DNA of 63,729 bases, counting the filler, from Reclinomonas americana ATCC 50394 (lineage: Eukaryota), in the NCBI GenBank assembly GCA_048213135.1. It is 4 parts of 3 records of this genome, joined end to end, with 100 filler letters (N's around TTAATTAATTAA, not from the genome) between each part and the next. Parts side by side here need not be neighbours in the genome. Positions count along the whole stretch, not along the records: positions 1 to 19,785 come from PS015643.1; positions 19,886 to 47,719 come from PS015643.1; positions 47,820 to 57,777 come from PS015644.1; positions 57,878 to 63,729 come from PS015646.1. The stretch is one strand, 5' to 3'. Under the pieces are notes generated by a model, which saw nothing but the letters and a program-made list of their open reading frames with translations, had not been told where the DNA came from and did no database searches. Shown here piece after piece: positions 1-63,729 of the stretch. Each line of letters begins with the position of its first letter. The first letter of the stretch is position 1. A program made the position numbers and the translations under genes.

Positions 1-220
1 CCTCTCCCTCTCCCTCTCCCTCTCCCTCTCCCTCTCCCTCCCCCTCTCCCTCTCCCTCTCTCTCCCTCCCTCTCCCTCCCCCTCTCCCTCTCCCCCTCCC
101 TCCCCCTCCCTCACCTTCCTCTCCCTCACCCTCTCCCTCTCCCTCTCCCCTCTCCCTCTCCCTCTCCCTCTTCTCTCTCCCTCTGTCCCTCTCCCTCCCT
201 CGCCCTTCCCCCTCCCTCCC
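1..220. repeat. (CCCTCT)n-type polypyrimidine microsatellite, intronic
   Basis: Directly visible; followed by the acceptor cag at 234-236. Confidence 0.9.
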
Positions 221-236
221 CGTTTCCCCAATGCAG

Positions 237-1080
237 GAAGTGCTGATTGGCGCACTCAGCCGCGACGAGTGGGTCGCCAGGGAGGTGCAGCAGTATCTGG
301 TGCTGGATCGGTTGCCGGCACTGAATGAGATTCGCAATGGCTTCTGGCTGGCCGTGCGACACTTGGAGTTTTGTGTTGCAACCTGCCCAGCCCTTTCCCC
401 ATGCACTTGTCATACTCACCTTGTTGCAGTGCCGAGCACATTATGAAGCTGTTTGGCTGGCGCGATCTCGAGTACGCTCTCTCGCCTGGCACTCGCATCA
501 CTGTCGACGCCATGGTTGGCTGCGCTTGCTTCTCGACCTCCTCTTTCTGTAATATATGCTGACGCGCGTGTGTATTCGCACAGATGGCGCAAGTGTGCAC
601 CGAAGGCCCGTCGTCGCTCAGCCTGGTGGCGTGGCTGCGTCGTTGCGTGGGCCTCAGCACTTTCACAGGACCACACATGCTGTCTCGCTCACCTTTGAGT
701 GCATGCAGAGCTGTTCTACACATGGGTCCTGAACGATCCGCAGCGGTGCCTCGAGTTTATCGAGCTGACCACCGGTCGCCGCCGTTGCGTCTTGCGCTCT
801 CACGAGGAGCATGTATTGTAGTGCATGCAATCTCACTCCCCCCAACGCACTCCGCCCAGGCATTCCCACTGGTCGCGTTCCGCAGTGCAACCAAATTCAG
901 ATTACCATGTCCTCGGATATTCGTGCACTGGTGTGCGCCAACCGACAAGTGCTGTTGCCGCTGGTGCGGACGGGTGATGCTTTTGCGCAGCTGATTGAGC
1001 AGAAACTGGACTCGGTGTACGGCAACATCATTGTCGTCAAGGAGCAACGCAAGCGTAACCCGTACGCCAACAGGCGCTGA
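237..1080 (+). CDS. HECT-like E3 ubiquitin ligase, C-terminal exons (5' part outside window)
   Basis: Spliced exons read YLVLDRLPALNEIRNGFWLA / HIMKLFGWRDLEYALSPG / LFYTWVLNDPQRCLEFIELTTG / DIRALVCANRQVLLP...IEQKL. These follow the HECT pattern AFREGF..LF..ELE..; FW.....FL.FVTG; AHTC.N.L.LP. Putative catalytic Cys at 934-936; stop TGA at 1078-1080. Confidence 0.7.
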
Positions 1081-1281
1081 GGTGACAACAGTTTAACTAA
1101 ACGATGGCATTTCCTAAACAAAGGGCACAATTGTATTCCATTCAGAACCTAACAAGAACAGAGAGATAGACAATATGTGTCGGCATTGCGCGACACGAAG
1201 AACTATAGCGAAAAAGACATAAGACCAAAACATACAAGAGACACAAATACAGAGCGAGAAGAGACACGCCTTCTGGAGTCG

Positions 1282-4200
1282 TCACTTTGCTGTTGGCGAC
1301 AAAGACGACAACGAGGTGGGGGTAGAGGTGCGTGTAGACCTCGTCCGCCGAGTGGCACACAAGTCGACACATGAGAGGACCAGCTTGCGACAAATGTGGC
1401 GCAGGTCGGCCGCCACATGTGCACCGTGACGCATGCTGACGATCGGCGCAAACGAATCCGAGTTGGCGAAGAGTTGCGCGAGTTCTGCGTCGTGCAACAC
1501 GCCTTCGAGAATGCGACTGACATACGATGCCGTCTCCGAGTCCGAGCTGTACGAGATCAGCATGTGGGCCAGGCGTCCGAGACCGTCGGCGCGCATGAAA
1601 CGACGGAGGTAGTCGGACTTGAATGTCGGCTGCGTCAATATGGTATCGAGCAGGTGACACACGGTCTGCGCACTGTCGCGATCCACCACCACCGTCTGAT
1701 TGGGTTGCATGGCTTCGCAGATGATCTCCAGCCCCTCGGCGGCAACAAACTGCGCCGCTGGAGGCGCGGTCGTCGGTCCGAGACCTCTCGCATGCAACAA
1801 CACGGCAATGAATCTGGTGGCCTGCACAAAGAGCTCCACTTCGTCGGCCGCCCACGCCAACTGCAGCAGCTGCACAAGTGCAGCAATTGCGCCGCAGTCG
1901 ACAAAGAGTGCACACAGCGCTGCATCTACACACATTTCCCACGGAGATGAGAAATGAAGGTGCAATGACGACGACAGAGGCACACGCAACTCTCAGGTCG
2001 CTGCAGAACGTCGCCCAACTCGATAAATGTCGACTCCATCATCATTTCGTCCTCCTCCCAATCGTCTCTCTTCGGGGCGTCGGCCACGCGACGCAAGATG
2101 GCGGCCGATTCATTCCACACACCAATGGCGGCACGAACGCCATCACGGCCGCACACCACGGTTATAGCGTCGATGCGGATTTCTGCAGGTGGTAGAAGGT
2201 ATGGAGATGAGGGAGGAAAGGGAGAGAGATTGACAGAAGACGCGAGCGAGCGAGGAATCAGCAACATTTAAGGGGGAAAGGAGTCAATTACGACGTCAGA
2301 AAGAGAGAGAGTGCGTGTGTGTAAGAGAGAGAAACAACAATCATGGCATCGAATCGGCCTCTCAAGAACAGCGATAATAAAAGCCATGAGGAAGAGGACA
2401 AGTCTTGTGATGCATCGCAACTGCGAAAAATGCACATAGGAGCCAGGGCACGTAGCACGAAGGCGGTGTGGGGAGAGTGCGCAAAACCAACCTGCCGGGC
2501 AGCAGCGCACGAGCATGTGCCAAATCAGCTCCTTGTAAAACAAGTCCACTGTGTCTGATTCCAGCAGCGAGTGTAGTAGCCGCAAGAGTACTATGCGCAG
2601 CGCGAGTGGTGAGCCAGCACTGCCACTCACCGTCGATCGAAAGAGTCACGTTACCTTGGTGACCGTGAAAGCATTCAACAAAAACGCGAATCAGTTCGAG
2701 TGACGCTCGACTCCGAGGCGCTGAGGAGGACACAAAGTTGCGGTGAGAAGAGGGAATGACCGCGACGGAAGTGTCACTCCAGACGCAACGTGACATGATG
2801 GCAGCGTTGAGAATCTGCAACGCAGGCTCGAGGCCGCCGTATTGTGGTGGTCGCAACACATTGTTCGACAAGAATGTGAGCAGCACCTGCAACCCGTCGG
2901 CCGCAAAGAATCGGCAAAACTGTTGCGGAAGGAAGCGCAGAGCGGAACCGAGGGTGGTCCATGCTTGCCAGAGCGCGAGGCGCGGAGCCGAACTGCAAAG
3001 AAAGAGAATGAGCAGACAGTGGCGTGCGCTGTTGTTACAGACACAAAGAGGCACGCAACGTGTTGCCGATAACAGACAAACACAATTCAATGCCACTGCT
3101 GGTCACGTACTCCTGAGCAAACGATACTCCGGCTGTGCACCACAGGCGAATGAAAATCCCTTCACTCCCCTCCTCGCAAAGGCGCCAGAAATATGACGTA
3201 CCGCGCACGTACAACCGGAGCACGTTGAGGGCCACTGTTAGAGTCTCCCAATTGCTCGTTGCGAAACTCTGCTGGACACAGCGCACCACGTCGGCAACAC
3301 CGTACACGCCAGTGAGCATCACCACACTTGAGTCGGTCAACAGTGCTGCGGCGAACAGGGGGATAAGCCAACGGGTCAACATGATGATGATCGCAGCTAA
3401 ACGCAACTTGGAGACGGGGTCGCCTCAGTGAACATGGTGGTCAGCACGGTGGCCAACGATTCCAACGCATTCGCACTCGGCACCACATTCCTCTCCAGCA
3501 GGTGGCGCAGGTGGCTGCCGAGTGTCTCGATGAGACTCAGCCCTGCGACCGCACACAAATCGTCAGAGGCAATCTCTCTCTCTCTTTTCTCTCCCCCTTT
3601 CCTCCACGGTCGCAGACGCAACATCGCCCACCACGCGCTGTGGGAGTCATCACAGACAGCATCATCTCGGCCGTCTCCACCACCTGTCACTCGCGACTGT
3701 GATGAGCATTGATCACGGTCGATCCCTTTTCCCCCTCTAGCTCTCACCCTTGGCGATTCGACGGCACTCTGTCGCAGAATGCACAACACGAGAGGCAGGA
3801 AATCTGCCGGCAGCACCTCGAGGCATGCTGCACGAACGCACTGGAGCACGGCGAACGGCACGACGGGCAGAGTGGGGACCAGCTTCGCCAAATCCGCCCG
3901 CACCATGTTCATCTCCGCCAATTCGTGCTCCGTGAGGGCCGAGCCCACGGGCCCCGCCAGCACCAGCCCCACCAGTTCGGGCAAACACAGCAGGCGACAG
4001 CCCTGTATGCAGAGCTTGCGCAGCGACTTGGGCAGCTGTTGCACATGCTCGCTCAGCGACTGTATCGCGGTCAGCCGTAGGTCGAGCGATTGCAGTGAGC
4101 GCGGGAGTTTCGACCAGTCCAAGAAGCCGTGAAGGCCCGGGTTGCCCGACAGGTTCAGCTCGGTGAGTCGCGAGTCGAAGCAGGAGGCCTGCGTAGCAGA

Positions 4201-5930
4201 TTACCACAACAAATAGGAGAAAGAGAGCGGGAGGCAGATAGATGCTGCACGCAACATCCAACAGCACCAATGCGCTTGGCGGTTTGACAGGGTGATGCAG
4301 CTGCGGCCATCCGGTGGACTCGGTCGCCGGAATGCAGCCGACCAGGGAGAGGCGCAGCAGGCGAGGGAAGCAGCGCTTGGCGGCGTGCAGAGTGTACGTG
4401 ATGCGGCGCAGGGAGGGACCGTCGGCGACGGACGGGAGTGTCTCGGTGTCGGCGGACTTGATCATTTCTGGGCGCGAGAGGAAGTGAGCGAAGAGGAGGA
4501 GCGGGGAGAGACATCGCAGTGACAGACCTTCACATGTCCGAAACTCCATAAGCAGCTGCGAAGAATACGGAATGGTCAGCGCATGAAGGATGTGGTGAGA
4601 AGAAGGAATGCCTGCGCGCAACTTCCACCAATGCCGACTCCACAAAGGCGCAGAATTGGCGCGAGGTGGTCCACAGAGCGTTGAAGTCGTCGATGGTGAG
4701 GTAGGAGAACACCTGCAACACGCGCGAGGAATGAGAGTCCGACGCATGCCAAGATTCCGACAATCAGGCTTCTCTCACGACCGACGGTGAGAGAAGGAAG
4801 GAAGAATATCACATTGCGACAACATGGATGTGCCACGTGTCAGTTTCTTCATGGAATGCGTACACGACGCTGCATATACAAGGGGAGGGAGGGCGGAAGG
4901 AAGAGAGATGGGAGGGCAGTGATACAGAGAGGCAGAATGAGAGCAGGAGGGCACAAAGAAGACGATCAGCCAAGATCCCGACAATCTGTGACAACATGCG
5001 TCTCGCATAATTCAATCTCTCTCACGCCTGACAGACGAGTGACACGTGTACAGAAAGGAATGAGACACCAGGAAAGGTGCAGGGAAGCGCGGGAAACGAG
5101 ATGCATCCACGAAGATCAGCGTTGACAATCAACCAAGAAGATCCCGACAACCCGCGACATCACGGCTCTCACACAGATGTCGATCGCCCTCAGACGAGTG
5201 ACACGTGTACAGGAAGAACTGAGAGAGCAAGAGAGTGGCAGAGAGAGAGGCAGGGAGGAGCAGGAAACGGAATGCATCCACGAAGATCCCGACAATCCGT
5301 GACGACATGGATCTCACACAGATTTCGATCTCTCTCGCCTGAGACACGAGTGGCACGTGTACAGGAAGGAGTGAGAGAGGCAGAGAGGTGCAGAAAGGCA
5401 CAGGAAAGCGAGTGCGTCCACGACAATTCCGACATGGATCTCACCAATCTCTTCTCTCCTCTCGCTTCCCTCCATCGCACCGCACCGAGCATGAACACAG
5501 CGAGAACCCTCTGCCACTCTCTCTCTCACACACACACGCGAGGAGAGACACAAGGAGACACCCACACAAGAGAGACCGAACAATGCGAAGTGTTCGACTT
5601 CTCTCTCTCTCTCTCTCCTCCCCACACACTCACCAGCTGCCAACACTCCACAGGCAACCCGCGACTCAGCAACTGATCACTGACCCAATCCATCAACACC
5701 ACCGGTGCACCAGTGGACGACGATGACATTCCCACAAAAGTCGATGAAGAAGAAGAACAAGGAGGTGCCTGCTGCATCACTGCATCGCCCTCATCGTCGT
5801 CATCGTTGTCACTGAGATCATCATCGTTTTCTTCATCGTCGTTGAAGGCGTCGACATCCACAGGAGCATACACAGTTCCACTTTTGTGTAGTCGGTGACT
5901 TTGATGGAGAAGAGGTTGCTCGTCGTCCAT
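1282..5930 (-). CDS. F-box + LRR + ARM/HEAT-like helical protein (multi-exon)
   Basis: Exon 1 (5930-5634) spliced to the exon starting at 4712 gives the F-box LPVECWQL|VFSYLTIDDFNALWTTSRQF. LRRs follow (LTELNLSGNPGL..LQSLDLRLTAI..LRKLCIQGC), then Leu-rich helical exons. Introns I traced are phase-consistent to the TGA at 1282. Confidence 0.7.
4960..5445. repeat. Degenerate tandem repeat (~150-170 bp unit, about 3 copies) inside F-box gene intron 1
   Basis: Recurring aagatcccgacaa..gtgacacgtgtacag..atgcatccacgaagatc blocks. Confidence 0.8.
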
Positions 5931-6147
5931 TTGTCACAGGCGCACACTCGCGGGGTGGCGCAGTGCGCGCGCGTGTGTGTGTGAGAGAGAAAAAAAGGAG
6001 TGTGTGCGTGTGCGTGCGTGTGTGCGTGCGTGAGATCCGCTCTCGGCGATTGTGCGACGGAAATGGCTGAAACCGAGCCAATTCAATCAATCTGTCAATG
6101 AAAACGCGTTTATCGCGATTTGGGTTTTATAACTCGAACCCTCTGCA

Positions 6148-6240
6148 AACGGCAGCACAGCTGCATATCACCATCTTGAGTGAGCACCAGTAACTGAGAT
6201 GTCGATGTCGACGCGGTTGTTGCAGTGAAACCACGGAAGT
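6148..6240. repeat. Dispersed homologous segment, copy 1 (copy 2 at ~61448-61548)
   Basis: Shared cacagctgcat..atcaccatcttgagtgagcaccag..gtgaaaccacg. Confidence 0.75.
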
Positions 6241-6651
6241 CGAGGACTTCGGAGAGTTGAGTCCTATTCGGAATACCGGCGAGGTGGCTAGCTCTCTGGA
6301 GAGAGGAAGCCCTTTAGGAGAGGACATGTGAGTCATCTTGTTGTTGCCTCCGTGTTTGCTGCTCTCCTCTTTCGGATCCAAACTCCATCTGGGAATCCAT
6401 AAAATTTAAAGAGCCAAGAAGTTCACGCAATGAAGTCTGCGAAGCAGCAGTGCTTGTCGATCGTGACGACGACGATAGCGGCTATTGCTCACGTCAGTTC
6501 CAGTCTTCTGTCCATCAGCATCAACGTTCTCGATGGTGAACTTCACCAATGACATGTACACTACTACTTCACAACACTGCAATAATACCTTGGCCGCAGC
6601 GACAAATGACCTTGGCACATAGAAAACATACAATATAATCTTCTTCTTCTC

Positions 6652-6766
6652 CCACAAAATGATACAATCGGGCTTACTGGCGACCATCGCCTCCTTCTGC
6701 AGCCCGCGCGCACGACGGGTGTGGGCGTCTGCCGCCTTGCGCTTTACGCATGAACGCCAGCATATG
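6652..6766 (-). CDS. Probable degenerate 3' end of NLR1
   Basis: One frame reads HMLAFMRKAQGGRRPHP...*, which resembles the TPR unit EVLALRREVLGDRHP. It follows the TPR contig if that contig is flipped, but the frame is off by 1 nt at a flush join. Confidence 0.5.
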
Positions 6767-7100
6767 NNNNNNNNNNNNNNNNNNNNNNNNNNNNNNNNNN
6801 NNNNNNNNNNNNNNNNNNNNNNNNNNNNNNNNNNNNNNNNNNNNNNNNNNNNNNNNNNNNNNNNNNNNNNNNNNNNNNNNNNNNNNNNNNNNNNNNNNNN
6901 NNNNNNNNNNNNNNNNNNNNNNNNNNNNNNNNNNNNNNNNNNNNNNNNNNNNNNNNNNNNNNNNNNNNNNNNNNNNNNNNNNNNNNNNNNNNNNNNNNNN
7001 NNNNNNNNNNNNNNNNNNNNNNNNNNNNNNNNNNNNNNNNNNNNNNNNNNNNNNNNNNNNNNNNNNNNNNNNNNNNNNNNNNNNNNNNNNNNNNNNNNNN

Positions 7101-10100
7101 NATCACGCACGAGCTCGGTGCGCGGCAGCATTGTGGGTAGCCGCGCGACGTGTGTACGGTGCTGCGGTCTTTCTGGAAGGCCATCTGAAGACAGTCGAGG
7201 CTGGCGACGATGCGATGCTGGTTGCAGACCTGCGGTATGCGTGCGCGACGTGCCTGCAGAGCATTGGCCGCCACTCCGATGCCGCGCAGCTGCATCGGGA
7301 GGTGTTGGCTGTGCGGCGTGACGTGCTTGGTGACAGACATTTGGACACGATTTCGTCCATGGGCAGTCTCGCCGTCTGCATTAGGGCCTCCGGCGACTTG
7401 CCTGCAGCCGAGCGACTGTTTCGCGAGGTGCTTGAACTGAGGCGAGAGGTGCTTGGCGACCGACATCCAGACACGATGGCCCACATGAACCATGTCGCCC
7501 ACTGCATGCATGCCAGCGGCGACTTTGCCGGTGCTGAGCAGCTGTGTCGCGAGCATTTGGCTTTGAGGCAGGAGGTGCTGGGTGACCGCCATCCGGATAC
7601 GCTGTTGGCCATGAACAATCTTGCCTTCGGCATTCAGGCCGCTGGCAAAGTTGCCGAAGCCGAGCAACTGTATCGAACGGCGCTGGTGATGCAGCGTGAG
7701 GTGCTTGGTGATAGGCATCGGGACACGCAGCTGTCCATGAGCAATCTTGCCCGCTGCTTGCTGGAGGGCGGCAATGTCGCTGAAGCGGAACGATTGTCTC
7801 GAGAGTTGTTTATGTTGAAGAGCGAGGTTCTTGGCGACGAGCATTCGGATACGCTGTCGTCTATGGACTATATCGCCAGCTGCATCCAGAGCAGCGGTAG
7901 TAATCACCGCGAGGCCGAGCGACTGTATCGAGAGGTACTGACGTTGAGACGCGAGTTGCTTGGCGAGAAGCACCCGGATACGCTTGCCTCCATGGACGAT
8001 TTGGCCATGTGCATCCGCACAAGCGGCCAGAATCTCGACGACGCCGAGCAATTGTGTCGAGAGGTGTTGGCTCTTCGACGGGGAGAGCTCGGTAAGAAGC
8101 ATCCGAGCACGTTGGCGACTGTGAATTGTCTCGCCAGCTTCATGAAGGATCGTGGCAAGTTTACTGAAGCCGAGCGTCTGTATCGGAAGGTGTTTCAGTT
8201 GCAGATGGAGGTGCTCGGAGCCCAACACCCTGCCACGCTGACATGTAAGCACAATCTTGCCGTCTGCTTCCACAAGAGCGGCAATCTCACCGAAGCCGTG
8301 CGCCTGTATCGGGAGGTTTTGTTGTTCCTGCGCGGTGGGTTTGGAGTCCGACATCCGGACACGCTGAAATGCATGCGCAATCTTGCCAACTGTCTCAACG
8401 ACAGCGGCAATGTCGCCGAGGCCGAGCGATTGTATCGGGAGCTTCTGGCGTTGACGCGTGCGGTGCATGGTGACAGGCATCCGGAAACGCTGGAATCCAA
8501 GTGCTGTCTCGCCATGTGTGCCAACAACAGCGGCAACCTCGCCGAAGGCGAACGACTGTATCGAGAGGTGCTGGCCGTGAAGCGTGAGGTGCTTGGCAAC
8601 AGGCATCCAGACACGCTGGCTTCCATTGACAGTCTCGCCGTTCTTGTCCGACACAGGGGCAATGCTGTGGAGGCCCAGCGTCTGTTTCGGGAGGTGTTGG
8701 CGGTGAGACGAGAGGTGCTTGGAGACAGGCATCCGAACACGTTGTCGTCCATCCACAACGTCGCTCGGGGCATCGACGCCAGTGGCGATCTCGCAGAAGC
8801 CGAGCGCCTGTATCGGGAGCTGTTGACATTGATGCGTGTGGTACATGGTGACAGGCATCTGGACACGCTCAAGGTCATGAACAATTACGCCATCTGCCTT
8901 CAGCTGAGGAATAATCTCGCCGAGGCAGAGCTTCTGCATCGGGAGTTGGTGGTGTCGATGCGTGAGACGGTTGGTGAGCATCATCCACAGACGCTGGAGT
9001 CTATCTACATGCTCGCCGTCTGTCTTCGAGCACACGGCAAACTCGCCGAGAGCGAGCCACTGCTCCGGGAGGCGTTGGTATTGAGGCGCAATGTTCTTGG
9101 TGACAAGCATGCAGACACGCTCACCTCCATGAACACGCTCGCTCTCTGCCTCCAGGACAGGGGCAATCTCGTCGAAGCCGAGCAATTGTTTCGCGAGGTG
9201 TTGGCGCTGAGGCGTCAAGTGTTTGGCAACAGACATGAACACACGCTGGTGTCCGTCTGTTGTCTCGCCATCTGCATACAGGCTGTCGGCCAGTTCGCCG
9301 AAGCCGAGCGACTGTATCGGGAATTGTTGGCACACGGACGTGAGGTGCTCGGTGATCTGTACGCACAGACACTGATATCGATGAACATCCTCGCTCTCAG
9401 CGTTCAGGAGAAAGGTCACTTCTCTGAAGGCGAGCGACTGCTTCGAGAGTTGTTGGTGTTGCAGCGCGAGATGGTCGGTGACCGGCATCCGAACGTGCTG
9501 ACGACCCTGAAGAATCTCGGCAAGTGCGTCTACAAGAGCGGCAACCTCCCCGAGGCCGAGCGACTGACTCGGGAGGTGCTGGCGTATCAACGTGAGGTGT
9601 TTGGTGACCGGCATCCGGACACACTGGAGACCATGGACAATATCGCTGTGCTCATGAAGGACACTGGCAACCTTGCCGAGGCCGAGCGACAGTATCGGGC
9701 GTTGCTGGCGTTGAGAAAAGAGGTGCTCGGCGACCGGCATCCAGTCACGCTGACGACCATGAGCGATCTCGCCCACTGCGTTGTGCTTCGCGGCCACTTC
9801 ACCGAAGCCGCGCGACCGTATCGGGAGACGTTGGAGTTGCATCGTGCGGTGCACGGCAACAGGCACCCAGACACACTGACGTCCATGTACAACCTCGCCG
9901 TCTGCATGCTGCCGAGCAACAACTTTGCCGAAGCCGAGCCACTGTTTCGGGAGGTGTTGACATTGCGGCGTGAGCTCCTTGGCGACAAGCACCCAGAGAC
10001 GCAGGTCGCCGTGTGCAGTCTCGCCTATTGCACCTTTGTCATCGGCAACACCACGGAAGCCGAGCAACTGTGTCGGGAGTTGTTTGCGTTGAACCGTGAG

Positions 10101-10206
10101 GTGTTTGGCGACCAGTGTGCACCGCTCCTCGTGATCATGTACAACCTCGCCATTCGTGTCCGTGGAGGCGGCACCAGCGCCGCCGACGCCGAGCGGCGGT
10201 TCCAAA
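7101..10206 (+). CDS. TPR array (~24 x 42 aa, kinesin-light-chain-like) of NLR1; contig placed in inverted orientation
   Basis: Uninterrupted ORF with consensus AEAERLYREVLALRREVLGDRHPDTLxSMxxLAxC and 23 HP-type linkers. The start (T)AT CAC GCA CGA joins flush and in frame to the minus-strand end at 10952. Confidence 0.9.
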
Positions 10207-10951
10207 NNNNNNNNNNNNNNNNNNNNNNNNNNNNNNNNNNNNNNNNNNNNNNNNNNNNNNNNNNNNNNNNNNNNNNNNNNNNNNNNNNNNNNNNNNNNNN
10301 NNNNNNNNNNNNNNNNNNNNNNNNNNNNNNNNNNNNNNNNNNNNNNNNNNNNNNNNNNNNNNNNNNNNNNNNNNNNNNNNNNNNNNNNNNNNNNNNNNNN
10401 NNNNNNNNNNNNNNNNNNNNNNNNNNNNNNNNNNNNNNNNNNNNNNNNNNNNNNNNNNNNNNNNNNNNNNNNNNNNNNNNNNNNNNNNNNNNNNNNNNNN
10501 NNNNNNNNNNNNNNNNNNNNNNNNNNNNNNNNNNNNNNNNNNNNNNNNNNNNNNNNNNNNNNNNNNNNNNNNNNNNNNNNNNNNNNNNNNNNNNNNNNNN
10601 NNNNNNNNNNNNNNNNNNNNNNNNNNNNNNNNNNNNNNNNNNNNNNNNNNNNNNNNNNNNNNNNNNNNNNNNNNNNNNNNNNNNNNNNNNNNNNNNNNNN
10701 NNNNNNNNNNNNNNNNNNNNNNNNNNNNNNNNNNNNNNNNNNNNNNNNNNNNNNNNNNNNNNNNNNNNNNNNNNNNNNNNNNNNNNNNNNNNNNNNNNNN
10801 NNNNNNNNNNNNNNNNNNNNNNNNNNNNNNNNNNNNNNNNNNNNNNNNNNNNNNNNNNNNNNNNNNNNNNNNNNNNNNNNNNNNNNNNNNNNNNNNNNNN
10901 NNNNNNNNNNNNNNNNNNNNNNNNNNNNNNNNNNNNNNNNNNNNNNNNNNN

Positions 10952-13900
10952 AGACGCTGCGGTCCACCCCGTCACTGCTCTGTTCATGAAGCCACGTTGC
11001 AGCCGCCACCGCCACTTCAGCTCCGAAATCGCGGGCGGGAAGGCGCCTCTCCACCAATCGCGCCAAGCGCGACATGCCGTCGAATCGCATCTTTGCCACA
11101 GCAAGCGATGTGCCGCTGTTCTCGTCCCACAGGCGCCGTACCAGTGATGGCAGCTCGTTCCACATCACTCGCAGACACGGTCGAATATCGCACAGGATGT
11201 CATCGTTGATGCGATGCTCGTCAGTACGCACCAGTCCACACAGAACACAACTCAACACCATCTCACGATACGGTGCAAACAGATGAACGTCAGGATCCCC
11301 TGCTGTCAGCCACTCTATCACGACGTCGTGCACCCCATACTGCGCCGTTGACGGCAGGACTTCCCCGCCAGTCAACATCACCATGCGATACAACGCGTCG
11401 CACGATTCTGCCGAAGTGGACTGTACCAACATTGACCGCTGAAGCAACTCCAGCGCCTCCACCACGTCACCTTCACCGTCGCCTTCTCGGGCCTCGATGT
11501 CTTGCAGCCACGAGTTGACGCCGGTTGATGGAGCACCACGCAGAGCCAACCGAACCAGCAACGACACCGTCCGAGCCGTCGCATGAACTCGCCTCTGCTG
11601 CAATCCCGCGACCAACATCAGCACGTGCCGCGTCAGCGGCGTGCATTGAGCCAGACTTTCGGTCAGCAGCTCTTCCAGCGACAGTGCTCGCGTCTCGGCC
11701 AGACGTGTCGCCAAAGTCTCCAGTGACAGTCGAGCAAGCATCCTGCAAATAACACATGTCACTTGAGTTTTTCATGCACGCAAGGAGCAGAAGAGCCACA
11801 CGCACCTCACAAAGAGAGCCACACGGAATGCCTGCGGCTTGTCCAGTGCCGCTGCCGTCACCTCGCGGCAAATTTCTTCCGGCGCCTCCATCTGCTGGCG
11901 CACATACTGCGCCACATCGTCGGCCTCCACCTCGCCCACCGACATGTGGAGCACTACTGCCGAGCTCAACAGAGCCGAGCGCTGCAATTCTTCGGCCACT
12001 TGCTTGAACCGCGTGGTCACGATCACCAGCGGGGCGGCCATCAACAGGGAACCTGCGACGAGACGGAACAAACCAAGATAATCAGTCAACCATGAAGTCC
12101 AACTTGAAAGCAACACAAGAAAACGAGAAAAAGGAGGAAATGACAAGACTCGAATCCACTAATCACGGTGAATGCTCTTTCTCTCTCACTCCCTGTCACC
12201 CAGCGTGAGAGGTGTGCCCACCCACTGTACTGCGCTGTGTACTTGTCCGCCAAGTCGAGCATTTCGTGCTCACTCACTCACAAACACACATCAGACAGAC
12301 ACGCACCTGCAGGGGCGAGTCCGCAGACGCCTACACGTCGCACCACATCCACGACTTGACTCCAGTGGCCGACGTTGTCGAGTAACAGAACGCCGCGACT
12401 GTCCTTCATGAGGTGGCCGAGTCGACTGCGCAGCATGTCCATATTGTCGGCCTTCTCCCCCGCCTGGATGTCGGCCAGTAGCTGGCGACTGGATTGCACG
12501 GATGTCATGGCGCTGGCGAATCCTCGAAGCCCGCTGTTGAGGACCTCCGAGGTCTGTGTCAAAGGGAAGAATGGGAAGGGAGAGGGAGAGGGAGACGAAG
12601 AGGGAGAGAGAAGGAGAGGGAGAGGAAGGGGGAAGAGAGGGGGGGAGGAGAAGGAGAATCGCATTAACCACAATGTGAACTTCATAACGACTGACGCTGC
12701 GTACTCACCGACGTGTATTGGCTTGCGTCCGCCGTGTGACCATGCATGTCCGCGTACAGGGCCGAACCACGCCACTTTTTGCGCTCCATCTCCGCCACGA
12801 TCAGCTGGGCCAATGTCGTCTTTCCACTCCCTCCTTCGCCAGAGAGCACAACCACGCCGAGCTTCTTGTCTGCGAGAAAGACAGTGAGAAGGAGAAGAGA
12901 GAGGAGGAGGGGGAGAAAGAGGAGGTGAAGGAGGAAAGGACGAAAGAGAAGGAGGAAGAGGAGACGCAGAGGGAGAAAAGTAGAAAAGAAAAAGCAAAGC
13001 AACAAAGAAGAACACGAGGAAAGAAGTGAACGAGAAGGTGGTGAGAAGGAGGAGGGGGAAAGGAGGANNNNNNNNNNNNNNNNNNNNNNNNNNNNNNNNN
13101 NNNNNNNNNNNNNNNNNNNNNNNNNNNNNNNNNNNNNNNNNNNNNNNNNNNNNNNNNNNNNNNNNNNNNNNNNNNNNNNNNNNNNNNNNNNNNNNNNNNN
13201 NNNNNNNNNNNNNNNNNNNNNNNNNNNNNNNNNNNNNNNNNNNNNNNNNNNNNNNNNNNNNNNNNNNNNNNNNNNNNNNNNNNNNNNNNNNNNNNNNNNN
13301 NNNNNNNNNNNNNNNNNNNNNNNNNNNNNNNNNNNNNNNNNNNNNNNNNNNNNNNNNNNNNNNNNNNNNNNNNNNNNNNNNNNNNNNNNNNNNNNNNNNN
13401 NNNNNNNNNNNNNNNNNNNNNNNNNNNNNNNNNNNNNNNNNNNNNNNNNNNNNNNNNNNNNNNNNNNNNNNNNNNNNNNNNNNNNGGAGGAGGAGAAGAA
13501 GAAGAAGAAGGAGAATGAGAAAACAGGAGGAGGAGGAGGAAGAGGAGGACGCAGAGGAATAAGAGGGAGAGGAGAGGAGACGTGGAGGGAGAAAGAAGAA
13601 GAAGAAAAAGAGAAAAGAAGAATTGACATTAATCGAAAAGGCAGTGAGAAGAAGAACAAGAAGAAGAAGAAGAGCAAGAAGACGAAGGAGGAAGGAGAAG
13701 AAGAAGAGGGAGAATGTGGAGGCGGAGGAGAGAAGAATAAGAAGAATGAGAATGAGGAAAACAGAGGAAGAAGACGAGAAAGAGGAGGAAGGAAGCAGAG
13801 AAGAAGTCGAAGATAGAAAAATGGAACAGAACGACAAGGTGGTGGTGAGGAGGAGGAGGAGGCGAACAAGAAGAAGAAGGAAGAAAAGAAAGAAGAATTT

Positions 13901-14426
13901 GAGTTGGACGAGGGGAAGGAGGAGGAGGAGAGAAGGAATCCCGCGACCTCTCACCAGCCTCGCACTCCAGCAGTCGCTCGGCGAGTCGCTCGGCCTCTGC
14001 GACACGGCTGGGGAACGGGAAACCATCCAGCTGGCCCACGTTTTTGAACACAACTGCCTCATTCATAACATTGGCGGCTCGCATAGAGTTAGCTCTGTTG
14101 ACAGACAGCAGGAGATGAGTGAGCGCTCGCACGAGCATACATGCATGCATATGCACACACAAACACACACACACACACACGCACAAGCACACGCACAAGC
14201 ACACTCGAAAGCATGCAGATGCACACAAAGGAAACGCTCACACACACACTCTCTCACATACACTCTCTCTGTCTCTTTCTCTCTCTCTCACACACACACA
14301 CTCACTCACTCACTCACTCACTTACTCACACACACACACTCACTCTCTCTCTCTCTCACAGAGAGAGATGTTGACACATACACTCGACATGGAGGCACGC
14401 AACTCTTCATCGGCGATGAGCGACAT
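10952..14426 (-). CDS. NLR1: STAND/NB-ARC-like P-loop NTPase, N-terminal part (no effector domain)
   Basis: ATG at 14426 (MSLIADEELRAS). Walker A GEGGSGKT at 12840-12817, Walker B VLLLDNV, sensor-1 LVIVTTR, and a YGVHD (MHD-like) motif. Collinear with the paralog at 43983-47719. Confidence 0.85.
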
Positions 14427-14690
14427 TGAGGGAGTGAGAGAGTGCTTGCGTGCTCGTTAGATTCCGTCGGAGAAATGCGTCCTGCAACTTCACGTCCACA
14501 CTCACTTCGTTCCTCGCGCGATCGTCCCTTCTGTCTCTGTCTTCTCTCGCTTGCTATTATGCTGTCCTCTGACTTTCTGCCTTCTGCAGCTTTTCATTGA
14601 GTCCAGCACAGGAAAACCAACCAATCGATGTCGCGATCGTCTGGTTGACACAGTTCGCCAGTGGCCTTCAGCACACACAGGCTCCAGCAC

Positions 14691-14851
14691 TCAGCGCTTT
14701 GCTTCCGAGATTTTATGGATTCGCGTAATACAGGAAACCCTGTTCCGCTGCCCTAAATCAGGTGAACGTGCTGTTTTTTGGAAACGGCTGGACTTGGTCA
14801 TCAAAACAGCGCAAGCTGTCATGTTTGTTGGTGAATGCACTGTTGTTGTTG

Positions 14852-14918
<67 letters not shown>

Positions 14919-17014
14919 GGTGGTGGTGGTGGTGGTGGTGGTGGTGGTGGATGTCGTTGGTGCGTATCTGAGTTGCTCACCGTCGACTTATCGCGAGAGA
15001 AGAAGCGGCGACAGCTTCATGGAGATGCAATAGGTTCACGGTTGCGGAGCTGTGCATTGCCTTGCTCAGCTGTTCCTCCTCCTCCACCTATCACCGCCAC
15101 CCGCCGACCTGGGCCAGTACTTCTTCATCGGCTGTCGACCTCCACCACCGCACTTGCGCATCCTCCAACACGAAGCAGCGCAACACAAACATGGGCAGCG
15201 GCTCCCCACAGTCCTCTTCGTCTCCGCCGCCGCCATCCACCACGCGCAGCATCTCCTCCAGTGCATCCAACGCCTCCTTGGTTGCGTCCCGCTCAGCAGC
15301 GGCACCTGCAAAGTCTGGACTCCACACGGTCAACAACAAAGTGCATGTAGTGCACGCAGGAGAACTAGAATATGACGGAACTGGGCGCCCACAAGAAGCA
15401 GGTCCCGTTGGAGGCCGCCGACACGACGTAGTTGTCGGGCGTGCATGCCACGGCCGTGACTTGGGCCGCGTGGAGGGGAAACACGCAATCCTCGCGACCG
15501 CTGGTCAAATCCCAGGCGCGGATGGTGCCATCTATTGAGGGGAAGGAGGAGGGGCGGGGGGAGGAGAAAGAGAAGAGTCAAAAAGGGACATGAGAGGGAG
15601 ACGAAGAACGGTGAACTATGGTGGCGCGTGAGTGACAATTGAAAGCAGTGACAGAGAAAGAGAAAGCGAGACAGTGAGCGAGAAAGGCGACATCAAAGCA
15701 GAGTAAGATGTGGAAACGGAAAGCAAAAACAGCAGCGTTCTCGGCTCGCTCTTTCACTGCACTCAGAGACCATCATTCACCCTCTCTCTCTCTCGGGCAT
15801 ACACATCTCATTCCCTGCTCGAGCTCAATACTCAGCCTTCGCGCTGTGCACTGTTAACCAGACACCGCAGCAGGCGAACGAGAGAGAACGAGGGAGTGCG
15901 AAAGACGACATAAAGGCGCAGTGAGAAGTGGAATCGGAAAGCAAGGAGAGGCGAGAAAACGGCGAGAGTGAGTGAGCTGCAGCGTTCTCTTGCCCTCTGC
16001 CTCGCTCTTTCACTGCTCATTCACTCCCTCCCTCTCTCTCTCTGTACTCATTTGCGTGCTCAATGCTCCACCCCTCTCGTTGCTGTCAGCAACTCACGAC
16101 AACCGCGCCCTTCTTGTCAGCCTCAACATGTCTCCCTCTCCCTCTCCCCTCTCATGCTCTACTGACTCTTTCTCTCTCTCTCTCCCTCCCTCTCCCTCTC
16201 TCCCTCCCTCCACCCTCCTTCCCCTGTCCTCCCACCACTCACCCTTCGACCCGCTCACCACAAACCGCCGATCCACCGTCACCGTCACCGACACCACCGC
16301 CTCACGATGCGCACTCCCCATCATCATCTCCCGCCTGCCGCCCGTCTCCAACGAGTGCACATGCACCGAACCATCCACCAAGCCCACCACCACCGTCAAA
16401 TCATCCACCAAACCCAGGCAACACAGCTCACGCACACACGGCACCCTCCGCACCACCTCCAGCATATTCATGCGATACACATGCACCTCCGGCTGCGCCC
16501 ACCTCGTCACCGTCGCCACCATCACAAACACACCATCACTGGTCACCCGCGCGTCGCGAATCTGTCGCGCAGCCGGAATAACGACCCCACGCACCTTCTT
16601 CCCCGCACGCACAGTCACCAGCGCGCCCGGTTCCATGCAATCGCGATGCCCGTGCGCAAATACAACTGTGTTGCATTCACTACTGCTCACCGCCAGTGCC
16701 ATGACCGACTGCTGTCGACGACCGGGGAAGGCCCACACACGCGACGTTGTATCCCATAAGCACACGCGATCACCGCCAGTCAACACCTGCGACGTCGACG
16801 CTGGCACAAAGGCAACTCGCGTGACTGCTGCATCACTGACAACAGCAGAGTAGAGCACGTGCGAGGAGTGCCGCTCAAAGACGCAGAGATGACCGCCGGT
16901 GGTGCCAGTGGCGATGCGCTGACCGCATGAGGAGACGGCGACACAGAGCACATGATGTGGTGCAGGTAGATCGAGAGGGAAGCTGCGAGTGGCCGCGGGC
17001 ACAGTGACGCTCAT
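14691..17014 (-). CDS. WD40-repeat protein with C-terminal extension
   Basis: VLCVAVSSCGQRIATGTTGGHLCVF; VLTGGDRVCLWD; VSGSK|DGTIRAWD across intron 16242-15532. The extension beyond 15381 depends on a GTTCCGT donor; otherwise the gene stops at TAG 15365. Confidence 0.7.
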
Positions 17015-17154
17015 TGAAATTGTCTGGTGTGTCCTCGTTGGCCACAGCAACAAGTCGCGTGTCGTTTTTGTGGGTCCAGCTACAATATGGTGTAGTCACG
17101 TACACAGCTGCAGTGTTGGGAAGGTGGGGGCTTGGCGCACGCGACGTCGGAGAA

Positions 17155-17250
17155 ATTGAAACTTCACTGAATGCACAACAATGAGCATCTACCAGTGATC
17201 GCCAACAAGTCTCATGTGCTTTCCTTCTACATGTACAACTAAAACTATTT
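17155..17250. repeat. Dispersed ~95-bp intergenic element, copy 1 (copy 2 at ~23803-23892)
   Basis: gaaacttcactga..cacaacaat..ctaccagtgatcg.caacaagtctc..gtgctttccttctac..aactaaaact is present in both. Confidence 0.8.
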
Positions 17251-17484
17251 GGAGCATGTTATCTATGTGGAGAATATAGCCCTGTCAATCGCAAAATCAC
17301 GCGTTTTGTGCTCTGCTTCGTTGCAAGCGCCGCTTCGCAGCTCATTCGAAAGCTCTATGAACGAGCTTTGTTGAGCACTGAAAGCCGTCGGTGAACTGCA
17401 TTGGTCTTCGGAGCTTCTCTCTCACGAAGCCTGAAAAAACCCATTGTGTCCCCTCCCTTTTGTCTTGTCGTTTTTTTCAACACA

Positions 17485-17871
17485 ATGGCGAGTGCGTTTC
17501 GTAGTTCGCTTGTCGGCTTTGTGGTGTGGTTCGTGGCGGCGATGCTGATCCGCGCGCTCGGCGACGTGTTCATGTCGCTGAGCAGCCCGTACCTCGTTCC
17601 ACTGTACGTGGCCGGTGCGCCTCTCGGCGTCGTGTTTGTCGTGTTTGCGCGTCTGCTGGCGCCCTCGCGCTCCGCCGACGAGGATCTGCGCACGTTTGTG
17701 ATGATTGTGGGAGTGGCGTCGTTGTGCGATGGAGTGGCGTTGGTGTATGCGCCGTGGATCTATGGAGGCGACGCGGAGTATTGTTTGGTGGCGGCTGCGT
17801 CTATTCTGTGGGGCGTTGGCTGGGCGTCGTTGGTGGTGCTTCTGTGGCCGGTGGCGGGCAAGAAGCGCTGA
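17485..17871 (+). CDS. Small intronless 4-TM membrane protein (DUF5367-like), paralog A
   Basis: 128-aa ORF with four hydrophobic segments; motifs G..W....IR..G, D..A....P..YG, ILWG.G; clear paralog at 19176. Confidence 0.75.
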   Translation: MASAFRSSLVGFVVWFVAAMLIRALGDVFMSLSSPYLVPLYVAGAPLGVVFVVFARLLAPSRSADEDLRTFVMIVGVASLCDGVALVYAPWIYGGDAEYCLVAAASILWGVGWASLVVLLWPVAGKKR

Positions 17872-19175
17872 GGGGAGAGGAGAGGGATGGAGAAGAAGTG
17901 AACGTGGTGATAACACGGTGATCATGACTTGGGCAAGGGCACAGGGAGAGAGAGAGGGGAGAAAGAAGAGAAAGCACAGAGGGGAGGAGAGAGGAGTGCA
18001 CGTGGAGCGGTTGCACTCTGGCTGCAACGCTCATCAGGAAGCAGTGATGCAGCGAAGAGAAGGGTGAAGCTGATGCAGCAGAAACCAGGCGTCTTGTAGA
18101 GGGAAGCTGTGAGAGAACAGAGGCAGAGATGAATGACGAGTGGTTGAGAACATGATGCAGAGAGTGGCCGCATGCGCATCATTCATGCGACGATTGCTTG
18201 GCGGCAGTGCGTGAAGTTGTCTGTCGCGCGACGACGAGGAAGGATGCAGTGAAGGGAAGAGAGAGAAAGGAGAGTCAACTCGGCCGGAAACCAGGTGACT
18301 TGTAGAAGGAAACTGTTTCCGTGAGCGATGAGAGGAGGAGAGATGAACAAGGAGAGGTGCAGAGAATGGTGGAGCACTCTTGCTGTATCATTCGCGTGAA
18401 GTATGTTGTTGCGTAACGCAGTGATGTAGTGAAGACGAGAGAGAAGAAGGAGAGTGAACGCGGCAGAAAACCAGAGCAAGGACATGGTTGCCAAGAGATC
18501 TAGAGGTGGAGAGCGGAGCTGTTACACTGTGGTTGCTTTGTGCATGAGCGTGGCTCGGAGCGTGAAGTTCTCTGGTGACGCAGTGACGAGGAGTGGCAGG
18601 GGCGTCTTCCTTTCTGCACGAGGCCCCGACAAGAAGAGGAGGCAACTGATACAGTGCGTGCAGGCTGCAACCTGCAGAAGACGCCGAGGCTCTGCAGCTT
18701 GATTGCACCGCCTCCATGTCTGCTTTTCCAGAAAGCAGCACAACAGCAGCAGCAGCAGCAGCGAGAGATATATATCGATGATGATGCAGTGACTTCCAAA
18801 TATGGGCAAAGCGAGAAAATCGGAATCGTCGTCAACGTCGGGCTGGCGTTTCTTCAACGGAGAGAGCTATCACTTCACGACACGAGTGGACTCCGCCCAC
18901 ACACATCGTTGCGCCGCACTAGCGGATCTTGGAATCTCTGAATCTTGCAACTTGTACAAGACTCGTCTCCGCCAACCGCGATCGGAGAAACCAGCTTTCT
19001 TTTGTGCTGGAGCTTGCGCGCTCTCCAGGCAAACGAGGCGAGTCCACATACATGGAAGGCAAGAGCGCTCCGATAACCGGACCCCGCGCACGTCGGCGAC
19101 GGAGTTGCTCGCGTCCGGCACACGCACATTCTCTTCGTCTTTGCGCGCACAAACAACCAACCAACCAAAAGAACA

Positions 19176-19571
19176 ATGGCCTCCACTCTCCGCAGCATCG
19201 TCGTCGGCGTCATCCTGTGGTTCGCCGCCGCGCTCTTCATCCGCCTCCTCGGCGACACCTTCATGTCGCTGAGCAGTCCGTACCTGCTCGCACTGTACGC
19301 GGCCGGTGTGCCCGTTTCCTTTGCCCTTGTGTACACCCTGCGCCTGATGGCGCCCTCGCGTACCGCCGAGGAGGACTTGCGTACGTTTGTGCTGGCCACG
19401 GGCGCGGCGACGTTGTGCGACGGGGCGGCGTTGGTGTATGCGCCGTGGTTGTATGGAGGCGGGGCGGAGTATTGCTTGGTGGCGGGCGCGAATATTTTGT
19501 GGGGCGTGGGTGTGACGTCATTGGTGGTGTTGTTTGGGCCGGGCCCGGCGTCCGCCCAGAAGAAGGCCTGA
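19176..19571 (+). CDS. Small intronless 4-TM membrane protein (DUF5367-like), paralog B
   Basis: 131-aa ORF; shares FMSLSSPYL, EDLRTFV, CDG.ALVYAPW.YGG.AEYCLVA and ILWGVG with paralog A. Confidence 0.75.
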   Translation: MASTLRSIVVGVILWFAAALFIRLLGDTFMSLSSPYLLALYAAGVPVSFALVYTLRLMAPSRTAEEDLRTFVLATGAATLCDGAALVYAPWLYGGGAEYCLVAGANILWGVGVTSLVVLFGPGPASAQKKA

Positions 19572-19829
19572 TTGGAGGGAAAGGGAGAGAGAGGGAAGGG
19601 AAATGAAGGTGCAATCGTGATGCAATGGGGGGAAGGGAGAAGAGGAGAGGGAGAAGATAAGGCGGGAGGGATGGTGGCTATTGCGCCTTGGGTTGGCACT
19701 GTGTCACGACAAACACTCCATGTGCACCTACCGTTGTGCCTTGCCTTCCCCTCCTCCTCCTCCTCCTCCTCTCTCTCTCTCTCTCNNNNNNNNNNNNNNN
19801 NNNNNNNNNNNNNNNNNNNNNNNNNNNNN

Positions 19830-19841
19830 TTAATTAATTAA
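19830..19841. other. Artificial scaffold linker TTAATTAATTAA (also at 47764-47775 and 57822-57833)
   Basis: Identical six-frame-stop 12-mer centred in 100-nt N runs. Confidence 0.95.
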
Positions 19842-20455
19842 NNNNNNNNNNNNNNNNNNNNNNNNNNNNNNNNNNNNNNNNNNNNGGGAAATGAAGGTGC
19901 AATCGTGATGCAATGGGGGGAAGGGAGAAGAGGAGAGGGAGAAGATAAGGCGGGAGGGATGGTGGCTATTGCGCCTTGGGTTGGCACTGTGTCACGACAA
20001 ACACTCCATGTGCACCTACCGTTGTGCCTTGCCTTCCCCTCCTCCTCCTCCTCCTCCTCCTCTCTCTCTCAGCTCTCTCTCAGCTCTCCTTCCGCAATGC
20101 AGCACGATAACCATCCCTTCCAAACCGAAAAGGGCCTCTTTCCTTTCAATCCTTCCAAGGGAGACACGTATTCGCTGCATCACGATAATCACTTCGTCTC
20201 AATTCGCAATCGCAGTCATTCCCCCCACCCTCCCTCTTCCCTGCTAGTCTCCTTCCCTTTCTCTTCCTTTTGGGTGATATTTGTTCGCACTGCATCACGA
20301 AGGAGGCAACAAGAAAGGTGAGGGAACGAAGAGAGATTCCTGCTTCTGAACTCTATGTGAGTTGTCCCTGTTCCTGGTGACGACCAGCTGTTGCTTATCT
20401 ATCAGTCGCTCGATTCTTTTACTTCCCCTCAATCAGCTTACACGAGTATTTAGAG

Positions 20456-20860
20456 TCACCGCCGCTTCTTTGGATCGGCGGTGGCGTCGACCGTCGGCTT
20501 CTTGCTCACCAGTTCGCGAACGAAGGTCTTCAGAGCGTCGACTCCCTGCACCAGCCAAGAGTGTGAGAGATGGAGCAGAAGGATGTGCTTTCCACTCACA
20601 CGCACCTTCAGGTAGGCGTAGATGCCGGCCAGGTAGGCCAGAATGCACAGCGCCAGCACAATGTCCAGCGTCCAGGTGACCAGCACAAAGGCGTTCATGT
20701 TGACCAGAGTGGCGCCGTACAGGCGCAGGTCCGACGATTCCACCTTGAAGGAGTGCGAGACGACCTCCGAGGCGTAGGATCGCATGGTCTGCGGGAGGGG
20801 GGCAAAGGGGGAAGGGGGTGAGGGAAGGGTGTGAGGGAAGGGGGAAGGTGGTGAAGGAAG

Positions 20861-20919
<59 letters not shown>

Positions 20920-22290
20920 TAGTANNNNNNNNNNNNNNNNNNNNNNNNNNNNNNNNNNNNNNNNNNNNNNNNNNNNNNNNNNNNNNNNNNNNNNNNNNNN
21001 NNNNNNNNNNNNNNNNNNNNNNNNNNNNNNNNNNNNNNNNNNNNNNNNNNNNNNNNNNNNNNNNNNNNNNNNNNNNNNNNNNNNNNNNNNNNNNNNNNNN
21101 NNNNNNNNNNNNNNNNNNNNNNNNNNNNNNNNNNNNNNNNNNNNNNNNNNNNNNNNNNNNNNNNNNNNNNNNNNNNNNNNNNNNNNNNNNNNNNNNNNNN
21201 NNNNNNNNNNNNNNNNNNNNNNNNNNNNNNNNNNNNNNNNNNNNNNNNNNNNNNNNNNNNNNNNNNNNNNNNNNNNNNNNNNNNNNNNNNNNNNNNNNNN
21301 NNNNNNNNNNNNNNNNNNNNNNNNNNNNNNNNNNNNNNNNNNNNNNNNNNNNNNNNNNNNNNNNNNNNNNNNNNNNNNNNNNNNNNNNNNNNNNNNNNNN
21401 NNNNNNNNNNNNNNNNNNNNNNNNNNNNNNNNNNNNNNNNNNNNNNNNNNNNNNNNNNNNNNNNNNNNNNNNNNNNNNNNNNNNNNNNNNNNNNNNNNNN
21501 NNNNNNNNNNNNNNNNNNNNNNNNNNNNNNNNNNNNNNNNNNNNNNNNNNNNNNNTACAGGGGGGAAGCACAAGGGGGAAGCACAAGGGGGAAGCACAAG
21601 GGGGAAGCACGAGGAGGGAGCACAAGTGCGGAGAACAGGGGGAAGCAAAATGAGGAAGCACAAGGGGGAAGCACAGCTAGAGAAAGAGATATTTCACGAC
21701 CAAAACTGCAGCGCACCGGTGCAATACTCATCGAATCGTAGTGCGACACCACCGCAATGGTCGATGCGTGCGCCTTGTTGCCGCGCAGCCAGCCCTCGAG
21801 CACGACCACAGGCGGCAGCGGAGTCGGCGTCGCCTCCTTCTCGCTCACCACCAGCTGCGTGTCGTTGGTGATCTGCGCACACCACTTCGTCAGCCTCGTA
21901 GAAACAGTGCATCATCATCAACGACGCTACTCCCACCTCAGCCGCCTCCGCATCCGACATCTCCGCAAAGTAGACCGAGTAGTCGACGCGAGTGTCAAGC
22001 AAGAAGTCCTCGACTTCGCGCAGACGCACGTAGCCGTCGAGGTCCACCGGCACGCCCGAGAACGACTGGCCGACGATGCACACGGTGAGTGACGGCAACA
22101 ACAGAAGGACGAGAGACGCGGAGAGGAGAAGCACCTTGGGCAGAATCACCAGCAAGCTCTGACCGACCTTGCCCTTGACGAAACCACGCAGGAGGGCCGG
22201 AGAGAGGTCCTCGACGCGTACAACGGCCACGCGACGTGGGTTGGCGGCAGAGTTGAGGACTTGCTTGCCGGAGGAGGATTTGGGGGACTG
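20456..22290 (-). CDS. NCLN: Nicalin (nicastrin-like ER membrane protein), partial; interrupted by gaps
   Basis: GQSLLVILPK; STIAVVSHYDSMSIAP (nicalin TIVIVAHYD..G.AP); C-terminal MNAFVLVTWTLDIVLALCILAYL transmembrane helix; ends KKRR*. Confidence 0.75.
21558..21672. repeat. 13-bp minisatellite (gggggaagcacaa)n, intronic
   Basis: Directly visible. Confidence 0.85.
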
Positions 22291-22515
22291 CACAAGAGTG
22301 AGAAAGGCGAAGAGAGGGAAGGTGACGGAGGAGGAGAGAGGGTGAAAAGGGAAATAGGGAGGGAGGCTGATGCACTCTTGCGGTGAGCGTGGATGTGGAG
22401 AGAGATGCGGGGACAGGGAAGGGTGATGAGTAGGCGCTCAGCGGGTGACGCCTTGAGACGTAGACCAGTGCGATCTGTTGTGTGTGTGTGTGTGCGTGTG
22501 TGTGTGCTTGCGTGT

Positions 22516-22604
<89 letters not shown>

Positions 22605-23199
22605 GAGANNNNNNNNNNNNNNNNNNNNNNNNNNNNNNNNNNNNNNNNNNNNNNNNNNNNNNNNNNNNNNNNNNNNNNNNNNNNNNNNNNNNNNNNNNNN
22701 NNNNNNNNNNNNNNNNNNNNNNNNNNNNNNNNNNNNNNNNNNNNNNNNNNNNNNNNNNNNNNNNNNNNNNNNNNNNNNNNNNNNNNNNNNNNNNNNNNNN
22801 NNNNNNNNNNNNNNNNNNNNNNNNNNNNNNNNNNNNNNNNNNNNNNNNNNNNNNNNNNNNNNNNNNNNNNNNNNNNNNNNNNNNNNNNNNNNNNNNNNNN
22901 NNNNNNNNNNNNNNNNNNNNNNNNNNNNNNNNNNNNNNNNNNNNNNNNNNNNNNNNNNNNNNNNNNNNNNNNNNNNNNNNNNNNNNNNNNNNNNNNNNNN
23001 NNNNNNNNNNNNNNNNNNNNNNNNNNNNNNNNNNNNNNNNNNNNNNNNNNNNNNNNNNNNNNNNNNNNNNNNNNNNNNNNNNNNNNNNNNNNNNNNNNNN
23101 NNNNNNNNNNNNNNNNNNNNNNNNNNNNNNNNNNNNNNNNNNNNNNNNNNNNNNNNNNNNNNNNNNNNNNCCCGCAACCAAAATGAAATGCAGGACTTT

Positions 23200-23790
23200 T
23201 TTGCTTTGTCTCTCATTGTCGTGCGTGAAAGCTTGTATGCTTAGCAAGCTTCTACATTAGTTGGCTTTGGTAGCTGCAACTATGAGAGTAATGAGAGCAG
23301 TGTTGCATCCGACGTTCGAACTTGAAATTGTTTTCGAATTCCTTGTGTTGCTGCCGTTCTGTGACGCTTGCTGTTGTGCGTGAAAGTTTGCATACAGAGA
23401 TAACTTCTGCGCTGCTTGACTTTGGAAGTTGCAAGTGGAGGAGTGATGAGAGCAGTGTTGCATGCGACGTTTGCAATTGCCTGCTGCTCTTTTATGGTGC
23501 TTGTTGTCGTGCTTAGCAGTGCGGATGCAGAGTAAGCTTCAACATTACTTGGCTTTGGTAGCTGCAAGTGAGACAGTGAGAGAGAGCAGTGTTGCATCCG
23601 CAGCGACGTTCGAACTTGCAATTGCAAATTGTTTTTGAATTCCTTGCTGCTCTTTTATGGTGCTTGTTGTCGTGCATAGCAGTGCGGATACAAAGATAAC
23701 TTCTACTTTGCTTGGCTTTTGTAGTTGTAAGTGAGACAGTGAGAGAGCAGTGTTGCATCCGACGTTCGAACATGCAAATCGCAAATTGTT
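23200..23790. repeat. Tandem satellite, ~135-160 bp unit, about 4 copies; further copy at ~33870-33985
   Basis: gagagcagtgttgcat(cc)gacgttcgaac at ~23293, 23449, 23583 and 23743; tttatggtgct..gtcgtgcttagcagtgcggatgcagagtaagcttc is repeated at ~33876. Confidence 0.85.
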
Positions 23791-24439
23791 TTAGAATAAT
23801 GTGGAAACTTCACTGATCCACACAACAATTAGCTTCTACCAGTGATCGTCAACAAGTCTCGCGTGCTTTCCTTCTACAACTAAAACTGTTTATAGTGCGC
23901 TCAACTTGCAGCACACACGCACACAATGGACGAACTCTTCTTGTGCTGACGAAACTGAAGAGCGCGCACATCACGCTGAAGCGCGTGAGCAACCGAGGGC
24001 GTTCAGGTCACTCACTCCCGGCCATATGAATGTGAAAACGTAAGAAGAGGAAACAGGTGAAAAGCCTCTTGGCGCCAACACATGCATTCAAATTTTCAAC
24101 CCCGACGTGCAGTCCCCGCTCGTCGCGCACGCTGTCGCAGTCGACGTCGCCACCACGCCACTCTTTGGCACACACTGCTTGGTCGATGCCGTAAATGTCC
24201 ACGAGCCGCATGCGGTCAACTGGGAGCACCACAGCGAGCATGTTTGTGGCCCGGTTGTCGTCTTGATCGCCCACGTGAGATCGCCACCAGGTCGATCTGC
24301 AAGCAGACAACAGCATAAGTCCCTCGATTCTCTCATCCCTCATCTGTGCGAGAGGACTCACCCGTGCTCGTCTGGAAACCGCTGCTGTCATACGTAGCCG
24401 CACTCGTCTTGCGTCCTGACACCAAGCAGAAATGTGAAC

Positions 24440-27400
24440 CGCACACGTTGCTGGTCTCTGCATTGGCTGCTGTCGCCGGCACGGTGCTCTGCATGCAAAA
24501 AGAAGAAAAGTCTGTCATCTCCTCACGAGCTCCCCCTTCTTCTCATCGATCACATGCCTTCAGCGTGCACAAATTCATGCCAGACGTGTTGGATGCCGCA
24601 GAAGCATCAACGAAGGTCCACGATCGGCACTGTGTCAAACGGTCGCACGCTTCACAACATGCCACCTCGCTTGCAGAAGCCGACACACCCAAGATTGTGC
24701 CGCCTGGTCGATCCACTGCCTCGAACTGGCACACCTCCAACGCCGCTACTCAGTGCAACAGAGAATGAGACGGTAGAAGATGCGAACTGGAGCCCGCAAA
24801 AGTAGCGCAACGAGCAACAACTCCGTTCTGCACCGTGGAACAACCGGCATTCGTTGCTACGCGAACATCAATCAAAATCAGTACTCAGGTCATCAACCAA
24901 CCTGCAACTGGTACACGTACGTGCACACACACAGATGAGAGAGAGAGAGAGAGAAAAGCAAGAGCAACAGAGCACGCCATCGTTGACAGATGTTCACTGA
25001 GTACCCACTATCAAAGAGAGGGAGAACGGGCGAGAACGGCAGACTCTCCCAATCAAAACAGTGTGTGCGCACGCCCGTCAACCTCGATCGCTGAGTTGCA
25101 ACCACCTAAAGCCTGCTCTTTCCTCTCTTGGCGATTAATATTTTGTGAGCATTCCTCGCAGCTCTTTCCTCTCGCCCCCCGTGACACCGCTCTGCACATC
25201 ACCCTTCCCTACTTTACTGACTGCCTGCGTCAACAGCTGACATCGTCCGTCGCCTTGCATCCTCCCCTCTTCACCTGCCCTTCGCTACCCATGGAAGTGT
25301 GCCACTTGTCATCTCTCATTCCCTTCCCCTTTCTTTGTCACTCCCCTCCCTTCCCCAAGTGCGCACCATAGACGATCATGAACTGCTTGGTGTACGTCAG
25401 CGCCCCGTCGCTCACTTGCACAAACACTTGCAGTCGCCGACTCAGTGGCGGAGCCACCGATAACGTCAGCTGATTGCCACCCACGATGCTGAATAGAGCC
25501 GCATGCACGCCACCCGCAATGCTGAATGTCGGCGTCAGTCCCGTGTTGAGATCCACCATGCTCAGTGTGCCCACGGTGAATGGCACCGGCGCACTCGAGT
25601 ATGTCTGCGCGCCCGACAGCAGAATGTCGCTCGGGCCAACACTCCCTGCACGCCTTAATCGTTCAGCTGACACGCATACACACTCATTCACACACATGCT
25701 TGCATACACACAGACATATGTAAACAGAGAGAGAGAGAGAGAGAGAAGAACAACATGAAGGCTATGAACACACAAACAAACAAGCAAAACAACAGCTGAA
25801 TGTTCCCTGCGCTCTCCCCTCCCCCCCCATTCCTCACCAATGGCGAATGCAGACACCGCTACGTATCCTTTGGCAGGCGTCCATCGCACGCACAGCTCGT
25901 ACGTGCCAGTAGCTGCACCCGCCGCTCCAATCGTCAGCGTGATGCTGGTCGCACTCCCAAAGGCACTGCTGACGGTGGTGCTGGCCACGGCTGTTGGCGG
26001 CGTCGTGGCTGCACAAAGCGGAGTAGCCAACACATACGCCGCCGTGTCTGCCGAGTTGTTGAGCAGTCCAGTACCCGTCAGTGTAATCAACTGGCCAGCC
26101 AGTGCCGACACAAAGGTGGCCGACAGCGACGTTACAGTGGGTGCTGCATGCAAATGCGCAAAGGTCAATTAGCATAATTGCATCACAACGCCACACAATC
26201 TCAACTCGCACACAACCAGCAATGTTGAGCGTCTGATCGAATGACATGGCCGGATTGCCATTGTCGGTCGTGCGCACAATCACCACCAGCGACGTCGTCA
26301 CCCCCGCACTCGCAAATTGCAGCTGGTTGCCAGACACAATCGTCACCAGCGCGCTGCTCGCACCACCCACCACCGAATACGTGAACGCCTGCTGCGAGTC
26401 CACATCAGTCGTGCTCATCGTGCCAATCGCCAGTCCTGCCGTGCTGGGCGGGATGTACGAACTCGCACTCAGTATCACCGCCGTTGGTGCATTGTTCACT
26501 GGCGGGACGGCAAGGTCAGCATCCACACCTTCATGATAATCAATCAACCATCCACTCACCCGAAGTCACATTGAACGACTTGTCGACAAACATGGGCGGC
26601 GTGCCGTTGTCGAACGAGCGGATCGAGACGGCCAGTGGACTGCCCGACTGGCCCGCCGATGTAATCTGCAGCTGTGCGCCACTAGTTGAAAACGTGCTCG
26701 CATTCGCTCCTCCAGTGATGATGTACGTGTACAGCTGGCTCCCATCACTGTCCGTCGTGCTCAAAGTACACACGGGCATGTTGGCGGTCGACGGGGCCAC
26801 AAACGTGGCGGAGCAGACAATATCGGTCGGCGTCGAGTTTGAGGTGGTGAAGGACATGGTGGAGCCGATGAGGGTGCTGGGCACGGTGGAAGTGGACAGG
26901 GCACGGAAGTAGTACGTCCAGTTGGCGGCAAGTGAGGTGAGCGACGCGGTGAGGGTGGTGCTGGAGGCGACGCCAGAGGATGCCGGGGTGGCGGAGACGG
27001 TGGTGGAGCCAATGGTCAGTCGGCGGATGGTGCTAGAGTCTCGAACTGAGAGGACAGATATTGAGAACCAAAATACTGATCTATCCCTTGCATGATCTCA
27101 TACCTGCAATAAACAGTGCGGATGTTACCGCATCGTATGCCATGAGATGCTGCACTCACAAATGAGCTCAGCGTCTGAAGCGAACAGCCACACACAATAA
27201 ATGCAGCGAACCGGCCAAGTGAACTGAGCAGTAGTGAGTGGGCTCCCGTCAGCGGCTCCGCTCACTCCCGCAGCACCGGCGATGGTTGTCACGGCACCAG
27301 TGCTGATGACGATTTGGCGAATCGTTTGGTTGCCACCCTTCAAAAGACGGCATCAGAGGACTCGAAACACAGAGCAACCAAATTCGCGACGCAACATCTG

Positions 27401-30400
27401 AAACGTAGAGAACGCCTCGGCCTCGATCCAACTGGATGCCAATCGGGTTGTTGAATCGAGCGGCAGTGCCGGTGGCATCTACGAAATCTGGGGACCCGAT
27501 CAGCGACCCCGCCAGAGTTGATACAGTCATCGCCAGCATGTCGATCACACGAATACAATGTGCCGATCGATCAGCTGCTCATCACCAAGGTTTGAGTGTA
27601 AAACATACCCACACTCTCTTTCNNNNNNNNNNNNNNNNNNNNNNNNNNNNNNNNNNNNNNNNNNNNNNNNNNNNNNNNNNNNNNNNNNNNNNNNNNNNNN
27701 NNNNNNNNNNNNNNNNNNNNNNNNNNNNNNNNNNNNNNNNNNNNNNNNNNNNNNNNNNNNNNNNNNNNNNNNNNNNNNNNNNNNNNNNNNNNNNNNNNNN
27801 NNNNNNNNNNNNNNNNNNNNNNNNNNNNNNNNNNNNNNNNNNNNNNNNNNNNNNNNNNNNNNNNNNNNNNNNNNNNNNNNNNNNNNNNNNNNNNNNNNNN
27901 NNNNNNNNNNNNNNNNNNNNNNNNNNNNNNNNNNNNNNNNNNNNNNNNNNNNNNNNNNNNNNNNNNNNNNNNNNNNNNNNNNNNNNNNNNNNNNNNNNNN
28001 NNNNNNNNNNNNNNNNNNNNNNNNNNNNNNNNNNNNNNNNNNNNNNNNNNNNNNNNNNNNNNNNNNNNNNNNNNNNNNNNNNNNNNNNNNNNNNNNNNNN
28101 NNNNNNNNNNNNNNNNNNNNNNNNNNNNNNNNNNNNNNNNNNNNNNNNNNNNNNNNNNNNNNNNNNNNNNNNNNNNNNNNNNNNNNNNNNNNNNNNNNNN
28201 NNNNNNNNNNNNNNNNNNNNNNNNNNNNNNNNNNNNNNNNNNNNNNNNNNNNNNNNNNNNNNNNNNNNNNNNNNNNNNNNNNNNNNNNNNNNNNNNNNNN
28301 NNNNNNNNNNNNNNNNNNNNNNNNNNNNNNNNNNNNNNNNNNNNNNNNNNNNNNNNNNNNNNNNNNNNNNNNNNNNNNNNNNNNNNTTTTCTCTCTTGTA
28401 CACACCGACGTAAAGGCGATTGGCCACTAAATCCAATGCCACGCCGTTCGGTCCACCAAACTTCGCCGTAGAACATGATCCATCGACAGTGCCTGCTGAC
28501 CCAATCGTACCGCAGTAGGCGGTGACCTCGCCACCATAAGTGACCTGTGTAGATAGGGTGGCAGGGTCTGATCATGAATATATTTACACACCGAATCGAG
28601 GCAGAGATGCATGCGCACACCTTTCTTACAGCATTGTTCGCCCATTCACCGACGTACATGACTTTGTTGTTAGAGTCGACAACCATTCCATGCGGACTAT
28701 TGAACTGCGCGCTTGATCCGATTCCATTCGCAGTACCCGCAGTCCCGTTGCCAGCCAGGGTCGACACAGATCCGGCAGCAGTGCTCACGCGGATTGCGTG
28801 GTTTAAAAGCTGTAACACGTGAACGCGATCGTGAGGTATACGCACTCGTCGCCGCGAAATTCTTCGAGAATCTCACAAAACGTCTACGCAACGTCAGCAA
28901 TGTACAAGTACCCGGTGTTCAGGTCGATCGACAAGTCAGTGGGCCAGCTAAAACGAGCTGCAGCGCCGATTCCGTCGACCATGCCTGATGTACCAACAGT
29001 TCCTAGAAACGTTGACGTCACCCCGCCACTCGTCACACGCCGAATTGTGTGATTGATTTGGTCGCACACGAATGCGGTGCCCGAAGCATCAAACGCAATG
29101 CACTGCCCAGTTGAGAAGCACGATGTGAAACACGGTACTACGATAACGCGTGAGCTCACGGTGCGATATATGAACCGTGGCGAGATTAAAACGAGCAGCA
29201 GTGCCAGTGCCGTCTGTCGAACCAANNNNNNNNNNNNNNNNNNNNNNNNNNNNNNNNNNNNNNNNNNNNNNNNNNNNNNNNNNNNNNNNNNNNNNNNNNN
29301 NNNNNNNNNNNNNNNNNNNNNNNNNNNNNNNNNNNNNNNNNNNNNNNNNNNNNNNNNNNNNNNNNNNNNNNNNNNNNNNNNNNNNNNNNNNNNNNNNNNN
29401 NNNNNNNNNNNNNNNNNNNNNNNNNNNNNNNNNNNNNNNNNNNNNNNNNNNNNNNNNNNNNNNNNNNNNNNNNNNNNNNNNNNNNNNNNNNNNNNNNNNN
29501 NNNNNNNNNNNNNNNNNNNNNNNNNNNNNNNNNNNNNNNNNNNNNNNNNNNNNNNNNNNNNNNNNNNNNNNNNNNNNNNNNNNNNNNNNNNNNNNNNNNN
29601 NNNNNNNNNNNNNNNNNNNNNNNNNNNNNNNNNNNNNNNNNNNNNNNNNNNNNNNNNNNNNNNNNNNNNNNNNNNNNNNNNNNNNNNNNNNNNNNNNNNN
29701 NNNNNNNNNNNNNNNNNNNNNNNNNNNNNNNNNNNNNNNNNNNNNNNNNNNNNNNNNNNNNNNNNNNNNNNNNNNNNNNNNNNNNNNNNNNNNNNNNNNN
29801 NNNNNNNNNNNNNNNNNNNNNNNNNNNNNNNNNNNNNNNNNNNNNNNNNNNNNNNNNNNNNNNNNNNNNNNNNNNNNNNNNNNNNNNNNNNNNNNNNNNN
29901 NNNNNNNNNNNNNNNNNNNNNNNNNNNNNNNNNNNNNNNNNNNNNNNNNNNNNNNNNNNNNNNNNNGAGAGAGAGAGAGAAGAGAGAGAGACTGACCTGT
30001 GGTGATGGTGAACGCCTTGTCGAAGAACAGCGCCGGTGATCCACTGTCCGTCGACCGAATCGTCACCGCCAGCGAGCTGGTCGCCTGCCCCGCCGCCACA
30101 ATCACCAGCGACTGACCGCTGATCGCAAACACCCCGCTGTTGGCGCCACCGACGATCGAGTACGTGAACGACTGGCTTGTGTTGCTATCCGTCGTCTGCA
30201 GTGCACACACGACTTGATTCGCCACCGACGGCGACACATATGTCGTCGACGAGCAACTAATATTGGTCGGAGCCACATTGGCCAAAGTGGAAAAGGACAC
30301 GGTGGCGCCATTGACGGTGCTTGGCGTGGAGGTGACACCGACGGCGCGATAGTAGTACGTCCAGTTGCTCACCAATCCACTGAGCGAGGCGGTAATGGAA

Positions 30401-31574
30401 GTGGCTTGGGAGCCAGTGGAGGTGGCAGGTGTGGCCGACACCGATTTCGATGCCAGCGAGAGGCGACGGATGATGTGCGTGGTGTAATCGGCAATGAGCA
30501 CCGATGCAGTCGATGCATCGAAGGCGAGGTGAACAGGCGAGTTGAAGCGTGCCACAGCCAGAGCACTGCCGTCGGCTGATCCACTCACGCCCGCCGCACC
30601 ACCAATGGTGCTCACGGACGAGTCTGACACTCGGAGTTGCCGCACGGTGTTGTTGGCAGACTGCGTGGACCAGAGGACAGTCAGAATCGAGAAAAGAGAT
30701 GCTCAGAGAGTGTGGTGAGTGGAAAGATACACAACATCGGCAACATAGATGACGTTGTTTCCTGCGTCGTAAGCCAGTCCGATCGGCGTGTTGAATCGGG
30801 CAAACTTTCCTGAATCGCGTGTACCCACAGCTCAGCGCGAACGTGAAGAACCAGATCGGGTACCCACCAGATCTAGTTGGATCGGATGAACTCACCGGCG
30901 GCATCCGTGGATCCAGACAAGCCGCTTGCTGAACCCGCCACCGTTCCCACCGTCATCGCCAACGTGTCAATGGCGCGTATGGAGTTGTTCACACGGTCAG
31001 CTGCAATGAAGTACAAACAATGAGGACGTGCGGGGTGTCATCTCTGCGCTTCCCCTCTCCGGATCCCCTATCTACACTCACCAACATACAGCGTGGAACC
31101 GACGAGAAGCACGCCGTTGGGACCACCGAATCGCGCCACTCCCGCGCACGCACCATCGGCGGTGCCACTCACGCCCGTAGAGCCACAGAAGGTCGTCGCC
31201 GCACCGGCATACGTCACTCGCCGAATCGTTTTGTTGAGCCAGTCGCCCACATACACTACCTGATTCGCGGCATCCACTGCCACTCCCGCAGGCTGGTTGA
31301 AGGAGGCCGCTGTGCCCGTGGCATCGGCACTTCCCGACGCTCCATTGCCCGCCAGTGTGGTGACCTCTGCCGCTGCAGTGACAGCACGCACGGCGTGGTT
31401 TGTCAGCTGTGAGAGACGCAGAGTCAGAGAGTCAGCAGAATGTGCGTCTGTCATACGTGGTCTTCTCTCCCACAACACACTCACATCGGCGACATAGACA
31501 GTTCCCGTGGTTTGATCAATGGCGAGGCCAGCGACACTGCGAGTATGTGTGAGTGCGTGAAGAAGAGAGAGATA

Positions 31575-31624
<50 letters not shown>

Positions 31625-32586
31625 AAAGACAGCGAGTATCCCCACGCACTTTTTGAACTGAGCTGCGTGCCCTGTGCCGTCCAGCAGGCCGCACGTGCTT
31701 CCCGCAAAGGTGGTCACTGTTGCTGCAGGTGTGACGCGCCGAATGCGGCAGTTGCTGCCCTCATCATCAAATAGTGTGTGTTTGGGACAGAAATGTCAAA
31801 ACGAATGCTGACAAACCTGAAGTCGCCCACATACACGTTGCCCATGGCGTCAAAGACCAGCCCCTGTTGAGAGAGCACGCACAGTGTGTCAGCGAAGGCG
31901 CATGGCAGGCACAGCAAGGACACGCGCGCCATCGTGATCACCATTGGGTTTGCAAATCTTGCACTTGCTCCCACGCCATCCGTCGTTCCCGAGGCGCCTG
32001 CTGTGCCCACGAAGGTGGAAACAGAGGCGGAGGAGACGCCAATGGCGGCAGCATAGGGGGACCACTCGAACGAGTTGGTGGTGCCGCCGGCGACATTGTT
32101 GGGATTGACCCACGCATTGAGAGTGGTGGATGAGCCAGAGATGTTGTCAGCGACGGCGGTGGTCACTGTCTGGGCGTCTGCAGTGTGGTGCAGAGAGAAG
32201 AGTGAGGTTCGCGTTTAAAGCACAAATGTCGTGGAATCCGAATTCGAACAAGCGCTGCGCTGCGCAGCGCTGCAGCATGCGCAGCCACGCAGCGCTGCGC
32301 ATGCGCGGTGGCGTACGCGCCCACGTGGTAAATATGCGATGACACGCAGTGCATTGCAAAACGCACAGACCCCCGAGCATGATTGAGCGCACCCACACCC
32401 ACGAACCCACACACACGCATGCGCATGCGCAGCGATGATGCGCACATGCGAACACGTGGACACGCAACTTGCAGAGACGACGAGTGAGTGGACGAGCAAG
32501 ACGATGAAGAGCGTAGCGATAGAGAGCGTATGCGTCTGATGCACTGAATAGCACAAGTGGCAACGAGACACAATTCGCGCGCTCAT
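24440..32586 (-). CDS. Large secreted/surface protein: signal peptide, 2x [FN3-like with inserted NHL propeller + cadherin-like], further cadherin-like and IPT/TIG-like domains, C-terminal PAN/Apple domain
   Basis: Signal peptide ..LFIVLLVHSLVVSA|NA-QT. NHL repeats (DG.G.AA.FN.P.G.A.D...YVAD..N..IR). Cadherin-like N.APT.I.....TTD.D....FTYS..GG.....TD.G. PAN CQFE..D..GG...CCEAC...CRSWTF...CTLK at ~24735-24560. The 3' end is uncertain. Confidence 0.75.
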
Positions 32587-34359
32587 GGAAACGGTTTCTT
32601 CCAGAGGAACAGCAGTCACAACAAACGGGGCTTTTCATTTGCAATCACTCTTTCCAGTAAAACCATCAGAGTAAGAGCAGAGCGTCAGCAAAGGAAACAA
32701 CCTCGAGTAGTCGTTCCGCGCTCTTTGTGAATACAAACAAGAGAAGAACGGACAGATACAATTGGATTACGATTGTGACTGCTCCGTTCTTCTCTTCCAG
32801 AAACCTCAGTATACTAAACAGTAACTATCACTTGAAACTCCAATTGCAAAATTTGGCGCCGGCGGATAAAAATTCACGATTCAACNNNNNNNNNNNNNNN
32901 NNNNNNNNNNNNNNNNNNNNNNNNNNNNNNNNNNNNNNNNNNNNNNNNNNNNNNNNNNNNNNNNNNNNNNNNNNNNNNNNNNNNNNNNNNNNNNNNNNNN
33001 NNNNNNNNNNNNNNNNNNNNNNNNNNNNNNNNNNNNNNNNNNNNNNNNNNNNNNNNNNNNNNNNNNNNNNNNNNNNNNNNNNNNNNNNNNNNNNNNNNNN
33101 NNNNNNNNNNNNNNNNNNNNNNNNNNNNNNNNNNNNNNNNNNNNNNNNNNNNNNNNNNNNNNNNNNNNNNNNNNNNNNNNNNNNNNNNNNNNNNNNNNNN
33201 NNNNNNNNNNNNNNNNNNNNNNNNNNNNNNNNNNNNNNNNNNNNNNNNNNNNNNNNNNNNNNNNNNNNNNNNNNNNNNNNNNNNNNNNNNNNNNNNNNNN
33301 NNNNNNNNNNNNNNNNNNNNNNNNNNNNNNNNNNNNNNNNNNNNNNNNNNNNNNNNNNNNNNNNNNNNNNNNNNNNNNNNNNNNNNNNNNNNNNNNNNNN
33401 NNNNNNNNNNNNNNNNNNNNNNNNNNNNNNNNNNNNNNNNNNNNNNNNNNNNNNNNNNNNNNNNNNNNNNNNNNNNNNNNNNNNNNNNNNNNNNNNNNNN
33501 NNNNNNNNNNNNNNNNNNNNNNNNNNNNNNNNNNNNNNNNNNNNNNNNNNNNNNNNNNNNNNNNNNNNNNNNNNNNNNNNNNNNNNNNNNNNNNNNNNNN
33601 NNNNNNNNNNNNNNNNNNNNNNNNNNNNNNNNNNNNNNNNNNNNNNNNNNNNNNNNNNNNNNNNNNNNNNNNNNNNNNNNNNNNNNNNNNNNNNNNNNNN
33701 NNNNNNNNNNNNNNNNNNNNNNNNNNNNNNNNNNNNNNNNNNNNNNNNNNNNNNNNNNNNNNNNNNNNNNNNNNNNNNNNNNNNNNNNNNNNNNNNNNNN
33801 NNNNNNNNNNNNNNNNNNNNNNNNNNNNNNNNNNNNNNNNNNNNNNNNNNNNNNCAAATGTACACATACACCTCTTTTATGGTGCTAATTGTCGTGCTTA
33901 GCAGTGCGGATGCAGAGTAAGCTTCTGCTTTGCTTAGCTTTGGTAGCTGCAAGTGTGAGAGTGTTGTTGATTGCAAATTGTTTGTTTTCGATTTGCGAGT
34001 CCCGCTGCTGCGCATTCCAGCGGGGGAGGGCGCGCGACAGAGGCCGAGGGAGAGTGCGGCATTTCGCGATCGTATTGCACAAGGCGGGCGGCAGAGATCA
34101 CATGAGCGGCAGTGGTGACAGAGAGAGCATGCGCAAGGAGGAAGAGTCGGTCAAGGAGAAATACAGACGCTCTTCTTCTGCAACTGAAGACTGTGCATCT
34201 GGTTACTTGTGCCTACTGCAACAACCCTCGGTCCTTCTCGATCTGCATTGTGAAAACAACGACTCAGGTCGGCACTGATGACATGCGTGACTGCAAAGAC
34301 CACCCGATGATACAGTTGCAAAACAATATCTCTGTACATCCTTTACCTTTCTCTCTTTT

Positions 34360-37300
34360 TCACAACACTGTGCACGCACACGAAGCCGGCGGAGCAGTCG
34401 CCGCACCACCCGCCGCCGGAGCCGGCAGCGGGCGACTGCTCTTCACCTGTTGCTGTTGCTGCTGCTGCTGCTGCCGCTTCTCCACCACCACCGGCACATC
34501 CGACAACTCGTCGTCAGCAGTCGCTGCATCATCGTCGCGAGCGGCCGCCAACTGTGTGGACTCCGACGACGACGCGCCTTCCGAGGCACTAGCTTCGTCG
34601 GCCAGTTCGACTCGTGCCTTTGGCGCCTCAACGGGAGCAGAAGGGTGCTCTGGAGGAGCAGCAGCTTGCGCATGCTCAACCGGTGCCGCCGGCGCACCAT
34701 CCACCACTGCCGCCGGCTGCCGCTCGGGCATGGCAGCGAGAATCGACAGAGGCAACGGCATGGTAGTTGGTCGATGATGTCGCTTCCAGTTCTGCGTCGA
34801 CACCAATCAGCGAATGCAACAGTGACGAGCAAGAAATAATCGTGCAAACCTCCACTGTGCGATTCACACGCTCTTGCCACCCGGCCTCCGCTGGATTGAT
34901 GGTCTTCATCGGTCGCGGATGCAAGCGCTGTGTATTGCGAGCAACAAGTGAGGGGAGAGTGATGCAAGAGGAAGGAATCGCAACGACATGCGCACCGTCG
35001 GAACCATCTCCACCAGGAATGCGGGCACCCAGCAATCCTTTTCCGCCTCCTATACTCGTATGAATGAGAAGCTGCACGAGAACCAATGTCACAGACTGGT
35101 AACGCACAACAGCAGCCAGTGCATCCGGTGTTTCGATGAGCTCGCCATCGCGGAAGAAGCACTTGTTTCGATCAGTGGGAATGCCAATCATCTACGCGTC
35201 AAGCATGTGGGCGCACAGGAGAGGAAGTGACTCTCCACTTCACACCAACCTGACAGGCATGCCCACTCCCGGTGAAAAGTCGAATCGGGCACTGCAGGAT
35301 CGTGTCCCACAGCGTGCGGCGCTGCTTGGCCTCCTTAAAGGCGGCCACGAAATCCGCCTGGCCGATCTGTGGGTGTTGCTTGCTTCAGTCTATGGATGAC
35401 GCTCCTGACTCACACACACACACACACACACGAGATACCTTGCCGTCACCGTCGACATCGTACCGCCGCACCAGATCGTCCAGCTGTTCGTCGACCAGGT
35501 CGCGCGCAACGTCGTACTCGGCGCGCAGCCACGCCGCGAACCTGGCTTTGCTCAGCGAGCCTTCCTCGTCTGCAATAAAGGGGAAGGCATTGAGATGTCG
35601 AGAAAGAGAAGGGCAAGAAATAAAGTAAGCACAGGTTGGAGTGAAGAGAGTGAGAGCGGCTGGCGTGATTCTAACTCTTCTGACACATGACTGAACAATG
35701 GATGGTGCATTCAAACAGTGCCACTCTCTTACTTTCTCTCATCCTGCAACGAATGAGGACGAAGACGATGTCGATTCGCAGTCGTACTCTCTTCTCTCTC
35801 TCTGCTGATCGTGCGTCAGTGAAATGCATGCCAATTTTGAAGGCAGCTGCGTCGACGCTGGTTGCAAGCTATTGATTGCCATCCCAAGCATGCTTACCTC
35901 TGCGCTCTCTCTCAGACACTCAAAAACTCTCATTCTTTGCTGGACATTCTTTTCCCTGATTTCGCTCTTCTTGTGCCATCGGCAAGCGCTCGCGTGCAGT
36001 CTCTCTCGTCTCTCTCCCTCTCCTCTCTCACTCCCCTCTCTCTCAAGCACACACCCTCCATCTTTCGCACTCTCTCAACAAACTTTGCTGTATCACCGAA
36101 AAGAACTTGCACCTCTTTTCTTCTCCCTCTCGTCTCTCTACACACAGCTGTGAAGTGTCACTGAAGGCACCTGCAGCTCATTTCTTCTCCCTCTCGTCAT
36201 TCTCTCTCTCTCTCTCACACAGAGGCACGCAATCTCTCATCATATGTCGTACCACGATTCTCTCTCATTGAGCTATGCTGTGTCACAGTGAAAAGGGCTT
36301 GGAGCTCATTTCTTCTCCCTTTCGTGATTCTCTCTCTCAGATACACACCTTCTCATTATGTCGCACAATACGCCCTCTCAACGAGCTATTCTGTGCCACT
36401 GATAAGGGCTTGCAACTCTTTTCTACTGCTCTCTCGTCTTTCTCTCTCTCTCTCTCTCTCTCTCAGACTCGCATCTGCACAATTTGTCGTATCTCATTGA
36501 GCTATGCTATGTCGTTGAAGGGTTTCTTCTCCATTCTTCTCTCGCAGACACACTCACTTTCTCATTCTTTCGTACACTCTTCTTCCTCATCGAGCTGTGG
36601 AAACTCTCTCCCTCTCCCTCTCCCTCTCCCTCCCTCTCCCTCCCCTCTCCCTCCCGCCCCCCTTCCTCTCACCCACCTTCATCATATCGATTGAACATCT
36701 GCTTCGCCTCCTTCTCAATCACCGCATCACTCCACCGCTCCGGGAACAGCTGACATCCCCACGCTCAATGAGGACCATCACCGCACAACAACAATGACGC
36801 TATTAATCAGCCTCACCTCCGCCGCATCGGCCAGTCGCAGCGGTGCGCCCAAGTGTGAATTCCAAAAGCCAAAGTACTGGTCGTACGGATAGTTGCCGAG
36901 TTGAATCCACTGATCGGTGTTTGGCGACGCTGTGGCAGGGTCGATCGACTGGCAGGCCTCTGCTGGCATCCACCTGCGGCGATGCAGCAGTTAGGAAAGG
37001 CTACTTTGCAATAACTGTAGGAGAGAAAAACACAGACGCACCCAATGCCCTCGGCCCAGATCATGGCGCTGACATGTGGTCCCAGGTGGTAGAGACCGGT
37101 GGACTCGTCGACCAAATTGTAGCCGTTGCCCCACCGAGTGCTGCACGGAATGCCTGCCATGCGCACCGCGTACATGAAGAATGTGTTGAAGGAGCCGCAC
37201 TGGCCGTATCCTGTTCGATCGGGAATGAGTCGCTGCACTCACAAGGTGGTGCCACGGGAAATCGACGACGCACCAAGAATGAATGGCGCCAGCACGCCTG

Positions 37301-40300
37301 ACTTGTAGTAGTCCGGGTTGGCCCACTCGCGAATGTTGTCGTACACGGTAGTGTTGCGGATGAGGCGGATGACTCGGTAGGCGTACACCACGTCGCGTTC
37401 GCCGGGCAGGCGGAGGCATTGCTTTTCCTCGAGGAACTGTTGTAAGAGAAGAGATGGTTAGTAAATGACTGTCTCCGACACAATAAACGACGTCCTGTGC
37501 CAAAAGTATGCTGATTGCCTCTCGACTGATTTCTATCTCCCGTGGTGTAATAATCTTTCTCCTGGGCACTCAACAGGGTTGCACTTTTTCTTTTTGATTC
37601 TCTCTCTAATATTGCATGCACTGTTGGTCCCCCTGCTGGATTGATTCTCTGTTTAACTCTCGAGTCATTCTTTCCTGTCGCTGCGTCTCCTCTGTCTTCT
37701 CAATTCCCAGGCAAATGTTATCTCACCTTCTTCCTTGCACCGTGTTCCTCAACTCACGCTTAGTCTCACTTCCCCTCATTTCTCGTGTCTCCTCCTTCGC
37801 ACGTGCCTTCATGGCTCCTCCTCATTTCTCCATCTCCCTTTCTCATTCTTACTTCTGCTTCCCGAGCATCACCTCCTCCTTTTTCTTCCTCCCTTACTCC
37901 TTTCCCCTTCTCAATACTCACATCTCACGTTCTCCTTAGTCCTTCTACTTCACACTTTCTCATTCTCCTTCTCTTCTCCTTCTACCTCGTCCTTCCCCTG
38001 CTCTATTCCTGTTCACTTCGCGCATTCCCCTTCTCCTTTAAGCTTCTCTTCTGCTTCTCCCTTTCGTCTCCCCTTTCTCGTTGCCCTTTCCTTTCTCCCG
38101 ACTTCTTCTCCTTGCCTTCTCCCATCGTCCCTTTCCCCTTTCCTCCTTTCGTCTCCTCCTTCTTCTTCTTCTCCGCTTCTTTGTCACTTTTTCATTTCAC
38201 GTTCTCCTGAATCCTTCTTCTGCACACTTTCTTCTTCGTCCTCCTGCTTCTTCTTGTTGCTTCTTCCTTTCTTCTTCTCTTTCTCTCCTTTTTTCATCTT
38301 CTCTTTTTCTTCTTTCTCTTCTCCTTCTTCTTCTCCCGTCCCTTCCCAATTCCCTTCTCTCTTCTCCTTCTCTCTTCTCCTTCTCCCTCCCCCTGCAACT
38401 TCCTCCTGCTCCCTTTCTTCTCCTCTTTCTCCCCCTTCCCTCATCTCCTTCCCCCCGTCGCTCACCTTCCGCATTCTCGGGAACGTCAGCGTGTCATCCC
38501 GCGTGTAAAACTCACGCTCCTCCTCCGACAATGGCGGCACGTGCGGCGCCTCCTCACCAGGCTCCAGAGGCTCCAGCCAGACACTGTTGTTTTGCATCTC
38601 GCTGACGATCTTGATGCCGAGCAAATCATCCACCGCCGTCTCCAGCACATCCTGTCCGCGCATCTGGCGCACGCGCAGCTCCTCGCCCGTGGACAGTCGG
38701 AACACGCGGTGATTGGTCCGCAGCGACAGGTGCGAGCCGAAGCTGTGGCACTGCGCGACAAAGGAGTGAGTTGGCTGGCAAGAAGAAAATGAGTACTTTG
38801 CATGATGGAGACAGACCAGGCGAGTGAGGATCAGCTGGAAGCCCGTGTTGTCGATCCCGGCACGGTCGCGGCCGGTGTCGAGTCGGCGGCGGACAATGGT
38901 GGTGGTGCAGCAGATCTCGCCTGGCTGGCGTCGCAGGACGAGTGGTTTGTTGCCCCAGTACTGGATGAAGAAGGGGTGATTAGCGAGATGCACAGAGAGA
39001 GAGAGAGGGAGGGAGAGAATAAGAGAAGGGGACGGAGAGAGAGGATGAGAGAGAGAAACAGAGAGGGAGGGACGGAGGGAGAGAGAAGGGAGAGAGGGAG
39101 AGAGAAGGGAGAGAGAGAGAAGAGAGACGAGAGTGGGAGAGAGGAGAGAAGAGAAGAGAGGGAGAGAGAACGAGAGAGAGAGAGAGAAGAGAGAGACGAC
39201 GGAGGAAGGGAGAGAGAGTAGAGAGAGAGAGAGGGGGGAGCAAAGAGCAGACGGAAAACAAGGAATGTGGAATTGGTGATTGTCGCGCTCGATCTGTCTC
39301 GCTCTTCTTGTTCTCACCCTGCTCCCTGTATCCTTGAAACTTTTCTGGTTTCTGGCTCTCCTCCGTACCCTCTTATCTCTCTCCCTCTCGCTCTCCTTGC
39401 TACCAACTCCGAGTGTCAGCAAAGCCATTCTGTCCAAATATTCACAACCCCAGATCATCTTCTGTCGGAAAAATATACTGGGCGACACTTGCTCCGGCGA
39501 TTTGCGATGGCTCCTCGCCCAGCGCATAATGCACAGCGCATGGAGCAGCAACTCGTGGTGTGTCTGCGCTTCTCACTCACTTCTCTCCACTTCCCCTCGC
39601 TCCTCCCTGTCATCGTGGTACCTCTGGAGAAAGGGAGGGAAAGAGAAAGAGAGGGAAAAAAGAGTGTGAGAGAGAGAGTTGGAAGGGAACACGGCTGAAA
39701 GACGGCAGATATGAAACAATGTACGTGAAGAAATATTTGTGTGGATGAAAAACACGCACAATGAGACTGAGAATGGGCGGTACTCGCCCAGCGCATGGTG
39801 CAGCAACTTGCTTCGCGCCTATGCTTCTCTCTCAGTGGTCCCCTCTTTCTTCTCCCTCTTTCAACATCGCACCTCCCACCTCGCCCAGCGCATCGTGCAG
39901 CAACTCTCTCGCGCGCCTGTCCTTCTCAGCCACTCATCGCTCTCCCTCATGCTCCTCTCTCGCTCTCCATCTTTCATCATTGCATCTCTGGAGTAGCGGC
40001 CCACCTCATCGTGCACCAACTCTCTCGTGTGCCTGTCCTTCTCACCCACTCATCGCTCTCCCCCATGCTCCTCTCTCGCTCTCCATCATTCATCATTGCA
40101 TCTCTGGAGTAGCGGCCCACCTCATCGTGCACCAACTCTCTCGCGCGCCTGTCCTTCTCACGCACTCATCGCTCTCCCCCATGCTCCTCTCTCGCTCTCC
40201 ATCTTTCATCATAGCATCTCTGGAGTAGCGGCAGGGCACCCTCCTCGCCCACCTCATCGTGCACCAACTCGCTTTGCGCCTGCGCTTCTCACTCGCCCAT

Positions 40301-43300
40301 CCCCTCCCCATCCCTCATCACCGCACCTCTGGAGTCGGCGGCAGTGGCGTCGAAAACATGTACGGCGCCTCGGCACCAAACTCGCCACTGATTCGGCCTC
40401 GCTTGTCGATGCACCACTGTCGCTGATCGGAGAACACGCTCGGCTGTCGGGCGCGCACCACGTGCATCTCCACCATCTGTGACGAATGAAGCAGGTTTAT
40501 GGCGGAGGGCTATGATGCACAGCAAAAGTGACTGCCACAAACCAGCTTGTTGAGTGCATTGTCGGGGTGCAGCAGTGGGCGAATCGACAACACTCGGAAC
40601 CCGCGCTCCTCCTGCATGTCCGGCGACGACAGGTGCTGCACCTTGAGAGGTAGCATGGCCTCGGTGCACATGTCGCGCAAAAAGTCCTCTAGTTTGGACA
40701 CGGGTACTTGTTGGTAGCCGCAGTACATGCGCGTCAGAGTCTGTGCGGCTGGGGTCAGGAATATGGAAATGTGATAGCTCATGTGTGCGTGGTATTCGTG
40801 GTGCAGAGAGTCGAGTGTGGAAAGACGGGAGCTGATTACGTTGCTTCTCACCTCTAGCAAGTGCTGCCACGACGGCACCTGCCGCAACATTGAGTCCGGC
40901 ATCACTCCCGGGCACCACGTGTCGGGATCGACTCTGTTAACAGAGTGAGCAGAGAAAAGTAAAAGGTGATAAGGCGGGCATCGCAACTTGGGCACCACGC
41001 TTTTCGACAGATCCACCCATCCTGGCAGATCCTCTGCGCCGAAGATGCCGAGGACAAGCAGCGGTTGCTCCTCGTCGACGACGGAGTTGAAGTAGTAGAG
41101 CGTGTGGCCCATGTGTGCGTCGAATTTGCTGCGTCGCTCGATGCGCATCATCTGGGTGGGTGGGGGGGTGGGGAAGGGAAAGGGAAGGGAGGAGGAAGGG
41201 GGGAAGAGAGGGGGAACAGAGGGGGAAGGGAACGTGGAAGAGACGGGTTTAGGAGGCGAGAAATGGGAGAACAGGTAACTGAGTTCTCTTCGAGTTGTCT
41301 GTAGGCACGTGCAATTCTGCATCCCTGGCAAGTGTGCAACGAATCATCGCGAGACCTCCTTCTTCTCCTACATCTTCTTGTTCTTGTTCTTTTCTCCTCC
41401 TTGTTTTTGTTCTCCTAGTTCTTCTTCACCTCTTCCCCGCCCTGTTCTTACTTTTCTTGTTCTTGGTTCTTATTCATAATCTTGTTCTTCTTCTTCTTCT
41501 TGTTCTTGTTCTTCTTCTTCTTCTTCTAGTACTTCTTTTTGTTCTTCTTCTTCTTCTTTTTCTTCTTCTTCTTCTTCTTCTTCTTCTTCTTCTTTTCCCT
41601 CATTGTTGTTCTTACTCCTCTTGTCCTTCTTCTTCTCTTGCCCCTGTTCTTCTTCTCCTGCTTCTCCTCCTGCTCTTCCTCCACCCCCTTTCCTTCGTCT
41701 TCTTGCTCTTGTTCTTGTTCTTGCTCTTCTTCTTCGTCGTCGTCGTCGTCCTCTTCTTCATTTTCTCCTGCTCCGTCTCCTCTTTCTTCTCCTCCTTGTC
41801 TTCTTCTTCTTCTTCTCCTTCCTCTCCTTCTTGTTATGGCAGCTGTCGGCGACAAGATCATGCAACGCTCACTTTCTGTCGCTCAATCTGTTTGCCTATG
41901 TGTGCAACACACAGGCACTAGTTCCCTAACAAACACCAGATTAAAGACATTAGTTCCTCATTCTCTTTCTTCGCGCTTCTCTCCTTCCTGATGCGGTCTG
42001 TCTGTCTTGTGTTCCGACAATCCAGCGAAATACAAAAGCTGTCATTGAGTCCAAGAGACTTGGCAGACTACAACGCAAGAACGAGTCCCTCTCCCTCACT
42101 TTCTCCTCCTTCTCTCTCTCTCTCNNNNNNNNNNNNNNNNNNNNNNNNNNNNNNNNNNNNNNNNNNNNNNNNNNNNNNNNNNNNNNNNNNNNNNNNNNNN
42201 NNNNNNNNNNNNNNNNNNNNNNNNNNNNNNNNNNNNNNNNNNNNNNNNNNNNNNNNNNNNNNNNNNNNNNNNNNNNNNNNNNNNNNNNNNNNNNNNNNNN
42301 NNNNNNNNNNNNNNNNNNNNNNNNNNNNNNNNNNNNNNNNNNNNNNNNNNNNNNNNNNNNNNNNNNNNNNNNNNNNNNNNNNNNNNNNNNNNNNNNNNNN
42401 NNNNNNNNNNNNNNNNNNNNNNNNNNNNNNNNNNNNNNNNNNNNNNNNNNNNNNNNNNNNNNNNNNNNNNNNNNNNNNNNNNNNNNNNNNNNNNNNNNNN
42501 NNNNNNNNNNNNNNNNNNNNNNNNNNNNNNNNNNNNNNNNNNNNNNNNNNNNNNNNNNNNNNNNNNNNNNNNNNNNNNNNNNNNNNNNNNNNNNNNNNNN
42601 NNNNNNNNNNNNNNNNNNNNNNNNNNNNNNNNNNNNNNNNNNNNNNNNNNNNNNNNNNNNNNNNNNNNNNNNNNNNNNNNNNNNNNNNNNNNNNNNNNNN
42701 NNNNNNNNNNNNNNNNNNNNNNNNNNNNNNNNNNNNNNNNNNNNNNNNNNNNNNNNNNNNNNNNNNNNNNNNNNNNNNNNNNNNNNNNNNNNNNNNNNNN
42801 NNNNNNNNNNNNNNNNNNNNNNNNNNNNNNNNNNNNNNNNNNNNNNNNNNNNNNNNNNNNNNNNNNNNNNNNNNNNNNNNNNNNNNNNNNNNNNNNNNNN
42901 NNNNNNNNNNNNNNNNNNNNNNNNNNNNNNNNNNNNNNNNNNNNNNNNNNNNNNNNNNNNNNNNNNNNNNNNNNNNNNNNNNNNNNNNNNNNNNNNNNNN
43001 NNNNNNNNNNNNNNNNNNNNNNNNNNNNNNNNNNNNNNNNNNNNNNNNNNNNNNNCACTCACTCACTCACTCACTCACTCACTCACTCACTCGACTCACT
43101 CACTCGCTCACTCACTCGCTCACTCACTCGCTCACTCTCTCTCGCACACACTACTCTCTCTCTCCACTCACTCTCTCTCTCTCTCCTTCCTCCTTCCCTC
43201 CCTCCCTTCCTCCCTCCCGCCCTCCTGACTCACTCACCACTCACACTCACTCACTCACTCACTCACTCACTCACTCACTCACTCACTCACTCACTCTCTT

Positions 43301-43593
43301 TGCCCTTTCCCCTCTCTCTCCACGCAACATTGCTGAACTCCGTGGGCCACCCCGTATACCTCTCGCAAATCGCATACAAGCGGTCCTTGTGCGCACCATT
43401 CAGTGCCGCCAACATGCGATCAATGCGCTGCGCACGAGAACAACAAGGCACGCGTTTTTACTCAACATTTCCGACCATCAAGTATGTGTATTTGTGTATA
43501 TGAGCGACTCACTTGCACACAGCGACGCCAGTGCGGTGTCATGAGTGCGTCGGGGATGTCGGTGCCTGCGGGCAGAGACGCGAGGGTGCTCAT
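34360..43593 (-). CDS. Transglutaminase-like + EF-hand pair + CaaX protein, paralog A
   Basis: ATG at 43593 (MSTLASLPAG). Core GYGQCGSF (Cys 37199-37197)..GIP...HVSAMIWAEGIG|WMPAE. Exon ..QMFNRYDE spliced in phase 1 to DEEGSLSKARF (EF1), then DVDGDGK|IGQADF (EF2). Ends SCACTVL*. One gap inside. Confidence 0.75.
36150..36560. repeat. Degenerate ~115-bp tandem repeat in an intron of paralog A
   Basis: ctcattgagctatgct..aagggctt..ctc recurs at ~36263, 36377 and 36493. Confidence 0.65.
39780..40275. repeat. ~116-bp tandem repeat containing copies of a micro-exon and its splice sites
   Basis: ccacctcatcgtgcaccaactc..cctgtccttctca..tctggagtagcgg is repeated 3-4 times. Confidence 0.85.
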
Positions 43594-43982
43594 TGTTGTT
43601 TTTCTTTTCTCGTGTTTTGCGTGAAAACGGGCGAGGGGACAATGTAATGCATTTTCTGTTGGCAAAGGGGAGTTGTTGGGTGGTTGGCGATGAGGAGAAG
43701 GGGATGCAACAAAAGGAGTGGTGAGTCAAGAAGCAGTCTATGCGCTGGTGAAGGTGGCTCGGATTTCCCTCGACGTCTGTCTGTCCGACGTCGACTCGAG
43801 GGCATCGTCTCGCTGTCGTGGTGCAAGGTTGACTCGTGGGTTGGGATTATAGTTGCAAGAGGAGCGAGTGCGCTTTTGCTGTGAGGAAGTGAGCGATCAT
43901 GAAGTTGCAGGACCGATTCATCGCATTTCTCCGTCCGCAAAGAAAGTGCGCGCAAACGCACTCTGCATCTCACCCTGCATCC

Positions 43983-46900
43983 ATGTCGCATATCAGCGAT
44001 GAAGAGTTGCGTGCTTCCATGTCGAATGTGCGCCTCTGTTGTGCGCACGCTTGCTTACGTGTGCGTGCGCTGGTGTGTGTGTGTGAGAGAGAGAGCAGTT
44101 TCCTTCGTATGCATGTGCACTATGTGCGTCATTTTTTCGAGTGTGCATGCTTGCGAGTGCTCACTTGCTTGTTCATCTTGTTTGCTCGTGTGAATGCATG
44201 CGTGCGTATACTTGGATTCGCTTGCGTGTACACTCACTCGTCTCCCTCGCCGGCTTCGCAGGTCGAACTACATTCGAGCCACCAAGGTTGTGAGTGGTGT
44301 CGCCGCGCGCGCACTGCGTGCGCTCGTGCAGCAAGAGCTGCCCGCATTCGTTCGCCACTGTGCGGCAGAAACTGAGGCATCGGCAGCGGGGAAATTGGAG
44401 TTGATGAAGGAATGGATGAAGAAGCCTGGCAGACGAGATAAACGGTGAGAGTTCTTCTCCGCATGATTGTGTCTCGATGTGCCTCTTTGTCTCTCTGTAC
44501 TCCTGCCAGTTTTCCACTTCTATCCTTCTCTTGGTTTGTCTGTGTGCATGTGTGCGTGTGCGTGCTCATCAACGTGCGTTGTTGTACAGCGCCGCACTGC
44601 AAGGGTTGCAACAAGTCCTTTGTTTCGATTCGGCGGCCGCGGCCATGGAGGACTGGCAACGTGCGCTGGACGCCGGCGAGCCTGCTCCCTCGTGCAGCTC
44701 CTTCGACATCTCATGGCTGACCTCGGTGTTGCTGAACGCATACTGGACGCCTGAAGCGAGTGCTGCTCCTCCGCTCGATGTGCGCCAGCTGATCTTCGAC
44801 CCATTGCAGGTGCGGAGTGTTTCTTTCCTGGGTCGCCTCTGTTCATTCCTCACGTGTCGTGCAATGCAGCGCGATGCGGTTCAACAACTACGTGAAGTGC
44901 GGAATGGCTTCATGCATCTTCCTGACCCGCGACTGTCAGCCGCACAATCGCGCGAACTTCTTGGTGACAACATCATAGAAGGGCGAGTAGTGCATCTGCT
45001 GCGGCAAGCGCGTGTCCCGCTCGAAGAAGCGTTTGTGAAAGAGATTAATGCAATTCGCTTCGGTGCGTTGCATGTGTGTCCATGAGAGTCTTGGTGATAT
45101 CGGCACTCAACGTCGTTTGTGTTGAGCTGCAGGTGTGACACCGGCGAAGCGTGCAATCGTATATAGAAACATGGGCCATCTACATGGTTTGCCATTCCCC
45201 AGTCGTACCGCGAATGCTGAGCGACTCGCGGAGCGATTGCTTGAGTGCGATTCTGGTGAGTTAACGTGCGTCTGCTTCATCACTTCATTGTTGTGGCTCA
45301 CATGTGTTTTTGTTGGATTATCCCCCAAGGAGACACATTGGGAGTGCTCGTTCTCTCTGGCGAGGGAGGGAGTGGAAAGACGACACTGGCCCAGCTGATT
45401 GTGTCGGAGATGGAGCGCAAAAAGTGGCGTGGTTCGGCCCTGTTCGCGGACATGCATGGTCTCACAGCCGATGCGAGCCGATACACATCGGTGAGTGCAC
45501 ACGTTTAGTTGTTGACGAGTGAATATTGTCTCATATCTATCTCTCTCCCCCTCTCGCTCTCCCCCTCGCTCTCCCCCCCCCTCCTCTCTCTCCCAGACGA
45601 CGGAGGTGCTCAGCGGCGGGCTGCGTGGATTCGCCAGCACCACGACATCCGTGCAATCCAGTTCACAGCTGTTGGCCGAGATCGAGGCGTGGAAGGAAAA
45701 CGGCAACATAGACATGCTGCGCAGTCGACTTGGCCACTTCATGAAGGACAGTCGCGGTATTCTGCTGCTCGACAACGTTGGCACAGGGAGTCAAGTGTTG
45801 GATGTATTGCGAGGCACGGGCGTATTGCACGCTGACTCAGGTGCGTGGCATCCTGATTGGGGTGCACATTGACCAGTGATTCGAGCAATAGCGCACGCAC
45901 ACAAAGCAAAAGCAGTGGGTAGGCACGGCGCTCAGATTGTTTCTATCGCTGGGTGAGATGGAGAGAGCATGAGAGAGAGAGAGAGAAAGAGAGACAGCAC
46001 ATGCAGGGTGATTATTGGATCTGAGGCAGATTTTATCACTTCTTCCTTCGGAGGTGGCTTCTACTCTTCGTGCGTGCAGTTGCACATCTATCCACATGAA
46101 CGTTCGATACAGACGATAAATTAACTTGGATGTATTTGTCTCGTTTCAGATTCCCCGCTGATGGCCGCCCCACTGGTGATTGTGACCACGCGGTTCAAGC
46201 GGGTGGCCGATGAACTGCAGCGCTCAGTATTTTTGAGCACGGGAGTGGTGCTCCACATGTCGGTGGGCGATTTGGAAGCCGACGATGTGGCGCAGTGTGT
46301 GCGACAGCAGATTGATGCGCCAGAAGAGATTTGCCGTGAATTGACGGCAGCGACGGTGGAGAAACCGCAGGCATTCCGCGTGGCTCTCTGCTTGAGGTTT
46401 GTCGATTGTTCATTTGTTGCACTCTCGGTGTTTCTGAGGAAGAATTGCTGCAGCATGCTCGCCCAACAGTCACTGGAGACCTTGACGAGCAGCGCGTTGG
46501 CGGCATGTCTGGCCGAGACGCGAGCACGGGCAATTGATGGGCTGATGAACAGAAACCTGGCAGAGTGCACGCCGTTGACGCGACAGGTGCTCTTGTTAGT
46601 CTCGGCGTTGCAGCAAATGCGAGTGCATGCGACGGCTCGCACTGTGGCGTTGTTGGTTCGGTTGATGCGGCGTGATGCTCCAATAACCGATGCTTGGCTG
46701 CAAGACCTTGTGGTCCGAGACGGAGTGGAGGAGTACCGTGACGGTGAAGGCGATGTGGTGGAGGCGCTGGAGTTGCTTCGGCGCTCCATGTTGGTACAGT
46801 CCACGTTGGTGGAATCGTGCGACGCGTTGTATCAAATGGTGGTGACTGGTGGAGAAGTGCTGCCGTCGAGGGTGGAATATGGAGTGCACGACATCGTGAT

Positions 46901-47719
46901 GGAGTGGTTGACTACAGGAGAACGTGAGAGGGAGCTGTGTCTGTATCGTGATGCTGTGAGGGATGTTGTCCTGTTTGGACTGGCACGTGCTGACGAGTAT
47001 AGCATCAACGATGACGTGCTGTGCGATATTCGACTGTGTCTGCGAGTGATGTGGAACGACCTACTGTCTGTAGTACAGCCTCGGTGGAACGGAAGTTGCA
47101 TCTCGCCTGCTGTTGCAAAGATGCGATTCGATGGCGTTTCGCGCTTGGCGCAGTTGGTCGAGGATCGCCTTCCCGTCCACGATTTTAGAGGCGATGTGGC
47201 GGTGGCGAGTGCGACGTGGATTCGTGAACAGAGCGGTGACGGAGTGGATCGCGGCGATTATCACAAACGAGCGCGGTGCGCGGGAGGATTATTGATGAGC
47301 GCACGCCGTGCTGGTGATGCCGCGGACTATCTGGAAGGCCATCTGAAGACTGTCGAAGCTGGCGATGATGTGATGCTGGTCGCTGACCTGCGGCACGTAC
47401 TTGCGACTTGTCTGCGGGACGTGGGCCGTCTTGCCGAAGCCGAGCGACAGTATCGGGAGGTGCTTGGTTCGAGGCGTGAGGTGCTTGGTGACCGACATCC
47501 TGATACACTGACATCAATGGTCGGTGTCGCCAGGTGCATGTACGCCACCGGCAATCTTGTCGAAGCCGAGCGACTGGTTCGCAAGGTGCTGGAGTTAAGG
47601 CGAGAGGTGCTTGGTGATAAACACCCGGGTACGCTATGGTCCATGAGCGCTGTCGCCGCCTGCATCGCAGCCGGTGGCAACCTTGTCGAAGCTGAACGAC
47701 TGCATCGTGAGGTGTTGGC
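43983..47719 (+). CDS. NLR2: HEPN (DZIP3/Swt1-like) + STAND NTPase + TPR
   Basis: Phase-consistent exons: NYIRATKVV..ALRAL; SFDISWLTSVLLN; LREVRNGFMH (RxxxxH at 44900-44917); Walker A GEGGSGKT at 45359-45382; ILLLDNV; LVIVTTR; YGVHD; TPRs from ~47400. Confidence 0.85.
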
Positions 47720-47819
47720 NNNNNNNNNNNNNNNNNNNNNNNNNNNNNNNNNNNNNNNNNNNNTTAATTAATTAANNNNNNNNNNNNNNNNNNNNNNNNN
47801 NNNNNNNNNNNNNNNNNNN

Positions 47820-47845
47820 CGTCGTGTGCGTGTAGTGTGTTGTGA
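47820..47845 (+). CDS. Last codons (TSCACSVL*) of transglutaminase-like paralog B, on an inverted contig
   Basis: A|CG TCG TGT GCG TGT AGT GTG TTG TGA joins flush to the minus-strand end at 48554 and matches paralog A's SCACTVL*. Confidence 0.75.
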
Positions 47846-47907
47846 AGAGCAGGCGAAGTGAAGCCTGGAGGAACACAGCAGTCGATTGCAATTCCAGAAG
47901 TGATTGT

Positions 47908-48533
47908 TTATGATATCACACAAGCACATCTCTGCGAGTCTCTTCGATTCCCCTCTATTTCGCGAATTCGCGCTTCCACCAGTTGTGTGTCAGAGTGCGC
48001 GTCACCAAGTACCTCCCGTCTCAACATCAACACCTCCCGATACAGTCGCTCGGCTCCGGCAAGGTCGCCACTGGCCTGGATGCAATCGGCTAAGCTGTAC
48101 ATTGACCATAGAGTGCTTGGGTGCCTATTACCAAGCACCTCTCGCCTCAAAGTCAACACCTCACGATACAGTCGCTCGGCTTCAACGAGATTGCCACTTG
48201 CTTGGACACAGTAGGCAAGATAATACGTCGACTCAAGCGTATTTGGATGCCGGTCACCGAGCATATCACGTCTCAATGTCAATATCTCGCGATACAGGTC
48301 CGCAGCTTCCACAAATTTGCCGCTTGCACGAATGCATTCAGCAAGACTGCTCGTACACACGAGCGTGTCTGCATGCCTGTTACCAAGCACCTCACGCCTC
48401 ACAGCTAACACTTCACGAAACAGTTGCTCAGCTTCGGCGAGATTGTCGCTTTTGCGAATGCAGCTGGCGAGATTGGTCATCGAATTCAACGTGTCTGCAT
48501 GCCTGTCACCAAGCACCTCACGCCTCAACGCCA
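47908..48533 (-). CDS. C-terminal TPRs (~5) of NLR2 ending in CACVIS*, on an inverted contig
   Basis: Same 42-aa repeat. The contig end TGGC overlaps the ..TTGGC end at 47719 in frame. Stop TAA at 47908-47910. Confidence 0.8.
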
Positions 48534-48553
48534 NNNNNNNNNNNNNNNNNNNN

Positions 48554-51403
48554 TCTGCGCCTGCCCACTCGCCCCCCCACGCACACTCGCCGCCCCACCC
48601 GGCCTCACTACCTTCCCCACCTCCGACACCGCCGACGCATCATCCGCCGTCGCCACCGTCGCCGACACCTGCTGCTGCGACGAGCACGACGAGGAGCCCG
48701 TGGCCTCCCCCTCGTCACCTTGCTCCTCTGCCTCCTCACCACGAGTAATCCGTGACTTGGCTGGTGGCACACTCGCCACAGCCAGTGGCGCAGGCCGCAC
48801 CAGCACTGCCGCGCGCACCGTCTCCGGCATGAGCGGGCTCTGCTGCCTGACGGTCCGCTGCCACACCTGGCGGTTGTTGCGCAGTGAGTCACCTTGACAT
48901 ATCTCTTTCACTGCTGTGACACGAACCGCCACGGTACGATCCACTCGCTCCCGCCACCCTTCAGTCGCTGGACTGACGGTATATGTCGGCTGTGACACGA
49001 TCTGCACGAGCCAAAGAGTGAGTTTCCTTGATGCCGTGAGGCACACTTTCACAGTCGCCCACCTGCAGTGTCACTTCCGCGAGAAACACTGGCCACCACT
49101 TGCCCTTCACAGACTCCTGCACACACTCACATCAGCGAGGCAGCCACCACCACTATCACCCGCGATAGGAGAGAGAGAGAGGCACACACCTTGGCCGCAC
49201 GAGTCTCATCGGTCTCAATCAGCTGTCCGTCACGGAAGTGGAACACGTTGTCTTTCTGCGGCACGCCACAAGTCTGCAGTCGCCGCCAGTGAGACATCAG
49301 CAATCCGCGTGTTGATACTCCGCCTTGCGCATACAAACCTGGCAGCCGATGCCATTCTTGGTGTAGATCCGCACTGGTTCCATGCACAGCAAGTCCCACC
49401 CGACCTTGCGCCTCTTGGACTCGCGATAAGCTGCCACAAAGTCGGACTCCCCAATCTGCAGACACACATTTACCAAGTGAGTTGTAGCGCAGTGAAACAG
49501 TGGCACTCAGCACACACCTCTCCATCGCCATCCAGATCGTACCGTCGAACGAGATCGTCCAGCTGACTGTCAATGTGCTCCCTCTTCTGCTCGTACTCGG
49601 CGCGCAGCCACGCAGAGAACTTGGCCTTGCTCAGCTTGCCGGTCTCGTCTGTTGCATATGAGCGAGAAGGTGGTGAGCCGTATCTTCACAGTGCTTCCAT
49701 ATCCAGTCGAAGACAAGACAGGAAAGAGAAAGAGAGGGAGAGAGAGAGAGAGAGTTGGAGACCATAAAAAGCTATGTTGTGGTAACACGCTTTTTAGGCA
49801 GAAGATACTGCACGGAAGGGATCGGCTCAAGATGAACGATGATTGGAAGAAGGGTCTCGTTTGTTTAGTGAGCAACGTGAACTGCATTCAGAGACACCAT
49901 TTCCAAAAGCTCTTTTGCGTCTCTACGTAATTCTTCTTCCTCCATGGCCAGTTGATTGAGCAAAGGGAAACATCTCACTTGTCATTTTCCTTTCCAGTAT
50001 TCTCTGCCTCAACTCCAGTTTGTCTCATCAGAATGATACTCAGCATGCAAAGTCCTCTTCGCCTTATCTCTCTTCCAAGTCACCAGTCACACGAGATGCA
50101 CACACTCGCATCATGTGCAACCGGTCCACCCTCATTTCTCTCCTTGCTCCCTCCATTCTTCCTTCCCCTCCTCATCCCCTCTCACCGCACCATCATCAAA
50201 CTTCTTCATCCTCGTTCCTCTCCTTTCCCTCTTGCAACGTTTCCCTCCTTTCCTCCTTTTCCTCTTTCTCCTCTCATCGCCTCCTCCTCTCCCTCTCCTC
50301 CTCCTCCTCCTTTCCCCCCTGTCTCTCTCCTTTCCCTCCCCATCCCATCCTCATCCTCTGCACCACACCTTCATCACACTGCCCGAACTTCTCCACCCTC
50401 CTCTCCCCCTTCACCTGTCATTCCAAATCCCCTTCCTCTCTCTCTCCTTTCCTTCCCCCCCCTGTCTCTCTCCTTTCCCTCCCCATCCCCTCCTCATCCT
50501 CTGCACCACACCTACATCATACTGCCGGAACTTCTCCACCCTCCTTTCCTCCTTCACCTGTCCCTCCAAATCCCTTTCCTCTCTCTCTCCTTTCCCTTCT
50601 CCCCCCTTCCCTCCTCATTCCCACCTCATCCCCTCCTTCCCCTCCCCCACACCTTCATCATACTGCCGGAACTTCTCCACCGCCTCCCGATTCTGCACCG
50701 CGTCACTCAGCCGGTCGGGAAACAGCTGCATCACCCACAATCAGCCACCGTGCCCCCCACTCTCAAGATTCGTCATTCGTCCTCACCTCGCCCGCATCAC
50801 GCAGTCGCCTGAGCAGCCCAAACCCGTAGTGCTCGAATCCGTAGTACCGCTGATCGGGAGCTGCACCGACATTGATCCACTGGTCGGTCCGTGCCGAGGC
50901 TGCTTTGGGGTCGTCGATTGGTTGGCAGGCTTCTGCGGCCATCCACCTGATAATAGAAAAGCGGTAAGCCCCACAACGAGGAGGAAGGGAGGCACAGGCG
51001 ACAACGAGAGAACTAGGAGTGAAGCGCAGCAAGAAGAATATAGGAGTGAAGAGGATTGTGGAGAAGGATAAGTGAAGAAGACGTAAGAAGGACAAGCGGA
51101 ATAAGCCGAGAGCAACGACAATCAATATCCACACAACAACACTGCAGCAGCAGCAGCAACAACAACAACAACATCGACAAGAGAACAAACAAGAAGAAGG
51201 AGGAGGAGGATCAGAAGAATACAACATCCAAAACAACAACACCACCAAGAACAACAACAACGCCAAGAAGAACCGCAACATGGAGACGAGGGAGGAGGAG
51301 GACGTGAACAAGACCAAGGTACAGATCACAGAAAAGAGGCGAAGTAAGTCGAGAAGAAGAAGAAAGTGGAGACCAAGGAGGAGGCCAAGCAAGAATGAAT
51401 AGC

Positions 51404-51435
<32 letters not shown>

Positions 51436-54400
51436 GAACAACAACAACAACAGCAACAACAACAACAACAGCGACTGGAAGAACACAAAAAGGAGGACAA
51501 AGAAAGCGGAAGAGAAGAAAAGCAGGAGCACTGACCGCTGATGATTCTATGCATTATCTCTAGCATCTTGTATGTCCGTCTGTTATCCCCTCTCCTTCTC
51601 ATTCTTCTTTTCCTTTCTCCTCTTCTTGTTTTCTCTTCTATTCCTCTCTCTCTCTCTCCCTCTCCTCCTATTTCTTCTTCCTCCCCAGCCGCTACCCTCC
51701 TTTCAATTCACCAACTCTTCTCTCTTCCTTCCCTCCTCCCTCTCCTCCCTCTCCTCACTCTCCTCACTCTCCTCACTCTCCTCCTCCTCTCCTTCCCCAC
51801 TTACCCAATACCCTCCGCCCATATCGCCGCCGAAATATGACTACCAAATCGCCACCGCTTGCCCCCATCGCCCTCCGTGTACTCCTCAAAACTCTGGCCC
51901 CATCGCGTAATACTCGGAATGCCCGCCAGTCGCATCGCATACATCATGAATGGATTGAAGGAGCCGCACTGGCCGTACCCTGCAACGCGAAAGAGGTGAT
52001 GAGGAGGAGGGGGGAAGCTGAGGAAGAGGAGGAGGAAGAGGAGAAGAAGAAGAAGAACAAGAACGCGAACAACAACAAGAACAACAACAACAACAACAAG
52101 AACAACAACAACAACAACAACAACAAAAACAACAACAAAAACAACAACAACAACAAGAAGAAGTTAGAACAAGAACAAGAACAAGAACAAGAAAGAGAAG
52201 AAGAGGAGGAGGAGAAGGAGAACAAGAAGAAGAAGAAAAGGAAGAAATAGAACAACAACAACAACAACAAGAAGAATAAAAAAGAAGAAAAGAAGAAGAA
52301 GAGGGAGGAGGAGGTGGTGGAGGAGGAAGAGGAGGAGGAGAAGAAGAAGAAAAGGAAGACGAAGAACAAAAAAAGAAGAAGATGATGAAGAACAACAACA
52401 ACAACAACAACAAGAAGAAGAAGAAGACAGAGGAGGAGATTAAGAAGAAGGGGAGGAGGAAGAGGAGGCGGAGAAGGAGGAGGAGGAGAAGAATGGAGAG
52501 GAGAACAAGAGAGAGGAGGAGGAGACGAAGAAGGAAGGGGAGGAGGAAGAGGAGGAGGAGAAGAAGAGGGAAGAAGAAGAACTAGAACAATAAGAACAAC
52601 AACAACAACAAGAAGAAGAAGAACAAGAGGAAGAGGAGGAGAGGGAGGAAGAGGAAAGGAGAGAGAGGACGAGGAGGAGGGGGAAGAAGAGATGGAGAGA
52701 AAGAGGAGGAGGAGGAGGAAGAACATTCCCGTGACACACTTCCTGTATAACAACACGCACCAAGCACCACAGGCGCCGTCGCTCCCAACTCCGTGTACAA
52801 TTCTCGATTGGCATCCTCCTGCACCCCATCGTACACGGTCGAATTGCGCACCAGACGAATCACGCGGTACGCGTACGACACGTCACGCTCGCCAGGTCGA
52901 CGCAAGCAGTTGCGCTCCTCCAGCACCTGGGTGTAGAGAGAGAGAGAGTGAGGTCGGGTGCAGAGTAGCACGGTCGACAATCATCGTCACCTTGCGCATT
53001 CTCGGAAAGATGAAAACGTCGTCGCGCAAGTAAAACTCGCGCTCCTCGGCCGACAGCGGCGGCACATGCGGCGCCTGCTCCCCCGGCTTCAGCGGCTCCA
53101 ACCACACCTCGTTGTTCTGCACCTCCGACACGACCTTGATGCCGACAGGGTCGTCGACAAACGCCTCCAGCGCGTCAAAACCACTCATGTGTCGCACCGG
53201 CAGCTCCTCGCCCGTCGACATCCGGAATGCGCGATGGGACGACGAGTGCGACAGGTGCGAATCGTAGCCGTAGCACTGCGCATGGTGAGAGGACGGTCGT
53301 CGTCATTAAGGGAGCAGGTGGGTCACACATCTCACCAGTCGCGTCATGAGAATCTGGAACGACGAGTCGTCCAGGCCGCCGCGCGGGCCACCCGCGTCGA
53401 GGCGCTGGTGGAAAATGGTGGTGACGGAGAAGCGCTCGCCGGGGCGGTGGCGGAGGACCATTGGTTCGTTGCCCCAGTACTGCAAAAAGGGGGAGAGAAG
53501 GGAAAGGGGGGAGGAGAGTGAATAAGGAGAAGAGAAGGGAAGCATGGCACAGACTAAAGGAAAGGGAGAGAGAGAGAGAGAGAGAAAGGAAGGAGAAGAG
53601 AAGGGATATGATGGCATGAGAGAGGCAAAGAGAATGAGGAGAAGAAGGGAAGAGAAAGGATGGCAATATTTGACGAAAGAGAAAAGGCGAGAGGGGGGAC
53701 AAAAGTGAGTGGGAATAAGAAGAGAAGGGAAGAGAAGACGGAAATCAACAGAAGAAAAGAGAAAGGTGAGGAGAGAGGAAACGAGAATGGAAAACATGGC
53801 ATAAAAACTGATGGAAAAGGAGAAGGATAACCGACAGCGGGACAAGAAGTGAAGAAGGAGAAGGGAAGGGAAGAGAAGATGAATTCAACTGGTGAAAGGA
53901 GATGAAGGATGGTTCGAGAGAGAGGAAGGGAGCAGACAAGGGTAGAAAGGGAGAAGGGTGAGAGAGAGGCAAGAGTGAGGAAGGAGAAGAGAAGGCATGA
54001 AGAAATGGAAAGGGAGAAAGATGAGAGTGAAGAAAAGAGTGTGTGGAAAGAGACGATGAAATCAGGTGGACGGAGGCGGAGAGTGAGAGAGAAACGAGTT
54101 AGAATTTCAAAAGTGGGCGAGTAGTGAGTGAAGCACAAGTACTCCTCTCATAATCTTGTTTGTTTCTCCAGCACCTCACACAGAAGGAAGAAACAGAACG
54201 AACAACGACACCAAGGAAGGACGTTTTCTGTTCGTTTTCTTATCTCTGACCACTTTGATCAGAGAACAAGGAGAATGACTCACAGATGTTTTCCCAGGTA
54301 CTAATCAACGGGCAATGGAGGTAGAAAAACAGAGGTGTAAAAGGATGGAGCGCTGATAGAGAAGATGTATTAGATTCTCTTGCTCTCTCTTGCTCTCTCT

Positions 54401-56364
54401 CCATACTGAATCTCATCATCAAGTCTTCGATTGCACCAGGAGGAACGACAAAGAAAAGAAACAACCACCTCACCCTCTCGCGCCTTCGTCTCTCCCTTCC
54501 GTCTTCCCTTCTCCAATTTCTCACCCTTCGCCCTTTGCCCTTTCTCCCCCTTCCCCCTTCCCCCTCCCCCTTCCCCCACTATTTCCCCCTTTGCCTTCCC
54601 CCCCCCATCTCCCTCCCCCTTCTCCCCCTTTCCCCCCTCCCGCTCACCTCCTCCACCGGCGGCAACTGCGAGTACCACTCATACGGCTCATCCCCCTGCC
54701 ACTCGCCACCAATCTTCCCCTCCTTGTTCACATAGATGGCCCGCTGGTGAACACGCATGCACGCCTTGAGCTTGCCAGGGAGCACAAGGTGCATCTCCAA
54801 ATTCTGCACGCAAAGTGAGCTCCCTGCTGTCACCCACCCCGTTCCCACCCCCAACGCACCAACTTCGACAGCGAGTTCTTCGGGTGCAGCAGCGGCCGAA
54901 TGGCCACCACCCGGTAACCCTCGTCGCGCATCTCCGCCGACGAAAAGTGGTCGAGCTTCTCCTGCAGAATCTCGTCCGAGTAGATCTCGCGCAAAAAGTC
55001 GCGCAGCTCCGACAACGGCACCTCGAGGTGGCCGCAGTATGCGCGGGTGATGCGCTGCGCCAAGTGGTGAGGAAATGCGTGAAAAGTGAGACTCTTGCGT
55101 CACAGACGTGCCTCCATAATGTACTGCCACGATGGCACTTGCCGGAACATGTCGTCCGGCATCACACCGGGTGTCCACGTCGCCGGGTCGACTCTACGGC
55201 AAGGTGAATCTCAACAGCGGGGTCTTTCACACTTTCAACAACAGGAAGGCGCAACTGAGGCACAACCCGCTCTCCAATGTCGACCCAATCCTCCAACGCG
55301 GGATCCTCCGCCCCAAACATACCGCAAATGAGCAGCGGCTGATCCTCGTCGGCCTGCGGCTCGAACTGGTATCGCGTGTGCACCATGTGGGCGTGGAACA
55401 TGGCCTGTCGTTCGACTCGCATGACCTGGACGAGGAGGTGAGAAGGGGAAGGAGTGGAAGAGAGGGGAAGGAGGGGAAGGAGGGGAAGGAGGGAGAAGGA
55501 GGGGAAGGAGGGAGAAGGAGGNNNNNNNNNNNNNNNNNNNNNNNNNNNNNNNNNNNNNNNNNNNNNNNNNNNNNNNNNNNNNNNNNGAGAGAGAGAGAGA
55601 GACGGAAGAAGGAAGGTAAGGAGGGCACTGTCGAAGGCATACGACAGTGACAAAGTGAGATATCAAAGACTCAATCAGCAACATAGGGGAGAGAGAGAGA
55701 GAAAGAGAGAGATAGAGAGAGAGAGAGGCGGGGGCAGGTCAGGAGGGCACTGAGAGAGGAGTGACAAGATCGGAGAGACAGAGTGAGATTTCAAAGAACT
55801 CAATCAGCAACAAAGGAGAGAAAGAGAAGAGAGAGAAGAGAGAGTGTGCGTGAGAGAGAGAAGGGGGCAGGCCAGGAGGGCACTGAACGAGAGAGAGGGG
55901 GAGAGAGAGAAAGACAAAGACCGAGATATCGAAGACAACTGACCAGCACATTCTCCGCATTCTTCGCGCACACCACTGGAGTCACCCGAATGCTCTCCCA
56001 CTTCTCCGCATGCTCCGATCCATCCTTCGGCTTGAAACACTGTCACAAACATAACAATAAACAAAAAGAAGAAAAAACACTCTTCACAAGAGATATTATT
56101 ATTAATCATCGCAACATCAAAGAAACCCTGCGCCCATGACGTGTACCGCTGATACACCGCAAGCATCTGACTCACGTGGATGCCATTGAGTGCCTGCAAC
56201 ATGCGCTCAACACGCTGCACACAGACACACAGAGAGAGACTGGTGAGAAAGAGAGACATAAGAACAAGTTAGTGAGTGCTTGCCTTGACATAGCGCGTCC
56301 ACTGTGGTGTCATCAGTGAGTCGGGTATGTCGGCGCCTGTTGGGAGAGAGGCGAGAGTCGACAT
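48554..56364 (-). CDS. Transglutaminase-like + EF-hand pair + CaaX protein, paralog B
   Basis: ATG at 56364 (MSTLASLPTG). GYGQCGSF (Cys 51968-51966)..GIP..HISAAIWAEGIG|WMAAE; KFRQYDE|DETGKLSKAKF; DLDGDGE|IGESDF. Exon order is the same as in paralog A. Confidence 0.75.
50310..50690. repeat. ~143-bp tandem repeat duplicating an exon 3' end plus donor (3 copies)
   Basis: cacct(t/a)catca(t/c)actgcc(g/c)gaacttctccacc at ~50366, 50509 and 50650. Confidence 0.8.
51100..52730. repeat. (AAC)n/(AAG)n/(GAG)n microsatellite-filled introns of paralog B
   Basis: Directly visible; they flank the catalytic exon at ~51805-51979. Confidence 0.9.
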
Positions 56365-56758
56365 TGTGTGTGCGTGCGCGCGTGTGAGTGAGTGAGAAAG
56401 AAGAGTTGCAACGGTTGACTCGAAAATCAACCGTTTTGTGTCGGATTTGTCGCATTTCCGAGCATCTCGCGTGTGTGTGGTGTGAGCATGCACTGAGATG
56501 CATAGACGCTGCTTGTCACATGAGGGTCTGCTGTGATGACTGACAAGGCTCAGAGAAAAATGAAATCCGGTTTCCGAACCGGCGTCCGACGTCAAGCACC
56601 CGGTATATAGTTTTAGGAAAACACACTTGGCGATCACGTGGATGCTCATCGATCTGCTTCACGATTCACAATTGCTTCGCTTCACTCCAGATTCGAGATT
56701 ACCCTCCCCCCACGTTCCGTCGTCATTGACGAGGTCGTTGCCTAATTTCTTGCGTGCT

Positions 56759-57626
56759 TTATACAACCAGCGTCAGCGCCGAGCGGTCCTCGTTGACCAG
56801 CCACATGTTGAGCTCCTCGTACTCGTCGAGGCAGGCTTGCAGCAGCTTTTGCGAGAGGCCTTGCGCCGTGAGTTGCGGGATGATGTCGGCCAGTCTGGGA
56901 GGGGGGAGAGAAAAGGGGAGGGGTGAGTGGTGGGGGAGAAGGGAAGGGAGGGCGAGAGGGTGGGAGGAGGGGAGGGAGCACTCACCGCACAGTCCGACTG
57001 TCCTTGTCCTTGGCCTCCTGCATGATAATGTGGTAGATGCGCGAGATCGGGTCTTGCTTCCTGAAAACAGCCCCCCACGAATGAGCAATAACGCACACAC
57101 AAACAAAGATGGGGGCGCCCCGAGTCGCATCCACACTCAACTGCATGCGCCGCGTGTCATCCTCGTACAGTGACGACTTGGAGACATTGATGAGGCGTAC
57201 GGCCTCTTGCACATCGTCGGGCGCCACCAGATCCGACAGATTGAGACGAGCGCGGGCCTGTGCCAGGCGCACCATGGAGAGCAGCGAGCGTGCCGTGGTG
57301 TACGAGTGCTCCTGCTCGCGCTCGTCAGTGCGCAGCTGCAGGTACGCCGAAATGAGCGCGTCCTCGGCCTCCGGCGGCACCAGCGGCTCGAACGAGCGAG
57401 CACGCGCAATGAATGCCCTGAGCGGAGCGGCAGTGAGTGAGTGGACAGGAAACTGACGAGAGGAAGCGAGAAAAATGAAGACCTCATCGTCGCCGCGTCC
57501 ACCAGCTCGTGCATGTCGCGCCTCTCCGGCGCCACTTGCGTACGATGCACGTGCGTCACGTGCTTGGCCAGGTTGTAGTCGGCCTCCGTGTTTGGTCGGT
57601 CCACCATGAGGAAGAGGACGTCGAAA
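56759..57626 (-). CDS. MCM7: DNA replication licensing factor MCM7, 3' exons
   Basis: FDVLFLMVDRP...D..LAKHVTHVH; MRAFIARAR; YTTARSLLSMVRLAQARARL; DVQEAVRLINVSKSSL; C-terminal CLDEYEELNMWLVN..LTLVV*. Confidence 0.9.
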
Positions 57627-57715
57627 CTGGAAAAAAAAAGGGAAGGGGCGAGTGAGATCAACGAGACAGGAGAGTGAAAAGGAAAGGGGATGAAACAGAA
57701 GAGAAGGAGGCTGAG

Positions 57716-57766
<51 letters not shown>

Positions 57767-57959
57767 AGAGAGACGACNNNNNNNNNNNNNNNNNNNNNNN
57801 NNNNNNNNNNNNNNNNNNNNNTTAATTAATTAANNNNNNNNNNNNNNNNNNNNNNNNNNNNNNNNNNNNNNNNNNNNGATTGTTGTCCTCTGCACATGCA
57901 TGCACACCCATGTCAGTCTCCTTCTTCTCCTCAACCCAAAACTGGGGGGAAAACTCACG

Positions 57960-60663
57960 TTCGCAGAGGTAACTGAGCAGGCTGGTCTGGTCCGAGGCAG
58001 CGCACGACGCCGTCGCACTCGCCTTGCCCTGGAACTCTGGCGTAAAGTCGTCGACGAGGCACATGGAGAGGTTGTCGGCGCGGCCGTAGCTGGCCGACTC
58101 GATCTTCACGTGGTAGCCGTCGGGGTAGCCATTAGTCGGTGTGCAGTCGACCAGCATGGCAGAGCCTTCGCACACCGTCTTGGAGTGCAGCGGGTACTTG
58201 TCGACGCACTGATAGTCCGTGGTCACGCCCAGTGGCTGTGGGGAGGAGAAGGGCGATGTGAGTTTCTTGCTGTCACAACGACGACAGCGGGGGAGATGGC
58301 TTTGCGACTCACCAGCTGCTCACTGTTGCCATTGTCGCCGTCGTCGTCATCGTCGCCGTCGTCACCATCATCGCCGTCGTCGCTGTTGCAGGCATCGGCA
58401 AGCTGCTCCGCATAGTTCTTCCAGTTCAACACCTTGCAGGCGGCAAACACCGGACCCTGCAGCTTGCGCTTGGCCTCCTGCGCGGCCTTGACTTGCGCGT
58501 CGGCACTGGACTTGGCCTTGCTGGCGGCCACCACTGCCGCTTGCGCGTCGTCGGCCTTCTTCTGTGCGTCCTTGGCCTGCTGCTGCGCCGCGTCGGCGGC
58601 CTTTTGCTTGGCATCGGCGTCGGCCTGCTTGGCAGCCGCATCGGCCGCCTTCTTCTTGGCCTCCTCGTCGGCCTTCTTCTTGGCGTCGCCGGCCTTGGCC
58701 TTGGCGGCATCATCGGCCGCCTTCTTCGCGTCGTCAGCCGCCTTCTTCGCGTCACTGGCCGCCTTCTTGGCGTCGTCGGCAGCGTCCTTGGCGGCGGCAG
58801 CAGCCTTTGTCGCATCCGCGGCGGCCTTCTTGGCGTCAGCCGCCGCCTTGTTCAGGTCGTCGGTGGCCTTCTTGGCCGCCTCGCGTGCCTTCTTCAACTC
58901 CTCCGCGGCCTTCTTGGCGGCGGCCTCGTTCTCGGGCGACGCGTTGGCGCACTGCTCACGCAGCACATCCATGGCGTCGGCGCGGCACAACACCTCCAGA
59001 TTCAAGCACTTGCTGCGGCGGCACTCGACCACACACTTGCGCTGCGCGGCGGCCTTCTCGGCCTGGCACTTGGCGCGGCAATCGGCACCGCTCTTGCCAG
59101 CCGGGCACTCAGAGGCGCACTTCTACGAAGCGTGGGGGAAAGTGTGAGTGAAAGCGGAGAGAAAGGCGAGTGAATAGTGACGCAACTCTCTGACTGGTGG
59201 TGGCACGGCACGACTTGCGGCACGACTGGCCACACGTGCGGCAATCGGTGCGGCACTGCTTGCGAGCTGCGGCGCAGGCCTTGGGGGTCTGCGAACCGTC
59301 GGCCAAGCAGAGCGCGAACTGAGCGCGGCAGCGACGGCGGCAGGCGTGCTTGTCGAACAGCAGGCCGTGACGATCCTCGTCACCGTCCTTGTCCTTCTCC
59401 TTCTTGTCATCGTCGTCGCGGTCCTTGTCGTTGCGGTCGCCGCGCAGATTGGTGCTGCTGCTGCGGTCCGTGTCGACGAATGACTGCGACGAGAGCGGGC
59501 ACGTACCCGGCTCCACAAAGCCCACAGTGCTCTTCACCACCTGCACCGTGTGCATGGCGTCGCACTCGAGCGACAGCGGATCACTCGGGCACGTCACAAT
59601 CGAGGCACTGGTGACGCTGCTGCTCTGCACGTCGCGGAACACCAGGTCGCCCTGGTTCGCGCGGCACGCCCACGTGATGGTGAGCTTCTTGGGCAGGCCG
59701 GTGCAAGGGTCCCACCATGTGGTCGGCACCACGCAGCTCGACAGCTCGCGCGCCATGCACATCTCCACCAGGTTCAGGTACAGGTCCAGACTGTGTCGTG
59801 GGGGAGGAGGAGAAGGAGAGTGAGAAGGGAGGGGGAAGGAGAAGGGAAAGGGAGAGTGAGGGAAAGAGGACGAGGGAGAAGGGGAGAGAAGAGGGAGAAG
59901 GCAAGGATGTTGCAAGCACAGGATAAGACAAGAGGATTGAGAGGGAGCAGGGGGGAAGGCAGCACGCAGGGGAGGACGATGAGGCCAGCGAGAGAGAGGG
60001 GGGACAGGAGGAAGAGGAAGATGATGAGGAGGAGGAGAAGGAAAGGGCGGGAGAAGGAGAAGGGAGAGGAAAGAGACAGAAGGAGAAGACAAGAGGATTG
60101 AGAGAGCAGGGCGCAGGGGAAGGAGAAGAGGGCAGAGAGAGAGAGAAGGAGAAAACGAAGCAGAAGAAGAAGAGAAGGAGAAGGAAGAAGAAGAAGGAGG
60201 AGGAAGAGGAGGGAGATGGTGAGGAAGAAGAAGGAGCAGGAGAAGGAGGATGAAGAGGAAAGGGAGAGAAGGGAAAGAGATAAGAAGAAGGAGAGCGCGA
60301 GGAAGAGATGCTGGAGACAGATCCTCAGAAGGAGCGGAGATAGAGAGGGGGGTGACAGAAGCAGAGACGCAACGACGAGCACTCTCCAGCAGCCGTGGAG
60401 CCAATCTCGCGACCGCACTCGCCCTCCGCAGCCGGCCCAAACGTGGCCGCAGTGATGTGAGGATGGGCGTTGTCGGGGCACTGCAAGTTGATCCAAGGCC
60501 CGTCGGCACACGCCTGCGAGGTCGTCCATTGCACATCGGCGCGGGGTCGGAAAAACAGAGCGCGACCTGCCGCTGTTGTCGGCGGCGCATCCGAGCTGGC
60601 AACGGCCACTGACGCGAGCGCGATGATAAGCAGCACAACGGCCGCGCACGTGGCGGTCACCAT
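57960..60663 (-). CDS. Secreted protein with SUEL/galactose-rhamnose-binding lectin-like domains, a Cys-rich segment and an Ala/Lys/Asp coiled coil; 3' end lost in gap
   Basis: Signal peptide MVTATCAAVVLLIIALASVAVA; C......L.C......I..A.FG ... DPCTGLPKKLTITWAC; third domain VCEG...KIESASYGR; (KKAADDA)n at ~58470-58930. Confidence 0.7.
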
Positions 60664-62248
60664 GCGTGACGGAAATCTGCGGGCACGAGTGCGTGTGAGA
60701 GAGAAGGTGGAGGAAGAGAGTGGAGGAGGCGGACCGAACGATACCTTTGTCGATTACACAACATGAGTACGCGGTGGTGAAAGGAGGGGGGTTTACCTTC
60801 TCTCTCTCTCACTCAACAACGGGTGATTAATCAACTGGGCTCAATCAGAGGAGGACAAGTTGCAGAACCAAAAACCGCTGGAGGCGAACATCTTGTGCAA
60901 ATTGAGCAGCAACTGCCCTGCGCTGCCTTCACCTGCCGTTGTTAGAGAGGAGCACTAATAATAGACAGTGGTCTGATTCGCTGTGCGCCGTGTGTCTCTG
61001 TGTGTCTCTGTGCGTGTGTGCGTCTGTGTGTGTGAGCGCGCCAACTCTTCTCTCGTCTTTTGATGCAAAGTTCGGCAATCTTGTCCGGATTTGGCCAACG
61101 GTCGCTGGCAAAGCTTGATGCAATTGCAAATGCATCAGTGGAGTGGCGGAGAAATAGAGAAGCACGCGCAGGTGAATGGGTGAGGGTGGAGCATGCAGCG
61201 AGTAGCGAGCAACGGAAACACGGCGAATGGCAACTTGGCGAATTCCACCGACATCAACAACAGTTCGTCCACCAGCTTGCAGGTGACAGCCGATGTGCTC
61301 CCCTCGATGGTAGCATCGAGACACACCCGCACCGGCCCTGGCGGCGGCGACACGATTTTGTGTGGGTGAGAGTGCAGCGTGTTCGATATCGGAACTTTGA
61401 CAGCGAGAACTGAGCATGCAACAACTACAACACCCTTTCTAATCCAAACGGCAACACAGCTGCATGATGATCACCATCTTGAGTGAGCACCAGAAACTCA
61501 GACATCACGGTGAAAACGAGAAAAAGTCGACTGCAAGTGAAACCACGCAGCGGCTCATGACAAGCATGGATTAGATGCTCTGCAGCGGGAGGACCAGTGG
61601 CTGTGATGCACAGTGCACCCTCTTCTGCAGGTGTACGCCCTCCACTCTCTGCCGAAGGCCAAACCAGGGACGGATCCGGACCACTTTTACGACAACATCC
61701 TTTTCTCTGTCTTCGCGTCTCTCTGTCTCTCTCTTTGTTTGTCTGTCTGTATGACATGATCGTTTGCATTTGCGGCATTGACGGCGGTGCTCTCTGCACG
61801 CGATTCGACAACGCGGAGCGCATATGCATTGCAGGCGCATGCGCAGCGCTAGCTGCGGCTGCGGGTCCAACATCTTGTTTCAGCGCATGCAAGAACGGAT
61901 TCGGTCTCAAGCTGCAGGTGGTGGCTTGCTGTTCCGGGTATGAATGGACTGCTCCATGACGACAGCACTGCACTGTAGTTTCGCAAGCTTGTCGTCTTCT
62001 CGATGTCGCGATCGATTTTGTCGTGTTTTGTTTCGTCATGCAATCGGAAAGTCGTCTAATCATGGTGCTTCTGCCCCATGCCGCGCGCCACAGAGAGAGT
62101 TGTCAGTGACCATAGCATGCGCACCACGCCTCTCAGCGTCTCAGCCGTCAACTCGACCGTCGCTCTTGTCAGTCCGATTTTGGGCCGTGTTGCCGGCAAG
62201 TTTGCCGGATTTCATCATTTCTTTTTGCACAACCAGAGAGCGAAGGCC

Positions 62249-63226
62249 ATGACACACCGCACGATGTATGCAGCGGCACCGTCTGAGACAACAGCGCGTC
62301 CGCCGATCAGCTGCGAGACGCCAGCGAACGTCGTCGACCCGCGTGTCGCGCAAGAGTACGCCAGACTGGTCGCCGATTTGAACCAGCGCGACCTATTGCA
62401 CAGCAAGGCGACACGGATGGCGAGCAGCCTGGCTGCGCTGCGAGATCTAGAGATGGAGGGCAGTGTGCCGGGTGCGGTGCAGCAGAGCATCGCACGAGAG
62501 AGCCAAGGGATTGCCCAGTTGCTGAACCAGCGAGACAAGCTGGCGAAGTCGATTGCCAGTCGCGAGAAGGAGTTGCTGGCGTTCATCTCCCGATCGCGAT
62601 CGTCGACTGCGTGCCCAGCGGACGCACATGGTCGCGAGGGGACAGCCGCTACGTCCCTCGAGGTCGATGGCGGTGGCCACCGCGTCCGAGTTGTCCGCCG
62701 GTATCCGCAGGCGCAACGCGGCGACGACGCTCCTGCAGCTGACTCTGCGACCGACATATATGCTCAGAGGCACGCATCCCGCGCATATGGCGCCCCAGGC
62801 AGGTGGGAGCTTGTACCTCGGGTGGACCACAACCGCGCCATGCACGCGCAACGAGACAACGCCGGCAACTGGGTACATGTGGACCCAGCAGGCCCTCTGG
62901 ATTCTCATGATCATGCAAGCGCACAACCGGCCGAGGCACCGGCGCCTCCGCAGCCCGGGGCGTCGTTCATGCCGGCGTACCTCATGGCGAGGACGTATCC
63001 CGCGGCCGAGCCTGGATCTGCAGCAGCAGCACCGCCGCCACCGCCACCGTCATTGGCGGCACACTACTACGCGTACGCACCGGTCGTGCCTTCACCGCAC
63101 GCATACATGTCGTACCAACATATGTCGCACTGGGTGCCACCTCCGGAGCCAGCAGACGTCCGTACAGCTCCACCAGCTGCAACCCCGCTGTTGCAGCCGG
63201 AGAACTTGATGGAGGACGTGGAGTAG
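62249..63226 (+). CDS. Hypothetical protein with coiled-coil N-half and Pro/Ala/Tyr-rich C-half, single exon
   Basis: 325-codon open frame from ATG 62249 with coding-like composition; no recognisable domain. Confidence 0.6.
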   Translation: MTHRTMYAAAPSETTARPPISCETPANVVDPRVAQEYARLVADLNQRDLLHSKATRMASSLAALRDLEMEGSVPGAVQQSIARESQGIAQLLNQRDKLAKSIASREKELLAFISRSRSSTACPADAHGREGTAATSLEVDGGGHRVRVVRRYPQAQRGDDAPAADSATDIYAQRHASRAYGAPGRWELVPRVDHNRAMHAQRDNAGNWVHVDPAGPLDSHDHASAQPAEAPAPPQPGASFMPAYLMARTYPAAEPGSAAAAPPPPPPSLAAHYYAYAPVVPSPHAYMSYQHMSHWVPPPEPADVRTAPPAATPLLQPENLMEDVE

Positions 63227-63556
63227 AAGTATGATCTCGAACACATACAACGATAATGTACAATTGCAAGTGATGTAGACACTCAGCCATTGTTGAGGCA
63301 CATGCATCCACAAAAGCAAAGCGACAGAAAGCTGATCATGCAAGGAAAAAAAGGTCATTCCCGACAAACAGGACAAGTCCACTGACAGCTTTTTTCTCTC
63401 ACTCTCTCTCTCGTGTGTGCAAGTCATGCGGCCTTCTGCATGGCTCTCACTGACTCTGCTCGTCTTCATCGCTGGCACTCTGCTCAAGTTGCTTTTGGTG
63501 AACACATAGTTGCGTGGAGACAACTAACACTCAATGTACACGTGTTTGTGTGAGTA

Positions 63557-63615
<59 letters not shown>

Positions 63616-63729
63616 AGGATCAGTGCTGCACATTCTTCTCTCACACCAATGCATTCAAGAGAGAGTGAGAATGCATACATCTTTTCTTCTCTTCCTCTCT
63701 CTCCCTTCTTTTCTCTCTCTCTCTCTCTC

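Follow-up and report, generated by a model that had tools for sequence, protein, structure and literature searches.

The choice of an intron's first base is thought to rest on the 5' end of U1, which is near-universal (AUACUUACCUG in its standard form) and, to our knowledge, conserved across known eukaryotes. The window analyzed here, a stretch of 63,729 nt (filler included) from Reclinomonas americana ATCC 50394, has GTTGCGT donors alongside G/GTGAGT donors (the slash marks the exon–intron boundary), the former carrying an extra T. Are the GTTGCGT sites genuine donors, and what kind of RNA could read them?

The heptamer GTTGCGT is present in 19 copies in the window, compared with 8.46 ± 2.97 in shuffled sequences (at least 19 copies in 0 of 100 shuffles). 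The hexamer GTTGCG alone shows no enrichment in the window (45 copies vs 40.8 expected; at least 45 in 30 of 100 shuffles). All 14 exact copies listed in the initial annotation, as well as its seven variants (4622, 30735, 56115, 57141, 14388, 44021, and 15381), are located where it placed them and spelled as it gave them; five more exact copies lie at 14403 (minus), 15281 (plus), 18408 (plus), 44006 (plus), and 63509 (plus). For the minus strand, the donor coordinate is that of the G of GT. None of the 21 listed sites has a G at position -1, as had been claimed, and a G at -1 occurs in 1 of the 19 exact copies, that at 15281, which is antisense to a coding exon.

GTTGCG starts 7 of the 11 introns of one gene, gene A.

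1282..4712, minus strand: gene A, with an F-box-like start, LRR, and a long helical tail (12 exons, 11 introns)
1920..1990, minus strand: gene A intron, 71 nt, donor gaga/GTTGCGT
2721..2789, minus strand: gene A intron, 69 nt, donor tcac/GTTGCGT
2993..3059, minus strand: gene A intron, 67 nt, donor acac/GTTGCGT
3346..3407, minus strand: gene A intron, 62 nt, donor ccaa/GTTGCGT
3543..3622, minus strand: gene A intron, 80 nt, donor cgat/GTTGCGT
4189..4255, minus strand: gene A intron, 67 nt, donor ggat/GTTGCGT
4556..4622, minus strand: gene A intron, 67 nt, donor ggaa/GTTGCGC
4527, 3747, 2654, and 2491, minus strand: the other four donors of gene A, aag/GTCTGTC, agg/GTGAGAG, aag/GTAACGT, and cag/GTTGGTT, respectively

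When the 11 introns are removed, gene A reads as an unbroken frame of 816 codons with a stop at 1282–1284, and an independent codon score ranks the spliced frame first in 12 of 12 exons. A TGA just upstream of 1990 lies in the frame of the downstream exon, so that a splice is required there. The 66-nt exon following the 2721..2789 intron has a single open frame, which agrees with the splice, and the exon downstream of the 4189..4255 intron contains a Pfam LRR_8 match. No homologue was found with the last exon, in its correct frame, as query.

Six further introns or candidate introns start with GTTGCG.

642..708, plus strand: intron, 67 nt, donor cgtc/GTTGCGT, acceptor GCAG, inside the gene model 231–1080
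784..859, plus strand: intron, 76 nt, donor cgcc/GTTGCGT, branch CTCAC 25 nt before CAG
27338..27395, minus strand: candidate intron, 58 nt, donor agat/GTTGCGT, acceptor AAG, frame-compatible
28810..28892, minus strand: intron, 83 nt, donor tgac/GTTGCGT, branch CTCAC 23 nt before CAG
56040..56115, minus strand: candidate intron, 76 nt, donor tgat/GTTGCGA, frame-compatible
59123..59186, minus strand: intron, 64 nt, donor gaga/GTTGCGT, acceptor TAG

The gene neighbouring gene A (231–1080) has two of its four introns in this class, and its frames agree with the codon score in five of five exons; at the 784..859 intron, the upstream phase of 1 fits the downstream offset of 2. A by-eye likeness of this gene to a HECT C-lobe, which would have anchored the 784 junction, finds no support from Pfam or PDB sequence searches. 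Reading through the donor at 28892 leads to an immediate stop in two of the three frames. The 59123..59186 intron belongs to a five-exon model (57879–60663) in which frames agree in five of five exons; a 25-codon frame test disagreed there, but owing to the shortness of the exons this test agrees at only a part of the sites in any case. The candidate at 27395 is the weakest member of the class because its acceptor is not YAG, and no branch word was found in the candidate intron at 56040..56115. The remaining minus-strand copies include 32468 and 43328, which have no nearby acceptor (43328 leads into a repeat and a gap), and 60373, which starts a 583-nt intron by prediction only.

The 13 accepted introns, all starting with GTTGCG followed by T, C, or A, are 58–83 nt long and have a frame-compatible AG at the downstream end. 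All begin with GT and end with AG (CAG or TAG in 12, AAG at 27395); GCG occupies positions +4 to +6 in 13 of 13, and T occupies +7 in 11 of 13. On the exon side, 8 of 13 sites have G at -3 and 9 of 13 have A at -2, so that the extended word is roughly G-A-H/GTTGCGT, where H is any base except G. A branch-like word, CT[CGA]A[CT], precedes the AG by 16–29 nt in 10 of 13 of these introns and is present in 14 of 18 other curated introns, and both the words and their distances from the AG are alike in the two groups.

The two groups differ at the last exonic base. In agreement with the initial annotation, most canonical donors are G/GT: G occupies -1 in 18 of 20 other curated donors and in 0 of 13 GTTGCG donors (Fisher p=1.8e-7), a contrast that may be inflated since the other donors were picked from model output and by eye. 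Automatic prediction gives a similar picture, with G at -1 in 13 of 14 GTG[AC]GT donors and 0 of 7 GTTGCG donors. Measured against the 21% G background, the depletion at the 13 sites is marginal only. The curated set comprises 36 introns, of which 13 belong to the GTTGCG class and 16 when related forms are included; in the automatic prediction, which overlooked several members, the class makes up 7 of 57. The proposal that these donors form a major intron class holds to the extent that, within the window, the class is no rarity (7 of 11 introns in gene A, 13 of 36 curated).

The related forms and two reference introns are as follows.

57061..57141, minus strand: candidate intron in the MCM7 tail, 81 nt, donor tgca/GTTGAGT
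30661..30735, minus strand: intron, 75 nt, donor cgat/GTTGTGT
15306..15381, minus strand: intron at the end of a WD40 gene, 76 nt, donor ccca/GTTCCGT
56895..56985, minus strand: reference ordinary intron in MCM7, 91 nt, donor gcg/GTGAGTG
57418..57482, minus strand: weak-donor reference intron of MCM7, 65 nt, donor gag/GTCTTCA

A parallel series of donors with one base inserted before GAGT had also been proposed. The case for it is thin, comprising one in-frame GTTGAGT site (57141) and one ambiguous paralogous pair (14388/44021). The stretch 57061..57141 is in frame without a stop, so the reading frame does not force its removal; it overlaps a stretch that is gapped in the alignment to Porphyridium MCM7. 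In the paralogous pair, GTTGCGT (44006/14403) and GTCGAAT/GTCGAGT (44021/14388) have the same phase and are both conserved, so the paralogues do not decide between them. At 15381, translation after the SGSK/DGTIRAWD junction gives an upstream phase of 1, whereas the codon score favours phase 2; the downstream offset of 2 scores 14.5. The position 57482 is the sole GT in phase that gives ...VDAATMR/AFIARA. A search with an MCM7 exon returned two proteins, Porphyridium MCM7 (39% identity) and an unnamed protein (38%); scanning metagenomes with MCM7 turned up no relative, and the 333-aa WD40 ORF, searched with full HMMER, gave generic WD40 matches only and no orthologue. Since the searches with MCM7, gene A, and the WD40 gene yield no close homologue, no related or annotated protein confirms the junctions.

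Frame tests place a donor modulo 3 only, and in-phase alternative GTs exist at most sites. The boundaries could accordingly be misplaced: other in-phase GTs would be the true donors and GTTGCGT an enhancer or a chance word, or some of the stretches would not be introns. Several observations are compatible with this. A gene finder whose donor knowledge is limited to GT prefers a different in-phase GT in several cases (639, 775, 3634, and 3077), that at 639 being 3 nt upstream of 642; a GT lies at exactly this spacing, as GTC directly before the word, also at 60373 and at the unjudged site 34984. The 57141 stretch is in frame. The 3' signal taken alone is associated with GTTGCGT across the window weakly: a branch word plus YAG at 50–130 nt follows 8 of 19 copies vs 19% of all GT sites (p=0.019), a difference that loses significance once all 588 tested heptamers are taken into account.

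Donor-blind gene finding also speaks against misplacement. It yields 213 frame-compatible GT candidates, among which the top hexamer is GTTGCG (9 of its 44 copies, 1.37 expected, p=6.3e-6, 255 hexamers) and the top heptamer is GTTGCGT (6 of 19, 0.59 expected, p=1.6e-5, 906 heptamers). The alternative GTs have no common word, while GTTGCG is found 58–83 nt from the acceptor in 13 introns, and at 1990 the frame of the downstream exon meets the stop just upstream. When the 213 candidates are split by a two-class EM, the classes are GTG[A/C/T]GT (55%) and GTTG.G. (45%); a single-matrix EM gives a blurred GTG.GT. Four other approaches were dropped: a donor-blind motif EM anchored on 3' sites captured codon periodicity, a signal-free gene model gave excessive noise, a self-trained codon model ended up fitting repeats, and joining of open frames alone was rejected as a donor test since about 20% of any dinucleotide passes. 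Taking frames and words together, we consider misplaced boundaries very unlikely and the GTTGCG sites very probably real donors. Judged by these features, GTTGCGT would be the first seven bases of a discrete and genuine class of short GT-AG spliceosomal introns.

The word is a poor fit for standard U1. In the best register, the predicted duplexes of the 13 GTTGCG sites average -0.58 kcal/mol vs -8.45 for the other donors (Mann–Whitney p=1.8e-6), a gap that the selection of those donors may likewise inflate. Random GT sites pair more strongly (mean -2.4 to -2.5 kcal/mol) than the GTTGCG class, none of whose 13 members is better than -2.0 kcal/mol in any register. The class thus lacks the complementarity to the standard U1 5' end that characterizes major introns. 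These nearest-neighbour energies take no account of U1C or other proteins, nor of pseudouridine. Neither class shows a signal of pairing between intron starts and intron interiors (mean z -0.79 and -0.74).

The initial annotation had likened these sites to mammalian 5' splice sites that pair with U1 in a register shifted by one base (Roca & Krainer 2009, as described in PMC4856993). The arithmetic is indeed similar: in both, one extra base separates GU from the usual +3 to +6 word, G+1 takes the pairing slot of the -1 G, and the cut falls before GU; GTTGCGT differs by one base over seven from G/GTGCGT. One could therefore suppose that standard U1 reads the word in a non-canonical register, either shifted by +1 or with U+3 bulged, with U1C and U6 supplying the affinity. 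Both the shifted and the bulge +2/+3 register (Roca et al. 2012, as cited in PMC4856993) are validated at human sites. In the bulge register, leaving one U after GU unpaired would bring GCGU back into the pairing frame, and U10 would find a partner in the A at -2 that 9 of 13 sites carry.

The energies speak against both registers. The human shifted sites carry AAGU, which pairs well (a test oligo is listed at -6.5 kcal/mol in PMC4856993), whereas GTTGCGT has GCGU with about zero pairing, the C breaking the +1-shifted helix on standard U1. At none of the 13 sites is a displaced register both stronger than the normal one and of usable strength, as would be expected of sites of the human type. 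The bulged duplex of GTTGCGT on standard U1 is predicted to be of negligible stability, and it would gain a pair from a G at -1, a base missing in 13 of 13. Human non-canonical registers together account for about 1.5% of validated sites (PMC4856993), not for a large share, while GTTGCGT is common in the window. With predicted duplexes weaker on average than those of random GT sites, a mammalian-type +1 shift on ordinary U1 is not supported, and reading by standard U1 in any displaced register appears unlikely.

The poor fit agrees with the other explanation offered by the initial annotation, altered U1/U6 recognition or a variant snRNA. Because GTTGCGT would barely pair with standard U1, the cell probably uses an altered recognition RNA, whose properties we infer from predicted pairing. 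We scanned 256 U1 ends in which positions 4–7 were varied. The best end for the weaker-binding class is AUACGCACCUG, with -6.97 kcal/mol for the GTTGCG class and -8.79 kcal/mol for the other donors. The structure predicted for AUACGCACCUG with the GTTGCG class is a continuous helix with one 1×1 mismatch, which may be read as the +1-shifted register. A U1 end with GC at positions 5–6 is thus predicted to bind both classes, GTTGCGT being displaced by one base. The GC-richer guide also pairs better with random GT sites (-4.85 vs -2.41 kcal/mol), so the gain in specificity is modest. No snRNA, the U11, U12, U4atac, and U6atac genes included, was detected in the window at Rfam gathering thresholds, and relaxing to E<=10 returned low-complexity noise only.

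We tentatively favour the reading that GTTGCGT starts a genuine intron class that is read by a U1-type snRNA with a non-standard, GC-adapted 5' end. The reader would be a U1-type snRNA whose 5' end is other than ACUUAC, for example with GC at positions 5–6; either the sole U1 of this organism or one variant copy could fill this role. GUUGCGU would pair one base off, with G+1 in the slot of the exon's last G; U+2 would be mismatched, and UGCGU would form a continuous helix on the GC-adapted RNA. The cut before GU would be retained by U6/Prp8. Since the intron's own G would occupy the -1 slot, no exonic G would be needed at -1. The branch words (CTCAC, CTGAC, or CTCAT) and YAG are as in other introns, so that the remaining machinery is probably that of the ordinary major spliceosome.

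There is also some chance, which we rate as small, that two 5'-end systems operate in parallel on introns that are ordinary in other respects, with standard U1 reading (A)G/GTGAGT and a dedicated second snRNA reading H/GTTGCGT. This second snRNA, with an ACGCAAC-type end, would be either paralogous to U1 or an unrelated guide, and the arrangement would have evolved independently in this lineage as a counterpart of the U1/U11 split.

Alternatively, recognition could dispense with U1, the heptamer being read by another snRNA, by a sequence-specific protein, or directly by U5/U6. The lineage would then have a second 5'-end recognition system of its own, analogous in its logic to U11 in the minor spliceosome. 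U12-type introns start with RTATCCTT and have a TCCTTAAC branch 10–15 nt from the 3' end. The GTTGCG class resembles them in being a second class beside ordinary introns, with a longer and rigid intronic start word and no need for an exonic G; a rigid word without U1 fit follows the logic of the U12-type 5' end. Six bases are invariant in the 13 introns, with T at +7 in 11, and the preferences at -3 (G, 8 of 13) and -2 (A, 9 of 13) lengthen the word to about 10 bases. The class differs from U12-type introns in its GTTGCGT start and its ordinary CTSAY branch at 16–29 nt, and the 13 introns, when aligned, show neither a U12-type start nor a TCCTTAAC branch. Their branch words and distances match those of ordinary introns here, and no candidate RNA or protein has emerged. 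Recognition without U1 is therefore doubtful.

The word could also reflect common origin, in a burst of recent introner-like gains that brought their own start word to sites lacking G. The introns are clustered (7 of 11 in gene A, 2 of 4 in the neighbouring gene), fall in a narrow range of lengths (58–83 nt), and have an insertion side without G preference. However, they share only GTTGCG and the final AG, with a mean column identity of 34%, and cannot be aligned lengthwise among the 13 introns of this one window. Such a burst seems very improbable, and it would explain the origin only; the word would still need to be recognized.

No description of a GTTGCG donor class was found in openly accessible full-text articles other than the organism's genome paper. 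A sizeable share of introns with a start word unfit for standard U1 would be informative whichever RNA reads the word. If U1 itself has changed, its 5' end would co-evolve with the donor words. A second guide RNA, should there be one, would represent a new recognition route. For annotation, gene finders trained on G/GTRAGT will mis-splice genes like gene A, in which 7 of 11 donors belong to the GTTGCG class.

The heptamer GTTGCGT occurs 19 times in the window, compared with 8.46 ± 2.97 times in shuffled sequence, and none of 100 shuffles reaches 19. The hexamer GTTGCG is not enriched in the window (45 versus 40.8), indicating that the excess lies in the T that follows GTTGCG. The initial annotation had read this word and its relatives as 5′ splice sites lacking an exonic G; all 14 exact copies and all seven variants that it named are present as written, and G is at −1 in none of these 21 sites. 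Five further copies are located at 14403 (−), 15281 (+), 18408 (+), 44006 (+), and 63509 (+). Among the 19 exact copies, G precedes only the one at 15281 (+), which is antisense to a coding exon.

The window is eukaryotic nuclear scaffold sequence with 17 gaps totalling 6445 N. Three of the gaps are 100-base linkers of the form N44-TTAATTAATTAA-N44, indicating that the window is a concatenation of contigs:
19786–19885, linker, N44 + TTAATTAATTAA + N44
47720–47819, linker, N44 + TTAATTAATTAA + N44
57778–57877, linker, N44 + TTAATTAATTAA + N44
The 186 bases ahead of the first linker (19598–19783) are repeated past it (19886–20070) with 99.5% identity, as would be expected if two overlapping contigs had been left unmerged.

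Few genes are recognised by Pfam in the 150 longest open frames of the window. The matches are TPR_10/12 arrays, a WD40 protein, the C-terminal third of MCM7, and TIG, NHL, and LRR pieces. In protein collections, none of the tested genes has a close relative or an annotated copy, and the window contains no snRNA genes. MCM7 (56792–57670, −) is represented by its C-terminal third only, which matches residues 573–837 of a Porphyridium protein with 35–48% identity; a different gene lies past the linker at 57778–57877, so the rest of MCM7 is absent from the window. The MCM7 intron at 57418–57482 (−) begins at a very weak donor, gag/GTCTTCA (slash, exon–intron boundary; predicted U1 duplex, −4.2 kcal/mol), which is the sole GT in the required phase. 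Therefore, donor words are loose in this organism when AG or G closes the exon. Long repeat-filled introns occur alongside a majority of 60–90 nt. One of ~710 nt in the WD40 gene (15532–16242, −), packed with GA/GAGG-type simple repeats, joins ...SGSK to DGTIRAWD and has an ordinary donor, aagg/GTGAGTG.

In this GC-rich DNA, a frame-joining test is passed by ~20% of the occurrences of any dinucleotide, so open frames alone are not diagnostic of donors. Both strands of the TPR_10/12 array at 7104–10205 (+/−) are open for more than 1000 codons, and a gene model placed five spurious introns antisense to it, which calls for caution in frame-based intron calls here. A branch word followed by YAG at 50–130 nt accompanies 8 of the 19 GTTGCGT copies versus 19% of all GT (p = 0.019), a crude 3′-signal test whose result loses significance once all 588 heptamers are taken into account. 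When motif discovery was started from 3′ sites, it recovered codon periodicity, not a donor word.

A donor-blind gene model identifies the word. The model uses a codon score, the 3′ signal, and an intron-length prior, and permits any GT as donor. The codon score, trained on eight Pfam-supported open frames, picks the correct frame in 85–95% of 15–40-codon windows (leave-one-out). For each of the 65 predicted introns, all same-phase GTs inside the open frame were listed, giving 213 candidates of 6852 GT sites. The top enriched hexamer among them is GTTGCG (9 of 44 copies, 1.37 expected; p = 6.3e-6 over 255 hexamers) and the top enriched heptamer is GTTGCGT (6 of 19, 0.59 expected; p = 1.6e-5 over 906 heptamers). 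Ordinary GTGAGT is represented by 7 of 99 copies (p = 0.034). Two-class EM on the candidate lists yields a GTG[A/C/T]GT class and a GTTG.G. class, with the same result from all eight best-scoring starts of 40; the shares, 55% and 45%, are rough, as the candidate set includes false introns.

The word recurs most clearly in gene A, a minus-strand gene (1282–4712) of at least 816 codons with an F-box-like start, leucine-rich repeats, and a long helical tail. Its lone Pfam match is a weak LRR_8, and its last exon has no relatives among the longer proteins of a word-indexed collection. Its introns were built starting from GTTGCG sites and using the closest good acceptors:
4622 (−), donor of a 67-nt intron
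4527 (−), donor of a 60-nt intron
4255 (−), donor of a 67-nt intron
3747 (−), donor of a 64-nt intron
3622 (−), donor of an 80-nt intron
3407 (−), donor of a 62-nt intron
3059 (−), donor of a 67-nt intron
2789 (−), donor of a 69-nt intron
2654 (−), donor of a 64-nt intron
2491 (−), donor of a 309-nt intron
1990 (−), donor of a 71-nt intron
Removal of all 11 leaves a single 816-codon open frame closing at a stop, and in 12 of 12 exons the codon score favours the same frame that splicing dictates. The frames set the donors modulo 3, and the remainder is fixed by the recurrence of one word at 58–83 nt from the acceptor. For the class as a whole, misplaced boundaries are an unlikely explanation.

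Frame-compatible short introns are also present at 642 and 784 (+) and at 27395, 28892, 59186, and 56115 (−), and, with related words, at 57141, 30735, and 15381 (−). Several sites have particular features:
27395 (−), candidate intron with acceptor AAG
56115 (−), candidate intron without a branch word
57141 (−), candidate intron in a stretch that is in frame, so that removal is not forced
15381 (−), upstream phase from translation of the WD40 exon, not from the codon score
60373 (−), the sole intron there being a predicted one of 583 nt
The accepted set of 13 GTTGCG introns leaves out 60373, 34984, whose frames are ambiguous, and 15281 (+), as well as 32468 and 43328 (−), which have no nearby acceptor, and 18408 (+) and 63509 (+), where no intron context is seen. 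It also leaves out 14403/44006, which share phase with the rival donors 14388/44021; both alternatives are kept in two paralogues. These P-loop and TPR genes form an inverted pair (10955–14492, −; 43900–47720, +) with ~72–80% DNA identity in exons and conserved intron positions. The two genes have a 25-nt mini-exon in common, after which one reads aag/GTTGTGAGT and the other aat/GTTATGAAT.

The proposal that this is a major intron class is supported within the window. GTTGCG[T/C] donors make up 7 of 11 in gene A, and GTTGCG accounts for 13 of 36 curated introns (16 with related forms) and for 7 of 57 introns in an automatic model with a donor term, which missed several gene A sites.

All 13 accepted introns begin with G1 T2 T3 G4 C5 G6, and 11 have T7, with no conservation past +7. 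On the exon side, G is at −3 in 8 and A at −2 in 9, a preference that spans different intron phases, and −1 is C, A, or T. The recognised word may thus be ~10 bases long, G-A-H/GTTGCGT. As had been claimed, canonical donors are mostly G/GT: in a comparison set picked from model output and by eye, G is at −1 in 18 of 20 other curated donors versus 0 of 13 GTTGCG donors (Fisher p = 1.8e-7). In the automatic set, G precedes 13 of 14 GTG[AC]GT donors versus 0 of 7 GTTGCG donors. The other curated donors are mostly G/GTGAGT, with some G/GTGCGT, G/GTCTGT, G/GTAACG, and G/GTTGG.

The accepted introns are 58–83 nt long (median, 67; other curated introns, 75.5), and 10 of 13 carry CTCAC, CTGAC, CTCAT, or CTGAT 16–29 nt ahead of the AG, the same branch words and distances as in the other curated introns. 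Pairing of the start word with the intron interior is not above chance (mean z, −0.79 versus −0.74 for other introns). The 13 introns share no sequence beyond GTTGCG and the final AG, which rules out recent copies of one element or introner copies and makes a common origin through intron gain improbable; such a gain would in any case account for where the introns came from, not for how the word is recognised. GTTGCG introns have the GT-AG ends, branch words, and frames of major-type introns; complementarity to standard U1 is the major-type property they lack. They are not U12-type, as start word and branch word both differ from the U12 consensus words.

In humans, shifted and bulge +2/+3 U1 registers have been validated, and validated non-canonical registers jointly account for ~1.5% of 5′ sites (PMC4856993). 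The same source gives the U1 5′ end as AUACUUACCUG and lists a duplex energy of −6.5 kcal/mol for a shifted-register test oligo. Each 12-base site was paired with AUACUUACCUG in every register and scored by its most stable duplex. The mean energy is −0.58 kcal/mol for the 13 GTTGCG sites, none being better than −2.0, versus −8.45 kcal/mol for the 20 other donors (Mann–Whitney p = 1.8e-6); for random GT sites the mean is −2.4 to −2.5 kcal/mol. The shifted helix fails because the C of GCGT opposes a U1 uridine, splitting the helix. By this measure, the highly conserved GTTGCG word is a non-site for standard U1, which is the chief finding added to the initial annotation. The GTTGCG introns lack the pairing energy of the human shifted and bulged registers, and the mammalian +1-shifted register on standard U1, invoked in the initial annotation, is unsupported. 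Since pairing is weaker than at random GT sites, standard U1 aided by proteins is an unlikely explanation, and we regard a separate guide RNA or protein as equally doubtful.

We also varied U1 positions 4–7 through all 256 combinations. Of these, AUACGCACCUG serves the weaker class best (−6.97 for GTTGCG sites; −8.79 for other donors). On it, GTTGCGT is predicted to form an unbroken helix containing a single 1x1 mismatch, which we read as a +1-shifted register. Random GT sites are also bound better (−4.85), so AUACGCACCUG is a fit, not proof. Our tentative preference is that the RNA reading GTTGCG donors may be of U1 type, with a 5′ end that is GC-adapted; it could be the only U1 present or a variant copy.

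Full-text literature searches (the word itself, splice terms, variant U1, protist consensus) returned no description of a GTTGCG donor class. The GTTGCGT observation is confirmed at the level of 57 kb of sequence; of the readings left, the best is that the recognition RNA is altered or that an additional one exists. The class would be of real interest to researchers of splice-site recognition.

Follow-up and report, generated by a model that had tools for sequence, protein, structure and literature searches.

The locus raises the question of whether NLR1, a STAND NTPase-TPR gene in a 63,729-nt stretch of Reclinomonas americana ATCC 50394 DNA (the whole of which is called the window here), has lost an N-terminal effector domain that its paralogue NLR2 carries and, if so, in what state the gene was left. 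The preliminary description had proposed an in-frame deletion of a HEPN effector, leaving an effector-less sensor, decoy or negative regulator that partners NLR2, or else an early pseudogene.

Gene models of NLR1 and NLR2

Exon models of both genes were built by hand. On the minus strand, NLR1 begins with exon 1 (14389–14426), which extends from the start codon to a candidate donor (T|GTCGAG) and is identical at 33 of 38 nt to exon 1 of NLR2 (43983–44020, plus strand); the two genes thus have this exon in common, as had been described. Intron 1 (14095–14388, 294 nt) has GT/GA microsatellites; it is free of N and of any coding sequence left over from the lost domain. It is followed by a fused exon 2 (13955–14094, 140 nt), composed of a left, a junction and a right part, and by the CT-rich intron 2 (12870–13954), which measures 1085 nt as assembled, including an N gap at 13068–13485, compared with 74 nt for its counterpart in NLR2. 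Exon 3 (12709–12869) encodes the P-loop GEGGSGKT, exon 4 (12307–12553) the Walker B motif LLLDNV, exon 5 (11806–12052) the TTR motif, and exon 6, followed as far as an N gap (10952–11742), the VHD motif and a helical region.

NLR2 was modelled on the plus strand. After exon 1, the putative HEPN-like domain starts in exon 2 (44262–44444) and continues through exon 3 (44590–44809) and exon 4 (44870–45062), which encodes RNGFMH (R-x4-H) and has a weak Pfam match to DUF4559 (E 0.18). Exon 5 (45133–45255) holds the end of the domain and the linker, and aligns with the end of NLR1 exon 2. Exons 6–8 (45330–45490, 45597–45840 and 46150–47719) encode the NTPase, the helical region and the first TPRs (exon 8, Pfam TPR_12 E 7.3e-25), and the last of them is cut by a spacer at 47720. 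The spliced frames are open in both genes, with 0 stops in the 541 codons of NLR1 and 0 in the 910 codons of NLR2.

Most of the donors modelled in the two genes (10 of 12) conform to G|GTG[AC]G, and both exon-1 donors read T|GTCGA. This candidate exon-1 donor is conserved between NLR1 and NLR2 and is the sole site in frame with exon 2. A more consensus-like donor 6 nt downstream (AAT|GTGCGC in NLR2, AGT|GTATGT in NLR1) was rejected, as in neither gene would it join exon 1 to exon 2 in frame. For NLR2, exon skipping from an internal GTGAGT was likewise discarded, as it would require a different reading frame for exon 2.

Two stretches of NLR2 bear on its splicing. Intron 3 (44810–44869, 60 nt) is in frame and stop-free, such that exon 3, the intron and exon 4 together form a 157-residue ORF; its retention would insert 20 residues right before the R-x4-H helix. 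Within exon 8, a stop-free stretch of 57 nt (46397–46453) aligns with a 63-nt intron of NLR1 (11805–11743). It begins with GTTTGT after AG and ends with CAG, and its donor is unlike G|GTG[AC]G; judged by its sequence, it is a probable in-frame intron of NLR2.

Separate scaffolds of the two genes

The window is intron-rich eukaryotic DNA with 17 runs of N in 63.7 kb. Three identical 100-nt spacers, each consisting of 44 N, TTAATTAATTAA and another 44 N, are located at 19786–19885, 47720–47819 and 57778–57877. The central 12-mer is its own reverse complement and places stops in six frames. Open frames run into two of the three spacers: NLR2 is truncated in mid-TPR, with its last base at 47719, and an ORF with an MCM lid (56985–57776, minus strand) is truncated at 57777. 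We infer that the spacers are artificial and chain separate scaffolds; a literature search for the spacer sequence gave no paper on assembly linkers among the matches listed.

The first spacer lies between the piece that carries NLR1 (1–19785) and the piece that carries NLR2 (19886–47719), and their apparent 30-kb spacing and head-to-head orientation are therefore uninformative. The apparent pair is an artefact of concatenated scaffolds, and since scaffolds appear to be chained at the spacers, nothing can be concluded from gene order on either side of them. The proposed partnership with NLR2, as far as it was based on a common locus, is left unsupported by the recognition of this six-frame-stop spacer.

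Anatomy of the deletion

The fused exon 2 of NLR1 could be divided by alignment with NLR2. Its left part (14058–14094, minus strand) is the homologue of the opening 37 nt of NLR2 exon 2, with 25 of 37 nt identical in a fixed register from the acceptor (binomial P 1.3e-7). Its right part (13955–14054) is the homologue of the final 100 nt of NLR2 exon 5, the linker before the P-loop, with 76 of 100 nt identical in a fixed register from the donor (binomial P 1.6e-25). Between them, comparison of the register strings left 3 nt (14055–14057) assignable to neither flank; breakpoint microhomology is unreadable after a divergence of approximately 25–30%. Similarity searches agreed with this division. 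The end of NLR2 exon 5 matched NLR1 14043–13950 in blastn (81% over 94 nt), and further blastn matches covered the 5′ flank with exon 1 (43900–44029 vs. 14492–14380, 73% over 130 nt) and approximately 2 kb of the NTPase and helical region at 72%. Intron 1 also kept conserved blocks between the two genes.

Exons 2 to 5 of NLR2, with the introns between them, occupy 994 nt, compared to 140 nt in NLR1. The net loss of 854 nt corresponds to the segment 44299–45155 of NLR2 (plus strand) and comprises 579 nt of coding sequence, or 193 codons, together with three introns (145, 60 and 70 nt); it is in frame. The earlier estimate of about 190 omitted residues and three introns was thus accurate, as was the observation that NLR1 exon 2 opens like NLR2 exon 2 and then jumps to the linker. 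Overall, an in-frame loss has deprived NLR1 of the entire N-terminal domain present in its paralogue NLR2; the NTPase motifs are retained.

The junction lies inside a gap-free contig of 6.3 kb (13486–19785), with no N from exon 1 to the end of exon 2. Four sequencing runs that contained only 0.05 of the sampled words gave no read match to 13940–14130 at 80% similarity, a result that is uninformative for expression and for the junction. Exons of the domain between 14388 and 14094, which would have contradicted the proposed deletion, were absent from the assembly, where this interval is the N-free intron 1. A tblastn search of the whole window with NLR2 residues 1–225 revealed no remnant of the domain: outside the NLR2 exons and NLR1 exon 1 (E 0.079), the best match was at chance level (E 0.85).

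Identity of the lost domain

The NLR2 counterpart of the lost domain contains one R-N-x3-H motif, RNGFMH at model residue 158, where 0.14 would be expected by chance in 215 residues. The HEPN motif is described as Rx4-6H, typically with N, D or H right after R, in the part consulted of Anantharaman et al. (2013; PMC3710099). RNGFMH fits this motif with N after R, though the motif alone is weak. The RNase activity that characterises HEPN domains needs no metal and relies on the R and the H. The opening of the NLR2 domain and the residues after the motif may resemble a DZIP3-type HEPN.

Profile searches gave no such assignment. Single exons and the 157-residue read-through ORF (44591–45061) matched no Pfam HEPN model, PF18738 included, at E up to 10, and the best match was DUF4559 (E 0.18–0.29), on whose fold a literature search found no work. 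Neither PADLOC nor NCBIfam yielded a match for the NLR2 head domain, these profile searches having been made with unbroken stretches of genomic sequence. In a phmmer search of the PDB, the head domain matched only mS26, at E 0.7, and the 157-residue ORF had no match at E up to 10 among proteins of 86–275 residues.

Language-model neighbours gave no more than a lead for the 157-residue ORF, for which the eukaryotic clusters of the ESM Atlas returned 30 hits with scores of 0.91–0.93 at a recognition value of 2141, below the 2300 mark. Ten of these belonged to a set in whose displayed cluster 11% of members are annotated with HEPN_DZIP3, seven to a HEPN_Swt1 set and four to a DUF4559 set, and eight were in clusters without a family. 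Across the clusters, HEPN_DZIP3 was annotated on 11–38% of members and HEPN_Swt1 on 20%, with the same reservation that recognition was below the mark. The 60 residues of exon 2 alone were uninformative (best score 0.79). A single-sequence AlphaFold2 model of 44591–45061 was all helical, with a mean pLDDT of 40 and a pTM of 0.27, values that make it unusable. Taken from its sequence, the NLR2 head domain is probably HEPN-like. The label HEPN given to it previously is consistent with the motif and the language-model neighbours, and found no counterpart in the Pfam, PADLOC, NCBIfam and PDB searches or in the fold model.

The linker just past the lost domain holds a second string of this kind in NLR2, R-N-x-x-H-x-H (RNMGHLH, 45159–45179), where NLR1 reads KNVGQLD (14030–14050), with the R and H residues replaced. 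This replacement could be fortuitous, or constraint could have relaxed once the head was gone.

NTPase core and middle region

The motifs GEGGSGKT (Walker A), LLLDNV (Walker B), TTR and VHD are all present in both NLR1 and NLR2, and Walker A and B were correctly described as intact in NLR1. Pfam scores for the NTPase refer to the 53-residue P-loop exons as units only. With this scope, NLR1 scored 27.6 bits for nSTAND3 (cut-off 27.2), 22.9 for NACHT (26.7) and 21.5 for NB-ARC (23.5); the corresponding values for NLR2 were 24.4, 22.9 and 21.4 bits. A TTR motif together with an MHD-like motif is a mark of NB-ARC. In type, the NTPase appears closer to NB-ARC than to NACHT.

Between the NTPase core and the TPRs lies a region of 385 residues (46152–47306 in NLR2) that is 60% identical between the two genes. 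In phmmer, none of 1.84 billion representative proteins matched this region at E up to 0.001. With NLR2 exon 8 as query, a word search found TPR matches only, over approximately 20% of the query, and none when restricted to residues 1–385. Scanning of metagenome contigs for the family gave 91 pattern matches, 0 of which were upheld by tblastn.

The TPR array of NLR1 and its orientation

The linker and an array of 24 TPR_10/TPR_12 repeats that continue NLR1 were found at 7104–10205, between N gaps at 6767–7101 and 10207–10951 (Pfam TPR_10, E 4.7e-177, 23 stretches). The array is an open frame on the plus strand while NLR1 is on the minus strand, and the two are not contiguous as assembled. Judged against NLR2, the first residues of the array continue NLR1 approximately one codon past 10952, which implies that the 3.1-kb contig 7102–10206 is reverse-complemented in place and that the gap of 745 N is spurious. 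The orientation of this contig is most likely a scaffolding error, the simplest reading; a true inversion would break NLR1. The preliminary description of a long TPR array intact in NLR1 therefore holds for the array, which is open with 23 TPR_10 stretches, and fails for its continuity with the gene in the present assembly. The C-terminal end is unassembled in NLR1 and NLR2 alike.

A further piece of 714 nt just after the second spacer (47820–48533, minus strand) encodes approximately four TPR_10/TPR_12 repeats (Pfam TPR_12 E 4.2e-40), with a gap of 20 N behind it, and belongs to an NLR-family TPR array from which it has become detached.

Selective constraint on NLR1

Over 510 aligned codons, comparison of NLR1 with NLR2 by the Nei-Gojobori method gave a dN/dS of 0.41 (dS 0.434, dN 0.177), an average of both lineages that cannot show constraint on NLR1 after the deletion. 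In blocks of 100 codons, dN/dS was 0.245 just past the junction, followed by 0.42, 0.39, 0.33 and, for codons 400–500, 0.84. The 25 N-terminal codons were nearly relaxed (pN 0.214, pS 0.273), in a small sample. No stop was found in 1575 codons of NLR1, that is, the 541 codons of the spliced frame and 1034 codons of linker and TPRs, the latter on the opposite strand in the assembly. When substitutions alone are considered, with 478 one-step paths to a stop, 0.019 neutral substitutions per site are enough to bring the probability of a stop-free frame below 0.05. Compared with a dS of 0.43, this limit and the absence of stops indicate that NLR1 was constrained for nearly all of its history. The gene does not look long dead from its sequence, and an early pseudogene, in the sense of one that decayed over any long period, is at odds with the open frame and the dN/dS. 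The paralogue comparison put forward earlier as a check on neutral evolution thus gave a non-neutral value.

Proposed history and alternative explanations

The account that we favour, which we hold to be about as probable as all the alternatives together, is that NLR1 and NLR2 would be old paralogues (dS about 0.43) of one STAND NTPase-TPR gene, and that NLR1 would be a retained, headless descendant of it. The gene ancestral to both would have encoded a helical, HEPN-like domain of about 200 residues at the N-terminus. A single deletion of approximately 854 bp in the NLR1 lineage, with breakpoints in exon 2 and exon 5, would have taken 193 codons and three introns and fused what was left of the two exons without a shift of frame. 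The truncated gene would have retained its start, 5′ flank, P-loop, Walker B motif and long TPR array under continued purifying selection, and most likely still yields an NTPase-TPR protein without an effector.

A minor but appreciable chance must be given to NLR1 being a recent pseudogene, disabled by the deletion or by a later change before stops arose. Loss of the presumed effector would fit such a fate, as would the near-neutral N-terminal remnant of 25 codons, the non-consensus donor of exon 1, the growth of intron 2 to 1085 nt, compared with 74 nt in NLR2, and the unassembled C-terminal end. The time available for it is short, however: the absence of stops from 1575 codons caps neutral drift at less than approximately 0.02 changes per site, compared with the dS of 0.43 between the paralogues, and the deletion is in frame and the NTPase motifs are intact. 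An incomplete gene model, in which further exons upstream, located in gaps or beyond the scaffold, would give NLR1 a different N-terminal domain instead of leaving it effector-less, is quite improbable. The scaffold is indeed fragmentary, but NLR1 shares a conserved start codon, exon 1 and 5′ flank with NLR2, and between 13563 and 19783 the only Pfam domain among the composition-filtered ORFs of at least 110 residues (17 of the 125 scanned) is that of a WD40 gene.

Slightly less probable again is an artefact of assembly, with the fused exon being a chimera made by the assembler and the true NLR1 still possessing the domain. The poor quality of the assembly, with its 17 runs of N in 63.7 kb, its flipped TPR contig and its concatenated scaffolds, invites this suspicion; nevertheless, the junction lies in unique sequence within the gap-free contig, its flanks share no repeat able to mislead an assembler, and a random chimera would be in frame only one third of the time. 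If the event is real, its direction was very probably that of loss, which we infer by parsimony, as no outgroup was found. Since the sequences on either side of the missing segment are found within one NLR1 exon, loss by deletion is by far the more parsimonious reading, compared with gain. For the short form to be ancestral, an 854-bp insert with three introns would need to have landed in frame within an exon of NLR2, with both donor breakpoints in exons, and NLR1 exon 2 opens with a homologue of the start of the domain-bearing exon of NLR2; such a gain is highly improbable.

Possible role and comparison with known systems

STAND proteins function as oligomers, and for HEPN RNases pairing of the domains is generally required. 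It follows that a headless subunit could either feed its own TPR specificity into an oligomer or dilute the heads. If NLR1 is the retained gene of our favoured account, it would, by analogy with truncated plant NLRs, enter oligomers of head-bearing paralogues. In such mixed oligomers it would lend its own TPR specificity or, more likely, dilute heads that need pairing for activity.

Truncated NLR paralogues are common in plants, and NRG1C, an N-terminally truncated plant helper NLR, antagonises its full-length relatives, according to the part consulted of one preprint (bioRxiv 10.1101/2021.01.27.428547). As far as that part goes, NRG1C resembles NLR1 in being a paralogue that lacks the N-terminal domain and keeps the NTPase and repeats, but differs in adjoining its full-length copies, whereas NLR1 and NLR2 are separated by an artificial spacer. 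The family of NRG1C has a different N-terminal signalling domain and LRRs. In the present family, a HEPN-like head would be combined with TPRs, and NLR1 is known from sequence alone. On this analogy, NLR1 could be a maintained and expressed headless subunit that co-assembles with paralogues bearing HEPN-like heads, sets the threshold of an RNase-type immune response by blocking head pairing and represents an independently evolved protist counterpart of NRG1C-like inhibitory NLRs; in this full form the proposal is unlikely.

A close parallel to the NLR2 architecture is given by the DZIP3/hRUL138-like HEPN domains, which animals and Capsaspora combine with NACHT, TPR and other modules (Anantharaman et al., 2013; PMC3710099, in part), and by the NACHT genes of the pearl oyster, where an N-terminal DZIP3-like HEPN occurs and Rx4H with N after R is its commonest form (PMC9646362, in part). 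Insofar as these excerpts describe them, such fusions have, like NLR2, an R-N-x3-H motif in a helical N-terminal domain (putatively helical in NLR2) that precedes a STAND NTPase and repeats. NLR2 differs from them in having no significant match to PF18738 and in its NTPase, which looks NB-ARC-like and not NACHT; its RNase activity is putative. With fungal and bacterial NB-ARC-TPR STAND proteins (TPR_10/TPR_12), the family shares a P-loop NTPase ahead of an extended TPR array with repeats of 42 residues, with strong TPR hits, but only the TPRs match, over approximately 20% of the query, and the 385-residue region is without a detectable relative.

NLR1 is one domain-loss paralogue in a fast-evolving family, seen in a fragmentary assembly, and the change is of a common kind. 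If it is expressed, the theme of truncated plant NLRs would also have arisen in a protist family built from other parts (a HEPN-like head, an NB-ARC-like switch and TPRs), and NLR1 would provide a natural domain-deletion control for the function of the head. Practical value is mostly cautionary, given that the "pair" is artefactual and the HEPN label not established. The main points to retain are an in-frame deletion that cleanly spans introns, the orphan 385-residue region, and the warnings raised by the concatenated scaffolds and by the flipped contig.

Other features of the window

Recognisable coding pieces elsewhere in the window, all on the minus strand, comprised WD40 repeats (16097–17095), an NHL repeat (31071–31760) and the MCM AAA-lid domain (56985–57776). 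Just upstream of NLR1, at 14840–14960, runs of the trinucleotides CAC, AAC, CAG and CAA were observed, which would encode poly-His, poly-Asn and poly-Gln if the minus strand were read; blastn showed similar trinucleotide runs at 51100–52190 on the third scaffold.

Follow-up and report, generated by a model that had tools for sequence, protein, structure and literature searches.

Between two paralogous genes for transglutaminase-like (TG-like) enzymes of Reclinomonas americana ATCC 50394 lies a gene for an NLR-like protein, NLR2, and all three predicted products end on CAC-aaX, a cysteine-alanine-cysteine motif followed by three last residues. The question is whether these proteins work together at one membrane or are only neighbours in the genome. 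We studied them in a stretch of 63,729 nucleotides (filler included), which we call the window and which also holds a sister of NLR2, NLR1.

Layout of the gene cluster

Hand-built gene models gave three intact spliced genes in the order paralog A, NLR2 and paralog B:

34360..43593, minus strand: paralog A, 18 visible exons, ~918 aa (gene model, Pfam, 57% identity to B in the folded part)
43594..43982, no strand: divergent intergenic region between A and NLR2, 389 bp (blastn, shuffles)
43983..47719, plus strand: 5' part of NLR2, 9 exons; probable HEPN, NB-ARC-like NTPase, helical domains and first TPRs
47820..47845, plus strand: end of B, its last 26 bases on a reversed contig, SCACSVL-stop (join test)
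47908..48533, minus strand: 3' part of NLR2 on the reversed contig; TPR repeats and the tail RCACVIS-stop
48554..56364, minus strand: paralog B, 19 exons, 893 aa with the tail piece; architecture and intron positions same as in A

AG acceptors were found at 17/17 junctions of A, 18/18 of B and 8/8 of NLR2, the donors are GT throughout with the exception of two GC donors in B, and none of the models contains an internal stop. NLR2 has one 57-nt in-frame intron (46397-46453).

The draft assembly has many gaps and reversed small contigs, and the contig at 47820-48533 (714 bp) is in reversed orientation. For NLR2 the join across this contig kept the frame at 3 of the 10 offsets tried, and removing a 4-base overlap restored the exact register of the TPR repeats. 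The join of B was in frame at 3/7 offsets and the zero-base join places its tail in register with that of A, the basis for the B tail being 26 bases only, across a gap, plus homology to A. If the 714-bp contig came from another NLR or TG copy, tails and adjacency would be misassigned, and a gap-rich draft with reversed small contigs in which repeats could be collapsed leaves room for this. However, frame and register are restored at either end of the contig on joining, and the A tail and the head-to-head layout of A and NLR2 lie outside it. We regard such an artefact as very improbable.

With the contig turned round, the layout given in the earlier note was recovered. The ATG of A (43593, minus strand) and that of NLR2 (43983, plus strand) are head-to-head with 389 bases between them, and NLR2 and B (ATG at 56364, minus strand) are tail-to-tail with their stop codons 62 bases apart. 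These two arrangements amount to one fact, because NLR2 is inverted inside the tandem A/B pair, and its orientation is a single 50:50 fact and not two. As controls, the window contains an unrelated WD40 / 4-TM gene pair head-to-head at 470 bp and unrelated genes tail-to-tail at 201 bp. The head-to-head layout had also been taken as a hallmark of NLR pairs. This does not carry over to A and NLR2: the head-to-head case RPS4/RRS1 consists of two NLRs (PMC3801107), A has neither an NTPase nor a repeat domain (gene model, Pfam), and the unrelated control pair has the same layout.

The divergent spacing of 389 bp could also reflect a bidirectional promoter through which A and NLR2 are induced jointly, for example upon membrane damage or infection with calcium influx, and then act separately at the same membrane without interacting. 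The membrane tails on both A and NLR2 and the one canonical EF loop in A and B would fit this. Nevertheless, such spacing is ordinary here, as the 470 bp control illustrates, and B has an upstream region of its own, behind an unrelated gene, with weak or no similarity to the DNA upstream of A (score reached by 5/200 shuffles). We consider co-regulation unlikely.

Paralogs A and B

Paralog A comprises an orphan N-terminal region, a TG-like core, an EF-hand pair, a low-complexity tether and the tail SCACTVL-stop. Its features are:

36817..37436, minus strand: TG-like core of A, with Cys in GYGQCGSF, His in GPHVSA and Glu in GWMPAEA
35250..35569, minus strand: EF-hand pair of A (EF-hand_7, E 0.0023)
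34360..34383, minus strand: tail of A, Cys-Ala-Cys-Thr-Val-Leu-stop, i.e. CaaL plus a Cys two residues upstream

The TG domain is divided over several exons. In single-exon searches against PF01841 the core of A scored 21.3 bits (E 3.3e-4; Pfam cut-off 23) and that of B was likewise below the cut-off (E 0.035). With hhalign the core of A aligned to a bacterial PF01841 family over 76 columns (95%, E 2.9e-8), support which is not fully independent because that family was picked for its similar motif. In both paralogs the putative catalytic Cys has surroundings like those in PF01841, where it would open a helix, and the candidate His and Glu are conserved at the expected spacing, as placed by motif position outside the hhalign alignment. 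Loop 2 of the EF-hands of A is canonical and loop 1 has an Arg at position 12. The 96-nt exon 3 of B has no counterpart in A and no match near it; the counterpart was probably lost in the N gap 42125-43055.

For A and B we obtained a dS of 1.11 (95% 0.95-1.32) and a dN/dS of ~0.32 with intact catalytic motifs, a pattern of conservation rather than fast diversification. The tail is conserved at 6/8 residues, compared to 35% identity in the preceding tether. The two genes go back to an old tandem duplication, and purifying selection has maintained both of them together with their tails.

Searches for relatives gave no TG homologue among 52 candidates with exon 9 of B as query and no homologue of the N-terminal ORF of A among 372 candidates. 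A TG exon profile run with HMMER against 1.84 billion proteins returned 2 matches, both judged to be spurious repeats. There was no usable match in an Atlas search, 0 matches in a PDB search, nothing with NCBIfam and PADLOC profiles on the TG exons, and 0/142 metagenome, 0/32 prokaryote and 0/55 viral candidates in TG pattern scans. This absence is weak evidence because all queries were exon-sized. A and B, TG-like enzymes with EF-hands and a CaaX tail, appear to form an orphan family in eukaryotes without relatives detectable by queries of this size. Within the PF01841 superfamily, the ciliary TGL proteins CCDC135, CEP76 and CC2D2A, as described in PMC3495828, resemble A and B in the C/S, H, E/D triad, with a Cys helix followed by His and an acidic residue, and in a membrane-proximal location, which for A and B is predicted. 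Unlike them, A and B have an EF-hand pair and a CaaX tether in place of C2 or TM anchors.

Domains of NLR2

Two domains precede the TPRs of NLR2:

44590..45062, plus strand: probable HEPN RNase domain, REVRNGFMH (R-x4-H)
45330..46396, plus strand: P-loop NTPase, with Walker A GEGGSGKT, Walker B LLLDN and sensor IVTTR

The N-terminal domain is probably a HEPN RNase. The R-x4-6-H motif is present as REVRNGFMH, a match to DUF4559/CXorf38 falls on this motif (E 0.29), and the Atlas placed the region at 0.91-0.93 to clusters carrying DUF4559, HEPN_DZIP3 and HEPN_Swt1, in which 11-20% of the members have HEPN annotations and with a recognition score below threshold. The fold model was unusable (pLDDT 40). 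For the NTPase we found weak Pfam matches to NB-ARC/NACHT/nSTAND3, and a profile of 17 NB-ARC-TPR relatives matched from Walker A to sensor-1 with 22.7 bits (best of 50 shuffles: 4.2). This match stops after sensor-1; beyond it a GVHD motif is visible by eye, without a Pfam match to helical or winged-helix domains. The repeats are the clearest part (TPR_12 E 4e-40; TPR_10 and TPR_12 above the Pfam cut-off), with 7 repeat markers in the joined protein. Pfam gave no leucine-rich repeat match in NLR2, and from TPRs without LRRs it follows that the protein is NLR-like and not a strict NLR. Database matches ran through the TPRs only, mostly at ~25% query coverage, and the one metagenome candidate out of 384 that passed as an NLR relative was a chance 24-residue match. 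The domain calls made earlier (TG-like, probable HEPN, NB-ARC-like, TPR) are supported.

The fungal NB-ARC-TPR NLR-like proteins described by Dyrka et al. 2014 (PMC4986451) have in common with NLR2 the NB-ARC-like core with TPR_10/12, a variable repeat number (here 7 in NLR2 vs ~21 in NLR1) and an exchangeable N-terminal domain. NLR2 differs from them in its HEPN-like head and C-terminal CaaX, and 'prenyl' has 0 occurrences in the main text of that paper. Anantharaman et al. 2013 (PMC3710099) describe Swt1-like HEPN domains fused to a STAND ATPase and TPRs in bacteria and, for cnidarians and cephalochordates, fusions of the CXorf38 HEPN with NACHT. NLR2 shares the R-x4-H motif with the HEPN-STAND-TPR proteins reported there; unlike them it is an intron-rich eukaryotic gene with a lipid-anchor tail, and its HEPN call is below curated thresholds.

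C-terminal tails and predicted lipid anchors

The C-termini reported earlier were confirmed in the spliced models and the joined contig: SCACTVL-stop in A, RCACVIS-stop in NLR2 (end 47908, minus strand; CaaS plus a Cys two residues upstream) and SCACSVL-stop in B (end 47845, plus strand). CTVL, CVIS and CSVL before the stops have the Cys fourth from the C-terminus, the aliphatic a2 and the permissive X of CaaX prenylation substrates. H-Ras and R-Ras carry their second Cys exactly two residues upstream. In Ras-type tails a CaaX with a nearby Cys serves as a two-lipid (prenyl plus palmitoyl) route to the membrane (PMC10940682), as the tails of A, B and NLR2 would; unlike Ras, the tail is here found on an NLR-like protein and on an enzyme. 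Together with the retention of the A/B tail behind a diverged tether, this makes lipid anchoring a sound prediction.

Within the window, 2036 six-frame stops are preceded by an open hexapeptide. CAC-aaX occurs at 3 of them, exactly the ends of A, NLR2 and B, and the same set holds 9 CaaX and 15 CxCxxx. As a caveat, the window is enriched in the codon string TGYGCNTGY, with 56 occurrences vs 8.5 expected from base composition. Of the idea that unrelated proteins share one anchor, part holds: the TG-like proteins and NLR2 are unrelated and the C-A-C spacing is identical. But there are two lineages and not three, the tails of A and B counting once because these are paralogs (dS 1.1), and X is L, S and L. 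X = Ser points to farnesyl and X = Leu to the other transferase (PMC10940682), which predicts different lipids, geranylgeranyl for A and B and farnesyl for NLR2.

Over their final 40 codons A and NLR2 show no DNA homology (67/300 shuffles score as high), and tail capture, be it by gene conversion or from the flank of B, was therefore ruled out. A CaaX tail is not usual for this TPR repeat family elsewhere, since 0/120 TPR-type database matches (mostly bacterial) end on Cxxx. In a sketch with guessed inputs, 0.4-2.4 CaaX-CaaX neighbours are expected per genome and 0.02-0.1 with a second Cys on both, and on these assumed numbers the exact C-A-C match between neighbouring genes would still be uncommon.

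NLR1 and the history of the cluster

The sister gene lies elsewhere in the window:

10952..14426, minus strand: 5' part of NLR1, 71% identical to NLR2, without HEPN exons and without a TG neighbour
7102..10206, plus strand: TPR array of NLR1, ~21 repeats, on a reversed contig

The 5' part joins the reversed contig in frame with no base added. Downstream of the NLR1 gap one of the three frames reads KPDCIIL followed by TGG in place of a stop, possibly a decayed CaaX. The dS between NLR1 and NLR2 is 0.43 (0.35-0.53), its interval not overlapping that of A and B, and the NLR split is the younger one; dS does not tell the original NLR from the copy, and could be lowered by gene conversion or by unequal rates. 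NLR1, which lacks the HEPN exons, may be derived and have moved out of an older module. Homology between the two ends ~85 bp upstream of the ATG, and only these ~85 bp of the A/NLR2 intergenic region are common to the DNA upstream of NLR1 (blastn 43900-44029 vs 14492-14380): NLR1 carried over only its own short leader. The surroundings of NLR1 contained nothing TG-like, and upstream of B there was no trace of an NLR. As no such remnant was found, we ruled out that an A+NLR unit had been copied to give B+NLR.

Neighbours or partners

The earlier note had concluded from layout and tails that the cluster is a guard/guardee or a sensor/executor system. For the former, the TPRs of NLR2 would bind one or both paralogs at the membrane they share; cleavage, inhibition or displacement of the enzyme by an invader would set off the HEPN RNase, and linkage would hold matching alleles together. 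Paralogous enzyme genes on both sides of NLR2 and the identical C-A-C spacing in all three agree with this, and there is precedent in plants. Tomato Prf is an NLR encoded among paralogous enzyme genes in the PTO locus and binds Pto and Fen (PMC5091034), and in RPS5/PBS1 and RPS2/RIN4 guard and guardee are both lipid-anchored (PMC3801107), as predicted here. The likeness has limits in these sources: for Prf/Pto, with kinases and an LRR sensor, binding and guarding are proven, whereas for NLR2 with A or B they would be hypothetical, and RPS5 and RPS2 rely on N-terminal acylation in contrast to the C-terminal CaaX of NLR2.

Layout and tails do not establish such a pair, as the A/B tails are one inherited event (dS 1.11) and the orientation is 50:50. 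Furthermore A and B appear to be conserved and not fast-diversifying, the predicted prenyl groups differ, NLR1 is unlinked to TG genes, and (weak) database searches found no second TG-NLR linkage. Nothing found refutes the guard model, and we give it a small chance. The same low likelihood applies to its fullest form, in which a protist independently built a Prf/Pto-like cluster with a C-terminally prenylated HEPN-NB-ARC-TPR receptor that watches two calcium-regulated TG-like enzymes and destroys RNA on tampering.

That activated NLR2 switches on the TG-like enzymes downstream would have a parallel in bacterial STAND-linked conflict systems, where TG-like peptidases occur as effectors or as regulatory domains (PMC8195603). 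This reading is the poorest fit, since NLR2 already has a probable effector domain. A and B also have their own EF-hand input and no shared adaptor domain is seen, and the HEPN-less NLR1, which would need an executor more, has none adjoining. We consider it highly unlikely.

The reading we favour, with moderate confidence, is that NLR2 is a lipid-anchored member of its family between two membrane-tethered enzyme genes and not their partner; that the proteins share a membrane address and that the receptor family is mobile is likelier than a working partnership. There would then be two independent types of membrane-anchored protein. In NLR2 a farnesyl on the CaaS Cys and a palmitoyl on the Cys two residues upstream would hold the TPR end at the membrane, a ligand on the TPR array would make the NB-ARC-like core exchange its nucleotide and oligomerise, and the HEPN heads, brought together in this way, would cleave RNA, with arrest or death of the cell as the outcome. 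A and B, geranylgeranylated and palmitoylated, would hang from the membrane on a flexible tether of 100-140 aa. They would be papain-fold enzymes with a Cys-His-Glu triad under calcium control, working as peptidase, deamidase or cross-linker with cortical or ciliary proteins as possible substrates. The matching tails would reflect convergence on an ordinary prenyl-plus-palmitoyl address, and the neighbourhood would have arisen by copying and movement inside a large NLR family.

Two further observations point the other way: NLR2 has kept its place between the paralogs with little room on either side (62 bp and 389 bp), and Prf in the Pto cluster is a precedent for an NLR among guarded enzymes.

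Significance

In the titles and abstract openings searched there was no description of a C-terminal prenyl-plus-palmitoyl signal on an NLR-like protein. Such a signal would put the TPR sensor at the membrane, and it is worth recording even without a partnership, as are the TG-like / EF-hand / CaaX enzymes, an orphan family in a eukaryote. Should the guard reading prove true, guard and guardee would here be genetically linked in an organism that is neither plant nor fungus, with a new class of guardee and with a C-terminal anchor on NLRs that would be new as far as the searches made go. It would mean that guard logic evolved again in a distant lineage, and it would offer a direct handle on what the NLR-like receptors of protists sense.

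Gene models and assembly

The window comes from a draft assembly of an intron-rich eukaryote; it contains 17 runs of Ns and stop-linker joins. Six-frame translations and splice signals served as the basis for manual gene models.

Hand-built models for the paralogs A and B (transglutaminase-like (TG) core, EF-hand pair, tether and CaaX tail) and for NLR2, a probable HEPN/NB-ARC-like/TPR gene inverted between them
43593 to 34360, minus: A, ending SCACTVL*
56364 to 48554, last 26 bases at 47820-47845, minus: B, ending SCACSVL*
43983 to 47719, plus, then 48533 to 47908, minus: NLR2, ending RCACVIS*

AG acceptors were found at every junction (A 17/17, B 18/18, NLR2 8/8) and no internal stops occurred in the three models. 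In four A/B introns (43329, 40988, 56116, 55256) the donor reads GTTGCG and the exon before it ends in a base other than G; two introns of B (56284, 55112) begin with GC. The join test supports the earlier note's view that the 714-bp contig at 47820-48533 is reversed in the draft: NLR2 continues in exact TPR register once a 4-base overlap is taken out, and joining B at zero bases brings its tail into register with that of A. That misassembly lies behind the tails or the adjacency is very improbable. The TPR tails of both NLR2 and its sister NLR1 are carried by reversed small contigs (47820-48533 and 7102-10206, respectively), which points to a systematic error in scaffolding; the annotation of NLR genes in the assembly will be broken by it. 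Identical sequence also flanks a linker gap (19590-19785 and 19886-20065), marking overlapping contig ends that were left unmerged.

C-terminal tails

We found CAC-aaX (a CaaX box with a second Cys two residues upstream) before 3 of the 2036 six-frame stops in the window, namely at the ends of A, NLR2 and B only. The CAC codon string is 6.6-fold enriched in the window's repeat-rich DNA. As only these three stops carry the motif it is real at the gene ends, and the tails previously reported thus hold in both the gene models and the stop count. The tails of A and B are identical in six of eight residues, with 35% identity in the low-complexity tether before them. They are one inheritance from a common ancestor and hence the independent tails number two, not three. 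The DNA of the NLR2 tail showed no homology to the A tail beyond chance. The last residue (X) differs, being Ser in NLR2 but Leu in A and B; under the usual prenylation rule (compare PMC10940682) this predicts different prenyl groups. A prenyl group combined with palmitoyl serves as a general address for membranes. A Cxxx C-terminus was seen in 0 of 120 TPR-type database matches. The exact C-A-C match between neighbours is expected 0.02-0.1 times per genome, a figure based on guessed inputs that does not yet allow for post hoc pattern picking. Such a match is still uncommon and speaks for a partnership.

Domain architecture

If the two parts join directly, NLR2 spans ~1098 aa; it contains Walker A, Walker B and sensor motifs. 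Against a profile built from 17 NB-ARC-TPR proteins of fungi and bacteria it scored 22.7 bits (≤4.2 in 50 shuffles), and its TPR_10/12 repeats exceed the Pfam cut-off. The head carries an R-x4-H motif with a weak match to DUF4559 (CXorf38; E 0.29), and its Atlas neighbours come from three HEPN families (0.91-0.93) with a recognition score under the tool's threshold; from these comparisons the head is probably a HEPN domain. HEPN-STAND-TPR fusions in bacteria and HEPN-NACHT fusions in animals are described in parts of PMC3710099, and NB-ARC-TPR receptors of fungi in parts of PMC4986451. The chassis is already known. Searches of open-licence papers turned up no NLR-like protein with a C-terminal two-cysteine anchor.

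Introns sit at the same places in A and B, whose folded parts are 57% identical (dS 1.11 (0.95-1.32), dN 0.36). The core exon matches PF01841 just below the cut-off, and the spliced TG core aligns with 95% probability to a bacterial PF01841 family, picked for its similar motif, over the lead-in helices and the catalytic Cys helix. In both paralogs His and Glu follow the catalytic Cys; the third position of the triad may be Glu (passages of PMC3495828). Downstream lies the EF-hand pair, of which only the second has a canonical loop, then the low-complexity tether and the conserved tail. Relatives were found neither in protein, structure, metagenome, prokaryote and viral searches with exon-sized queries nor, as a TG-like/EF-hand/CaaX family, in searches of open-licence papers.

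A small, widespread bacterial PF01841 family (496 of 518 candidates confirmed) also has the GYGQC motif. Glu is its likely third triad residue, and its two annotated plasmid copies adjoin metal-transport genes.

Other genes in the window

15091-17014, minus: WD40-like gene with acidic C-terminal part
17485-17871 and 19176-19571: a tandem pair of genes without introns, encoding small hydrophobic proteins (~130 aa) that span the membrane several times and have ER-retrieval-like ends (KKR*, KKA*)
20456-~22300, minus: presumably a Nicalin-like gene
~25340-32586, minus: large protein that looks secreted, in which NHL-like repeats and domains of cadherin-like and IPT-like type were read (translations only)
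56759-~57980, minus: what we take to be an MCM7-like gene
~58000-60663, minus: secreted-looking protein, lectin-like cysteine domains flanking a long Ala/Lys/Asp coiled coil, plus a cysteine-rich helical segment

Gene layout and the partnership question

As A and B are in tandem, any gene inverted between them is head-to-head with one and tail-to-tail with the other. Spacing is similar in unrelated genes of the window: 470 bp head-to-head (the WD40-like gene and the first small membrane gene) and 201 bp tail-to-tail. The layout of NLR2 relative to A and B, which the earlier note took as a sign of a joint immune module, is real but says less about a partnership than proposed. Co-regulation of A and NLR2 that involves no interaction is unlikely.

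NLR1 (6400-14426) lies ~20 kb from A. It shares 71% identity with NLR2, and the dS between the two is 0.43 (0.35-0.53), clearly below that of A/B, though this comparison is silent on which NLR copy is original and may be biased by gene conversion or rate differences. Only ~85 upstream bases are common to NLR1 and NLR2 and no TG gene was found beside NLR1 in the window. Thus NLR units relocate independently of TG genes, and this happened later than the A/B split. NLR1 has ~21 TPRs and lost its HEPN exons in frame (effector-less form). Near 6650, 3' of the gap, one of three frames gives a CIIL box followed by TGG, possibly a decayed CaaX; the alternative zero-base join would give an end without CaaX.

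The partnership is less credible than first proposed because the A/B tails are inherited, the layout is forced, X differs and NLR1 has no TG neighbour. That NLR2 guards A/B, as guardees or decoys, is doubtful on these grounds, even with the uncommon C-A-C match and two analogies in its favour: Prf/Pto, where an NLR lies inside the cluster of its guarded enzymes (sections of PMC5091034), and lipid-anchored guard/guardee pairs (sections of PMC3801107). Prf and the NLR-like NLR2 both lie among enzyme genes; for Prf guarding is established, and for NLR2 it is hypothetical. Bacterial STAND-linked systems include TG-like peptidases (part of PMC8195603; bioRxiv 2022.07.19.500537, in the part used, offers general NACHT-protein background only), yet it is highly unlikely that NLR2 drives the TG-like enzymes.

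We somewhat favour a reading in which NLR2 is a membrane-tethered sensor and A/B are membrane enzymes serving another function. What stands as data is the structure of the genes, their motifs and their divergence; further steps of the mechanism are put forward conditionally. The TPRs of NLR2 would control the NB-ARC switch and the probable RNase head at the membrane, and A and B may act as membrane-tethered, calcium-regulated papain-fold enzymes with a job apart from NLR2.

Follow-up and report, generated by a model that had tools for sequence, protein, structure and literature searches.

Receptors in which a HEPN domain is followed by a STAND NTPase and a repeat array are already known from animals and bacteria (PMC3710099, PMC9646362). 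Fusions of HEPN to NACHT/STAND modules and to TPRs have been tabulated (PMC3710099). The pearl oyster encodes more than 50 NACHT proteins with an N-terminal DZIP3-HEPN domain, some with TPR or WD40 ends, and bivalve and cnidarian DZIP3-HEPN NACHT proteins end in LRR, TPR or WD40 repeats (PMC9646362). A first-pass annotation of the locus described here knew of no described HEPN-NLR-TPR protein with a prenyl anchor; as far as the HEPN-NLR-TPR layout is concerned, that claim of novelty was too strong. The animal DZIP3/hRUL138-like HEPN NLRs (PMC9646362; 'DZIP3' row, Table 1, PMC3710099) have the same HEPN-STAND-repeats layout as our locus, and both carry an Rx4H motif with Asn after the Arg and belong to expanded, fast-evolving paralogue families. 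However, animal HEPN NLRs carry NACHT, whereas the NTPase encoded here fits NB-ARC, and our protein has no PF18738 match and no phmmer-detectable sequence relative. Bacterial Swt1-type HEPN-STAND-TPR proteins, compared here through the published table, hold the same three parts in one polypeptide, and the block R..V..LRE.RN.[FW].H of our protein aligns to bacterial HEPN_Swt1; unlike them, the present gene is eukaryotic, with seven introns. The planctomycete HEPN_Swt1 proteins that we examined were all (4/4) fused to DUF499 ATPases and not to STAND-TPR.

NB-ARC-TPR proteins of the AP-ATPase clade, found in bacteria, fungi, algae and protists, share with our protein the motifs GxGGxGKT, LLLD, TTR and VHD (putatively MHD-like), followed after the NTPase by TPR_12/TPR_10 repeats of the kinesin-light-chain/NPHP3 type. 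TPR_12 and TPR_10 describe repeated units of 42 residues. Our protein differs from these relatives in its strongly divergent helical ARC part and, as from its own paralogue, in its HEPN-like head. CaaX tails occur on guanylate-binding proteins. A C-terminal CVIS box identical to the one discussed below is carried by ZAP-L, an immune effector acting on RNA at endomembranes, in which this box is an experimentally proven farnesylation site (PMC8568172). There is no homology between ZAP-L and the sequences described here, and our CVIS sits on an unplaced contig.

The window, that is, the whole stretch of DNA analysed, comprises 63,729 nucleotides, filler included, of Reclinomonas americana ATCC 50394 (GCA_048213135.1). 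From its sequence we read the locus starting at position 43983 as probably one intron-rich gene of a poorly sampled eukaryote (probability about 0.7), encoding a predicted NLR-like STAND receptor with a HEPN-like head, an NB-ARC NTPase and a TPR_12 array. Its features are as follows.

43983..44020, plus strand: candidate first coding exon, ATG, 12 codons and 2 bases; donor uncertain
44262..44444, plus strand: exon 2, first part of the HEPN-like helical domain; canonical acceptor and donor, open spliced frame
44590..44809, plus strand: exon 3, middle of the HEPN-like domain, holding FDISWLTSVLLN; splice sites
44810..44869, plus strand: predicted in-frame intron of 60 bases; GT..AG ends and T-rich tract, with no paralogue here
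44870..45062, plus strand: exon 4, catalytic-helix portion of the HEPN-like domain; hhalign
44900..44917, plus strand: RNGFMH codons, Rx4H with Asn after Arg; predicted RNase active site, read from sequence
45133..45255, plus strand: exon 5, linker preceding the P-loop; splice sites, 52% identity to the paralogue
45330..45490, plus strand: exon 6, Walker A GEGGSGKT at 45359-45382; Pfam, NB-ARC profile
45597..45840, plus strand: exon 7, with ILLLD as Walker B (45759-45773); aligned with the NB-ARC lLLilDdv block in the spliced product
46150..46396, plus strand: exon 8a, TTR (RNBS-B-like) at 46185-46193, aligned to NB-ARC liTtR; the helical ARC part begins
46397..46453, plus strand: hidden in-frame intron of 57 bases within a large ORF; paralogue alignment
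46454..47719, plus strand: exon 8b, remaining helical/winged-helix portion of the NB-ARC, then a spacer and some 2.5 TPR_12 units beginning near 47380; cut by the linker
47720..47819, no strand: artificial join of 44 N, TTAATTAATTAA and 44 N
47908..48533, minus strand: orphan 3' end from a TPR_12 gene, with some 4.5 repeats followed by a short tail and CACVIS-TAA
47911-47922, minus strand: CaaX codons, CVIS (47908-47922 with the TAA)

This gene's splice pattern, its first exon and its 3' end are all predictions from sequence. All seven introns have canonical GT..AG ends, and joining the eight coding exons from 44262 to 47719 gives one open frame of 878 residues on the plus strand, with a GC content of 0.54-0.63 in exons and 0.44-0.56 in introns. 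The order of the NTPase motifs, which lie on three different exons and come out correctly arranged, also supports the splicing. The 60-base intron at 44810..44869 holds no stop and for this reason is not visible in an ORF map. Comparison with the paralogue confirms the 57-base intron at 46397-46453: the similarity of the two copies drops away exactly from GAG|GT to CAG|, and within these limits there are 2- and 4-base indels and, in the paralogue, an in-frame stop. This intron had been overlooked in the first-pass annotation. As for the start of the gene, the 5' end of the paralogue keeps the ATG at 43983 and about 40 bases after it. The candidate donor AT|GTCGAA at 44020/44021 supplies the phase 2 demanded by exon 2 and fits both gene copies, but does not follow the GTG[AC]G pattern seen at the other donors.

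The paralogue lies within the same window, in two halves that abut in protein coordinates but have opposite orientations, the N-terminal half ending at 10956 on the minus strand and the TPR half starting at 7104 on the plus strand. Its identity to our gene is 52% in exon 5 and 60-68% in exon 8b, with a dN/dS of 0.53 over 256 codons. It is collinear and intronless across the exon 4/5 junction. The HEPN exons are absent from it, and its shared first exon is followed directly by the linker exon. Its array comprises at least 24 repeats and ends at 10205, about four codons from the repeat point at which the main gene breaks.

The NTPase appears to be of the NB-ARC (AP-ATPase) type and not NACHT, an assignment supported by profile comparisons. 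GEGGSGKT, LLLD and TTR follow one another in this order downstream of the HEPN-like part of the spliced product. An HMM built from the Pfam-matched segments of all 10 planctomycete NB-ARC matches scored the spliced NTPase at 25.4 bits, a value reached by none of 3000 shuffles (best 9.7), and hhalign against the same set gave 60.5 (probability 95%), with 152 aligned columns reaching from the P-loop through Walker B to TTR. A NACHT profile was made from the 20 domains with assigned loci among 78 matches, which came from 34 of the 301 genomes; it aligned over just 27 P-loop columns and yielded 12.3 bits in hmmsearch. In Pfam, exon 6 alone matched nSTAND3 (2.6e-5), NACHT (8.2e-5) and NB-ARC (1.6e-4), all slightly below their cut-offs; the NB-ARC match scored 21.4 bits against a cut-off of 23.5. 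The exon aligns to the P-loop of the planctomycete-derived NB-ARC profile. Once the 57-base intron is removed, a PQAFRVAL stretch falls at the position expected for GLPL, and VHD, which may be the MHD-like motif, occupies residues 601-603; the NB-ARC profile stops short of both. The helical ARC part had no match in Pfam, NCBIfam, PADLOC or PDB sequences. The repeats at the end of the gene match TPR_12 (E 7.3e-25) and TPR_10 (1.2e-20) in Pfam, above the cut-offs. That the N-terminal exons are spliced to a STAND NTPase and TPRs, as had been proposed, is the simplest reading.

The N-terminus is predicted to be all-helical over about 190 residues distributed over exons 2, 3 and 4, and in its C-terminal half it resembles the RNxxxH-bearing catalytic helix of Swt1/DZIP3/CXorf38 HEPN RNases together with the next helix. 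Two of the motifs reported earlier, FDISWLTSVLLN and LREVRNGFMH, are indeed encoded, at residues 99 and 141 of the spliced model; a third, N..R....LR, is not literally present in the spliced product. RNGFMH occupies residues 145-150 and fits the Rx4-6H motif of HEPN domains, in which a polar residue (Asn) usually follows the Arg; hhalign places it on the RN..AH columns of the HEPN_Swt1 profile. At this amino-acid composition, chance alone would yield about 1.2 Rx4-6H motifs in 200 residues, and the 878 residues of the protein contain seven. For RNxxxH the chance figure is 0.008 in 200 residues; the protein has a single copy, and it is the aligned one.

The spliced N-terminus (205 residues) was compared by hhalign with two sets of bacterial HEPN_Swt1 domains. 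Against 30 domains the score was 25.83 (E 1.2e-3), a value reached by none of 242 shuffles (best 20.7); against a more diverse set of 57 it was 30.16 (E 9.2e-5, probability 59%), with 0/216 shuffles (best 20.8). The controls stayed lower, with 10.3 for the reversed sequence, 13-17 for other regions of the protein and 18.2 when the N-terminus was run against NB-ARC. Exon 4 alone reached 25.75 against the 57 domains (E 7.9e-5, 38 columns, 0/103 shuffles). Significance is confined to 28-38 aligned columns around the motif; these take in flanking residues and the next helix, beyond the R and H. Exon 2 alone was not significant against the HEPN_Swt1 profile (8/85 shuffles), its best alignment falling on the collinear N-terminal helix, and neither was exon 3 alone against the bacterial Swt1 profile (4/90 shuffles reach the score). 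In hmmsearch, a narrow 30-sequence HEPN_Swt1 profile gave just 5.5 bits, equalled or bettered by 17 of 5000 shuffles.

Curated models were considered at their gathering thresholds (PF18731, PF18738 and PF15112). In Pfam, to which contiguous exon pieces and not the spliced domain were submitted, no HEPN family reached its cut-off, and PF18738 and PF18731 were unreported even at E 10. The single report for exon 4 among 24,736 families was DUF4559 at E 0.18 (11-11.7 bits, against a cut-off of 27), a family that shares proteins with HEPN_DZIP3 in ESM Atlas clusters. PADLOC and NCBIfam returned no match. In the ESM Atlas, 21 of the 30 best matches to a 157-residue stretch fell in HEPN_DZIP3, DUF4559 or HEPN_Swt1 clusters and 8 had no family; the recognition value of 2144 lies under the 2300 mark, and for this stretch the family-agreement heuristic returned 'probably wrong' (2/10). 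Most of the look-alikes belong to HEPN_DZIP3/DUF4559 clusters from molluscs and cnidarians. Exon 3, searched by itself and having no Rx4H, leads to HEPN_DZIP3, DUF4559 and HEPN_Swt1 clusters at 0.89-0.83. A single-sequence AlphaFold2 model is all-helical, with a pLDDT of 40 and a pTM of 0.27 that are too low for a fold to be read. A phmmer search of 1.84 billion representative proteins gave one match, which was spurious, and no real homologues; word-indexed searches and a metagenome scan found no relatives. We consider the N-terminal domain probably HEPN-like, since its hhalign score lies beyond the shuffles and its language-model look-alikes lie in HEPN clusters. The DZIP3/Swt1-like HEPN signature proposed earlier is supported by a targeted profile match around RNGFMH, but the Pfam check suggested for it yielded DUF4559 below cut-off and no family at threshold.

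Two other accounts of the N-terminal exons have to be weighed against this. The domain could be a lineage-specific helical adaptor or signalling domain, with no HEPN RNase, in which RNxxxH arose by chance. The sub-threshold curated models (Pfam, PADLOC, NCBIfam), the shortness of the significant match, the behaviour of exons 2 and 3 against bacterial HEPN_Swt1, the AlphaFold model without a readable fold and the commonness of Rx4-6H would all fit such a domain. Nevertheless, neither targeted profile test was matched by a single shuffle, the reversed and other-domain controls scored much lower, the match extends to the motif flanks and the next helix, exon 3 yields the same family leads without the Rx4H, and the sole Pfam match, weak as it is, names a HEPN_DZIP3-associated family; we regard a chance motif as improbable. 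A split into two products appears very improbable, with the HEPN-like exons forming a separate small protein and the NB-ARC-TPR protein starting downstream. If the donor at 45063 were unused, the frame would stop at 45086, eight codons past exon 4, leaving a protein with HEPN alone; DZIP3-HEPN domains commonly occur as stand-alone proteins in oysters (PMC9646362), and the paralogue does join the shared first exon to the linker exon with no HEPN exons in between. However, joining donor 45063 (G|GTGCGT) to acceptor 45132 preserves the frame, both sites resemble the others of the gene, and the paralogue is collinear over the junction. In addition, the HEPN exons come after the shared first exon, and 45063-45330 shows no further start exon.

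The 3' end of the gene is a matter of assembly. The sequence stops mid-repeat at 47719, cut by a 100-base linker that is found twice more, at 19786-19885 and 57778-57877. The break lies inside the TPR array, and the true C-terminus of the HEPN-NB-ARC-TPR gene is outside the window. The RCACVIS* end had been ascribed to the last exon, a placement that is wrong: the ORF that finishes in QRCACVIS-TAA runs on the minus strand (47908-48533) of a 714-base contig that opens the next scaffold, beyond the linker. Its TPR_12 match in Pfam (4.2e-40) is above the cut-off, and a Cys-aliphatic-aliphatic-X box stands directly before its stop. This contig is an unplaced piece either of the HEPN-NB-ARC-TPR gene or of a paralogue. 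Of the proposed CaaX anchor, the RCACVIS* end is real, and the box is farnesylated in ZAP-L (PMC8568172), but its belonging to the gene is unproven. Because the CaaX codons lie on another scaffold and in the opposite orientation, a single prenylated polypeptide is assumed and not observed.

Were the contig the misoriented 3' end of the same gene, the product would be a farnesylated HEPN-NB-ARC-TPR protein assembling on a membrane, perhaps with the upstream Cys palmitoylated too; we hold this to be doubtful. Its TPR_12 repeats are of the same type as those at the gene end, and the end of the gene contig and the start of the reverse-complemented tail share four bases, the repeat phase and the codon frame. 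The best outside DNA match of the tail is to the last repeats of the gene (78% over 169 bases), compared with at most 73% to the paralogue array and about 71% among the tail's own units. The paralogue halves set a precedent for misoriented continuation in the same window, and the tail's own scaffold has no TPR or NTPase coding upstream of the ORF. Against this stand the opposite strand, the limited four-base overlap and the arbitrary nature of the join: an MCM gene cut at the third linker had no continuation in the next piece. Contigs of this family also break at the same repeat phase anyway, as the paralogue array does at 10205, so that in-phase ends say little about a link to the tail. At least two family members in the window lack 3' ends, which means that the tail could belong to either or come from a copy elsewhere. 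With at least 24 repeats in the paralogue array, much sequence may be missing between gene and tail.

HEPN RNases need to dimerize for a composite active site. A receptor with a single HEPN-like domain ahead of an NB-ARC and a TPR_12 array, which is the reading we prefer for this locus, could meet this need by assembling. By analogy with the families to which its parts appear to belong, the TPR array would keep the NTPase off until a ligand binds, and nucleotide exchange would then lead to oligomerization. In the oligomer, adjacent protomers, each with one HEPN domain, would pair these domains in a dimer with a composite active site, and RNA cleavage by this dimer may serve as an abortive or antiviral response.

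The gene runs on the plus strand from a probable start ATG at 43983 to 47719, where a linker cuts it, and its predicted exons form one open frame:

44262-44444, 44590-44809, 44870-45062, 45133-45255, 45330-45490, 45597-45840 and 46150 onwards, plus strand: exons with GT..AG sites, in one open frame
44810-44869, plus strand: intron of 60 bases, in frame and stop-free
46397-46453, plus strand: further intron of 57 bases, in frame and stop-free in the gene, found by comparison with the paralogue

The revised spliced product has 878 residues and no stop, and it ends mid-repeat at the linker. Two of the seven introns, of 60 and 57 bases, are in frame without stops, and a plain ORF translation puts about 20 false residues inside domains at each of them (44810-44869 and 46397-46453). 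An ORF map of this genome can therefore conceal domains as well as show residues that are not there. At intron 46397-46453, a stop interrupts the frame of the paralogue, which also differs by indels of 2 and 4 bases, and the flanks are 85-90% identical. ATG 43983 and about 40 bases downstream of it are also conserved in the paralogue. For the first exon, AT|GTCGAA at 44020/44021 is a candidate phase-2 donor that would splice to exon 2 in either copy, but it is atypical, which makes this exon provisional. Over 256 codons, at 68% identity, the two copies have a dN/dS of 0.53, a value that suits a coding, fast-evolving gene.

The paralogue, the second NB-ARC-TPR gene of the window, is found in two halves:

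~14440-10956, minus strand: N-terminal half of the paralogue, an NB-ARC-TPR gene 60-87% identical exon by exon
7104-10205, plus strand: TPR half of the paralogue, at least 24 repeats (TPR_10, E 4.7e-177), beyond a 745-N gap

The minus-strand end at 10956 and the plus-strand start at 7104 abut in protein coordinates on opposite strands, so the TPR contig of the paralogue is probably misoriented in the scaffold. The paralogue has the first exon and first intron in common with the gene and then continues directly with the linker exon that precedes the P-loop. The HEPN-like domain of about 190 residues is missing from it, and only about 290 bases separate its first exon from the linker exon. The head is therefore modular: one copy has it and the other does not.

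The predicted NTPase engine of the gene is NB-ARC-like. Pfam run on single exons gave only sub-threshold P-loop matches (nSTAND3, NACHT and NB-ARC, E 2.6e-5 to 1.6e-4). The helical part of the NB-ARC region had no match in Pfam, PDB sequences, PADLOC or NCBIfam and no homologue among longer proteins in a homologue search, and none of 86 pattern matches in a metagenome scan encoded a relative. The spliced NTPase part scored 25.4 bits against an NB-ARC HMM built from every planctomycete NB-ARC match (10, from 7 of 301 genomes), a score reached by 0 of 3000 shuffles (best 9.7). Comparison by hhalign gave 60.5 at 95% probability over 152 columns, through the P-loop, Walker B and TTR, whereas a NACHT profile of the 20 domains that received loci, from matches in 34 of 301 genomes, aligned over only 27 P-loop columns (12.3 bits). 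These comparisons argue for an NB-ARC-like engine. The motifs stand in the correct order over three separate exons, which supports the splicing. The gene end matches TPR_12 (E 7.3e-25) and TPR_10 (E 1.2e-20) in Pfam.

The N-terminal domain is harder to place. No Pfam HEPN model reached threshold on any contiguous piece of it, and the sole family reported for exon 4 was DUF4559 (E 0.18, 11.7 bits against a cut-off of 27), which we take to be the CXorf38 family and for which nothing informative was found in the literature. In phmmer, a 157-residue contiguous HEPN-like stretch retrieved one match among 1.84 billion representatives, a bacterial repeat protein having the word NAYWTP in common, which was rejected as spurious. 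Word-indexed searches with the stretch found no homologue among longer proteins or, at E 10, among proteins of similar length; PDB sequences gave only chance mS26 matches (E 0.7-2.8). PADLOC and NCBIfam assigned 0 families to the five pieces of the gene searched, and PF18738 had no match in 4 bacterial genomes and 14 control genomes. Single-sequence AlphaFold2, run on the HEPN-like stretch without alignment, gave no usable model in which to look for the HEPN fold that the first-pass annotation expected (pLDDT 40).

Language-model look-alikes serve as leads, not tests. In the ESM Atlas, look-alikes of the 157-residue stretch scored 0.93-0.91, and the best 30 by cluster included 10 HEPN_DZIP3, 4 DUF4559, 7 HEPN_Swt1 and 8 with no family; the recognition value, 2144, lies below the 2300 mark, and the agreement heuristic was unfavourable. 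Exon 3 alone, without the Rx4H motif, again retrieved HEPN_DZIP3, DUF4559 and HEPN_Swt1 clusters (0.89-0.83).

A targeted comparison gave the significant match that the Pfam models had not. HEPN_Swt1 domains were collected from Planctomycetota, with matches in 46 of 401 genomes and 49 of 51 matches used (the other two being duplicate-like and half-length), and from the phylum of bacterial genome G002, with matches in 8 of 301 genomes, all 8 used. Many of the planctomycete matches (genomes G398, G095, G366 and G037 among others; loci L005-L038) make up the N-terminal part of open frames about 1100 residues long; a DUF499 ATPase occurs in 4 of 4 such frames examined, the Ava_2192 type of PMC3710099.

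With the first 30 of these domains, hhalign scored the spliced N-terminus (205 residues) at 25.83 (E 1.2e-3; 0 of 242 shuffles as high, best 20.7). All 57 raised the score to 30.16 (E 9.2e-5, probability 59%), again above every shuffle (0 of 216, best 20.8). Every control stayed below this, with 10.3 for the reversed sequence, 13.0 for the NTPase part and 16.7 for the C-terminal part, and 18.2 when the N-terminus was set against NB-ARC. What aligned was the helix with RNGFMH, the Rx4H motif of exon 4 (44900-44917) and predicted RNase active site. Exon 4 alone aligned through this helix and the next over 38 columns (E 7.9e-5; 0 of 103 shuffles as high). Exons 2 and 3 were not significant against the bacterial HEPN_Swt1 profile (8 of 85 and 4 of 90 shuffles as high), and hmmsearch of the N-terminus with a narrow profile was weak (5.5 bits; 17 of 5000 shuffles as high). 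Rx4-6H alone is expected by chance and occurs 7 times in the protein of the gene, but RNxxxH has a chance expectation of 0.008 per 200 residues and is not expected by chance. We put at about 0.8 the probability that the N-terminal domain is a HEPN of the Swt1/DZIP3/CXorf38 type, with support from sequence comparison concentrated on its catalytic half. An HEPN-like head, an NB-ARC engine and TPR repeats are the probable composition of the gene, which bears out the first-pass annotation in part.

This architecture is of a known kind. Table 1 and the discussion of PMC3710099 give, for animals, fusions of DZIP3-type HEPN to TPR, NACHT, CARD, DEATH and LRR, a type expanded in Nematostella, oyster and Capsaspora; for bacteria they give Swt1-type HEPN joined to STAND-ATPase, TPR and S1. 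According to PMC9646362, the pearl oyster has over 50 NACHT proteins with an N-terminal DZIP3-HEPN and C-terminal repeats that include TPR and WD40; Rx4-6H was present in 194 of 202 HEPN domains, mostly as Rx4H in which Asn follows Arg. PMC8195603 also describes STAND-centred systems with HEPN effectors. In contrast to the described HEPN-STAND receptors, the gene has an NB-ARC engine instead of NACHT and is extremely divergent. Among the papers searched, only a preprint on bacterial NACHT has HEPN, NB-ARC and TPR together, and the additional files of PMC3710099 may list such architectures. Of the novelty first seen in the gene, then, the HEPN-STAND-repeat layout falls to these papers; a prenylated NLR was not found in the literature on NB-ARC with CaaX, as far as titles and the starts of abstracts show.

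The window (63,729 bases) is eukaryotic draft sequence, GC-rich at 56% and interrupted by numerous runs of N. Two features bear on its joins:

19786-19885, 47720-47819 and 57778-57877: linker of 100 bases (44 N, TTAATTAATTAA, 44 N), identical in its three copies, between the four pieces
56985-57776, minus strand: MCM_lid ORF (E 9.9e-22), part of an MCM gene cut by the third linker

The missing upstream part of the MCM gene is not found in the piece past the third linker, whose minus strand has a different reading. The idea that a linker marks an ordered and oriented neighbour was rejected on this ground. The linkers are arbitrary joins, so order and orientation across them are not to be trusted, and adjacency there carries no information.

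Elsewhere in the window, a WD40 ORF lies at 16097-17095 (minus strand, E 2e-14) and an NHL ORF at 31071-31760 (minus strand, E 6e-7). Together with the TPR array at 7104-10205 and MCM_lid, these are the ORFs with a Pfam family among the 96 longer ones scanned; the other 92 had none at E 1e-4, which is compatible with a divergent, intron-rich and poorly sampled lineage. By eye, of the minus-strand ORFs 57879-58319 and 58223-59122, one resembles a Cys-rich lectin-type domain and the other is a long Ala/Lys/Asp-rich low-complexity sequence; Pfam found no family at E 1e-4 for the first of the pair, 57879-58319.

The end QRCACVIS-TAA, which the first-pass annotation assigned to the gene, does exist, but as the end of a minus-strand TPR_12 ORF at 47908-48533, on another scaffold. 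The contig of this tail, 714 bases long, is the first of the next scaffold, where a 20-N gap ties it to unrelated sequence. The bacterial TPR relatives of the tail (4 loci) combine a kinase with TPR or have TPR only, and none is an NLR. In ZAP-L, CVIS serves as the farnesylation box, and membrane targeting and antiviral activity both require its Cys (PMC8568172).

That the tail is the C-terminus of this gene appears doubtful, although several observations speak for it. The reverse-complemented contig picks up the repeat phase and codon frame in which the gene breaks off, the two overlapping by 4 bases, and its best outside DNA match is to the last repeats of the gene (78% over 169 bases), against at most 73% to the array of the paralogue. 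The paralogue halves (10956 minus, 7104 plus) also provide a clear flipped continuation elsewhere in the window. However, the tail lies on the opposite strand beyond an arbitrary linker, and there is no real sequence overlap. Contig breaks within the family favour this same repeat phase, 3' ends are missing from at least two of its members in the window, and arrays can have 24 or more repeats. The CaaX anchor is thus not assignable to the gene. It is improbable that the gene is a farnesyl-anchored NB-ARC-TPR receptor with an HEPN RNase head and the CVIS tail as its C-terminus, which would form oligomers on an endomembrane as its site of RNA cleavage, possibly doubly lipidated via a Ras-like Cys-x-Cys-a-a-X arrangement. 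A prenylated NLR is the sole part that would surprise a specialist, and the assembly does not support it. If true, it would be an NLR with the membrane-targeting logic of ZAP-L, in a eukaryotic lineage without detectable relatives in current protein databases.

The HEPN reading of the head has its own consequences. It would be useful for tracing effector-module swaps on NLR scaffolds, and opens no new question alone. If the reading holds, an RNase head on a STAND receptor, described in bacteria and marine invertebrates, would extend to an unannotated, very divergent eukaryote, where it would be joined to NB-ARC, not NACHT, beside a headless paralogue.
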